Shown here: piece after piece, positions 1-34,317 of the stretch | How the letters are laid out: each line of letters opens with the position of its first letter | How positions within the stretch are numbered: position 1 is the stretch's first letter | Assembly: GCA_001803565.1 (NCBI GenBank) | Contig: MHDQ01000031.1 | Span: 1-34,317 of the forward strand | Reading direction: 5' to 3' | Source of the DNA: Nitrospinae bacterium RIFCSPLOWO2_12_FULL_45_22 | GTDB lineage: Bacteria > 2-12-FULL-45-22 | Length of the DNA stretch: 34,317 nt | Position numbers and translations under genes: made by a program | Notes under the pieces: generated by a model | Told to the model about the DNA's origin: nothing | Databases searched by the model: none | Seen by the model: the letters and a program-made list of their open reading frames with translations, nothing else

Positions 1-31
1 AAAGTTAAAGTCTTGTGTTTTTAGCCAATTA

Positions 32-60
32 TAGGATGACAGCCTTTTTTATTCATCCTA
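32..60. terminator. Stem-loop just downstream of the last cluster gene (possible terminator or element end)
   Basis: TAGGATGA (32-39) / TCATCCTA (53-60), 18 nt after the stop at 79; no strong U-tract on the minus strand. Confidence 0.3.
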
Positions 61-78
61 AAAAGTGCAAGAGTTTAG

Positions 79-1383
79 TTATTTAGTCACTAACTTTTGA
101 TAGAGTTCCAAATATTTGTCTGATATCTGATCCAGAGAATATTTTTCTATAGCCGTTATCCGGGAATTTTTACCAATCCTTTCTGCCAGCTCTTTATCCT
201 CGGTCAACAATAATATGGATTCTATAATTTGTTGAGGGTCTTTATATCGGATCAAAAGGCCATTTTCTAAATGTTCCAAGGCATCTTTAGCTCCCCCCAC
301 AGTAGTAGCAATTATTGGTAGCCCTGTAGCCATAGCTTCTAAAAATGCGTTAGACATTCCTTCAGACTGTGATGGGAGGATAAAGATATCACTGGCATGT
401 AAGTAGGGCGAAACATCTTTGATTTCTCCCGTAAATATTACACTCTCCTTTAATCCATTATCTTCTACCATTCTTTTAAGATAAGCAGCCTGGTTATCCT
501 CACGACCTATTAATACTAATAATAGATCGGGCTTTATCTTTATCAATTCTTTCCAGGCTTCTAATAGGGTATCGAGACCTCTTTTATGTCTCAAGGAACC
601 AATAAAACAGACCATCTCTTTTATGGGTAGGGACAGTTGTCTTTTGAATTCGTTCATCTTTTGTCTATCAGCTTGAGGGAATCTATTTAAATCTATTCCG
701 TTGGAGATGGATTTCAACTTGTCAGCCGGGAAGCCCAGTTCTAAGAGTTTTTCTCTGATTTCGCTATTTATACAGATGAAAATATCAACGGAATTTCTAA
801 GCATTTTTAGATAGAGTTTATGGAGAAAATATCTTCTAAGAACCTCAAAACAAAAGGAATCTGTAAGTTTCATAATAACCTTTTTCTTAAATCTCTTAGC
901 CATCCAGACCGTTACTATGGAAAAAGGCCTCGCCATAATATGACAATGAACAATATCAATATCCCGGCCTCTAAATAGGAAGAAGAAACTGATTAGAACA
1001 GTGAGGACTAAAAATTGACAACATTCCTGGATACAAAGATATAGCTGATAAAGTTTATAATACAGCGGCTTTTTCTGAGAAGATCCATTATTAATATGAA
1101 AGTTATCAAAAAGGGATGAGTAGGCATATTCAGATAGTTTAAATTTCTGCCGAAAAAATTTGCTGAAAGGTAATTTTATGAATTCTAAAATCCTGAATTT
1201 GCGGTAAACTGGTATACCATCAATATACTCAAACCCTCGTAAGCCTTTCCAACGTCGAGTAATCACACAAACATTTATCCCTTTAGTTTTAATCTTTTGG
1301 CTGAGCTGGTGGGCTTGTCTCTCAGCCCCACCAATCAGGGGATGGAAGAATTCTATAACCATAGCTACCCTGACCTTCTTCAC
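79..1383 (-). CDS. Glycosyltransferase family 4 (GT-B fold)
   Basis: N-terminal 'FHPLIGGAERQ', 'ISNGID', 'FIGSLRHKRGLDTL' and GT4 signature 'DIFILPSQSEGMSNAFLEAMATGLPII' (E-x7-E). The ORF track runs to 1428, overlapping the upstream gene; the GTG at 1383 follows an AGGGGG RBS-like run and is the more likely start. Confidence 0.93.
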   Translation of the reverse strand: MKKVRVAMVIEFFHPLIGGAERQAHQLSQKIKTKGINVCVITRRWKGLRGFEYIDGIPVYRKFRILEFIKLPFSKFFRQKFKLSEYAYSSLFDNFHINNGSSQKKPLYYKLYQLYLCIQECCQFLVLTVLISFFFLFRGRDIDIVHCHIMARPFSIVTVWMAKRFKKKVIMKLTDSFCFEVLRRYFLHKLYLKMLRNSVDIFICINSEIREKLLELGFPADKLKSISNGIDLNRFPQADRQKMNEFKRQLSLPIKEMVCFIGSLRHKRGLDTLLEAWKELIKIKPDLLLVLIGREDNQAAYLKRMVEDNGLKESVIFTGEIKDVSPYLHASDIFILPSQSEGMSNAFLEAMATGLPIIATTVGGAKDALEHLENGLLIRYKDPQQIIESILLLTEDKELAERIGKNSRITAIEKYSLDQISDKYLELYQKLVTK

Positions 1384-1399
1384 TACAGCTTCAACCCCC

Positions 1400-2674
1400 T
1401 TATTCTTTGCGAGCAACAATGATAGCACTACTGGATAGATTTCTTAACCATGTTCGTGAGAAACTATTTTTTAGCTTCAGAAATTGATTGATCCGCTTGG
1501 GTAGAATAGTTACACCTATCTGTTCCTCGATTTTAAATCCGGTCCTTTCTAGTTCTTGGGTAATAGAGAATAAATTTAAAGGTCTTAAAGGCCCTTCATT
1601 GGTTATATATGAATCTTTCTCAAGTAAGGTATTTTTAACCAGATAGTTAATGCCCGAGGAGCTAAAAAAGTTCCAGAGACTTAATATCAACCTACCATTA
1701 TTTTTTAGTACCCTATGTATTTCATGTAGCATTTTTTGGGGATAATGAATTAAATTTAGTTTTTTAAAACAGGTTACAACATCAAAGTAATTGTCTGTAT
1801 ATAAGATTTCGCTCAGTGTCCCAAGCTGAAAATTAATTTTTACCTTCTGCAATCCTAAATAATCTTTTCTCTCCTCCAAAAAATAATAAATATCTTCAGA
1901 AACATCATGAATATATACTTCAGATAAGGCTTTTCTCTTCAGAATCTCAAGAATATGATTTCCCGAAAAGCTGAGAATGTCTAGTAACACACTATTTACC
2001 TGGATATATTTTAGAGATATCTCAATTTCCTTATAAAACTCTGCTTCGGCAGATAGATTCTCAAAAAATTCTTCAGAAGGAGAAGTTGCTCTAATACCCT
2101 TACTCCTATAGTCCAATATTGCTTCTGGGTTCCATAAGTGGAAAGAAGGAAATCTTTTTTCCTTTTTTTTTGGGTAAGAATTGAAATGAATGATCTCATT
2201 TAAAGATCGGCGCTGAGGAGGAACAGGCTGTTTTTTGGGATAACCTAAAGCCACGGCGCTAACAATAAGAAAACTTTCAGGGACATTTAGGATCTTATGC
2301 AATATCCTTCGTTCACCACACGCAGCTATCCAAACACTGCCAAGTCCTTCCTCGTAGGCCACAAGAAGCATATTCTGGATAGCCGCGGCCGCACTCTGGA
2401 TATTGGCAAAATATTCTTTGTTAATATCTTTAGGATACAGCACAAAAATCAGGAGGGGTGCGTTTTGCAAAAAAGAAACGGCCTTAGCCTCTGTTACAAT
2501 CCTTTCCTTAATCCTTTTATCCGTGACCACGATAAATTCCCACAGTTGTTTATTGCAAGCAGAAGGCGCCCACTGGGCGGCATCAATTACCCTCAAAACC
2601 TTCTCCGTCTCTACCTCAACTTTTTCCTGAAAAGTCCTTATACTACGTCGAGATTTAATAGTATCCGTTATCAT
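1400..2674 (-). CDS. Nitroreductase-family domain fused to a class I SAM-methyltransferase-like domain
   Basis: N-half has nitroreductase motifs 'SRRSIRTF', 'APSACNKQLWEF', 'AAIQNMLLVAYEEGLGSVW', 'LGYP'. C-half has 'FDVVTC', 'EIHRVLKNNGRLIL', 'GFKIE' and ends 'IIVARK', all typical of Methyltransf_11-like domains. Confidence 0.88.
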   Translation of the reverse strand: MITDTIKSRRSIRTFQEKVEVETEKVLRVIDAAQWAPSACNKQLWEFIVVTDKRIKERIVTEAKAVSFLQNAPLLIFVLYPKDINKEYFANIQSAAAAIQNMLLVAYEEGLGSVWIAACGERRILHKILNVPESFLIVSAVALGYPKKQPVPPQRRSLNEIIHFNSYPKKKEKRFPSFHLWNPEAILDYRSKGIRATSPSEEFFENLSAEAEFYKEIEISLKYIQVNSVLLDILSFSGNHILEILKRKALSEVYIHDVSEDIYYFLEERKDYLGLQKVKINFQLGTLSEILYTDNYFDVVTCFKKLNLIHYPQKMLHEIHRVLKNNGRLILSLWNFFSSSGINYLVKNTLLEKDSYITNEGPLRPLNLFSITQELERTGFKIEEQIGVTILPKRINQFLKLKNSFSRTWLRNLSSSAIIVARKE

Positions 2675-2677
2675 TCT

Positions 2678-4039
2678 TTACCTGTCTCTTAACAGATTCA
2701 TAAATACGGGATCAGCATATATCCTTCTTTCTTCTAAAAATAGTAAAATCAATTTAAGAAACAGGCTGCAATACCTGGATTCAATGATATTTTCTGTAAC
2801 CTCACCCGTGTAAATATTTACCCGGTTTACATATCCACGAGCTGTATGATGATATTTGATTTGGCCATTAAAAATCTTTATCGCAGCCTCTTTATAAATC
2901 TCTTTGCCCGTTAGTTCATATAATTTCATCAGACTAATGGCAAAATCTGTTTCATCATCAAAATAGCTCTCCTCTGGTGTTTCGGTTGTAGGAAGCAACC
3001 CGGTCTCCTTTGATTGCCTGGACAGATAAAACTCAGCAATCCTTTCAGCAGTCTTTATATACCTTCCATCGCCGGTAGACCAGGTATAATCACAGCAAAA
3101 ATCTACAACAGCATAAGACTTAGAAGTTAGCGGCCCCCGAACAAACCGATCAGGGCTTTCAATTATTGTCCACTGATAAACCCCTCCATTTTCATCAATA
3201 AAATATTTGGTCACTCCATCAAACCAGTTTATCAAGGCATGGTTGAGTGGGGGTTCATGAGAAAGACTAAATAAGGCCAAAACCGCAGCCGCCATGCAAT
3301 AATTATCTTTAGTAAGATAGGCTGTCCTATGCGGATTCTTATTCCCTGACCAGTTTTTGGGTATTAGTTTGCTGGCAAAGATCTGGCTAGGAAAAAGCCC
3401 GGTTTCCCGGAAAAATTCTGAATCTAACCAAGGGTTTAATAATTGATTGGCCTTATCTAGATATTTCCTATGACCCGTTAGCCGATAAAGATCAATCAAC
3501 TGCTCAATAAATATCCCATTGGTGGGTTTAGCCACGGGGAGTTTATATTTTACTCTGGGGTAATAAACACAAGCTAGGTTATTTTTGGTAAAAAACAATG
3601 CATAGATCTTATCTATCATAAAATCAATAAAATCTAATAATCCTTGATCCCTTTTAATCTCATAACATTCAATTAAGCCTAATAAAAGGTCAGAGTATTC
3701 GAAGCTCAGAGTGGAGTATCCCAGGATGAGGCGCCTTAAGCGATGCTTTAGAGTAACCCCAGGCACCTCCCCCAATTCATAAAGGATGATATTCCCTTTT
3801 TCAAAAAAATCCTGCGCCAAATTAATGTGCCTTTCCACATAATCACCCTTACCACACCAGAGAAAAAAGGGGAGATAATCACCTAAGTCTGTCAAGATGT
3901 TCTGCGAAGAAAGGGGTTTACCGGTTAGGGCATCGATTTTAAAGAAAGGGAAACCCTCAGTGCTTGAATAGTCATGCTCAAACCAATTAATTATCTCATC
4001 TCTGCATTGAACCAGTAAGGGCTTATCTATTCCATCCAT
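2678..4039 (-). CDS. Uncharacterised six-hairpin (alpha/alpha)6-barrel protein (AGE-epimerase / glycosidase-like superfamily)
   Basis: Recurrent helix-hairpin motif: 'LYRLTGHRKYLDKA', 'YTWSTGDGRYIKTA', 'LYELTGKEIYKEAA'. No signal peptide or TM segment evident. Exact family not assignable by eye. Confidence 0.65.
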   Translation of the reverse strand: MDGIDKPLLVQCRDEIINWFEHDYSSTEGFPFFKIDALTGKPLSSQNILTDLGDYLPFFLWCGKGDYVERHINLAQDFFEKGNIILYELGEVPGVTLKHRLRRLILGYSTLSFEYSDLLLGLIECYEIKRDQGLLDFIDFMIDKIYALFFTKNNLACVYYPRVKYKLPVAKPTNGIFIEQLIDLYRLTGHRKYLDKANQLLNPWLDSEFFRETGLFPSQIFASKLIPKNWSGNKNPHRTAYLTKDNYCMAAAVLALFSLSHEPPLNHALINWFDGVTKYFIDENGGVYQWTIIESPDRFVRGPLTSKSYAVVDFCCDYTWSTGDGRYIKTAERIAEFYLSRQSKETGLLPTTETPEESYFDDETDFAISLMKLYELTGKEIYKEAAIKIFNGQIKYHHTARGYVNRVNIYTGEVTENIIESRYCSLFLKLILLFLEERRIYADPVFMNLLRDR

Positions 4040-4042
4040 AAG

Positions 4043-5605
4043 TTAGGCATTTGTACTTAAAGATTTAGAGAAAGAAAGCAGTCTTTTTTTTACAAAGTTA
4101 GATATAGTATTTTTGAATATCCTCCGAAGGAATTTAGAATGAATTATTCTAGTGAGTAACACTATAAAGATTAATGATAAATAAAACCTCGCTAATTTAC
4201 TCTTTCTTTTCTGAACTAAAAAATCTATAAAATTAGTAGGTATAATGCCTATTATATTGTCTACAGCATAACCACGCATACAATAAATCAAGGTATTTAA
4301 ATATAGGTTATGCCTTTTTAAGAATAAGTGCCTGAGGTCATCATAATAATCTAGATTGGAACCTGAATCCTTTATCCCTTGAATTATCTTATCTTTTAAG
4401 GCGCGATTATATAGTTCTGTGCCCGGGAAAAAAACCAGATTAAATATCTCCAAAAAAAAGGGCTTAGGTATTTTTCTAATCAATTGGATAGTCTCTATTA
4501 GATCGTTATCGGTTTCATAAGGATTGGATATTATGAATTGATAGAAAGGTAAATCCATTTCACCATGGTATTTATTTAATATGGACGTTGCTTTTATTAC
4601 CACCTCAGTAGACTGCAAGCGTTTATATACATTTCTATTGAAAGATTCACTGCCGGTTTGTATACCCATAATGATTCTATTTAATTTGGCCTTTAATAAT
4701 AATTCGAGCTTATCTTCCTGAACATCTCCTGGATGAACGTTACACTGGAAGGGCATGTCAATTTTATCTCTATATTCCTCAACGAACATTTCCAATTCTT
4801 CCATATCTCTTAAAAAGAATGAATCATCGCTTATCCACAACTGACGTGCGAACGGGAATTTATCTTTTAATTCTATTATCTCTTTTAGCACCAGGCTCAG
4901 GTTTCTTTTTCTAATGATCTTACCTTCATTTTTATACAAATCATTTAAAAACCGGTTAGCACAAAAAGCACAACTATAGGGGCAGCCTCGTGCAGTAATA
5001 ATTAATATCGAACCAGTATATATTTGATCAGGATTATTTCTAAAATACTCTTTTCCCTCGAAAAATCTTTCGTTTTTAAGAATAATTTGGGTATCCAGGT
5101 CATAATCAGCAAAGGGATAATTATCTAAATTCCCTGTTAAAGGTCGAAGGCTATTTCTAATTACTTTCCCGTTGGTCCTGAACCAAAAATTCTGGGTATC
5201 TAAATAATCCTTGGAGCTACTCATCTTTTCCACAAGTTCTAAAACAGCTTCTTCTCCTTCACCAAGGCACACCATATCAGCATATTTTAAGCAATCTTCA
5301 GGACAGATAGTCGCATGCACTCCTCCCCAGATTATAGGTTTAGCAATATATTGTTTTATATATTTGATAATCTGGATCCCGCGTTGATAGGAAAATGCCA
5401 TAGAAGATATACCTATTAGATCTGAATCTTTAACCAAAGAAAACAAATCTTTGAGGACGCTCTTAGGGTAATTCTTAAAATTTGTTTCCTCGGTAGGCAT
5501 AAAAACCAGTTGCGTACTATGGCCTTTTGATTTCAGGTAAGAAGAAATCGATCTCATGCCATGACTAATGATGGTATTATCGATAGAGATTAATGTTATT
5601 TTCAT
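4043..5605 (-). CDS. Cobalamin-binding radical SAM protein
   Basis: B12-binding domain ('IGISSM', 'WGGVHAT', 'GEGE'), CxxxCxxC 'RGCPYSCAFC', 'DDSF', 'GIQTGS', 'FPGTELY'. The track start at 5632 lies inside an inverted repeat, so ATG 5605 (MKITLI) is preferred. Confidence 0.92.
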   Translation of the reverse strand: MKITLISIDNTIISHGMRSISSYLKSKGHSTQLVFMPTEETNFKNYPKSVLKDLFSLVKDSDLIGISSMAFSYQRGIQIIKYIKQYIAKPIIWGGVHATICPEDCLKYADMVCLGEGEEAVLELVEKMSSSKDYLDTQNFWFRTNGKVIRNSLRPLTGNLDNYPFADYDLDTQIILKNERFFEGKEYFRNNPDQIYTGSILIITARGCPYSCAFCANRFLNDLYKNEGKIIRKRNLSLVLKEIIELKDKFPFARQLWISDDSFFLRDMEELEMFVEEYRDKIDMPFQCNVHPGDVQEDKLELLLKAKLNRIIMGIQTGSESFNRNVYKRLQSTEVVIKATSILNKYHGEMDLPFYQFIISNPYETDNDLIETIQLIRKIPKPFFLEIFNLVFFPGTELYNRALKDKIIQGIKDSGSNLDYYDDLRHLFLKRHNLYLNTLIYCMRGYAVDNIIGIIPTNFIDFLVQKRKSKLARFYLSLIFIVLLTRIIHSKFLRRIFKNTISNFVKKRLLSFSKSLSTNA

Positions 5606-5625
5606 CCTAGTTCCCCGAATATCTT

Positions 5626-5792
5626 TAACCATTCACCGCAGAGCACGCAGAGAAAACATAGAAAAATTACTCTTGAAACTTATGTACTAATTGTCTGATA
5701 CCATCCTTGGGCACTGTGACATTGAAGTTGATTAATAAGCCCACATTATGTCCCATCTCAGCGTTTTCTGCGCTCTTCGCGTTGAACGGTTA
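5626..5792. repeat. Imperfect ~35-bp inverted repeat pair flanking the GxxExxY remnant
   Basis: Left arm TAACCATTCACCGCAGAGCACGCAGAGAAAACATAG (5626-5661). Reverse complement of right arm (5757-5792) is TAACCGTTCAACGCGAAGAGCGCAGAAAACGCTGAG. CGCAGAG-like sub-repeats are present. Confidence 0.8.
5667..5756 (-). pseudogene. Remnant of a GxxExxY-family (PD-(D/E)XK nuclease-like) gene, C-terminal 29 aa only
   Basis: Hand translation MGHNVGLLINFNVTVPKDGIRQLVHKFQE* matches the characteristic GxxExxY C-terminus GLLINFNV..LKDGI.R.V and is bracketed by inverted repeats. Confidence 0.8.
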
Positions 5793-5804
5793 TTAAAATC
5801 TTTA

Positions 5805-7307
5805 TCAAAATCGGAAAATAGGGATCCCGATCATTTTATTAAAAATATCCCGATCTCTTCGCTCAAAAGTCTTATGGAGATAGCTAACGGAAAAATAACT
5901 TAAAATCCCTACCAAAATAACCAGGATTAAGCTGTATACATCTACAATATATTGCCTGGCGAAGAGGAGAACCATCACCATAATACCACTGTTTATAGCC
6001 ATTTTGAGGAAAGTACCCCAGGGAAATTTTATATCGATATATCTTTTAGTCAGTATAAATTGCAAGACGGCCTTAAAGACCAATGAAGACCCGGTAGCAA
6101 AAGCCACACCCGCAATCCCAAAGTATCTGACTAAAATTATATCCATTATCAGATTATATAAGATGAAGACCCTGCTATATAGCCCGATTTGGGGTTTCTC
6201 CAAAATTTGCCAGATGAGGCCAACAGAAAAGGCAATGGCATTAATCCCATAGACTATCATGAACATAATAAAAATTGGTAAAGTTTCTCTATACTTAGGT
6301 ACTATATAGGTTATCATTTCACTACCGAGGAATACTACTCCTGCAGTCAAAGGGAATAGAAAAAAGGCTATAAATTTATTTAATAATTGGAACATATAAC
6401 ATAATTCTGCCTGGTCATTATTCTGGGTGTATCTTCTGATAAAAATGGGAGTTATTACTGAGTCGGCGACCTTTGCCGGAGTCCAATTAATAATGCGAAA
6501 GGACATTAGGGCAGCAAAAGAATAAAGCCCCACCGCCTTGGGACCCAAAAAATTACTTATTATATAAATATCAATAGGTATCTCATAGCCCATATAGCTT
6601 AGTTCATTAAAATAGCTTAACAAACCATATTTGAAGACTCTTTGGATAGAATCTCCTTTTTTTGACTGACTGGGTAATAGAAACACATAGGCGCGAATGA
6701 CTAATAAATATAGAACAAATGTAATCAAATTAACCAAAAGGGCCGCCCATATCAACCCTTTAAGCCCATAACCCTGTCGCAGCGCAAAGTAATATAGCCC
6801 TCCCTGGAGTATAGAGTATATAAACAACATGAGGTTTTCATATCCTTGAAGAAGAAGAGAGTTTAAAATATATCTTAAGCTTCTAATCTGGATGGCAAGG
6901 ATAATAACAAAGAGAAAAATAGAGAAGTAATCTATTATTGGAGGGGCCTTTAAAAAAAGGGCAATAGGGCTAATACAAAACCAGATCAAAACTACGCAGA
7001 TGGTGAAAGCTACAGTTTGACATAATAGGCCATAAAAAATAAGTTTTTTGAGGATAGTATAATCTTTATTTTGATAATACTCCGGAACATACCGTTCTAT
7101 AACAGAGGGTATTCCAAAAGAGACGAACATGGAAATTAATGTTAAAGCAGCAAATAACAAATTATAAATCCCATACTCCTCAACCACCAATCTATTTAAA
7201 ATATAAATGGCAATGAAAAGAGAAACTATGGCAGAGATACTTCTCCCCACATAATTAAAAATAGTATTTCTAAATCCGTGATTGTATAAATCTTCCTGTG
7301 CAAACAC
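5805..7307 (-). CDS. wzx: Oligosaccharide flippase (Wzx / MOP superfamily)
   Basis: 500 aa with roughly 12-14 hydrophobic segments; 'NTIFNYVGR', 'EEYGIY', 'FGIPSVIERYV', 'FLGPKAVGLYS', 'FGIAGVAFAT'. Confidence 0.9.
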   Translation of the reverse strand: MFAQEDLYNHGFRNTIFNYVGRSISAIVSLFIAIYILNRLVVEEYGIYNLLFAALTLISMFVSFGIPSVIERYVPEYYQNKDYTILKKLIFYGLLCQTVAFTICVVLIWFCISPIALFLKAPPIIDYFSIFLFVIILAIQIRSLRYILNSLLLQGYENLMLFIYSILQGGLYYFALRQGYGLKGLIWAALLVNLITFVLYLLVIRAYVFLLPSQSKKGDSIQRVFKYGLLSYFNELSYMGYEIPIDIYIISNFLGPKAVGLYSFAALMSFRIINWTPAKVADSVITPIFIRRYTQNNDQAELCYMFQLLNKFIAFFLFPLTAGVVFLGSEMITYIVPKYRETLPIFIMFMIVYGINAIAFSVGLIWQILEKPQIGLYSRVFILYNLIMDIILVRYFGIAGVAFATGSSLVFKAVLQFILTKRYIDIKFPWGTFLKMAINSGIMVMVLLFARQYIVDVYSLILVILVGILSYFSVSYLHKTFERRDRDIFNKMIGIPIFRF

Positions 7308-7331
7308 TATATTTATTAGATACTCCTCTAT

Positions 7332-8861
7332 TTACTTTAGGCTTAACATCCTCTCCTTAATTTGGGACAATACACCTGCTATTTTAACCTCAAACAGAAA
7401 ACTCCAAAGATTCAATTTTTTCCGCGATTCAAAAATAGCTTTCAACCACCACGATCTTAGGGGAAGTTCTCTATAACTCCTTAATATACCCTTCTTAAAG
7501 GCAAAATTTATATAGAAATAAAACTTCGGTTTCTTTAACCAGGGAAACCTATTCAGGCCTAAATATCCACTGGTGTCTTCAAGATCATTATTCGCCCACT
7601 CTCTCAAGGAATCGGGTGGTGTAAACCCTTTATTTATGCATTCCTGGTAGAGGGCTGATCCGGGATAAGGGCGAAATATTTGCGGGCCTAAGATAAAGTC
7701 CTTGGGATTAAACCTCACTAATTTCCCAATAAAGTTTAAGGTTTTCAAGGTATCTTCTGGTTCTTCCCCAGGCAAACCCATCATAAAAGAGTACGCAATA
7801 ATTATGCCATATCTTTTGCATAGAGTAGCCGCATGTCGGACCTGGTTGAGATTAATACCTTTTTTTAAGAGATTTATGATCTTTTCTGAACCAGATTCCA
7901 CACCAATGCTTATCCTTGCACATCCTAAGTTGGCCATTCTCTGGACAAGCGTCTCCGATAAGTAACCTTCATGGAAAAAATCGGCCCGCGCAGTACAGTA
8001 CCAGGTAATTTTGTATCTCCTCTCCTCCAGCCCATCTAAAAATCTAATAAATCTTTTCTTATCCAGGAGAAAATTATCATCCCTAAATACGATATGCCTT
8101 ACCTGATACTTGTTTATAACCATATCAATTTCGTCCAATATCCTATCAGCGGTCTTCCCCCTATACCTCTTAAGAGATTGAGCAAGACTGTTATTTATAC
8201 AAAAAGTACAGTCATAAGGACAACCAACACCAGTATGTAGTATGATACTCTTTTGTTGCTCCCCAAAAAAAAACCTGGTACCGCCAAAATCCCTTGTCAG
8301 ATAACTATCCATGGGTAATAAATCAAAGTAAGGGAAGGGGAATTTATTTATATCCGCCAATTCATTCTGAAGATTTAAAAGGAATTTCCCATCTTTCTTA
8401 TACCCCAACCCGGGTAATGAGGGGATTTGATGGCTTTGTCTAAGAGATTTGGTCAATTCCAGGCAGCTATACTCCCCTTCACCTATTACTACTAAATCCG
8501 CTAACGGATCACTGCAGGTCTGTTGGGGGAATAGAGTTGCATGGATACCTCCCCAGACTAAAAGGGTATTTGGCGACATTTTCCTGATATATTCCGCAAT
8601 ATCTATTCCCGAACTAACCTGGGAAGTCATGGCTGATATTCCTGCATATAGGGGCTTTTTAAGCAAATAATTCTCAATATCTTTCAAATAATCTTCACTA
8701 ATCGAAGCATCAATGATCTTCACCTCAAAACCTTCCTCATGCAGGACTGTGCCTATAGATAATAATCCTAAAGGAGGGGATATCTCATGAAAATTCCTTT
8801 GATAATCCCATCCCTTGAACAGCTTTGGTGCAATTAATAGGATCTTATTATTGCTACTCAT
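7332..8861 (-). CDS. Cobalamin-binding radical SAM protein
   Basis: 'PPLGLLSI', 'GISAMT', 'WGGIHAT', 'GEGE', CxxxCxxC 'GCPYDCTFC', 'DDNF', 'GVESGS', 'MGLPGE', 'PYPGSALY'. Confidence 0.93.
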   Translation of the reverse strand: MSSNNKILLIAPKLFKGWDYQRNFHEISPPLGLLSIGTVLHEEGFEVKIIDASISEDYLKDIENYLLKKPLYAGISAMTSQVSSGIDIAEYIRKMSPNTLLVWGGIHATLFPQQTCSDPLADLVVIGEGEYSCLELTKSLRQSHQIPSLPGLGYKKDGKFLLNLQNELADINKFPFPYFDLLPMDSYLTRDFGGTRFFFGEQQKSIILHTGVGCPYDCTFCINNSLAQSLKRYRGKTADRILDEIDMVINKYQVRHIVFRDDNFLLDKKRFIRFLDGLEERRYKITWYCTARADFFHEGYLSETLVQRMANLGCARISIGVESGSEKIINLLKKGINLNQVRHAATLCKRYGIIIAYSFMMGLPGEEPEDTLKTLNFIGKLVRFNPKDFILGPQIFRPYPGSALYQECINKGFTPPDSLREWANNDLEDTSGYLGLNRFPWLKKPKFYFYINFAFKKGILRSYRELPLRSWWLKAIFESRKKLNLWSFLFEVKIAGVLSQIKERMLSLK

Positions 8862-8882
8862 CAGAACATCCTTAAATTCTAT

Positions 8883-10493
8883 TTATCTCTCTGAATTCAA
8901 GATCTCATATAGTAAAATTTTATGCCGAGGTTGTTTATTCGACTTATATATCAGTTTTAAAATATCTTTAGGGGCCTTGGTATCATCTAAAAGAAAGGCT
9001 AATTGGGGAGAGAGCATTGGGGTAGTCTGTTCGTCTATTGCAATGTACTGAACTTTATTATAACGGGCATAGAAGATGGTTTTTGAAAAATCCTCTTCAT
9101 AGGGTGATAGTATCGGCACCCCGCCCCCGGCATAATAAGAAATCTTACTATCTGTAGTCATAATTATGGGATTAGGGGGTAAATTTTTTCTTATCTCCTC
9201 TCCTATATCCCTGACCCAGGTATCGGGTTTTGCCCGATTAGGATTAAAAATAAACAAAACTGACGGCAATAAAAATATAACTGCGATAATGGCCAACCCC
9301 TTGTTTGATTGTAAGCTATAGCAAATTCCAAACGATCCCTTTAGGGTCTCATGAACCCAAGCTGCCAGCTCACTAATGCCCTTAGCAGCCCACAATGCTA
9401 CTATAGGGACCATAGGGAGTAAATGTCGGGGCTTAGGGAGGAAGAATAAAGAGAATAGGATCATGGGATACGCAAAAAAGCTTAAGAGGTACAATTCTGC
9501 CTGAAGGCGATCCCGCGACCACGCCTGCCGAAACAGTCCCACCAGAGAAAGAAAGACTACCCAGGGTAAAGCCATATCAATTAGGTAGATAAAACTATCC
9601 TTAAAGAATTTTTTAAAATTTCCCCGATCAAAATTGGTCATTAGAGAAAGACGGCCCTTTTCCTTTATATGCCTACCTACTTCGGAATTAGGGTCGTAAA
9701 GGGCCTCACTAAGGGTCTGCCTTCCATCTTTTGTAAGGGATAGCCATCCTTCACTGGTATCTTTCAGTAAAAAGGCCTGTAGACCGTATGATTTGCCACT
9801 CAATGTCCAGGTACCCAATTGATTATGTAAGAAGATTAGATAAGGGGAGGCGACTGCAAGAAAGATAATAATAATACTTACTCCTGCCCTGATAAGGTGG
9901 GCTAAAGTTGCTTTCCAAACAAAGCGTTGGTTGATCAAATACCAGAGGAAGAATATAGCCAATCCTAAAATCCCCTCTGGCTTAGTCAGATAGGCGAGAC
10001 TAAAAGATATAGTGGTAAAGAAAACGAGAGAGGTTCTTTCTAATACCAGCCAGCCACAGTATATACCTAAACAAAGGAGAAACAGGTAGAGGGATTCTGA
10101 CAAAACCTGGGTAGAAATAAAGGCCAAATTGCGATCAAAAATGATAAATAAAGAACTAACGAGTGCTACTCTTGGCCCATATAGTCCCCGGGCTAGAAAA
10201 AATATGGGGATTATCAAGAGAGACCCGGAAACCAGCGAAATTATTCTCGCTATTGCTTCATAATTATCCGAAAAGATGGAAAGAGTCTTAATCAAAAAAG
10301 GATAGAAGGGATGATGATGAGTGCTGCGGAAGGTCTCGCCATAATTTGAAGAAAAGATATGCTTGGCCAGATCGATAAATGTTATGCCATCATTGGCTAT
10401 CAAAGGATGGAAATGACTCTCATAGATGCGAACGAGGAGACTTAAGGCTATAAGCCCTGACAGTAAAACTAAACTGCCTGATCTTCTACACAT
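8883..10493 (-). CDS. GT-C membrane glycosyltransferase (ArnT/PMT_2, GT39/83-like)
   Basis: TM1 followed by an acidic loop 'IANDG', then 'HPFYPFL', 'LSESLY', 'YLTKPEG', 'RHLLP' and a soluble C-terminal domain. The track ORF extends to 10571 overlapping the upstream gene; ATG 10493 is preferred. Confidence 0.85.
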   Translation of the reverse strand: MCRRSGSLVLLSGLIALSLLVRIYESHFHPLIANDGITFIDLAKHIFSSNYGETFRSTHHHPFYPFLIKTLSIFSDNYEAIARIISLVSGSLLIIPIFFLARGLYGPRVALVSSLFIIFDRNLAFISTQVLSESLYLFLLCLGIYCGWLVLERTSLVFFTTISFSLAYLTKPEGILGLAIFFLWYLINQRFVWKATLAHLIRAGVSIIIIFLAVASPYLIFLHNQLGTWTLSGKSYGLQAFLLKDTSEGWLSLTKDGRQTLSEALYDPNSEVGRHIKEKGRLSLMTNFDRGNFKKFFKDSFIYLIDMALPWVVFLSLVGLFRQAWSRDRLQAELYLLSFFAYPMILFSLFFLPKPRHLLPMVPIVALWAAKGISELAAWVHETLKGSFGICYSLQSNKGLAIIAVIFLLPSVLFIFNPNRAKPDTWVRDIGEEIRKNLPPNPIIMTTDSKISYYAGGGVPILSPYEEDFSKTIFYARYNKVQYIAIDEQTTPMLSPQLAFLLDDTKAPKDILKLIYKSNKQPRHKILLYEILNSER

Positions 10494-10542
10494 AATAAGA
10501 AATGTTCCTGGTATTTTTCGAGGGTCTAAGTGACAGGACGCT

Positions 10543-11913
10543 TCAATCACCTGAAGAAATCTTTTCTGCAATAATGCAGGTTGAAGAGGATATCAAGGGC
10601 AAATTGATTTTTTTGGTTGCTTTGGCCAAAAGAGAGAGGAGGCTTAAAGCAGGTCGAGAAATATGTTTTAATATAGAAAGATTCCGACCATGTCGTTTAA
10701 GATAACCATTCAGTCTTTCTTTATAAACTGTTAATTCCATGGGAAAAAAGAAAAGACTCCTTAATTGAATAGAAAAACTTATCTTTTTAAGCAATTTTTT
10801 TATTTTCAAGGTAGATACAGGTTCAAAAGGGCCTGAACTTAAAAAGGCATCCTCAATCCTGTTGATCTTTAAGAGCTTTTCTATACCCTGATAAAATAGG
10901 CCGTAAAAAGATAGCTTATTTTTGCAGAAAATAATAAGTTTTCCTTCGGGTTTCAATGCCCTTTTCGCTTCAGAAAAGATAGTCTGATTCTTTAGGATAG
11001 GGACTTTTTCCAAAGAAAATAAAAATAAAATCATATCAATAGAAGAACTTTTCAAGGGAAGATAGGCATCACTAACAAAAAAATCCATTTTTGTCGTCTT
11101 GGCGTTGACAAAAATGGCCGCTTCCCTACTCAGTTCCAAGTCAATCAGATGATGACCGGTTAAGGCCGAGGAGAGAGGTCTAAGTAGCGTTCCGTCATAG
11201 CTAAAAACAGACAAAATATGCCCCCTTTTTTTAGGCAAATAGGATTGAACCAATGAAGTAATCTTATTAACCTCTTCTTCGGAATATATTTCATAGTCTT
11301 TTCCGAAATAGCTGGAACGGGACAAAAATTTCTGGTGTTCTCTTATTTCAGAGAGCGTATATTCTGAAGATCTAAGTTTAATAGGGAGAGAAGGGGCACC
11401 TTTTCCATTTTGGAATTCATTAAAATGAACTATATCCCTTATATCTTTTTTAGGAGGGAGTGGAGGATTCTCGGCCGATTCTCCTAGCATTATGATACAT
11501 AGGGGTTTTAAATGATTAGGTACACCTAGGAGTTTAGATACTTCTTCCTCTTTCCCAAAACCTGCCAGCCAGCAAGCCCCTAAGCCTAGTTCACATGTTC
11601 TTAAGAGTATATTCTGGACCGCAGCCGATACTGATTGGATATTGGCATAGTGTTCCTCATTAAAGGTAGCATCATACAGCACTACAATAAGGCAAGGGGC
11701 ATCCATGATTTGCTTTTGAGCCCCTGCCTGTTTGACCATTCTTTCTTTCATAGATTCTTTGTCAACCACTATGAACTGCCAATGCTGTCGGTTAGAGGCA
11801 GAAGGGGCCATGGTTCCGGCTTTTATAATTTCCATAACTATCTCTCTAGGAATGGCCTTGTCCCGAAATTTTCTAATGCTTCTTCTTTTTTCTAACGCCT
11901 CGCTTAACTCCAC
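10543..11913 (-). CDS. Nitroreductase-family domain fused to a class I SAM-methyltransferase-like domain (paralog of 1400-2674)
   Basis: 'KRRSIRKF', 'APSASNRQHWQF', 'YANIQSVSAAVQNILL..LGLGACW'; C-half 'LPLKSSSIDMI', 'EAKRALKPEGKLII', ending 'IIAEK'. Confidence 0.88.
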   Translation of the reverse strand: MELSEALEKRRSIRKFRDKAIPREIVMEIIKAGTMAPSASNRQHWQFIVVDKESMKERMVKQAGAQKQIMDAPCLIVVLYDATFNEEHYANIQSVSAAVQNILLRTCELGLGACWLAGFGKEEEVSKLLGVPNHLKPLCIIMLGESAENPPLPPKKDIRDIVHFNEFQNGKGAPSLPIKLRSSEYTLSEIREHQKFLSRSSYFGKDYEIYSEEEVNKITSLVQSYLPKKRGHILSVFSYDGTLLRPLSSALTGHHLIDLELSREAAIFVNAKTTKMDFFVSDAYLPLKSSSIDMILFLFSLEKVPILKNQTIFSEAKRALKPEGKLIIFCKNKLSFYGLFYQGIEKLLKINRIEDAFLSSGPFEPVSTLKIKKLLKKISFSIQLRSLFFFPMELTVYKERLNGYLKRHGRNLSILKHISRPALSLLSLLAKATKKINLPLISSSTCIIAEKISSGD

Positions 11914-12908
11914 CTTACCCTACCCCACATCTTGCCAGCATTCATACCTACTCGTCGTAAGTAAAATAATGCAGGTATAACACTAAAGATGGATACCAGA
12001 TCTATTTTTATCTTTTTTCTTCGGCTGATTAAGAGTCTGAATTTCTTTGTGCCTAAAAACATCCCTCCTAATAATAAAAAATATAGAAGTAGTAGGGATA
12101 GGGGTATTATCATTAAATTTATAGATCCTAGTAAAGTTAATACTGATATTCCTATTAGGGGCCATAGTAAAGAGAAAGGGTCCCTCGTTATCTTAAGTAT
12201 GCTGGGTTGTCTAACATTATAATCGGCTATGCCCCGGCGAAAACTCCATTTAAAAAAATCCCATATGTTATCCCTAGTATTATGGAAGACATAAGAGTTG
12301 ATATCATATTTAACCCTTAGGCCCTTTTCTCTCATACGGTTTATAATGTCTTCATCTTCGCATCCATAGATCAATCTTTCGTCAAACCCTCCAACACCTA
12401 TTATTGCCTCTTTTTTAAATATGGCGTTACAAGTGGATAATGTATTTACACTCCCATCAACCTCTTTTAAATGGGCATCTAAACCAATAGCCCCACCGGC
12501 AGGGAGCCCTAAACAGGCAATACATTTTCCTAAATATTTACTCCCGGGAGGTGGATAGGCATTACCACCCACCCCCGCTATTTCTCCGTTATTAAAATTC
12601 CCCACCAGTATCCTCAACCAATCCTTTGGGACGCGGCAATCAGCATCAGTAAATGCTATTAGGTTGTATTGAGCATGAGCCACACCGATATTGCGAGATA
12701 AGGCAAAATTTTTCTCGGGCGAGTTTATCAATTTAACTCCGGGATATCTCTTAACAATGGAACTAGTAGCATCTATTGAGCTATCCACAACAATGACCTC
12801 ATACTTTTCTCGAAGATACTCTATACTCAGTACCGATTCTAGGCAGCCTCCGATGTTCCTCTCCTCATTATAGGTAATAATTACGACACTAACGGAGGGA
12901 TAATGCAA
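11904..12908 (-). CDS. Glycosyltransferase family 2 with C-terminal membrane segments
   Basis: 'VSVVIITYNEE', 'EVIVVD', 'SRNIG', DxD motif 'FTDAD', 'GGFDE', 'EDED', hydrophobic C-terminus. TTG start. Confidence 0.92.
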   Translation of the reverse strand: MHYPSVSVVIITYNEERNIGGCLESVLSIEYLREKYEVIVVDSSIDATSSIVKRYPGVKLINSPEKNFALSRNIGVAHAQYNLIAFTDADCRVPKDWLRILVGNFNNGEIAGVGGNAYPPPGSKYLGKCIACLGLPAGGAIGLDAHLKEVDGSVNTLSTCNAIFKKEAIIGVGGFDERLIYGCEDEDIINRMREKGLRVKYDINSYVFHNTRDNIWDFFKWSFRRGIADYNVRQPSILKITRDPFSLLWPLIGISVLTLLGSINLMIIPLSLLLLYFLLLGGMFLGTKKFRLLISRRKKIKIDLVSIFSVIPALFYLRRVGMNAGKMWGRVRWS

Positions 12909-12909
12909 C

Positions 12910-14412
12910 TTAGTCTATCCGCAAAATGTAGTTCAGGAAGGGGTTTTGAGCTTCTAGCCTGATCTTTAAAAATCCTAAGGCCCTATCACCATAAAAGATA
13001 GAGTCACTCAGGGCTATTATTCCCAAATCTTCATAAGAAATGGCCCCGGTGCTCGAGATTTTAATACGTGTATTTTGATCCTTAAGGATCAAGGCATTGT
13101 TATTTATCTCAATGCCATAGGGACTTTTATAAGCAAAGAATAGTTCATCTTTTTGGAGTTTAGTATTTACAATTATACAATCTCTCTGAAAGTCATAATG
13201 TCTGTCCCCCGTTTCCTTTGCCGAGAGTAATTTATACTTTAATCCTCTCAGCCTATGAAGGCCCAGAGGGCGAAGAATATCTAGCCACCTCGCGGCCTTT
13301 AAATTGTAATAGCTTGGATCGAAAAAAAACTTCATGCCGTCCCTCGTCCAAAGGGCAAATAATTTGCTATGCTCACTATCAGTAACCACAAGATAACTAT
13401 CCCTTCTAATCACCTTTAGGTTGTTTTGGTCAATCCCCATTTTAGAAGAGTTATATTCATCTCCTAAATCGTATGCTTTTACATGGTCATAGGCCTGGCA
13501 AATTTTATATAGATCAGTACAAAGATGGCGTTCATCAGGCAGATGTTGGATATAGCCAATGCCATTTTGATACCCATCTATCACTTTCTCCAATATGCTA
13601 TTTGCCTGGGGAATTAAAGGACTGAATATTTCAAAGCCATCAAGGATCAACCATCCCAATTGGCGGGTATTGTAAGTTCCACCAAAACTCCCATCCGGAT
13701 AGATCAACTCATTACAATTCGCTATAAACCCTTTAGCGGCCTCTAAAATTTTGGGTTCAGGCATTATCAAATAAAAATTTCCCAAGATGCTAAGGGTCAA
13801 GGACGAATAACCAAGGTCTATACCTTTCCTCTCGGTAAAGAATCCATCTCGGTAGCCTGAGCTTAATACACGATCCAATTTTTCCTGGGAGCAAGCTAAG
13901 AACTTTTCCTCCTTGGTCAACTCATATATTTTTAACAAAGTAAGAGCGGCCATAGACTCCTGGTTGGTCAAGTATTTTTCCCTATTTTTACATAACCACC
14001 GCCCTGCTCTTATTAAATGATTCAGCCAATCTTCTTGTACTCCTATGATATTCATAGAATGAGAAATAGCATAGGTAGAGTAGGCTGTAGCAGCATAAGA
14101 ATGATCATATCTCGTATACTCTGGAAAAGAACCATTCCTATTCTGAATCTTACACCAGAAATCAATCCCAGCCTTAATTCTGAAGATTAGCTCATCTTCT
14201 TTTCTCGATCTGATTCCCTTATCATACACCCAAGCCAGAGAAGCTACGGCCTCCTGCCACCGGGCATTACAAAATTTTTTTTTACCTTGCCAATGAGGAT
14301 AAAAGAAACAGCCCTTGCTCAAACTATTGGCCCCTACATCCTGGAGAGAAAGGAGTCGGGGCCAAGAATCCTTTACCCATTGCAAATATAATTCTTTCCT
14401 CTTTTTCCACAT
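12910..14412 (-). CDS. Uncharacterised protein with an alpha/alpha-toroid N-terminal domain and a probable beta-rich C-terminal domain
   Basis: 'WCKIQNRNGSFPE' and 'IYPDGSFGG' resemble prenyltransferase/QW-type repeats; 'KIYELTKEEKFL' is a hairpin motif. The C-terminal ~170 aa look like short beta strands. Function unknown. Confidence 0.6.
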   Translation of the reverse strand: MWKKRKELYLQWVKDSWPRLLSLQDVGANSLSKGCFFYPHWQGKKKFCNARWQEAVASLAWVYDKGIRSRKEDELIFRIKAGIDFWCKIQNRNGSFPEYTRYDHSYAATAYSTYAISHSMNIIGVQEDWLNHLIRAGRWLCKNREKYLTNQESMAALTLLKIYELTKEEKFLACSQEKLDRVLSSGYRDGFFTERKGIDLGYSSLTLSILGNFYLIMPEPKILEAAKGFIANCNELIYPDGSFGGTYNTRQLGWLILDGFEIFSPLIPQANSILEKVIDGYQNGIGYIQHLPDERHLCTDLYKICQAYDHVKAYDLGDEYNSSKMGIDQNNLKVIRRDSYLVVTDSEHSKLFALWTRDGMKFFFDPSYYNLKAARWLDILRPLGLHRLRGLKYKLLSAKETGDRHYDFQRDCIIVNTKLQKDELFFAYKSPYGIEINNNALILKDQNTRIKISSTGAISYEDLGIIALSDSIFYGDRALGFLKIRLEAQNPFLNYILRID

Positions 14413-14487
14413 GGCTTCGTATTATATCTTTGCATAATTATTGTAATAATCGACTGAATATGTTATAAAACCGATCCGTAGTGAGCT

Positions 14488-14532
14488 CTGATTTGGTATA
14501 TATTTTTTTCCCATCTATTTATACCAAATCAG
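14488..14532. repeat. 13-bp perfect inverted repeat (stem-loop) in the spacer downstream of the YfhO-like gene
   Basis: CTGATTTGGTATA (14488-14500) and TATACCAAATCAG (14520-14532) with a 19-nt loop. The stem is AT-rich and lacks a clear U-tract, so it is not a canonical intrinsic terminator. Confidence 0.7.
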
Positions 14533-14541
14533 GACTCCAGT

Positions 14542-16851
14542 TTAAAACTTAATTTTGGCGAGAGTGATTATCAGCATTGTTCCCCAACTTATAATAAGCA
14601 ATGGAAATAACCAGAATGGATTATATATGAATTGTACTTTGTTTATTCCTTTTTTTATCTTGATTGCCCTAAAAATGAAATTCCCGCCAAATACCTCCGT
14701 GGGGATATCATTAATATTGGCAATCCAACTTCTCGACCAACGGTCAGTTATCAGCAACCACCCATCTTCTGGACAGTTAACTTCGAACAGGAGTCTTTCC
14801 GGCATATATTCCATAACTTTCGCTTCAATCGATATGGCTGGAGGAAGCTTCGAGATAATCTCGGCCTGGCCCGCAGGATTTTTTGTTTTTTTTCTGCTGG
14901 GTAATGCTTCCGGTTCGTGAATAACTATAACTGGTTTATGTAACGTTTCCGTGCGGCTTACCCATGAAGCATAAGATTCGCTTGAAACATCCGCTAAGGC
15001 CACGGTGCTGGAAAACCAGGTTCTGTTAGCTCCCGTCGCCATGCCAGCCAGTATGGTGTTGCTGGATATCATATTTGAATAAAAGCTGTTATTCGAATCG
15101 ACATAGCTTTTCAGGGTTGGTATCTTAAGTACAAGATTGAAATTATTGAGAGAACCAGACTCTCTTAAAAAAGCTTTCGGCGTAAGATTAACACTCGAAA
15201 TGTGCTGGCGCTCTGCCTCTTTCCACCAGCGGTTCGGCACACACATAATGGGATGAGAAATGTATGCATTCAGAAAAGCGTCCGATCCGGCTAGCCCGAT
15301 TAGCATCATCCCCAACAATGCTGGCCGATTACGATCCATAAACTTCCACAATGTGGCGGAGATAAATAGAACACCGAGCCATATCCACAACAGGTGGAGA
15401 TTTGCGCTTCGGTATGCCACCAGTCTTTCAATCCCCTCTTCCACCCAGATCATTGTGATTAGATATACCGTAACTGCAGAAATACCTGTAACCGCTGAGA
15501 CGGTAAAAAACCTTCGCCAAATCGTGAGATCGCGCTTTTGCTGGGATAGATAAAAATCCCTGGTGGCATGAACGGCCAGAACTGTGACGCTAAATATATA
15601 TAAAGCCCGGAATATGCTTGCGTGCCGGAAATATCGCATGGGAAGTAATAGGTCATATAGCCATCCCCTGAAAGGTAGGAACGCCCCCATGCCGCACGCG
15701 ACTGCTAAAAGCCCCATCGCCAAAAGCCAGCACCGCCACTTATCGCGGGAATTGTTAAAAATGGACAGGAGAGCCAGGACAAAAATAGCTGAACCCACAA
15801 AAACACTCATGCTTGAACAGTCGTTATAGCCCCATTTCCGCGTTCTAAGCTGGAGTATGGGAAAGAGCGGACTCGCGAATGTAGCCAGGGCAGCGGGGTG
15901 AAGGGCGTTAGACTTAACCGCGACTTCCCTTGGTAGGGGGTTAGACCTATCTGTATATCCACTCCCTTCGTAAAAAAAGCTTACATATACCGGGGACAAG
16001 ACTGTTGTTCCTGCTACAAAAAATAAAGCCACCGCTATAGCTACAAATTTAAAATCCAACCTACGCTCAGAGCCTTTTTCTGGATTTTCGCCGTGCGGTA
16101 GAATTGCAAAGTCTTTCAATCCCTGGAAAGCCCATCTGCCGAAAGCCCATAAAAGCGCAAAAATCCCGATAATCAGAACCAAACCTGGGTATCCCCCTAA
16201 AGCCGATAGTCCCCAAAAAGCTCCCGCCTCCAAAGATAGGAAAAGACGTCTTGCCACAAGGGCTCCATCCATTCTCCAAATAATGAAAGGGAGGAACGAC
16301 ATAGCGTACAAAAGAGAGGTATGTTCCGCGTGACCCGTGTAAAAGCCGGAGAACGTAAAACCGAGGGCCGCAATCACCCCTCCCCATGGCGGCGACTGTA
16401 AATGCCGCGATAAAGCAATTATTCCGAGTCCCCCTAGCCACCAAATGAAGAGCCAATAAAACCTGAATCCGGATTCACTTCCTCCCGTTAAGAGTCCAGA
16501 AGCGATAGTTAATGGTGAAAGCGCCCCTACCTGTGGGTTGATAAAAGCCGGAGTTCCGCCACTGCTCCATGGATCCCATAACAGCAACTTTCTGGCACGG
16601 GAAAAGTCCGCAAGCAATATGTAATATGGTGCATAATAACTATCTGCATCCCAGATGGGGGAATACAATCCCATAAGCAGATGATAATTGGCCATAAGAA
16701 AAAAAAGAGAAAATAACAAGGTCGCCAGCCACCATTGGTTTTTGGTAAATATTGGCTTTCTGCTGATTGATTCGACAAGACTTGAAAAAGTTCCAGAAAG
16801 TCGTCCGGAAGCAACCCATATTGTTTTCATAGATAATGCCAAAATCTTCAT
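14542..16851 (-). CDS. YfhO-family (GT-C-like) large membrane protein
   Basis: 'LWDPWSSGGTPAFINPQVGALSPL', many TM segments, and a C-terminal YfhO-type signature 'GWLLITDRWSRSWIANIND...FIFRAIKIKKGINKVQFIYNP' followed by a final TM. Confidence 0.85.
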   Translation of the reverse strand: MKILALSMKTIWVASGRLSGTFSSLVESISRKPIFTKNQWWLATLLFSLFFLMANYHLLMGLYSPIWDADSYYAPYYILLADFSRARKLLLWDPWSSGGTPAFINPQVGALSPLTIASGLLTGGSESGFRFYWLFIWWLGGLGIIALSRHLQSPPWGGVIAALGFTFSGFYTGHAEHTSLLYAMSFLPFIIWRMDGALVARRLFLSLEAGAFWGLSALGGYPGLVLIIGIFALLWAFGRWAFQGLKDFAILPHGENPEKGSERRLDFKFVAIAVALFFVAGTTVLSPVYVSFFYEGSGYTDRSNPLPREVAVKSNALHPAALATFASPLFPILQLRTRKWGYNDCSSMSVFVGSAIFVLALLSIFNNSRDKWRCWLLAMGLLAVACGMGAFLPFRGWLYDLLLPMRYFRHASIFRALYIFSVTVLAVHATRDFYLSQQKRDLTIWRRFFTVSAVTGISAVTVYLITMIWVEEGIERLVAYRSANLHLLWIWLGVLFISATLWKFMDRNRPALLGMMLIGLAGSDAFLNAYISHPIMCVPNRWWKEAERQHISSVNLTPKAFLRESGSLNNFNLVLKIPTLKSYVDSNNSFYSNMISSNTILAGMATGANRTWFSSTVALADVSSESYASWVSRTETLHKPVIVIHEPEALPSRKKTKNPAGQAEIISKLPPAISIEAKVMEYMPERLLFEVNCPEDGWLLITDRWSRSWIANINDIPTEVFGGNFIFRAIKIKKGINKVQFIYNPFWLFPLLIISWGTMLIITLAKIKF

Positions 16852-17017
16852 CTAAATCATGCTTTTATTGGAGAGAGCACAAGCAAACTGAGATGCCGAT
16901 TACATACCTTAGTTGGGAGTGGCCAATACTGCTGTGCCCCACAACGTGGCCGAGGAGTTTGGGTTGGCCTTTGTGATCATTTTTAGATTATGCTTCATTG
17001 CTGGCGTCGCTCTTTCT

Positions 17018-18559
17018 TTAATGGGTGAACAGTTGCTCTCTTAACTCCTTTTTGGCCACCCTCTCCACAGCCGTTATTAATCCCATGAGAGACCAGACGT
17101 AGGGAAAATAGAATGCGGAGGAGAATAAAAAAGCGATAAGAACACCTACAAAGCCCAAAACCAACCCATAAAGTAAAGCGAACCACAATGCGTCCTCCAT
17201 CCTTCTCAGCATAGCAAGGGGACCTTTCAGGTGGAAGAACAGGAGAGACAGAAAAGAGGCCAGACCCAGGATTCCCGTTTCACCCAAGGTTTCCAGATAG
17301 ATATTGTTAACTACCTGGGGCATATGAGCCCCCTGTATCCAGGGGGGCATATTGGCCTCAGTGAACAATTCAGGTGAATTATAGAAGTAATTCATAAAAT
17401 AATTACCTACCCCTACTCCCAGGAAGGGATGTTTAAAGAACATGATCAAGGCTGCTCCCCACGAGACGAGCCTTTGAAAATTGGAGAAGTCATGCGGATT
17501 AAATATGGTGACAAACTGGTTCTTGAATACCCGGGTCAAGGTGGGAAAGGAAAGCAGATTCAACAGCACATGCAATAAGAAGAAAAGAAAAGAGACACCG
17601 ATGACCGCCGATACAAAGCTTTTCACTCCCGCCTGTCCGGAGAGAGAAGGCCTCCTACTTCTCTGCAATAGCCAGGCTAGACCAAATATTCCCGGCAGGG
17701 AAATTATCACTGTCCGGGAAAAGGTTACTATTATTCCTAGAGTGGTGATAGCAAACGAGGCGTTGAACCATCCTGGCCTGACAAAATACTTTCTATACAC
17801 AATGAGCACCAGACTAAGAGGAAGGATACTTAATAGGTAGGTAGCAAAAGGGGAGGGTTCAGTAAAAACCGATGTCCCTCTCATCAGATGCTTGAAATGG
17901 GTAAGATGTCCAGGAAATCTGGCATTCAACACATTGGATTCCACGGCATAGGGCAGAAAAAAATAACTTCCCACAAACTGATATATGGCAAAGGCAGCAG
18001 CTAAAGTAGCACTGAGCATCCACACGCCAATGGCTCTCTCTATATCCTTCCGCTCCCTCAACAGATTGACGGTTACATAATATGCCAGTATTCCCACCAA
18101 CATCCAGACCATCTGGGTAATGCTCTTATAAAAGGGTATGTTCCTGCCAAATGTAGTATATTTGGTGTAGTCAAGGGGGATATGATAAGACTGGAAAGTG
18201 GAGAGGACATTTATCAGCATAAAGATGAGTAAGGGAATATCGATTGGCGTGGTCACTAGTGCTGCATCTCTACTCTTAATTACTCCTGCCCGCAACACCA
18301 AGGTTATAATTAATATCAGAGTTAGAGCCTGGCTAGGCTGTACCGAAAACCTTACTACTTCCACCACCCCTAAACGGGTGAAGGGCAAAAAGAATATCAG
18401 CAAGAGAAAGACGAAATGAGGTTGGCAAAGCGAGAGGAGAAATACAGAAATTATGAAGACAGCCACCAGAAAATACAACCACTCTTCTGAAGCTATCGAG
18501 GCCCCTATCAGGCAACCAACTGGTATCGTTACCAGAAATTGATACCTGCTTACACCCAT
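17018..18559 (-). CDS. O-antigen ligase / Wzy polymerase family protein (Wzy_C domain)
   Basis: 'RGTSVFTEPSPFA', 'TFSRT', 'SNFQRLVSW..A..MFFKHPFLGVGVGNY', 'NNIYLETLGETGILGL'; more than 10 TM segments. Confidence 0.9.
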   Translation of the reverse strand: MGVSRYQFLVTIPVGCLIGASIASEEWLYFLVAVFIISVFLLSLCQPHFVFLLLIFFLPFTRLGVVEVVRFSVQPSQALTLILIITLVLRAGVIKSRDAALVTTPIDIPLLIFMLINVLSTFQSYHIPLDYTKYTTFGRNIPFYKSITQMVWMLVGILAYYVTVNLLRERKDIERAIGVWMLSATLAAAFAIYQFVGSYFFLPYAVESNVLNARFPGHLTHFKHLMRGTSVFTEPSPFATYLLSILPLSLVLIVYRKYFVRPGWFNASFAITTLGIIVTFSRTVIISLPGIFGLAWLLQRSRRPSLSGQAGVKSFVSAVIGVSFLFFLLHVLLNLLSFPTLTRVFKNQFVTIFNPHDFSNFQRLVSWGAALIMFFKHPFLGVGVGNYFMNYFYNSPELFTEANMPPWIQGAHMPQVVNNIYLETLGETGILGLASFLSLLFFHLKGPLAMLRRMEDALWFALLYGLVLGFVGVLIAFLFSSAFYFPYVWSLMGLITAVERVAKKELREQLFTH

Positions 18560-18594
18560 TCCTTCAGTTTCTTTTTCGGTTCCAGTTAATATAT

Positions 18595-19530
18595 CTACTC
18601 CAATTTTGCTATCCCTCTCAGGGCCATTCGTTTACTCAGGATGAAGAATAAGGGGCCGCCGATGAGCACATGGGGAAAAACCATAGTCACTATCCGGTAG
18701 AGGATAATAACCTTTAAGACCAGGAAAGGGGCAACCCCTGCCTTAATAAGCAGCCCTCCCATACTAATATCCCCCAGGCCCAATCCCCCTGGAATGCCGG
18801 ATAAGCGACCCACAATAAAACTGATCCAGAAGATGGTAAAGCTGGAGAAATACGTCAGAGACATGGAAAAGGCCTTACCGGAATATTGAAGCAATAGCGG
18901 CTGCAACAGGATGTTAATAACTACAGGCACAGAGCTCAGCAAAAACAATCTCATATTAGATATATACTGAACGATCTGATTGCTTATCTCCTCCATTTTT
19001 TCCTGTTGCAGTTCGAACTTGGCCATTATCCGGTCAATTTTCCCAGGGAAGAATTTCCTCTGCTGCAAGATCCAGTTGATTAGTTCCCGGTGATAGACAA
19101 GTCCCAGCATAATAACCAGGAGAAATGTTCCTACGATAGTTACCTTGGGGATCAAGCTATCTAAAAGCTGATTCTCGGCTACCAGCAACAGTATGAGGCT
19201 AACCAGGACAATCTGCCAAGAAGTATCAATGACTAACTCGAATACGGTGGCCAGAAGAGATTTCCAGGAGGATACTCCGGCAAACATCTCGCTTGCTATG
19301 GGTCGGATCGCTACATTGCCTGCCCGCAGGGGAGTAATATAGTTAGCAAACTGGGCTGTGCAAATAACCCAGAAAGAATTTAATAAAGATATCCTTTCCT
19401 TCAGGTATCCTAAGAATATCTTGTAACGCCAACCCATCAACCATACCGATAGGAGATTAATTGCCACGGCGATAATTATATAACTCCCTTCCCTCAAGCC
19501 GTTGAGCGTCAGGAGCCAATCCGCTATCAC
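18595..19530 (-). CDS. Lysylphosphatidylglycerol-synthase TM-domain (UPF0104, flippase-like) protein
   Basis: 'GWRY', 'FANYITPLRAG', 'PGGLGLGD', 'LYRIVT'; hydrophobic 311 aa with no aminoacyltransferase domain. Confidence 0.85.
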   Translation of the reverse strand: MIADWLLTLNGLREGSYIIIAVAINLLSVWLMGWRYKIFLGYLKERISLLNSFWVICTAQFANYITPLRAGNVAIRPIASEMFAGVSSWKSLLATVFELVIDTSWQIVLVSLILLLVAENQLLDSLIPKVTIVGTFLLVIMLGLVYHRELINWILQQRKFFPGKIDRIMAKFELQQEKMEEISNQIVQYISNMRLFLLSSVPVVINILLQPLLLQYSGKAFSMSLTYFSSFTIFWISFIVGRLSGIPGGLGLGDISMGGLLIKAGVAPFLVLKVIILYRIVTMVFPHVLIGGPLFFILSKRMALRGIAKLE

Positions 19531-19555
19531 TGTCTCTTTCCCTTAATTATCCTTA

Positions 19556-21442
19556 TTAATCCCCATCAAGGTATTCCCGGCACCACAAGTCAAAGACTAA
19601 TAACATCCAAAGCACCTGATTATGATTTCTCTGGAGATAGCGATGTTCCTCTATCATTTTCTGGATGCCTTTGTAGTTAAAGAGGCCTCGTTCCTTTACG
19701 CGTATTTCGGTGAGAGTATCATGCAGCAGCTCTAATAATTCATTGGTAATCCAATTCTTCATGGGGCAGGAAAACCCTTGCTTCGGTCTATTTATAATCT
19801 CCTGGGGCAATAAATCAGCTACCGCTTTTTTCAATATATACTTACCTTCCCATCTCCTTAACTTCAAATCGGAAGGAATGGAAGCTATGAATTCTACCAG
19901 TTCATGATCCAGGAAAGGAACTCTCACCTCCAGGGAATGAGCCATACTCATCGTATCTACCTTGGCTAACTGTATCCCGTTTAAAGTAGTCATAATATCT
20001 ACATAGAGTTCCCTGTCCAGCCAGTCACCATCTGCTTCCTCAAAGTAAGGAGCGATATCCTGGAAATAGTCACTTCCAGCCAGTTCTCCCTTAAAATAAT
20101 CGGAATAAAGAGCCTCCCGGTCCTCATCGGTTAAAAAAGTTATCCAGCGAAAGTGACCCATCCGGGGAGAGAAACCGTATCCCTCCACGAACTTTTTGAT
20201 TACATTCACCAACCCCCTTTTCCGGGGGCGGGAGGGAAAAAAACTGATCAAGGTACCGCCCAACTGCCGCAGAGGCATGGGAACTTTCTGGTAAAACCTA
20301 TCGATATACTGAGCAAGATACATATCATAACCGGCCAGAAGTTCATCGGCGCCGTCTCCCGAGAGAGCAACGGTAACCGACTCCCGGGCTAATTTCGATA
20401 CCAGGTAAGTAGGGATAGCCGAAGATTCACCCATAGGCTCATCCATGCTGGATATAACCTCTTTCGCTAAATCAACGATATCAGGTTGAACGATCAACCA
20501 ATGATGATCCACACCTAACTGTCTCGATACTAATTGCGAGAATTCCAATTCGCTAAAGGACTTATCCTGGAACCCTATGGAGAAAGTCTTGGTCGGCCTC
20601 CTGACCAATTGGCTCATAAGGGCAACGATAGTGCTGGAGTCAAGCCCCCCGCTCAAGAAGGCGCCTAAAGGGACATCGCTTATCAACCGTCTCCGGACTG
20701 ATTCTTCTAGTCTATGCCGCAGTTCCTCGACATAATATTCCTCTTTTCGCCGGGTAGAGGAATCGAAGCTGAGACGCCAATATCTCTCAACAGATACCTT
20801 TCCTCCCTCTTCTATTGTTAGTAGATGCCCCGGCAACACCTTCTTTATGCTTTTAAACATCGTCCGGGGCCCTGGAAAATACGTAAAGCGAAAGAACCCG
20901 TCCAGGGCCAAGAAATCGAGCTGGCGTTCTATAAATTTATTCTGCAACAGGGATCTCAACTCTGAGCTGAAGACAAATTCATCCTTACCGATGAAATAAT
21001 AGAGGGGTTTAATACCCAGTCTATCCCGGGCTAAGAGGATCCTCTTTCTCGGTTTATCCCAGATGGCAAAGGAGAACATGCCGTTTAATTTATTAACACA
21101 CTCGTCTCCGTAATCCTCATAGAGATGAATGATTACCTCAGTATCGCTCCGGGTAACCAGGCAGTGGCCATTCTCAATTAGCATCTCCCGCAATTCTTTA
21201 TAATTGTATATCTGGCCATTGAAGACAATCCAGACGGTCTGATACTCGTTAGCCATGGGCTGGTGTCCCCCTCCAAGATCGATGATGCTCAGGCGCCGAT
21301 GCCCCAGGCCAACATTATCTTCTATTAGCAGACCCTCTCCATCCGGACCGCGGTGGGCAAGTGCCTTGGTCATTAGTATAATCAACTCCTCTTCTACCGG
21401 ATACTCGGAGTTGAAATTAAATATCCCACAGATGCCGCACAT
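19556..21442 (-). CDS. asnB: Asparagine synthase (glutamine-hydrolysing)-family amidotransferase
   Basis: N-terminal 'MCGICG', 'HRGPD', 'HRRLSIID', 'SDTEV', 'RDRLGIKPLYY', PP-loop 'LSGGLDS', 'SGDGADE', 'EVRVPFLD', 'KQGF'. Context suggests glycan amidation rather than Asn synthesis. Confidence 0.95.
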   Translation of the reverse strand: MCGICGIFNFNSEYPVEEELIILMTKALAHRGPDGEGLLIEDNVGLGHRRLSIIDLGGGHQPMANEYQTVWIVFNGQIYNYKELREMLIENGHCLVTRSDTEVIIHLYEDYGDECVNKLNGMFSFAIWDKPRKRILLARDRLGIKPLYYFIGKDEFVFSSELRSLLQNKFIERQLDFLALDGFFRFTYFPGPRTMFKSIKKVLPGHLLTIEEGGKVSVERYWRLSFDSSTRRKEEYYVEELRHRLEESVRRRLISDVPLGAFLSGGLDSSTIVALMSQLVRRPTKTFSIGFQDKSFSELEFSQLVSRQLGVDHHWLIVQPDIVDLAKEVISSMDEPMGESSAIPTYLVSKLARESVTVALSGDGADELLAGYDMYLAQYIDRFYQKVPMPLRQLGGTLISFFPSRPRKRGLVNVIKKFVEGYGFSPRMGHFRWITFLTDEDREALYSDYFKGELAGSDYFQDIAPYFEEADGDWLDRELYVDIMTTLNGIQLAKVDTMSMAHSLEVRVPFLDHELVEFIASIPSDLKLRRWEGKYILKKAVADLLPQEIINRPKQGFSCPMKNWITNELLELLHDTLTEIRVKERGLFNYKGIQKMIEEHRYLQRNHNQVLWMLLVFDLWCREYLDGD

Positions 21443-21470
21443 TGCTTAACCTATCCTTTTCAACTGTATC

Positions 21471-22586
21471 TCAGCTTATTCTCTCCATATACAGACAAGT
21501 CTCACAGATGGGCAGGAGATTATTCTCCAATAGGTGCTTTCTAAACTCTCTGTATTTCTGGTTATTCCATATCTCCTCGAAGGAAGAATTGAGAAGATTG
21601 CCAAAACTTTCCCTCACCGCATAGCAGTGAAAGACATCACCTCTCCAGTCAACCCGACTATTGAAAAGAGCCCGGCAGAAATATCGGCCCTCCTTACGCA
21701 GTCTACGGTGATAACAGGCAGACAATTCCTCCCTTAAAAAGCGAGGTAGATAATAGACTGCCACCCCCGCTCGGTCACCTTCCCTCTCCGCTGCTTTGAG
21801 AGACGACTCCAGCTCGGTAAAAGAATACCCTCGCTCTGCCTGCTCACTACAATTCAGAGAAAAGGCTTCCCGGGATAGACCGAGAATTCGTTCTGAGGAA
21901 AGGATATCCTCCTCCACATACTTCCTCTCGTATTCAAAGATGACATTATCAAAACCCAACTCGTTGGCTAAAGATACTATGCTCGCCAGATAGGGGAGAT
22001 TCTGCCTGGTTATCACACATACTATATAGACCATGAAATGCTGGCTCATAAGCTGAATCGCCTCTATAGTCCGATCATAGGCTATCCTTGACCTCCTTAT
22101 AGAATTATGCAGCTCTTTCGTTCCGTCCAGAGATACTCCTATAGCCTCTATGTTATTATTTTTCTTTAAATGTTCTATATTGGATCCATCGATCAGGGTT
22201 CCATTGGTAGTCAGATGGACCGAGACCTTCCTGACCCTTAACATATCCAGCAGATCAAAAATATCCTTCCGGAGGAATATTTCACCTCCTATCAGGGTTA
22301 CTTTTTTCAGAGAAGGCAGATTATCCAGTATGACCCTTATCTTGTCCACGGACAATTCCTGGGAGTTGGCCATCGATTCCTTTTTGAAGTAACACATTCG
22401 ACAGCTTAAATTGCATCTGGCCGTGGGTTCAAAGACAAAGGTTTTGGGCAAAGGCAATCGGAAATCCTTGGATAACCAGGCATATTTAACTCTATCCGAG
22501 AAGGTCCTCACCCTTATGTAATTACCGCGGAAAAGATTATACATCCCCATCCGGGACAGGAGTCGCAGGATAATTCTTCTTCTCAA
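21471..22586 (-). CDS. Radical SAM protein with C-terminal SPASM/twitch-type domain
   Basis: CxxxCxxC 'CNLSCRMC', 'GGE', 'TTNGT', 'SLDG', and C-terminal Cys set 'FCRALF..GDVFHC..GNL..IWN..CETC'. TTG start overlaps the upstream TGA. Confidence 0.92.
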   Translation of the reverse strand: MRRRIILRLLSRMGMYNLFRGNYIRVRTFSDRVKYAWLSKDFRLPLPKTFVFEPTARCNLSCRMCYFKKESMANSQELSVDKIRVILDNLPSLKKVTLIGGEIFLRKDIFDLLDMLRVRKVSVHLTTNGTLIDGSNIEHLKKNNNIEAIGVSLDGTKELHNSIRRSRIAYDRTIEAIQLMSQHFMVYIVCVITRQNLPYLASIVSLANELGFDNVIFEYERKYVEEDILSSERILGLSREAFSLNCSEQAERGYSFTELESSLKAAEREGDRAGVAVYYLPRFLREELSACYHRRLRKEGRYFCRALFNSRVDWRGDVFHCYAVRESFGNLLNSSFEEIWNNQKYREFRKHLLENNLLPICETCLYMERIS

Positions 22587-23620
22587 TTTGATTCCTCTTT
22601 AAGGGAGATAGTCCTCCCTTGCTGGCACGATTCATATATACCTAAGGCTATCTCTAACGCTTTCCTGCCTTCCTCTCCTTTGACAAGAGGTTCCCTATCC
22701 TGTTTCACCGCTTCCACCATATCGGCGAGTTGTTTCTCAATCGTGCCTCGGGGCCAGGGAAGAAAGGAGAAAAACCTTGATCGTAGTATTGAGATGAGTC
22801 TATCCCGATAAGAATTGCTACCCAGGTAGTAGCCAACTATTCGGTTATCGTCCACTATTACGGACCCTTTATCACCATGGATTTCTATCCTGTCCGGAAG
22901 GCGGGAGGGCACGCTCGTAGTTGCCTTCACTATCCCCATCGCCCCCGACCGAAATCCAATTATTCCCAGGGCCAGATCTTCTGTTTCTATCCGATGGGTC
23001 AAGGTAGCTACCTTGCCCTGCACAAAATCCACCGGTCCCATAATCCACTGAAGAACATCTATCAGATGAATGGCTTGAATCATCAACACTCCTCCACCAG
23101 CATGGGCTTGGCTTTTCCGCCACCCCCCTGAACTGTCATAGTAGCCTTGGGTTCGGGGCCATTTCAGAGATACGCTGCCTAGAATCAATCTTCCTAAATG
23201 ACCGCTATCCACTAACCTCTTAATCCTGACGATCGCCCCGTTAAAACGATACTGAGAGATTACTGTCAGCTTTACCCCATTTACGCTATAGGCATCGATT
23301 AGAGCGGTAGCTTTCTCCAGGGAGATATCTATAGGCTTCTCTACGATGATGTGCTTTTTGGCGCGAGCCGCTCTTATCCCCAAATCGGCGTGTAGATGAT
23401 TGACAGTTACGATGTCCACAATATCTATTTCCTCATCCTCCAGCATCCGGTCATAATCAGAATAGGCCGAGAGCCCAAACCTCCGGGCGAAGGAATCAGC
23501 TCTTTCCATGCTACGGCTGTAAACAGCACACAATCCAGCATCTCTGATCTTCCCGATGGCCTGAGCATGCTCAACAGCTATGTTTCCTGTTCCGGCCAGG
23601 GCAATACGAACCTTTTTCAT
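22583..23620 (-). CDS. Gfo/Idh/MocA-family NAD(P)-dependent oxidoreductase
   Basis: Rossmann 'GTGNIA', 'HIIVEKP', 'QYRF', 'GGGVLMIQAIHLID'; same family as the WlbA/WbpB sugar 3-dehydrogenases. Confidence 0.92.
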   Translation of the reverse strand: MKKVRIALAGTGNIAVEHAQAIGKIRDAGLCAVYSRSMERADSFARRFGLSAYSDYDRMLEDEEIDIVDIVTVNHLHADLGIRAARAKKHIIVEKPIDISLEKATALIDAYSVNGVKLTVISQYRFNGAIVRIKRLVDSGHLGRLILGSVSLKWPRTQGYYDSSGGWRKSQAHAGGGVLMIQAIHLIDVLQWIMGPVDFVQGKVATLTHRIETEDLALGIIGFRSGAMGIVKATTSVPSRLPDRIEIHGDKGSVIVDDNRIVGYYLGSNSYRDRLISILRSRFFSFLPWPRGTIEKQLADMVEAVKQDREPLVKGEEGRKALEIALGIYESCQQGRTISLKEESN

Positions 23621-23622
23621 CG

Positions 23623-24783
23623 CTAAGAATCCCCTTCCTCCTTTAACCTTTGATAAAGCTGCATTGTTTCCTCTACTAGCTTCTCCCGGTTGAACTGCCT
23701 GGCAGATTGAAAATTATTTCGAGAAATAGATTCCCTTAATGCTTTATCGCTCAGGAGACGGATCACTGAACTGGCTATAGCCTCACTGGACCGGGGGGCG
23801 ATTAGAAGGCCATTCTTTTCATCTTCAATCAGGTCTCTAAGTCCTCCCACATGGGTAGCAATGATGGGAAGACCGTAACTCATAGCCTCTATGACTGTTA
23901 CTCCCAGCCCTTCGATCAGGGAAGGCAATATAAATAAATCTACCTCCCGATACAAGGAATGTACTCTCTCCGGAGGCAGCATATTATAGAAAATAAAATT
24001 GTTTCTTAACTTTAACCGGTCACATTCATATAGCATTCTGTCCTGAATCTGACCCACAACGATAAACTTTATATTCTTATATTCCTGGATAATCTGAGGA
24101 GCCGCCTTGATTAGATAATAGATGCCCTTGCGCTGCAGGTTACGGCCCACCAACAATAAGCGGTAAGCACCATCTTCCCTTTCCCGGATAGGAGTTTTAT
24201 TCTCTGGAAAGTGCGGTATCGCTTTGTATATTTTGTGAATTTTCCTTGGGGGCAGCTTATATGCCTTGACAATCGCCTCTCCAGTTGCTTGGCTATTGGT
24301 AATCAAGGCATCATAGTAATGGAGCATCCACCTCTCGAAAGTTTTAGTAAAATGATTATAAAGATACCTTCTCCACCAATCGTTCCTGTACTCTTTAAAG
24401 AAATAGAAGGGATTAAAGCTACTAACAGCAAAATAATAATCGTTTACGCTTCCCACCGTGGGGATCGCTAATCTCTTCGCCCCTAGGGCCCCCTGCCGGG
24501 CATCAAGGCTATGGAAGATATCAAAGCCGTAACTCTCCTGCAGGTTAAGTATCCTTCTAAACAACCTCAGATTGAACGATGCCCAATGCGAGTGAGTAGG
24601 GTCCCATTTGAAGGGAGGGAGATAGATATACTCAAATCTTTCGACCTTAAACATTGGTTTCTCGTTGCAGACCAAGACAACTTCATATCCTCTCTCTATC
24701 AACCCCTCCACCAGATTATTGGTGTACAGGCCTATACCGCTAAAACGGCTAAAATACTGGTCGGAAACCAGACATATTCTCAT
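23623..24783 (-). CDS. Glycosyltransferase family 4
   Basis: 'SGIGLY', 'VGRNLQRKG', 'DLFILPSLIEGLGVTVIEAMSYGLPIIATHVGG'. Confidence 0.94.
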   Translation of the reverse strand: MRICLVSDQYFSRFSGIGLYTNNLVEGLIERGYEVVLVCNEKPMFKVERFEYIYLPPFKWDPTHSHWASFNLRLFRRILNLQESYGFDIFHSLDARQGALGAKRLAIPTVGSVNDYYFAVSSFNPFYFFKEYRNDWWRRYLYNHFTKTFERWMLHYYDALITNSQATGEAIVKAYKLPPRKIHKIYKAIPHFPENKTPIREREDGAYRLLLVGRNLQRKGIYYLIKAAPQIIQEYKNIKFIVVGQIQDRMLYECDRLKLRNNFIFYNMLPPERVHSLYREVDLFILPSLIEGLGVTVIEAMSYGLPIIATHVGGLRDLIEDEKNGLLIAPRSSEAIASSVIRLLSDKALRESISRNNFQSARQFNREKLVEETMQLYQRLKEEGDS

Positions 24784-26453
24784 TAAACCGCATCACCTTC
24801 ATCGAGGCGCTTTAAGATGTATATTGGCTGATAATAGATATCAAGGATAGTCCCCTTATCTGGCCGAGTCTCGATAGCGGTCCGAAACCAGCCGAATCTA
24901 AATTCCTTGTTGAACACCTTTACCACCCGATAATTTTTCCGAAGATACTCCCGAAAATCCTCGTACTGCGGCCAGTTATTCACTCCCCAGGGCAGTTCAT
25001 GGAAAGTCAAATCTGTGGCTACAAAATAGGGAGGTTTTTCTTTTTTAAGAATATTCTTATCCCATTCGCAGATGATCAGGGGATATTTTTGAAGAAGAGA
25101 GCGGTCAGTAGGGCTATAATGGATATAGGGCGCCCACCAATAGGGCCTGGTTTCATATCCGATATTTGTCCCGGCAGGAATATTTTCCAGAATCCAATCA
25201 GAGGCATTATCTTGAACATCTTGTCCATAGAAGCGGCTATTGATAGACAGTGAAAATAGCAAATTATATACCAATAGAATCGCTACTGCGGCAATTCGAA
25301 GATAATTTAGATATTGTCTCTGCAGTCGAAATTTAATACTCTGTATTAAGAATACCGCTGCAGATAGGCAGAGAAATGGCAACAAGGGAACCAAACGGCT
25401 ATCAGTAACGTAATAGACTATCCTAACCGAAACCAGGTAAAATGGTATTACCCAGGTCAGGATTAAAATATCACTCTTATCCCTTCGCATTATTAGTAGA
25501 ACCAGTCCCATAGCAGAAACGATGGATAGAGGTAATCCTGCTGCATATCGTATCACCGTTATGGGTTTTATCCAATCGATGACCTGTGAAGAACTTTCAA
25601 ACCCAAGATGCGAGAGCAATGAAACTCCACTGACGAAATCCGGCCAGGAAAGAAAAATGTAAGGGCTTCCCATCACAAAAAGCAGGAGAATAGTTAGATA
25701 ACCTGCACATAGTCGTTTGGAGAAAAGTGATATTATAATATCTTTAGCTTTATACTTGCCATTCTCTCGCAACAAATGTGCCACAGTCAAAGGGATAAAT
25801 AATAGAAAGGCCGTGTACTTAGTTGACATACCCAAGCCTGCCGTAATGCCAGTCAGAAGATACCATATGATCTTTCTCGATCGTAAGATTCTTGTTGTGA
25901 AGTAGAAGGATAGCAGGATCCAAAAGGTCACTGGCACATTGACATGAAAGAAATGGGAATGGATTATGTGAGAGGGGATTACCGTCAGAAATAGACTCGC
26001 CACTATTCCTACCCTTCGACTATATAGATCCCGGCCAATTAAATACATAAACCATATTGTCATTACTCCCATTCCCACCGAGAATAACCTGCCTATTAAA
26101 AACAGCTTTGCATATTCATCGGGATGGTTGAGGGAAAAAAAGTGACCTCGCTCACTTGGAATCTTAACATAGTTAAGAAAAGAGGCTATTTGCATGCCAG
26201 CACCCACTAAGTAAAAATGAAAGGTTGGAATGGAAAGATTATGAGGATTTAAGTTAAGTTTCGATGGCTCCATCCGGGACATAATCGAAATCCAGTTGTT
26301 TTCATCTGGCATGTATGAATTTGAATGGTTCGCATTTGGTAGGCCCCACTGCACTCCTACAACTCGCAACCATAAAGCAAGACCAATAATAGCTACAATC
26401 AAAATCCCCGGCAAGGGTGAATATTTTTGTCTAATGTTGTTCGCATTAAGCAT
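24783..26453 (-). CDS. GT-C membrane glycosyltransferase (ArnT/PMT_2-like)
   Basis: 'LRVVGVQWGLP...PDE' acidic loop motif, 'GRLFS', 'STKYT', 'RLVPLLP', soluble C-terminal domain. Confidence 0.88.
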   Translation of the reverse strand: MLNANNIRQKYSPLPGILIVAIIGLALWLRVVGVQWGLPNANHSNSYMPDENNWISIMSRMEPSKLNLNPHNLSIPTFHFYLVGAGMQIASFLNYVKIPSERGHFFSLNHPDEYAKLFLIGRLFSVGMGVMTIWFMYLIGRDLYSRRVGIVASLFLTVIPSHIIHSHFFHVNVPVTFWILLSFYFTTRILRSRKIIWYLLTGITAGLGMSTKYTAFLLFIPLTVAHLLRENGKYKAKDIIISLFSKRLCAGYLTILLLFVMGSPYIFLSWPDFVSGVSLLSHLGFESSSQVIDWIKPITVIRYAAGLPLSIVSAMGLVLLIMRRDKSDILILTWVIPFYLVSVRIVYYVTDSRLVPLLPFLCLSAAVFLIQSIKFRLQRQYLNYLRIAAVAILLVYNLLFSLSINSRFYGQDVQDNASDWILENIPAGTNIGYETRPYWWAPYIHYSPTDRSLLQKYPLIICEWDKNILKKEKPPYFVATDLTFHELPWGVNNWPQYEDFREYLRKNYRVVKVFNKEFRFGWFRTAIETRPDKGTILDIYYQPIYILKRLDEGDAV

Positions 26454-26483
26454 AATATTGTCCTATAGGGAGATTGCCTATTG

Positions 26484-27206
26484 CTACTTGTTTATCTCTT
26501 TTTTCTCACAAATTAATAGCAACGACATTCCTATAAATGGACTAAACAACCTATCTGACAAAAGCAAAAGGGAAGAAAATTTATTAAAAAATTCCAATAG
26601 GCAGTCTGACAAAATTTCGCGTCTGAGAATTTTCCCATTTACAAACCAGCCGAATATACCAAAGAAGTTACAAAATAACCGCCTTTTGACTGTGAAACCC
26701 GCCGTTTCTATCTTATGCTTCAATTCGCGACAATGGTATCTTCGCCAGTGTCCAACGGATTGATCCAAGGTTCCATATAGCCAATGTAAAGCAGGAACTA
26801 ACAATATCAACCTGCCTGGATTATTTAGCAGAGCATACATGTTCTTCAGTGCCTTTGTATCGTCCTCGATATGTTCTAATACATTGAGACATACTATAGT
26901 ATCAAAGCCGAAGCTAGTTAAATAATTTATGTCATCTTTAGCTATATCTAACCTGATGGCTTTAAAGTTTCTATTATCGGTGAATTTTGACTCTACCTCC
27001 TTTATATAATCTTCTACAATATCAACTGACACCAGTAATTCAGAAGAATCAATTAGGAATGAAGTATAGATACCAATCCCACAGCCTATCTCTAACACCC
27101 TAGATCCAATATCGTCCTTAATCTTATCCCAAAACCACTGATTATGTATGGTAAGCTTATCCAATTTCCTTAAAGTCTCTTGCCCTATCCTTAACGCTTT
27201 ATCCAC
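26484..27206 (-). CDS. Class I SAM-dependent methyltransferase
   Basis: Motif I 'VLEIGCGIG', 'FDTIVCLNVLEHIEDD', 'PGRLILLVPA', 'GHWRRY'. Confidence 0.93.
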   Translation of the reverse strand: MDKALRIGQETLRKLDKLTIHNQWFWDKIKDDIGSRVLEIGCGIGIYTSFLIDSSELLVSVDIVEDYIKEVESKFTDNRNFKAIRLDIAKDDINYLTSFGFDTIVCLNVLEHIEDDTKALKNMYALLNNPGRLILLVPALHWLYGTLDQSVGHWRRYHCRELKHKIETAGFTVKRRLFCNFFGIFGWFVNGKILRREILSDCLLEFFNKFSSLLLLSDRLFSPFIGMSLLLICEKKEINK

Positions 27207-28585
27207 GGATTACTCCAAATCCTCTTAAAAGCTGAAATGTTCATTTTCACTTCTGTCCAAGAAAAAAACCTTAATAGTCTTCTCCATAAATATGGCAGCC
27301 GCAGGTAGAATCTCCGGTAAGCATCTTGATAATATCTCAATACCATTTCGCTGCTCACCGTTGGTAGATTCATAACTGGATGGGACAAATCGTACTTTTC
27401 CCAATCGAGAGTATTCAAATATCCGCACTCCTTTGCCCAATTGAACATCTTAGTGCCTGGATATGGCGTGGTAATATTAAATACCACAACGTCCGGACTT
27501 GTTTTGATAGCAAATTGAATAGTCTTCTCCATGGTTTCCAAGGTCTCGCCGGGGTTTCCCAACATGAAAGTGGCACGAACATCCATTCCTAGTTTTTTGG
27601 TAAGGGCAATTGCCTCTTCTGCTCCGTTCAAGTTTATCCGCTTATTAATATTTTTCAGTATTCCCTCGTCTGCAGATTCAATCCCAAACATGACCTGATG
27701 ACAACCGGAATCCTTCATTATCCTTAGCATATCCTTATCTACATAATCGACACGAGCAAAACAGGACCAGGTTATATCAATATTTTCAGAGAGAAGGAGG
27801 GTACAAAATTCCTTTACCTCGTCCTTAAAAACGGTGAAGGTATCATCGTAAAACTGGATCTCCTTTATTCCATAGTTATCTTTTAGCAGTCTTATTTCAT
27901 CAACTAACCTACGCGGTGAAATTCTCCGTATTTTTTCCCCTAGTACTCCTCCGTAGCAAAACGTACATCTACCGGGGCATCCCCTGGTGGCAACCATGCT
28001 GATTGCTGGTAGTCTTTTGTACGCACCGAGAGTCGGATAGTATCTATGCATAGGCAATAAGTGGTACGCAGGATATGGTAAGCTATCGAGGTTTTCGATA
28101 AGTGCCCTTGCTTCATTATGAATATAGACTCCATTCGATTTATAAGAGAGTCCGGGGATCTCTCGTATATCATCACCCCTTGCTAATTCCCAGAAAGTAT
28201 ATTCTCCCTCTCCCCGGATAACAAAATCTACACTCTCATTACTTAAGACCTCATCGGGCAAGACCGTCGGATGGACTCCTCCCAGTACTATCTTGGTCTG
28301 GGGTAGAAATCTCTTACACAACCTTGCTATTTCCATGGTATTATTTATTATGCTGGTGGTAGCTGTTATTCCAATAAACCATGGTTGTTTATCATTAATA
28401 TGTTGATAAATTTTATCCAATCCGATTCTTTCAGCATGAACATCCAAAATCTCTACCTTGAAAAAGCGCTCCTCCAAAAAAGAAGCTATCTGAGCTAATC
28501 CAAGCGGTGGCATGCAACTGGCAATATCCTTCCAGATGTTCCCTTCTCTTTTTACCCACGGCGGATTAATCAGTAGAATTGACAT
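27191..28585 (-). CDS. Cobalamin-binding radical SAM protein
   Basis: 'LLINPP', 'PPLGLAQIA', 'GITATT', 'GGVHPT', 'GEGE', CxxxCxxC 'RGCPGRCTFC', 'DDTF', 'GIESA', 'TPYPGT'. Confidence 0.94.
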   Translation of the reverse strand: MSILLINPPWVKREGNIWKDIASCMPPLGLAQIASFLEERFFKVEILDVHAERIGLDKIYQHINDKQPWFIGITATTSIINNTMEIARLCKRFLPQTKIVLGGVHPTVLPDEVLSNESVDFVIRGEGEYTFWELARGDDIREIPGLSYKSNGVYIHNEARALIENLDSLPYPAYHLLPMHRYYPTLGAYKRLPAISMVATRGCPGRCTFCYGGVLGEKIRRISPRRLVDEIRLLKDNYGIKEIQFYDDTFTVFKDEVKEFCTLLLSENIDITWSCFARVDYVDKDMLRIMKDSGCHQVMFGIESADEGILKNINKRINLNGAEEAIALTKKLGMDVRATFMLGNPGETLETMEKTIQFAIKTSPDVVVFNITTPYPGTKMFNWAKECGYLNTLDWEKYDLSHPVMNLPTVSSEMVLRYYQDAYRRFYLRLPYLWRRLLRFFSWTEVKMNISAFKRIWSNPWIKR

Positions 28586-28638
28586 TAATTCTCCTTACTG
28601 AATTCAACTTATCGTATAGAAAAATCGCGCTTTACTTA

Positions 28639-30309
28639 CTAAGGTAACTTCACCACATCTGCAAGATCGTAGATCTTTATTAATCCCATCCCCTGATCTT
28701 GGAGCATGCTATTAAACATTTCCTGACCAAGAGTTTCAGGACTGTAGGAGTTCTCATAGAGGAAAGGTTTATATAATCCAACGCTGTTTGAGACTTCATG
28801 TACAGGTTTACATTCTTTCTCCACCCGGTATAACCAAGCATAACGAGTATGCTTCAGTAAATGATATTTTTGCCAGTCTACTAACAAATATTTATAGCCT
28901 CCATTAGTAAATAATCGCTTTATATTAGATATAGCGAGACCCTCAATAAGGGGAGAAAAGCTGCCTTTATAGTAAACATCTGAAACATAGGGCAGAGTGC
29001 TCAAGTGCTTGTCTCCTTCGTGGCTACCCATATACTCAAAGGCTGCTTTATATCCTGGTTTTAGATTTGTCAGTTCCCATGAATTATAGCTTCCCGTTAC
29101 GAGAACAATTAAGGTAAAAACGGTAATCATCTGGGGTAAACTCACCCTTCCTACACGGGCAGCCATAAAACCTACCAAGGCCAATCCTCCCCGGGCAGAC
29201 ACCAGGGGCAAGGTCGATAGAGATAACAATAACAACCGGGGAATATGATTATGGTGAGGAGACCACCAGATGAGAGGCAGTAGGAATTGAGTAAAGATAA
29301 TCAGATCTGCCAATGAGATACGGTGGTCGGACAACCATCTTCTCAATATAGATACCACTCCCCCCAGCAAGAGCAGAGTTACAACATAACCTTCCAGAAT
29401 TAGCAAGGTTCGGGGGAGAATCAAAGCATCTGCATCCACGCGGCGGGACCATCCTCCCTGCTGCCTAAAGCGAAACAGCAGTTGCTCAAAATAAGTGAAA
29501 TGTGGGTAATTAGTGAGAACCCTCAGGTACAAGTAGACAATTTCTGCTATCAGCAAGGGAATTAGCGTGGAAATAACTAATACCCCTATTCTTTTAACAT
29601 GCTTCTCCAGAGGGAGACGGTCAGGGGATAGAAATAGATGGACCTCGTATAACAATAATATTACTGGTAGAATAGAGAGTGAGGTGTGGCAGCCAAAGGC
29701 GATACCAGCACTCAATCCCGTTAGCCAGAGGAACGATATACTATTCTCTTCCAGGCTGCGACTTCGGTAATAGAAATAGGTGGACAGCATAACAAAAAAA
29801 ATGGCTGGACTTAATTCAAAACCCCGGCCCGAATAGATAATCTGATATGCAGAAACAGCGACTACTGCTGAGGAAATCAAACCGGTATGGGCGTCATAAA
29901 GAGTTTTTCCCAGGACAAAAGCCATGAGAATTGTCAGAACGCCAAATGTGGCGGCCATTACATTTCCCGCATCTTCGAGGGGAAGACGAAAAGCAAGATA
30001 AAAAAAAGCGGTGAAAAAAGTAAGATAAGACTTGGCATTGGTGGGGACAAACTCACCTAGATTTTTCGCTATTATAAACTCTCTGAACGAATCTGTAGGG
30101 CTCTCACCACCTAAATCCTCCTGGATAGCTATGAAACGAGGCTTTTCCTTTATCCACCTCAAAGATTCTATCAAGAACCTGGTCTCACTTAACCGCCAAG
30201 CGGTATCAGCCATAAATGGGCCTAGATCCAGAATATGGTTAAAACGAAGAACCCCACCGAGCGACAAAATCAGGAAAAAGATTACAAGAGTAACTTTATT
30301 GTTCTTCAT
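28639..30309 (-). CDS. GT-C membrane glycosyltransferase (ArnT/PMT_2-like)
   Basis: TM1 ending 'LRF', loop 'FMADT', 'FGVLTI..LGKTLY', 'LTGLSAGIAFGCH', 'IPRLLL'; polytopic N-terminal part plus a soluble C-terminal domain. Confidence 0.8.
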   Translation of the reverse strand: MKNNKVTLVIFFLILSLGGVLRFNHILDLGPFMADTAWRLSETRFLIESLRWIKEKPRFIAIQEDLGGESPTDSFREFIIAKNLGEFVPTNAKSYLTFFTAFFYLAFRLPLEDAGNVMAATFGVLTILMAFVLGKTLYDAHTGLISSAVVAVSAYQIIYSGRGFELSPAIFFVMLSTYFYYRSRSLEENSISFLWLTGLSAGIAFGCHTSLSILPVILLLYEVHLFLSPDRLPLEKHVKRIGVLVISTLIPLLIAEIVYLYLRVLTNYPHFTYFEQLLFRFRQQGGWSRRVDADALILPRTLLILEGYVVTLLLLGGVVSILRRWLSDHRISLADLIIFTQFLLPLIWWSPHHNHIPRLLLLSLSTLPLVSARGGLALVGFMAARVGRVSLPQMITVFTLIVLVTGSYNSWELTNLKPGYKAAFEYMGSHEGDKHLSTLPYVSDVYYKGSFSPLIEGLAISNIKRLFTNGGYKYLLVDWQKYHLLKHTRYAWLYRVEKECKPVHEVSNSVGLYKPFLYENSYSPETLGQEMFNSMLQDQGMGLIKIYDLADVVKLP

Positions 30310-31016
30310 ATCTTCCCTGGCGTCTCCAAATCCTTAAACTTATTTCCAATAATTATCTCTCGCCAGAGAATTTTTAAGAAGATCAGTCCTGTGGGGAGCG
30401 ATTTGGCGGTGCTTTCTCCCCCTATTCGTTTCCCTTCTTGAGTGGGAATCTCGGCTACCTTCAAACCTAATTTCATGGCTCTTATGGACATCTGGTACTC
30501 AATAACAAACCCGGGAGCATCTGGCTTAATCCTCCTAAAAGCATCTTTGGTTATAGCCCGATACCCATTTATGCTATCTGTGATTTTCCCTCTCCAGACA
30601 AAATTGGCAATAGCAGTAAAAGCACGGTTCGCCCAAGCCCGCCAGGGAAAAAGCCGGTCATCCTCCTCATTCCTCGCACCCTTCATGAACCGTGAGGCAA
30701 TGGCCATATCATACCCCTCATCAAGAAGGCCGAGGAGCCGAGGAATATCATTAGGGTTTTCATTTCCATCCGGGCTAAAGAAGACCAAATTCTCGCCCTG
30801 AGCTTCCCGGAAGGCGATCCGGAATGCCTCGCCCCGGCCCTTTATATCCTGCCGTATCACCTTAATTCCTCTTCTCTCAAAAAACTCGATCGTTCCATCA
30901 GTCGAGCCTCCATCAACAACAAAATACTCGTCCACCTCATGAAAAGGGATTTTATCGAACAGAACTCTGACCCCCTCGATCTCATTAAAAGTTAAAATCA
31001 CCAAAGTCTTTTTCAT
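30306..31016 (-). CDS. GT2, polyprenol-phosphate glycosyltransferase (DPM1-like)
   Basis: 236 aa; 'TFNE', 'VDGGSTDGT', 'GRGEA', 'FFSPDGNENP' (DxD position reads S-P-D), 'IASRF', 'ITDSINGYRA'. Confidence 0.9.
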   Translation of the reverse strand: MKKTLVILTFNEIEGVRVLFDKIPFHEVDEYFVVDGGSTDGTIEFFERRGIKVIRQDIKGRGEAFRIAFREAQGENLVFFSPDGNENPNDIPRLLGLLDEGYDMAIASRFMKGARNEEDDRLFPWRAWANRAFTAIANFVWRGKITDSINGYRAITKDAFRRIKPDAPGFVIEYQMSIRAMKLGLKVAEIPTQEGKRIGGESTAKSLPTGLIFLKILWREIIIGNKFKDLETPGKI

Positions 31017-31993
31017 ATTCGTTTGCGACCCTGGCTTCTATACCACTCGATTGTCTTTTCGAGGCCTTCCTTTAATGAGACCTGAGGTTCATAACCTATA
31101 AGCTTTTTGGCCTTGCTTATATCTGCATTTCTACGCGGTTGTCCGGCGGGCTTCTGGGGATCAAAAATCACCCGGGGCCTCTTCCCTGAAATACTCAGTA
31201 TCAACTCCACCAGATCCTTAATCTTCACTTCCTCTTCTGTGCCAATATTAAGGGGGTCAGCTTTTGGATACTTCTCAGCCGCCAACATCATTCCTCTCAC
31301 CAAATCACTAACATAAACGAAAGCCCGGGTTTGCTCACCATCTCCCCAAACCACCAGAGGGTCCTGTTCCTCCATCACTTTGCGAATGAGAGCCGGGATA
31401 ACATGAGCTACATCTAAATCGAAATCATCTCGCGGTCCATAGGCATTATATGGCCTTACGATGGCTATCTCCATCCCGAATTCTTCGGAATAACAGCGGG
31501 CCTGGATCTCAGCAATCCTCTTGGACCACCCGTAACCAAAATTTGTTGGCTCTGGATCGCCTTGAAACCCCTCGGACTCAGGGGTAGGTATGGAACAATG
31601 GCGGGTATAAACACAGGCAGAGCTAACACATAGGAATCGCTTCACTCTCGCTTTCCTGGCCGCCCCTAACATGTTTGTGTTTATTAAAACATTAGCATAA
31701 AACATAGTTCCCGGATGCCTTAAGTTATAACCAACACCGGCAACTTTAGCCGCCAGGTGCATGACAACATCTATCTTTGTGCAGACTTCCTCACAGAGAG
31801 CGAAATGAGATAGGTCACCCTTTATGAAATCAATCTTTTCCCGGCAATCATCCAGATTCTTCGGCTCTCCCCGGCTCAAGTTATCAACTACTTTAACCCT
31901 GGCTCCTTCTTCCACCAACATCTCCACCAAATGAGAGCCAATGAACCCCGCTCCTCCCGTAACCAACACCCTTTTTTTATCCCAGTATGACAT
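31013..31993 (-). CDS. Extended-SDR nucleotide-sugar epimerase (GDP-mannose 3,5-epimerase / GDP-fucose synthase-like)
   Basis: 'TGGAGFIG', 'HLAAKVAG', 'SSACVY', YxxxK 'YGWSK', 'NAYGPRDDF..AHVIPALIRK', 'VWGDGEQTRAF', 'GQPRR'. ATG 31993 is preceded by a GGAGAGGGAG RBS; the track uses TTG 32008. Confidence 0.9.
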   Translation of the reverse strand: MSYWDKKRVLVTGGAGFIGSHLVEMLVEEGARVKVVDNLSRGEPKNLDDCREKIDFIKGDLSHFALCEEVCTKIDVVMHLAAKVAGVGYNLRHPGTMFYANVLINTNMLGAARKARVKRFLCVSSACVYTRHCSIPTPESEGFQGDPEPTNFGYGWSKRIAEIQARCYSEEFGMEIAIVRPYNAYGPRDDFDLDVAHVIPALIRKVMEEQDPLVVWGDGEQTRAFVYVSDLVRGMMLAAEKYPKADPLNIGTEEEVKIKDLVELILSISGKRPRVIFDPQKPAGQPRRNADISKAKKLIGYEPQVSLKEGLEKTIEWYRSQGRKRI

Positions 31994-32049
31994 TCGCTCC
32001 CTCTCCAACTTCGGATTTGTAAGTTAAATTTTTGGCTCTTATTGTTTAC

Positions 32050-33507
32050 TTAAAATCTGTTTTTTAAAAAATAATATCTTGATCTAATATACATTGAGAT
32101 AATCTCTTTTGTTCTAAAACATATATTTCTTAAAGGGGATGAAAAAAATATGGCCATGAATCTGAAAAGTTTATTGGGTTTCAAATGCTTAAGGATAAAA
32201 ATAATTCGTGGCCATTTAATAGCTAACGGGGCAAAATTACTTACCCAATAAATAAATTCTGCTTCCGGATGATTAAGCACTGTCGACTCTTTATAGCTTT
32301 TTTCTCCGTTATTAATTTTATTAGTTATCTTATCATCAATATAACCTAAATCTTTTGAAATAATGGCGAGTTTAGTATTTGGAAAAGGATAGAAGGTACT
32401 AAATAAAGCGTTATTGGGTTTAATTTTTGTATTTAAATTTATAGTATCCCACATTTGAGCCTTATTTTCTGAAGGCAACCCCACCATATTAAGTGTGGTA
32501 AAAGGAATTTTATACTTATGAAGGAATTTAGATATGTATTCAATCTGTGAATTATTTGTCTTTCTATTTAAAATGTTCTTTCTGATTTCTTCGCTTCCGG
32601 ATTCGATTCCGATATCAACATATTTACACCCAGATTCTGAAAGGAGTTTTATCACATCTTCATTGACCATATCAAAATGAATCAAACATTTATAAGGTAA
32701 ATCTATTTTTTTCTTATACATATCAGCAAATCTCTCTAACCAACGGTAATTTAAAGTAAAAATATCATCATAAAAAAAGATTTCTTTAATAGAATATTTT
32801 TTCCTAAAATATAATATCTCCTCGATCACATTATCCACAGATCGTCTTCTTACATATTTCCCTTTATTGAAATATAATTCTTTATATGAAGAATTATAAC
32901 AATAGGTGCAAGAAAAGGGGCAACCCCTGCCTGTCATTATATACAATCTATCTTTAAAGCATCCGTATCTATAAAATAATTCCTTGTCAGGAAATGGGAG
33001 ATTATCCAAATCCTCATTTAAAGGCCTGACTGGATTTTTAATGATGGTATTATCTTTTTTAAACCATATATTTTCAATATTATAGTTAACTTCTTTATTT
33101 TCCAATGAATTAGCAAGTTCAACAATAGCGTCTTCTCCTTCTCCTATACATATCATATCTATAAAATCCTCTTTTAAAACTAATTCAGGGACATTTGTGG
33201 CGTGAATACCCCCAAATATTATGGGAGCGTTGATATGCTTTCTTAGTTCTGAGGCAATATTTTTCTCCCAGCTATATATATTTGTCAAGGCAGTAAAAGC
33301 GATTAAATCAGGATTATATTTTTTTGCCTGTCTAATGATTTGACCATCGATACCACCAATTTTCTCCAACAACGGCATTTTAAATTCAATATCCCCGGCT
33401 CCGGGATTGAATAATAATTCAGTTTGATGACTTGATTTTTTTAATACCGAAGATAAATACTCTATTCCTAACCATTCAGCATTCCTGAAAACAAATAGTA
33501 TTTTCAT
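32050..33507 (-). CDS. Cobalamin-binding radical SAM protein
   Basis: 'LGIEYLSS', 'FGGIHAT', 'GEGE', CxxxCxxC 'RGCPFSCTYC', 'DDIF', 'GIESGS', 'MVGLPSE', 'PFPNT'. Strongly AT-rich. Confidence 0.93.
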   Translation of the reverse strand: MKILFVFRNAEWLGIEYLSSVLKKSSHQTELLFNPGAGDIEFKMPLLEKIGGIDGQIIRQAKKYNPDLIAFTALTNIYSWEKNIASELRKHINAPIIFGGIHATNVPELVLKEDFIDMICIGEGEDAIVELANSLENKEVNYNIENIWFKKDNTIIKNPVRPLNEDLDNLPFPDKELFYRYGCFKDRLYIMTGRGCPFSCTYCYNSSYKELYFNKGKYVRRRSVDNVIEEILYFRKKYSIKEIFFYDDIFTLNYRWLERFADMYKKKIDLPYKCLIHFDMVNEDVIKLLSESGCKYVDIGIESGSEEIRKNILNRKTNNSQIEYISKFLHKYKIPFTTLNMVGLPSENKAQMWDTINLNTKIKPNNALFSTFYPFPNTKLAIISKDLGYIDDKITNKINNGEKSYKESTVLNHPEAEFIYWVSNFAPLAIKWPRIIFILKHLKPNKLFRFMAIFFSSPLRNICFRTKEIISMYIRSRYYFLKNRF

Positions 33508-33649
33508 ATCTTATCCGATATCAATAAAAAGCCTTAACGGAAATGTTGAATTAATGTTATATCCTTTATTTATTGGTAATAAAGTGTAGTCTCTAAAAAA
33601 GTATCATTATGTATATTACTATAAACAGAGGATATTACTATTTTAATTA

Positions 33650-33702
33650 TTGACAAAAGTCCATATTTTATGATATGGTTTTCCTGTCACTTTTATAGGA
33701 GG
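33650..33702 (+). promoter_or_regulatory. Sigma70-type promoter and RBS of the transposase
   Basis: TTGACA at 33650-33655, 18-bp spacer, TG-n-TATGGT (33671-33679, extended -10 style), AGGAGG at 33697-33702, 8 nt before ATG 33711. Confidence 0.6.
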
Positions 33703-33710
33703 GCAAAACC

Positions 33711-34317
33711 ATGTCATATCCCCATATTGAAGACATTGTTATCGAATTTGAAGGAGATAAGCATTCAAAGTATGGTCTCTTTCCACTGGTTGCCTGGTAT
33801 TTGATGGACATCCTTGTGCTACCAAAATATTTTAGCACGGTATCCGTCAAGAAGAAACGAAACCGGGCAAAGCCAATAAAGCGGAGGAAGCCTAAATATG
33901 ATACTAACCAGATGTGCATAGGGATTGTTGCTATTATCCTTCTTGGTGTAATTAAATTCAGGAAAATCAATGATGTCCTTAGCACCGAAGAGAAGATAGC
34001 CCAACTTGTAGGGCTGCCCAGATTTTTTGATCAGTCCACAGTTCATTTATTCCTGAATGAATTTCAAAAATGGCATGTAACTCAACTGGATAAGGTCAAC
34101 CACCAGTTAATCCAGGATTATGGTGAAAGTTCCCGTCAAGACATCTTAGTTCTGGACATAGATAGTACTACTCACTCCCTGGAGAGTAGAAAAAGAGAAA
34201 AGGCCGTTACTGGTTTCAACAAAAAGAATAGGGGTAAACCCTGCTATCAATGGACAGTAGCCTTTGTTAGAGGTGAGGCCATCAGCCAAAAGCTCAACGC
34301 CGGCAATACTCACTGCA
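33711..34317 (+). CDS. IS1380-family-like DDE transposase, 5' part (runs off the window)
   Basis: Hand-translated open frame of 202 codons with no stop: MSYPHIEDIVIEFEG...KYGLFPL...FFDQSTVHLFL...ILVLDIDSTTH..SRKREKAVTGFNKKNRGKPCYQW...KLNAGNTHC. The 'LDIDST' first catalytic Asp and the 'L.xGN.H' motif are typical of DDE_Tnp_1_4. Confidence 0.85.
   Translation, partial: MSYPHIEDIVIEFEGDKHSKYGLFPLVAWYLMDILVLPKYFSTVSVKKKRNRAKPIKRRKPKYDTNQMCIGIVAIILLGVIKFRKINDVLSTEEKIAQLVGLPRFFDQSTVHLFLNEFQKWHVTQLDKVNHQLIQDYGESSRQDILVLDIDSTTHSLESRKREKAVTGFNKKNRGKPCYQWTVAFVRGEAISQKLNAGNTHC

Follow-up and report, generated by a model that had tools for sequence, protein, structure and literature searches.

Recurrent linkage of B12-binding radical SAM enzymes with sugar-transfer genes points to a possible radical route for tailoring envelope glycans

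In an uncultured groundwater or soil bacterium, B12-binding radical SAM (rSAM) enzymes lie next to glycan genes more often than chance would allow. The window that we analyzed, a stretch of 34,317 nucleotides, holds four such enzymes and a SPASM-type rSAM among genes for glycan assembly and transfer. With moderate confidence, we favor a reading in which this array makes a Wzx/Wzy_C surface glycan, to which GT-C enzymes add sugars that are carried on lipid phosphate and tailored by the rSAMs.

The array comprises 24 tightly packed open reading frames, all on the minus strand (Table 1); eight gene pairs overlap by 1–29 nt, and no gap exceeds 173 nt. Public sequencing data bear the array out as real DNA: in all four DNA runs, one of which may be where this DNA came from, contigs span each of the 30 bins of positions 14000–33990, with two variant sites and no joints. 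Its upstream boundary is marked by an IS1380-family transposase fragment that lies outside the pathway, and the same kind of run data show raised read depth and loose ends at 33529–33534. The window is probably one large locus of one to four operons. The genome carries signs both for and against an anaerobic host: CdhC, a Wood-Ljungdahl marker, but also COX1 and COX2 together on one contig.

Table 1. Predicted genes of the array and the boundary element, in order of position
Feature	Position	Strand	Evidence
GT4 glycosyltransferase, 449 aa	79..1428	-	Pfam Glycos_transf_1 5.7e-39, Glyco_transf_4
Nitroreductase::class-I methyltransferase fusion 1, 424 aa	1400..2674	-	Pfam Nitroreductase 1.3e-29, Methyltransf_11 4.9e-12
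Soluble (alpha/alpha)6-barrel-like protein, 453 aa	2678..4039	-	Weak Pfam GH47 5.9e-9, GH88, GH76
B12-rSAM#1, 529 aa, very divergent	4043..5632	-	Pfam B12-binding 4.1e-14, Radical_SAM 1e-16
Wzx-type flippase, 500 aa, ~13 TM	5805..7307	-	Pfam Polysacc_synt_3 9.2e-14, Polysacc_synt 1e-10
B12-rSAM#2, 509 aa	7332..8861	-	Pfam B12-binding 9.5e-18, Radical_SAM 4e-22
GT-C 1, 562 aa, PMT_2, ~8 TM	8883..10571	-	Pfam PMT_2 4.8e-10
Nitroreductase::methyltransferase fusion 2, 456 aa	10543..11913	-	Pfam Nitroreductase 1.8e-29, Methyltransf_11 8.2e-8
GT2 glycosyltransferase, 334 aa	11904..12908	-	Pfam Glycos_transf_2 1.9e-25
Soluble 500-aa toroid protein	12910..14412	-	Atlas match, heparinase II/III or ulvan-lyase-like
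YfhO-like GT-C candidate, 769 aa, ~9 TM	14542..16851	-	Sub-threshold YfhO match, homologue alignments
Wzy_C-domain membrane protein, 513 aa	17018..18559	-	Pfam Wzy_C 2.3e-14
MprF-type flippase-like membrane protein, 311 aa	18595..19530	-	Pfam LPG_synthase_TM 1.4e-26
AsnB-type glutamine amidotransferase, 628 aa	19556..21442	-	Pfam Asn_synthase 6.9e-102, GATase_7
rSAM with SPASM/twitch-type C-terminal domain, 371 aa	21471..22586	-	Pfam Radical_SAM 5.8e-21, SPASM 1.1e-12
GFO/IDH/MocA NAD(P) sugar oxidoreductase, 345 aa	22583..23620	-	Pfam GFO_IDH_MocA 1.4e-26
GT4 glycosyltransferase, 386 aa	23623..24783	-	Pfam Glycos_transf_1 1.2e-38
GT-C 2, 556 aa, PMT_2/PMT	24783..26453	-	Pfam PMT_2 2.4e-16, PMT 3.6e-14
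Class-I SAM methyltransferase, 240 aa	26484..27206	-	Pfam Methyltransf_12/23/11
B12-rSAM#3, 464 aa, GT2-linked clade	27191..28585	-	Pfam B12-binding 9.7e-27, Radical_SAM 2.9e-30
GT-C 3, 556 aa, PMT_2 marginal, ~8 TM	28639..30309	-	Pfam PMT_2 6.3e-6
Small soluble GT2, 236 aa, polyprenyl-phosphate glycosyltransferase-like	30306..31016	-	Pfam Glycos_transf_2 4.6e-19
SDR NDP-sugar epimerase/dehydratase/reductase, 331 aa	31013..32008	-	Pfam Epimerase 6.1e-63
B12-rSAM#4, 485 aa, first gene of array	32050..33507	-	Pfam B12-binding 1.3e-15, Radical_SAM 1.3e-25
IS1380-family transposase fragment, contig end	33711..34316	+	NCBIfam transpos_IS1380 3.5e-13

The open reading frames and Pfam searches confirmed what an earlier note on this DNA had listed (24 co-directional genes with four B12-rSAMs, a SPASM rSAM, two nitroreductase fusions, Wzx/Wzy genes, AsnB and a methyltransferase) and added genes that it had omitted, namely the LPG_synthase_TM, GFO/IDH/MocA and SDR proteins, two GT4 and two GT2 enzymes. 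Its count of four GT-C enzymes stands for three, which reach the PMT_2 cut-off (GT-C 3 with 26.9 bits against 26.1, and with 30 bits in the genome search). The fourth scores 16.9 bits for YfhO, below the cut-off of 28.5, with no Pfam match at cut-off; a protein of the YfhO family from locus L004 aligns with it over ~650 residues (E 2e-14, 22% identity), its homologue in L041 matches YfhO at 2.6e-19, and it is probably a YfhO-like GT-C.

Among the other assembly genes, the GT4 at the downstream end (79–1428) does not attain NCBIfam equivalog cut-offs. The small GT2 has AglJ as its best NCBIfam profile, followed by dolichyl-P hexose transferase and PpgS, all sub-cut-off, and its sole PDB match is the dolichol-P-mannose synthase 5mlz (3.2e-14). 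The Wzy_C protein, encoded at one of the genome's seven Wzy_C loci, may by its sequence be a polymerase, a ligase or an O-oligosaccharyltransferase. Neither a priming transferase nor a chain-length regulator was found in the window. The MprF-type protein carries a TIGR00374 flippase-like domain (74.6 bits, above the cut-off of 43.2); because we found no GtrA-family flippase in the genome and no SMR-type flippase in the window, a flippase step for lipid-phosphate sugars would fall to this protein alone.

All five rSAMs retain an intact CxxxCxxC motif, and the four B12-rSAMs score 52.9–93.6 bits for the B12-binding domain against a Pfam cut-off of 32.1, yet none of the five reaches a curated NCBIfam family cut-off. 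rSAM#1 (CPYSCAFC at residue 217) sits on a long tree branch and has a top NCBIfam score of 97 bits, far below cut-offs. rSAM#2 (CPYDCTFC at residue 214) has AprD4 as its top PDB match (7.3e-21) and, as its tree sister, an rSAM of L053 flanked by two GT4 genes. rSAM#3 is closest to the profiles HpnJ (266 bits against a cut-off of 578) and BchE (228 against 481) and matches AprD4 at 5.7e-26; the tree sister of rSAM#4 (SH-aLRT 100) is an enzyme of L047 that adjoins a GT2 and an SDR. The SPASM enzyme (CNLSCRMC at residue 58) has SkfB (3e-9) and anSME (1.3e-6) as top PDB matches and no equivalog in the NCBIfam search. AprD4 is the nearest solved structure for three of the four B12-rSAMs, and AprD4, HpnJ and BchE are all non-methylating enzymes. 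The C-methyl-branched sugars that the earlier note had proposed are one candidate outcome; as the rSAM chemistry, C-methylation and an HpnJ/AprD4-like rearrangement or dehydration appear to us equally open.

The same profiles could suggest that the rSAMs work on lipids or cofactors (as HpnJ-, BchE- or ladderane-type enzymes) or mature peptides, and only happen to lie in a variable island by glycan genes, a reading that we consider very improbable. It would account for top NCBIfam profiles that include HpnJ, BchE, ApyD (RiPP) and a 'lipid biosynthesis' B12-rSAM, for a GC mosaic of 31–47% across the window against 45.1% for the genome with an IS element at the edge, and for relatives in non-glycan surroundings (in G038 and G008, and in L037, L039 and L063, where rSAM#3 relatives have SSB, S6, RNase-H-like and helicase genes around them and glycan genes are absent). 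However, every NCBIfam score of the rSAMs is under half of the curated cut-off, a search of the 85%-complete genome yielded no squalene-hopene cyclase, and the packed array shows no conspicuous gene for a small precursor peptide.

The genomic distribution of the paralogues also argues against it. The genome encodes ~36 B12-rSAM paralogues spread over 27 contigs and, with the window's own contig (C31) left out, GT2/GT4-like genes account for 13 of the 114 genes that lie within 5 kb of a strong paralogue, compared with 34 of the 3057 genes elsewhere (odds ratio 11, Fisher p 4e-9). Again outside C31, 3 of 10 PMT_2, 4 of 6 Wzy_C and 2 of 5 Bac_transf (priming transferase) matches are found no more than 3.9 kb from such a paralogue, against a baseline of 4.6% of bases within 5 kb. 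A similar combination of B12-rSAM, SPASM-rSAM, Wzx, Wzy_C, GT2, GT4 and GT-C genes recurs at C11, C36, C59, C84, C132, C154 and C162, and C154 encodes a single 1840-aa protein composed of GT2, GT2, an rSAM domain that aligns with residues 3–401 of rSAM#3, and Glyco_trans_1_2, linking an rSAM with glycosyl transfer in one chain. The earlier view of a cell-envelope glycan locus with rSAMs in its pathway is therefore upheld by linkage that recurs in this genome, in other lineages and in this fusion. The observations named as counting against that view were rSAMs that cluster with non-glycan enzymes or lack conserved linkage; what we found were HpnJ and BchE matches below cut-off and conserved linkage with glycan genes.

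Relatives in other lineages indicate which glycan step may be involved. Our metagenome survey covered 28 loci with an rSAM#3 relative at ≥42% identity. A small, DPM-synthase-like GT2 is the commonest immediate neighbor of this clade, found in 16 of the 28 loci and absent from that position in 12 (13 of 19 once near-duplicate gene strings were collapsed and two unassessable loci dropped), counts in which related genomes are not independent samples. In a quick tree, 12 of the clade's 23 rows are directly next to a GT2. On that tree, GT2 adjacency needs 12 changes, compared with 15.4 on average after shuffling, and 12 of 500 shuffles gave a count that low, so that its clustering is only modest. 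A PMT_2 or YfhO GT-C lies within three genes in L004, L038, L043, L045, L047 and L059; in the window, a GT-C gene sits between rSAM#3 and the small GT2. A methyltransferase follows the rSAM#3 relative, or is fused to it, in L038, L047, L048 and L053 (the last a B12-rSAM::methyltransferase fusion), and the window's own methyltransferase gene overlaps that of rSAM#3 by 16 nt. Small SMR or EamA membrane proteins are present in L050 and L051, and rSAM clusters in G003 and in G001, which belongs to the same order as the host, include an LPG_synthase_TM protein. Since a small GT2 of polyprenyl-phosphate type, together with a GT-C, is the best-conserved partner, we propose that the rSAMs tailor a lipid-phosphate sugar donor.

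Within the same glycan locus, the rSAMs might instead act on nucleotide-sugar precursors, on the repeat unit while it is linked to undecaprenyl diphosphate, or on the completed polymer, which we hold to be possible but unlikely. The substrates of AprD4 and GenK are soluble sugar intermediates, in the case of AprD4 a soluble aminoglycoside sugar, and AprD4 is the closest structural relative noted above. NDP-sugar enzymes adjoin the rSAM in L046, L050, L058, L059, L062 and G003 (GDP-mannose dehydratase-type SDRs, an NTP_transferase, and GFO with a hexapeptide acyltransferase and DegT), and rSAM#1 and rSAM#2 neighbor Wzx rather than the small GT2. Yet the frequency of the small GT2 beside the rSAM#3 clade speaks for the lipid-phosphate stage, as does L038, a self-contained island of five genes (rSAM, GT2, B12-rSAM, methyltransferase and PMT_2) that is flanked by housekeeping genes on one side and an RND efflux operon on the other and contains no NDP-sugar, Wzx or Wzy genes.

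The final acceptor may also be a protein. We see a small chance that the GT2/rSAM/GT-C module glycosylates a pilin or other envelope protein, with the Wzy_C protein as a PglL-type O-oligosaccharyltransferase. Wzy_C domains also occur in O-oligosaccharyltransferases, PMT_2 is a protein O-mannosyltransferase family, and TfpW, a GT-C, arabinosylates Pseudomonas pilin, all of which would be in keeping with a protein acceptor. In L004, the module comes immediately after genes for a type IV pilus (two T2SSE, T2SSF and an N_methyl-motif pilin), and in C162 a TMEM260-like, protein-O-mannosyltransferase-type GT-C with TPR repeats adjoins three B12-rSAMs. By contrast, the window contains neither a pilin nor an obvious acceptor gene, its Wzx, two GT4 and second GT2 suit a repeat-unit polysaccharide, and a pilus context occurs in only 1 of 29 loci outside the window's genome.

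Several accessory genes could add further modifications. The nitroreductase::methyltransferase fusions (30% mutual identity) belong to a rare family without a name; with the GFO family, they would be the sole basis for the 'redox-modified' sugars that the earlier note had proposed. Likewise, its 'amidated' sugars are suggested by the AsnB family, to which the array's protein belongs at 512 bits for TIGR01536, above cut-off; its nearest subfamily is the XrtA/PEP-CTERM amidotransferase (645 bits against 817). The SDR is GDP-fucose-synthase-like (197 against 500 bits, NCBIfam). What had been called two alpha-barrel unknowns are the proteins at 2678–4039 and 12910–14412, whose fold assignments we treat as leads only. 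The first, with no TM helix, matches AGE epimerase/GH47-like (alpha/alpha)6 barrels in the Atlas (TM 0.64–0.73) and may be an epimerase or hydrolase fold; the second, without a match in Pfam and NCBIfam searches, has an Atlas feature score of 0.97 and a structural TM of 0.81 and may be heparinase II/III- or ulvan-lyase-like.

In the lipid-phosphate reading that we favor, GT4 and GT2 enzymes would assemble a lipid-linked repeat unit of a surface glycan in an LPS-bearing host, primed by a transferase encoded beyond this contig, and the unit would be flipped by Wzx and then polymerized or ligated by the Wzy_C protein. In parallel, the SDR would supply the small GT2, which would place a sugar on polyprenyl phosphate; at the cytoplasmic face, rSAM#3, rSAM#4 and the adjacent methyltransferase would alter that sugar, a flippase, probably the MprF-type protein, would export it, and three or four GT-C enzymes would transfer it to polymer or protein. 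Other residues might be tailored by rSAM#1, rSAM#2 and the SPASM enzyme with GFO, AsnB, for which uronic acid amidation is a likely role, and the two nitroreductase fusions. Both the substrate stage and the order of steps are what we infer from gene content and neighborhood.

Our literature searches turned up no account of such a system, and the recurrence of B12-rSAMs with sugar-transfer genes points to an unstudied way of tailoring envelope sugars. The whole would resemble a three-component periplasmic glycosylation system with a radical tailoring step added. Tailoring of a lipid-linked donor before GT-C transfer has precedent in DprE1/E2 and the ORF13 epimerase (PMC11127046).

The 24 co-directional genes described in the earlier note are borne out by the ORF listing and by the Pfam and NCBIfam families of the products: 24 minus-strand ORFs lie between 79 and 33507, with eight pairs overlapping by 1–29 nt and no gap longer than 173 nt (Table). 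The array is real DNA. Across 14000–33990, all 30 bins are covered by contigs from four of four public DNA runs labelled as soil or sediment metagenomes, with 2 variant sites and no joints, and one of these runs may be the source of this same DNA. GC content is mosaic along the window (31–47%; genome 45.1%). A tRNA scan of the window found none, and a search of the whole window against Rfam gave no match and so no cobalamin riboswitch. A consensus scan of 14400–34317 was uninformative, with 58 promoter-like sites versus 43.8 ± 7.6 and 26 terminator-like sites versus 19 ± 4.9.

Both ends of the array show features of their own. Summed contig depth about doubles in 33343–33990, and contigs of other runs show loose ends at 33529–33534, ~25 nt upstream of the first gene. 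Just past the stop of the last gene lies a short non-coding element containing the inverted repeat AGGATGA...TCATCCT; it recurs at 90% identity on contig C128, and its 20-nt core, AAAAAGTGCAAGAGTTTAGT, is also found on contig C179. Both contigs carry glycan genes (Wzy_C), and the element may serve the glycan loci of this genome as a common terminator or a site of recombination.

Table. Features of the window (array genes in transcription order) and of related loci; G000 is the window's genome, C its contigs, other G numbers other genomes and L individual neighbourhood loci.
Feature	Location	Strand	Content or basis
1 B12-rSAM#4	32050-33507	-	Pfam, NCBIfam
2 SDR		-	Pfam, NCBIfam
3 small GT2 (GT2b)	30306-31016	-	Pfam, NCBIfam
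4 GT-C3	28639-30309	-	Pfam, NCBIfam
5 B12-rSAM#3	27191-28585	-	Pfam, NCBIfam
6 methyltransferase		-	Pfam, NCBIfam
7 GT-C2	24783-26453	-	Pfam, NCBIfam
8 GT4		-	Pfam, NCBIfam
9 GFO oxidoreductase		-	Pfam, NCBIfam
10 SPASM-rSAM		-	Pfam, NCBIfam
11 AsnB		-	Pfam, NCBIfam
12 LPG_synthase_TM flippase-like protein		-	Pfam, NCBIfam
13 Wzy_C protein		-	Pfam, NCBIfam
14 769-aa membrane protein		-	
15 500-aa soluble protein		-	
16 GT2		-	Pfam, NCBIfam
17 nitroreductase::methyltransferase fusion 2		-	Pfam, NCBIfam
18 GT-C1	8883-10571	-	Pfam, NCBIfam
19 B12-rSAM#2	7332-8861	-	Pfam, NCBIfam
20 Wzx		-	Pfam, NCBIfam
21 B12-rSAM#1	4043-5632	-	Pfam, NCBIfam
22 (alpha/alpha)6-barrel-like protein	2678-4039	-	
23 nitroreductase::methyltransferase fusion 1		-	Pfam, NCBIfam
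24 GT4		-	Pfam, NCBIfam
IS1380-family transposase fragment, contig end	within 33343-34317	+	NCBIfam
Non-coding element	20-79		
Copy of element	G000:C128:18599-18660 (L002)		
Core of element	G000:C179:9790-9813 (L003)		
Glycan locus	G000:C36		SPASM-rSAM, B12-rSAM, SPASM-rSAM, GT4, B12-rSAM, Wzy_C, Wzx, sulfatase-family protein (Pfam)
Sulfatase-family protein	G000:C36 (L017:9267-11111)		
Sulfatase-family protein	G023:C9 (L073:6588-8270)		
Glycan locus	G000:C59		GT2, B12-rSAM (50% identical to rSAM#3), 1243-aa Wzy_C protein, GT4 (Pfam)
Glycan locus	G000:C84		Wzx, GT2, B12-rSAM, GT2 (Pfam)
Glycan locus	G000:C162		GT4, TMEM260-like GT-C with TPR repeats, SPASM-rSAM, three B12-rSAMs (Pfam)
Glycan locus	G000:C11		B12-rSAM, DUF2304, GT2, GT2, B12-rSAM (Pfam)
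1840-aa fusion	G000:C154:6163-11685 (L023)		
Oxygen-related genes	G000:C278:11602-14855 and G000:C157:15333-15773		COX1/COX2, CdhC
UBA9089 locus	L004		YfhO-like, GT2, rSAM, PMT_2, unknown protein, PMT_2, methyltransferase
Module after pilus genes	L004:9-4263		YfhO-like/GT2/B12-rSAM/PMT_2
660-aa SDR	L059:4700-6682		
DUF4430 and DUF6580 genes	L043:8945-9994, L044:1094-2110		

All five radical SAM enzymes of the window retain CxxxCxxC. rSAM#1 to rSAM#4 score 62–106 bits against Pfam Radical_SAM (cut-off 29.5; motifs at residues 217, 214, 203 and 196) and 52.9, 64.6, 93.6 and 57.8 bits against B12-binding (cut-off 32.1), an N-terminal cobalamin-binding Rossmann-like domain. By domain and motif they can be assigned to the class B radical SAM family, and cobalamin binding is predicted. 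None of the window's radical SAM enzymes reaches any NCBIfam cut-off. The hopanoid enzyme HpnJ (TIGR03471, equivalog cut-off 577.6 bits) is the top-scoring profile for rSAM#3 (265.8 bits) and rSAM#4 (121.5), and nearly so for rSAM#2 (145.8), with rSAM#1 at 85.3. We rejected a hopanoid role for these enzymes on those sub-threshold scores and because no hopene cyclase was found: PF13243 has no match in the genome (85% complete), and the same search matched 2 of 14 control genomes. Scores against BchE (TIGR02026, cut-off 481 bits) are also too low, the best being 227.9 bits for rSAM#3. In the PDB, AprD4 is the top match for rSAM#3 (5.7e-26), rSAM#2 (7.3e-21) and rSAM#4 (2e-14), followed by 9ccb, which we take to be probably the MCR glutamine C-methyltransferase, and then by TokK, OxsB, CysS and TsrM. 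These nearest characterised relatives mix methylases and non-methylating enzymes, so that either kind of chemistry may apply.

The fifth enzyme matches Pfam SPASM at 48.5 bits (cut-off 21.5) and reaches no equivalog; since it has only ~6 cysteines past residue 240 and a CxxC lies 7 residues before its end, it may be a twitch-like form with one cluster. We rejected a function as sulfatase maturase because the window holds no sulfatase-family gene. Such genes, encoding membrane proteins, do occur beside SPASM-type and B12-binding radical SAM enzymes in two glycan-type loci, one on contig C36 and one in genome G023, where they could form sulfatase-maturase pairs or be phospho-substituent transferases.

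The association of these enzymes with glycan genes extends well beyond the window. The B12-binding enzymes of the window have matches in 36 ORFs of the genome, spread over 27 contigs, and 27 of these ORFs match at E <1e-30 (here called strong paralogues); the tally is approximate (~36), one of the genome searches having given 37 matches. Outside the window's own contig, a 5-kb radius around the strong paralogues takes in 114 genes, of which 13 are GT2/GT4-like, as against 34 of the 3057 remaining genes (odds ratio 11.4, p 4e-9); for 11 of the 23 strong paralogues there is such a gene inside that radius. The genes were detected by phmmer with proteins of the window as queries, a procedure that undercounts them. 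Also outside that contig, strong paralogues lie within 3.9 kb of 3 of 10 PMT_2, 4 of 6 Wzy_C and 2 of 5 priming-transferase matches; 4.6% of bases fall within 5 kb of a strong paralogue. A Pfam run on 52 neighbour genes of the paralogues revealed further loci with the window's mix of families, in the gene orders given in the Table. Exceptions are contig C57, where two radical SAM genes stand beside Band_7 genes, and several contigs with no detected glycosyltransferase. The strongest single item, a giant multi-enzyme glycan synthase, is an uninterrupted 1840-aa protein on contig C154, composed of GT2, GT2, a radical SAM domain that aligns to rSAM#3 residues 3–401 and, at the C terminus, Glyco_trans_1_2. 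With the clustering of GT2/GT4, PMT_2, Wzy_C and priming-transferase genes, this fusion upholds the link between radical SAM and glycan genes on which the earlier reading of a surface-glycan locus depended. Downstream of the fusion follow a 1261-aa triple-GT2 protein and a GT2-TPR protein.

In other lineages, a scan of genome contigs found 2 loci only. Of the named genome records, one of UBA9089 holds the nearest relative of rSAM#3 (58% identity); PMC11484514 describes UBA9089 as a groundwater phylum. A metagenome scan with an alignment of rSAM#3, its C59 paralogue and this UBA9089 relative (locus L004) gave 34 loci. One, L036, is the genome's own C59, and we counted the other 28 loci at at least 42% identity. 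GT2 is the immediate neighbour of the radical SAM gene in 16 of these 28 (L038, L040, L043, L045, L047–L055, L058, L059 and L062; 14 of the 16 Pfam-checked), and in 13 of 19 once near-duplicate gene strings are collapsed and two loci cut or broken at the radical SAM gene are dropped. The neighbouring GT2 is mostly 227–246 aa long and is fused to a methyltransferase in L047 and L048; a methyltransferase and a PMT_2 GT-C then follow in L038, L043, L045, L047 and L059. Also frequent nearby are NDP-sugar enzymes (GDP-mannose-dehydratase-type SDR, NTP_transferase, and GFO with hexapeptide acyltransferase and DegT) and small SMR or EamA proteins, and polysaccharide deacetylases adjoin the radical SAM relatives in L041 and L051. 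Locus L038 has a run of five genes (rSAM, GT2, B12-rSAM, methyltransferase, PMT_2) flanked by housekeeping genes (LepA, signal peptidase, NfeD and Band_7) and by a TetR-RND efflux operon, with no glycan gene beyond the five, which we regard, as far as gene order can tell, as decisive for their forming a unit. Against this pattern, the relatives in L037, L039 and L063 are surrounded by genes for SSB, S6, RNase-H-like and helicase proteins, those in L041, L042, L046, L056, L061 and L064 also have no adjacent GT2, and those in genomes G038 and G008 have non-glycan contexts.

A quick tree of 67 B12-binding enzymes, from which L036, L039, L040, L049, L055 and ORFs outside 400–650 aa or above E 1e-30 were omitted, puts rSAM#1 to rSAM#4 in four separate places. 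rSAM#3 belongs to a clade of 23 rows (SH-aLRT 95), of which 12 are directly GT2-adjacent by phmmer labels and 13 when L048 is added, its neighbour being a GT2-methyltransferase fusion by Pfam. rSAM#4 is sister (SH-aLRT 100) to an L047 enzyme that adjoins GT2 and SDR, rSAM#2 is sister (SH-aLRT 97) to an L053 enzyme encoded between two GT4 genes, and rSAM#1 sits on a long branch. Clustering of the GT2-adjacency labels on the tree is modest: they change 12 times, whereas shuffling gives 15.4 changes on average, and 12 of 500 shuffles do not exceed the observed number. Two of the three tandem C162 enzymes pair one-to-one with enzymes of genome G001, which belongs to the same taxonomic order, so the paralogues are old.

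Several of these loci offer further observations. In L004 the module stands directly after genes of a type IV pilus, which encode T2SSF, a pair of T2SSE ATPases and a pilin bearing the N_methyl motif, a context that hints at pilin glycosylation. The 660-aa SDR of L059 has a LAGLIDADG_3 match between two Epimerase-domain stretches and may reflect the insertion of an intein or a homing endonuclease into the gene of a sugar epimerase/dehydratase. In L043 and L044, DUF4430 and DUF6580 genes immediately precede the rSAM#3 relative; DUF4430 is related to cobalamin-binding proteins, and these genes may serve B12 supply.

For glycan assembly, Pfam identifies both a Wzx flippase (Polysacc_synt_3, 9.2e-14) and a Wzy-type protein (Wzy_C, 2.3e-14) in the window, the latter by a domain that alone cannot tell a polymerase from a ligase or O-oligosaccharyltransferase. 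Neither a priming phosphoglycosyl transferase nor the chain-length regulator Wzz was found in the window by Pfam or NCBIfam; other contigs of the genome hold 5 Bac_transf and 3 Wzz matches, and the pair for this locus may lie beyond the IS-bounded contig end. Of four GT-C enzymes proposed earlier, three stand as PMT_2 proteins by Pfam, confirmed by the genome search, and the fourth, YfhO-like one is only probable. This 769-aa protein has ~9 transmembrane segments and a sub-threshold Pfam match of its own; ~650 of its residues align with the YfhO-family protein of L004 (E 2e-14), and its homologue in L041 matches YfhO at 2.6e-19. The small soluble GT2b has AglJ as its top NCBIfam match (102.6 versus 325 bits), then a dolichyl-phosphate hexose transferase and PpgS, all below cut-offs; its sole PDB match is dolichol-phosphate-mannose synthase (3.2e-14), a family-level likeness. 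We found no GtrA family member in the genome and neither a small membrane ORF nor an SMR flippase in the window. The window does encode an LPG_synthase_TM flippase-like protein, which recurs with radical SAM clusters elsewhere.

Both nitroreductase::methyltransferase copies of the genome sit in the window. Among 40 other genomes a single match, in G037, spans both domains and lies two small ORFs away from genes for a polysaccharide pyruvyl transferase and a Wzx. All other matches are nitroreductases without a fusion partner, ~170 aa long. A large protein search returned 84 relatives at E ≤1e-10, ~63 with both domain types and 84 of 84 from metagenomes or MAGs, the few named ones being called 'nitroreductase', 'nitroreductase family protein' or 'nitroreductase/SAM-dependent methyltransferase'. 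The fusions might have been cobalamin reactivators, combining flavin reduction with SAM methylation; we found no evidence for this, and BluB, the top NCBIfam match of fusion 1 (65 versus 150 bits) and second of fusion 2 (59.8 bits), scores far below its cut-off. As leads from the ESM Atlas, the 500-aa soluble protein resembles heparinase II/III or ulvan-lyase-like proteins and the (alpha/alpha)6-barrel-like protein resembles AGE-epimerase/GH47-like barrels; the two have no detectable mutual relationship (best E 0.031).

The host genome is metagenome-assembled (3.67 Mb, 321 contigs, 85% complete, 1.3% contaminated), and the window is the entire length of its contig C31. Only one of the 40 relative genomes compared (G001) is of the same taxonomic order and the other 39 share only the domain, so the lineage is a deep one that has been sampled poorly. 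Outside the window the genome encodes LpxC, which implies an LPS-bearing cell, and CbiB is present. The suggestion that the host is an anaerobe remains plausible on a mixed oxygen signal: heme-copper oxidase COX1 and COX2 occur on one contig, and the genome also encodes CdhC, a CODH/ACS subunit and Wood-Ljungdahl marker.

From these gene families and linkages we infer a substrate stage, an order of steps, a chemistry and an acceptor. The backbone would be made by a Wzx/Wzy_C route, with the priming transferase and Wzz encoded elsewhere or past the contig end, and side residues would be added by a three-component-type route. In the latter, the small GT2 would make a polyprenyl-phosphate sugar for tailoring by rSAM#3, rSAM#4 and the methyltransferase, the MprF-type (LPG_synthase_TM) protein would flip the tailored lipid-linked sugar, and the GT-C enzymes would transfer it. 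As read from comparative genomics, the locus would join Wzx/Wzy assembly and three-component glycosylation, both of known kinds, with radical tailoring added. We offer a broader idea tentatively and consider it rather doubtful: a widespread B12-binding radical SAM clade might act on polyprenyl-phosphate monosaccharides to give C-methylated, deoxygenated or ring-contracted (cyclitol-like, HpnJ-type) donors, which GT-C enzymes would attach to polysaccharides of the envelope or to proteins, pilins for example. Radical 'tailoring' would then be a fourth component of three-component periplasmic glycosylation, which this genome would have expanded to ~36 paralogues over most of its surface-glycan loci.

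To our knowledge, most of the very large B12-binding radical SAM family is without known function, and those of its members known to modify sugars all belong to antibiotic pathways. If such clades do tailor lipid-linked envelope sugars, many orphan enzymes of uncultured subsurface bacteria would gain a function, and radical C–C bond formation or rearrangement would be a new chemistry for surface-glycan diversity and glycoengineering toolkits. Because the metagenome cassette of rSAM, GT2, B12-rSAM, methyltransferase and GT-C is compact, the idea could be tested in a heterologous host without culturing the organism.

Our literature search, which covered papers outside subscription journals and without their supplements, found no Wzx/Wzy or GT-C glycan system described as containing B12-binding radical SAM enzymes. 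Among the papers listed on polyprenyl phosphate, glycosyltransferase and GT-C, none mentions radical SAM enzymes. Radical SAM, Wzx and Wzy are named together in only three papers, one of which puts no radical SAM enzyme in such a locus. The words polysaccharide, glycan, glycosyl and lipid are absent from the main text of a 2026 review of these enzymes (PMC12931638). Wzx/Wzy O-antigen, capsule or EPS loci share with the window Wzx, a Wzy_C protein, GT2/GT4, SDR and an AsnB-type amidotransferase, whereas the window adds five radical SAM enzymes and two nitroreductase::methyltransferase fusions and lacks a priming transferase and Wzz. Radical SAM enzymes acting on natural-product sugars include AprD4, whose structure is solved, GenK/GenD1 and MoeK5, the last accompanied by AsnB-type MoeF5/MoeH5. 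The moenomycin cluster combines a B12-binding radical SAM enzyme, AsnB-type amidotransferases, SDR and glycosyltransferases working on a lipid-phosphate-linked sugar, and the window shares these families. Unlike the window, the AprD4, GenK and MoeK5 systems make secreted antibiotics and have no Wzx, Wzy_C or GT-C. AprD4 matches rSAM#2, rSAM#3 and rSAM#4 at low identity and mainly over the radical SAM core.

HpnI, HpnK and HpnJ convert hopanoid glucosamine to a cyclitol ether, HpnJ being a B12-binding radical SAM enzyme. Like the proposed pathway, this one has such an enzyme acting after a GT2 on a lipid-linked amino sugar; however, the window's enzymes score under half of the 578-bit HpnJ cut-off, and their partners are GT-C, Wzx and Wzy_C rather than hopanoid genes. 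PMC12931638 names HpnJ among the studied enzymes and states that AprD4 does not bind cobalamin.

The side-residue route has a parallel in the three-component periplasmic glycosylation systems, comprising GtrA/GtrB/Gtr*, ArnC/ArnEF/ArnT, CsbB/GtcA/YfhO, the Citrobacter youngae undP-Ribf system and the mycobacterial DPA pathway with DprE1/E2. They use a GT2 that loads polyprenyl phosphate, a flippase and a GT-C that takes the lipid-linked donor outside the cytoplasm; the window has three or four GT-C enzymes and, as candidate counterparts of the other two, the DPM-synthase-like GT2 and the flippase-like protein. The window differs in the short soluble form of its GT2, in having no GtrA or SMR flippase among the proteins found, and in a substrate stage that we propose. 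Precedents for modifying a lipid-linked donor include ArnD, the HpnI/K/J pathway and MoeK5. In some three-component systems auxiliary enzymes change the lipid-linked sugar before export, and DprE1/E2 and the ORF13 epimerase alter the donor ahead of GT-C transfer (PMC11127046). The known auxiliaries are epimerases or a deformylase, not radical SAM enzymes, and the word 'radical' is absent from that paper. The C154 fusion has its own parallel in the giant proteins of Omnitrophota, a different phylum, where a preprint reports a module that includes both radical SAM and GT1 domains (10.64898/2026.06.07.730766), a similar pairing of radical SAM and glycosyltransferase domains.

Follow-up and report, generated by a model that had tools for sequence, protein, structure and literature searches.

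Deoxy-sugars are made by PLP/Fe-S and radical-SAM routes. Polysaccharide loci repeatedly contain genes for nitroreductases and for heparinase-like proteins to which no reaction is assigned, and the protein family described here ties the two together. Precedents for nitroreductase-fold enzymes reducing an activated C=C with FMNH2 within biosynthesis, as we propose below, are FbiB's C-terminal domain, a dehydro-F420-0 reductase that is also part of a fusion (bioRxiv 10.1101/470336), and the enone reductase CLA-ER (PMC13365329); since their substrates and partners differ, they are models of mechanism and do not imply membership. In a polysaccharide locus of Shewanella vesiculosa, the NfnB homologue HM3342 is required for capsule modification, its loss altering a capsule property and not polymerisation; the available account mentions neither a methyltransferase domain nor a toroid partner (bioRxiv 2023.04.25.538355), and it is by description that we liken it to the present protein.

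Three further systems are related in part. The HUB-subgroup nitroreductases 4dn2, 3e39, 3gfa and 8cqt (BT_1316) share a minimal FMN fold with our protein (Z 21-23) and the R-R-S-x-R and P-S-x-x-N-x-Q motifs but, unlike it, have no methyltransferase domain. The rRNA methyltransferases RlmI, RlmO and RlmKL carry a comparably bulky motif I (VLNCFSYTG, LDVFSYAG, LDVYSYVG); the likeness is one of motif only, as our protein lacks their RNA-binding domains, and TM1389, CmoM and UbiG are its best matches by fold. The glucuronate dehydratase BcGDH (9nwf, 9o4u), a catabolic enzyme that pairs with GH88 (PMC12269599), is a true homologue, with its Arg/Tyr/Tyr kept, of a domain fused to related nitroreductases.

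A nitroreductase and a methyltransferase fold in one frame

We analysed a window of 34,317 nucleotides (contig MHDQ01000031.1) from Nitrospinae bacterium RIFCSPLOWO2_12_FULL_45_22. An unbroken reading frame of 424 residues near its start joins two domains, as the earlier note on this DNA had read from the sequence:

1400..2674, reverse strand: nitroreductase::methyltransferase-fold fusion, copy 1 (P0001), 424 aa; by Pfam, AlphaFold2 and structure alignment
2174..2674, reverse strand: FMN nitroreductase domain, aa 1-167; R9 and R13 (FMN-phosphate arginines), W115 and R155 conserved
2546..2572, reverse strand: WAPSACNKQ turn, aa 35-43, with Cys40 retained by 171 of 185 fusions
2108..2134, reverse strand: W181-Y189 helix, the N-terminal helix of the methyltransferase
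1403..2155, reverse strand: class I SAM methyltransferase fold, aa 174-424; D232, G238, D257 and G361-P362 conserved
1961..1984, reverse strand: motif I variant LDILSFSG, aa 231-238; bulky, RlmI-like form

Pfam recognised both PF00881 Nitroreductase (E 1.3e-29, 103.9 bits against a cut-off of 23.5) and PF08241 Methyltransf_11 (E 4.9e-12, 46.8 bits against 21.2), and an AlphaFold2 model from a 75-row alignment had a pLDDT of 92.8 and a pTM of 0.90; the C-terminal domain folded alone without an alignment gave a pLDDT of 35.4 and was left unused. Structure alignment matched residues 1-169 to HUB-like nitroreductases (166 residues aligned to 4dn2 with Z 22.6 and rmsd 1.8) and residues 174-424 to class I methyltransferases (224 residues aligned to 2avn with Z 22.4 and rmsd 3.2; CmoM 8joz, Z 22.3; UbiG 4kdr, Z 20.9), which bears out the fold proposed for the C-terminal half.

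Membership of the nitroreductase superfamily follows from the PF00881 score, the FMN fold, the arginines (R9 in 182 and R13 in 183 of 185 full-length fusions) and the P-S-x-x-N turn (P37 in 184, N41 in 183); FMN binding is predicted. Models of characterised families scored well under their cut-offs: 65.4 bits against 150 for BluB (TIGR02476), 43.9 against 249.55 for the FbiB C-terminal domain (TIGR03553) and 58.9 against 223 for NfsA (PRK10765). Among the structural matches listed, the closest solved structures were uncharacterised HUB-like nitroreductases; the AlbA-type C-C oxidases 8uc3 and 9exv were present, and MMACHC was absent. CLA-ER (4qlx) was also a hit. BluB and MMACHC have the same superfamily fold, but the genomic coupling of the fusion points elsewhere. 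[quoted passage not shown]

The strings WNPEAILDYRSKGIRATSP and LLDILSFSGNH both occur in copy 1, and the former had been taken for a linker. Residues from 174 or 182 onward, however, align inside methyltransferase structures, 173 of 185 fusions retain W181, and the same helix opens the stand-alone methyltransferases of split loci; W181-Y189 is an N-terminal helix belonging to the methyltransferase itself. The unusual motif I stands as described but is not peculiar to copy 1: canonical GxGxG occurs at this place in none of the 185 fusions (the single regular-expression match lies upstream of the motif), and G238, its last glycine, is found in 159, copy 1 included. The deviation belongs to the family as a whole and is under selection; it does not reflect decay of copy 1. 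Solved RlmI/RlmO-family enzymes (3c0k, 1wxw, 4dmg, 2as0) carry D/N-x-F/Y-S/T-Y-x-G at the corresponding place; because the motif is family-wide and resembles theirs, it is no evidence of a dead domain. The family also cautions that a missing GxGxG is no sign of a dead methyltransferase.

Fusion family and alpha/alpha-toroid partners

The two-domain fusion is real and widespread, is carried by uncultured bacteria and archaea, and is without previous study; we found no description of it, or of a nitroreductase-toroid pair, in the literature searched, whose coverage excluded most subscription journals. As 84 matches reached E<=1e-10 (self counted) and the best 150 matches of a profile search were nearly all full-length fusions, it is not a product of chance or assembly. 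The window itself holds two copies, each with its own toroid:

79..1428, reverse strand: GT4 glycosyltransferase, directly downstream of copy 1
2678..4039, reverse strand: partner of copy 1 (W2678), 3 bp upstream of it; soluble alpha/alpha-toroid, GH47/GH76/GH88/AGE-epimerase-like
4043..5632, reverse strand: B12-radical SAM gene, upstream of W2678
5805..7307, reverse strand: Wzx-type flippase, pointing to a lipid-linked glycan pathway
7332-8861, 27191-28585 and 32050-33507: three further B12-radical SAM genes
10543..11913, reverse strand: copy 2 of the fusion, 456 aa, sharing 29% identity with copy 1; motif I LSVFSYDG
12910..14412, reverse strand: partner of copy 2 (W12910); alpha/alpha-toroid plus C-terminal domain, heparinase II/III- or ulvan-lyase-like; separated from copy 2 by one GT2 gene
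19556..21442, reverse strand: AsnB-type amidotransferase; genes of this type amidate uronates

This arrangement recurs. After de-replication at 70% identity, 19 of 23 groups of fused loci had a toroid gene no more than 1.2 kb away (31 of 64 loci before de-replication), as did 6 of 11 groups with a stand-alone nitroreductase (11 of 16 loci); homologues of W2678 adjoin a nitroreductase gene in 11 GTDB loci. Glycan genes accompany 20 of the 23 fused groups, confirming the glycan-locus setting. In the source genome, from which alone the toroid background rate is known, the only strong toroid matches are the two genes beside the two fusions. Genomes without an adjacent toroid had one elsewhere (5/5), and two such unlinked toroid loci that we examined were rich in GT4 genes.

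Co-occurrence across genomes, which are kin and so not independent counts, gave the same picture. In a Planctomycetota class (n=151), 64 genomes had both genes, none the fusion only, 18 the toroid only and 69 neither; in a Chloroflexota class (n=98) the numbers were 47, 1, 20 and 30. Fusion and toroid are mostly unlinked in the Planctomycetota class, and in many genomes of both phyla the fusion is encoded away from the glycan locus that holds the toroid. Five toroid-only genomes, re-checked, lacked the nitroreductase clade. The coupling is therefore one-way: the fusion implies the toroid, and the toroid also occurs alone. The nitroreductase by itself can do without it, since the genomes of five split or stand-alone nitroreductase loci yielded no toroid with three of the five toroid profiles.

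Three of the four neighbour families were linked with the W12910 family by HHalign (probabilities 96.5, 95.3 and 95.1). Atlas look-alikes of W12910 are ulvan lyase and heparinase, with a TM of 0.76 to PF25840 clusters, and those of W2678 are GH88, GH47 and AGE; W12910 had no significant match to PDB sequences. N150, Y202 and R250 of W12910 are invariant in 15 of 15 sequences, and the U44-type toroid aligned only weakly with a PL5 lyase (E 0.02), with Gln at the lyase's His. Neither W2678 nor W12910 matched PF10022/DUF2264 in Pfam, and by that test they are not GH154 members. A predicted complex of two copies of aa 1-200 with FMN and W2678 (score 0.02, mark 0.32) was used neither for nor against binding.

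A sister architecture brings a dehydratase onto the same chain. Eight proteins, found on up to 176 contigs, join a related nitroreductase to PF10022/DUF2264 (282.5 bits against a cut-off of 25 in P0081) and have no methyltransferase domain. The fused domain matches the beta-D-glucuronate dehydratase 9o4u/9nwf at E ~1e-55, and R463, Y467 and Y413, equivalents of R285, Y289 and Y229, whose catalytic roles are given in PMC12269599, are kept in all eight; on sequence, it is a homologue of GH154-type uronate dehydratases with the catalytic residues retained. Of 6 such loci, 3 have a gene for a UDP-glucose/GDP-mannose dehydrogenase upstream. Support for the clade placement of these nitroreductases is weak (FastTree 0.72). 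Compared by HHalign with the W12910-, W2678- and U44-type profiles, the dehydratase fusion gave less than 2%, only the U95 type reaching 26%, so that the toroids of the window are not GH154 by HHalign either.

A proposed glycan-tailoring route and its alternatives

On neighbourhood and genome co-occurrence, the fusion very probably serves glycan tailoring coupled to the toroid. For the chemistry we tentatively favour a bifunctional enzyme that tailors a surface glycan together with the toroid: the toroid would eliminate to an unsaturated sugar, FMNH2 would reduce its C=C, and methylation would fall to the SAM domain; this accords with the second option of the earlier note, coupled redox and methylation on a sugar. 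The toroid would remove the C5 proton of a uronate and eliminate the C4 substituent, giving a 4,5-unsaturated sugar, or might hydrate or epimerise via the same enolate. The nitroreductase dimer would then reduce this C=C by hydride transfer from FMNH2, Cys40 being a possible proton donor, and so yield a uronate that is 4-deoxy or inverted. The C-terminal domain may bind SAM through its RlmI-like motif and methylate the same sugar, forming either an O- or N-methyl group or a carboxyl ester, in which case the ester would activate both steps; the substrate could be an NDP-sugar or a lipid-linked glycan.

The order of elimination and then reduction is held with similar reserve. Against the favoured reading stand the window toroids' lack of GH154 membership, the weak PL5 match of the U44 type, the missing methyltransferase domain of the dehydratase fusions and the toroid-free nitroreductase loci, and further observations: the PSACN turn is also present in the unrelated solved nitroreductase 8cqt; copy 2 has Ser at the Cys40 position; the residue four places after R250 is Tyr in 12 of 15 relatives but Trp in W12910; and UDP-sugar dehydrogenases occur in only 5 of 34 locus groups. 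The accessible part of the review PMC3210612 gives no 4-deoxy-hexuronate example, and that of PMC7685785 mentions neither nitroreductase nor heparinase. An enolpyruvyl reduction to a lactyl ether, an idea from the Klebsiella cps literature, was set aside because no pyruvyltransferase was found among the neighbours scanned.

The coupling evidence would fit equally well an FMN domain acting as an oxidase or dehydrogenase, as in AlbA, whose relatives are among the structural matches: it would make a keto- or ene-sugar to which the toroid, given the GH88/AGE resemblance of W2678, would add water or a nucleophile or which it would epimerise, before the SAM domain caps the product. Yet the toroid occurs without the nitroreductase in 18 and 20 genomes of the two classes and the reverse is almost never seen, so the toroid step fits coming first, and the fused GH154-type domain requires no prior oxidation (PMC12269599); we regard oxidation first as distinctly unlikely. 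A generalist HUB nitroreductase, active in detoxification or flavin recycling and moving with mobile glycan islands, would explain the uncharacterised HUB-like structures that are closest among the matches listed, the gene's frequent position outside the toroid's locus and its patchy spread across archaea and bacteria. Its retention with an unlinked toroid in 64/64 and 47/48 genomes, the conserved residues in both domains and the fusion to a dehydratase domain make a fusion without a coupled role extremely improbable. Whether the C-terminal domain transfers methyl at all is a separate matter. Instead it might bind SAM or a nucleoside, present the substrate or perform other SAM chemistry (aminocarboxypropyl transfer, electrostatic catalysis), as the absence of GxGxG and the incomplete conservation of acidic residues at 232 (132/185) and, where beta-2 ends, at 257 (152/185; D257 in copy 1) would allow; stand-alone nitroreductases with a toroid also exist, in genomes without a split-type methyltransferase (0/5 at E<=1e-20). 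Against this, solved RlmI/RlmO-family enzymes carry the comparable motif in register, and the domain persists with its hallmarks as a separate gene and is also fused to a stand-alone-type nitroreductase (P0148). The earlier suggestion of a binding module is thereby weakened; catalysis is predicted, active methyl transfer being somewhat the likelier outcome and a domain without it unlikely. Such a domain would be compatible with the redox step of the favoured reading.

The earlier note's first option was a dedicated reductase or reactivator of neighbouring B12-radical SAM enzymes: the flavin reductase and SAM domain would reduce and re-methylate the cobalamin, or reduce the cluster, of these enzymes. 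Several associations speak for it. The window has four such genes, the stretch examined contains one for 12 of the 23 fused groups and for 8 of the 11 with a stand-alone nitroreductase, all five toroid-free stand-alone nitroreductase loci lie 0-1.6 kb from one, 2 of 6 dehydratase-fusion loci have one directly downstream, 16 of 18 B12-radical-SAM-positive genomes of the Chloroflexota class carry the fusion, and MMACHC shows that a nitroreductase fold can reduce cobalamin (PMC9464900). A dedicated role is not supported by adjacency, which was found in none of 64 fused loci or 23 groups, 47 of the 64 having no such gene in the stretch examined. The source genome has 28 B12-radical SAM genes on 19 contigs against only two fusions, each with its own toroid; of the 48 fusion genomes in the Chloroflexota class, only 16 contain one at E<=1e-40 and 32 do not (five, re-checked, had one distant B12/radical SAM gene each elsewhere); and the BluB and FbiB models score far below their cut-offs. 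Reactivation is, in our estimate, highly unlikely.

In its fullest form the favoured reading becomes an undescribed route to deoxy or inverted uronic acids of surface glycans, by lyase-fold dehydration, FMN reduction of the 4,5-alkene and methylation or esterification with an RlmI-like motif; as a whole this is somewhat unlikely. If true, it would put a lyase fold known from polysaccharide breakdown to biosynthetic use, add a flavin/lyase route to deoxy-sugar biosynthesis and predict a sugar so far unreported from the carrier lineages. The module would be conserved in archaea (DPANN and Methanoperedens-type), in CPR bacteria and in roughly half of two classes, of Planctomycetota and Chloroflexota, bearing on the envelope chemistry of abundant uncultured lineages. 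If wrong, an uncharacterised but common domain fusion remains.

Copies and annotation of the family

Recent tandem duplication of the window's two copies is not supported, given their 29% identity and their not being recovered as sisters in the tree; their own phylum comprised only two genomes. Matches listed from a plasmid collection were only generic nitroreductases below 40% identity. A hydrophobic-moment test for a membrane tail gave nothing distinctive, and the promoter and terminator scan of the window ran at chance (43 against 47.3 expected and 16 against 13.3). Automatic pipelines already name family members 'nitroreductase/SAM-dependent methyltransferase'.

A nitroreductase-methyltransferase fusion and its family

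The fusion lies in a 33-kb locus, all on one strand, in which Pfam identifies glycan genes (GT2, GT4, GT-C, flippase, Wzy-like ligase, AsnB, GFO and epimerase) alongside radical-SAM genes, five in all, of which four also encode a B12 domain. The features discussed here are:

1400-2674, minus strand: fusion copy 1, a single intact frame of 424 aa
10543-11913, minus strand: fusion copy 2, 29% identical to copy 1
2678-4039: toroid partner of copy 1, homologue of toroid family U32
12910-14412: toroid partner of copy 2, homologue of toroid family U21

Copy 1 belongs to the nitroreductase superfamily, and its C-terminal half is a class I fold. Pfam matches the nitroreductase domain at E 1.3e-29 and the methyltransferase domain at E 4.9e-12, and in the predicted structure (pLDDT 92.8, alignment of 75 rows) residues 1-169 superpose on HUB-like nitroreductases and residues 174-424 on the class I methyltransferases TM1389, CmoM and UbiG, each with Z about 21-22; the two-domain architecture read from the sequence in the earlier note is thus borne out. 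What that note took for a linker is, by structure alignment and from loci with split genes, the helix that opens the methyltransferase fold at its N-terminus, and its W181 is present in 173/185 fusions. Identification of copy 1 as BluB, FbiB or NfsA was rejected, as no NCBIfam model, BluB included, scored above its cut-off.

A word-index search returned 84 proteins at E<=1e-10, counting the query; the family alignment comprised 73 of these plus both window copies, leaving out the self match and ten short or differently built matches. Almost all of the best 150 profile matches among 50%-identity representatives were full-length fusions, as were 185 of the 207 proteins pooled from both searches (N-profile >100 bits, C-profile >40 bits, length >370 aa). 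The family tree did not recover copies 1 and 2 as sisters; their phylum holds two GTDB genomes. Record titles name archaeal carriers (uncultured Woesearchaeota, Aenigmatarchaeota, Methanoperedens, Hydrothermarchaeum) and bacterial ones (uncultured Chloroflexota, Planctomycetota, Nitrospirota, CPR), but these titles are the submitters' and some may be misbinned, because loci L001 and L005, titled as an archaeon and a Polyangiaceae bacterium, share identical fusion proteins and gene order, probably itself a misbinning. Existing names for the fusion records come from automatic annotation only, and the literature searched, mostly outside subscription journals, yielded no description of the fusion or of its pairing with a toroid; the closest parallel is a nitroreductase encoded in a capsule locus, loss of which is reported to alter a capsule property (bioRxiv 2023.04.25.538355).

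Across the 185 fusions the FMN motifs are close to invariant, and 171 have Cys40 in a WAPSACNKQ turn, a type of turn described as lying over the flavin re-face and as containing Cys in many PnbA enzymes (PMC6017928). Since BT_1316 likewise has this Cys and copy 2 has Ser, the residue is a clade mark but not a unique one.

Toroid partners and B12-radical-SAM genes

The best 80 of 242 relatives from a GTDB scan, whose seed patterns included the Cys motif, comprised 64 fused proteins and 16 stand-alone nitroreductases (L062 was assigned to the fused set by hand; L031, probably a broken fusion, was counted as stand-alone). The gene that recurs beside them codes for a soluble alpha/alpha-toroid protein; four families are represented (U32, U21, U95 and U44), and the set also takes in three single ORFs from cross-profile matches. 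HHalign linked U21 to the other three at 95-96.5%; Atlas look-alikes are heparinase/ulvan-lyase-like for the partner of copy 2 and GH88/GH47/AGE-like for that of copy 1.

Once the loci had been de-replicated at 70% identity, 19/23 fused and 6/11 stand-alone groups had a toroid within 1.2 kb. A B12-radical-SAM gene occurred somewhere in the fetched stretch in 12/23 fused and 8/11 stand-alone groups and was adjacent in 0/23 versus 2/11, some contigs being short. The genome holding the window has 28 window-type B12-radical-SAM genes on 19 contigs in 3.67 Mb; it has two fusions, and strong toroid matches solely beside those two. UDP-sugar dehydrogenases were found in only 5/34 locus groups, with three elsewhere in this genome, which counts against the dehydration chemistry proposed below.

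Genome-level co-occurrence points the same way, and the fusion's function is probably coupled to the toroid. Five of five genomes examined in which the fusion has no adjacent toroid had a single U44-type toroid elsewhere and no U21-type; the two unlinked U44-type loci fetched were both GT4-rich. Among 151 genomes of a Planctomycetota class (fusion E<=1e-60, toroid E<=1e-30, overlap read from lists), 64/64 fusion carriers had a toroid, 18 genomes had only the toroid and 69 neither; only five pairs lay side by side on one contig. Among 98 genomes of a Chloroflexota class, 47 had both, 1 only the fusion (at a contig end), 20 only the toroid and 30 neither, and five toroid-only genomes re-checked held no member of the nitroreductase clade. 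Both sets consist of related genomes, many of them incomplete; Fisher values on them overstate the coupling. Window-type B12-radical-SAM genes (E<=1e-40) occurred in 18 Chloroflexota-class genomes, including 16 of the 48 fusion carriers; each of five fusion genomes lacking the window type has one distant B12/radical-SAM gene elsewhere, so such enzymes may not be wholly absent.

The U44-type toroid is a large unnamed family, single-copy, with no Pfam family and set amid GT4 runs (L092-L096, L097-L100, L103-L109), in 82/151 Planctomycetota-class and 67/98 Chloroflexota-class genomes. In the window, the B12-radical-SAM protein at 27191-28585 scored highest to HpnJ (E 7e-79, below cut-off), the last such gene (32050-33507) lies within a low-GC stretch (0.29-0.33), and the contig finishes, immediately upstream of the glycan locus, in an open-ended plus-strand frame (33711-34316) that matches transposase DDE_Tnp_1_4 (E 1.8e-6, below cut-off).

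Dehydratase fusions and the candidate chemistry

In eight proteins a related nitroreductase, which scores 152-163 bits against the clade profile and has a weakly supported place in the tree, is fused to DUF2264, a GH154-type uronate dehydratase domain; one of the eight was found on 176 contigs. This domain matches the beta-D-glucuronate dehydratase 9o4u/9nwf (E about 1e-55), which is reported to convert terminal glucuronate to a 4,5-unsaturated uronate, with R285, Y289 and Y229 proposed as catalytic (PMC12269599); the equivalent R463, Y467 and Y413 are retained in 8/8. At their metagenome loci a UDP-glucose/GDP-mannose dehydrogenase gene lies upstream in 3/6 and a B12-radical-SAM gene directly downstream in 2/6. 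Because uronate source, dehydratase and flavin enzyme stand in a row, the gene order suggests that dehydration creates a C=C which is then reduced; C=C reduction by a nitroreductase fold has been shown in FbiB (bioRxiv 10.1101/470336) and described for CLA-ER (PMC13365329). These loci form a compact, testable pathway in their own right (L110:3545-5302, L111:447-2195, L113:2449-4107; P0081, P0222-P0231); L110 additionally encodes a deaminase and a histidine phosphatase.

For the window fusion we tentatively favour, at a little under even confidence, tailoring of a surface-glycan sugar in which the toroid partner would eliminate, the nitroreductase domain would reduce the resulting C=C and the SAM domain would methylate. 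That this is a new lyase/flavin route to deoxy-uronates is possible but doubtful. Several results count against the favoured reading. The window toroids do not fall within GH154 by Pfam or HHalign (<2%), and a dehydratase fusion aligned to the U95 type at 26%. R250 of the copy 2 partner maps to the dehydratase arginine through chained weak alignments, a correspondence that is only suggestive, and Trp occupies the Tyr site that follows; U44 has Gln in place of the PL5 lyase His (weak alignment, E 0.02).

An oxidative direction for the FMN domain is unlikely, and a generalist nitroreductase merely hitch-hiking in these loci is highly improbable given the coupling to toroids. As one option, the earlier note proposed a reductase or reactivator of neighbouring B12-radical-SAM enzymes, which the absence of such an adjacent gene from every fused group, against frequent close toroids, makes improbable. 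Five loci, mostly CPR, suit that idea better than elimination, reduction and methylation: a stand-alone nitroreductase adjoins B12-radical-SAM genes, in four of the five the orthologous methyltransferase is encoded by a gene of its own, with NIWSRTG or DICSRTG as its motif, and three toroid profiles found no toroid in their genomes. Whether the SAM domain methylates is a separate question from the redox reading, and a non-methylating domain is rather unlikely. GxGxG occurs at motif I in 0/185 fusions; there, position 234 is bulky, 235 is Pro/Ser, 236 is Tyr/Phe (149/185) and 238 is Gly (159/185), with the beta-2 acid retained in 152/185. Because a loop of this kind is also seen in RlmI-family methyltransferases of known structure (3c0k VLNCFSYTG, 1wxw LDVFSYAG, 4dmg LDVYSYVG), close to fusion members such as LDVYSYDG, the variant is compatible with SAM use. 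The domain is accessory, since five genomes with a stand-alone nitroreductase and a toroid lack the split-type methyltransferase.

Split forms and further architectures

The split form (L032, L077, L079, L080) combines GT2, a nitroreductase of about 218 aa, a methyltransferase with non-canonical motif I, a B12-radical-SAM gene and an LPG-synthase-like flippase, plus a deacetylase in L032 and L077, a set that we take to recall hopanoid HpnI/K/J/L; these loci yielded no toroid. P0148 fuses a stand-alone-type nitroreductase to the split-type methyltransferase, and P0170 is a triple fusion whose second, canonical methyltransferase resembles window 26484-27206. P0078 and P0083, nitroreductases of about 330 aa, are extended at the N-terminus and carry a PSS/ACNRQ turn; they may represent the type found in polysaccharide loci of cultured bacteria.
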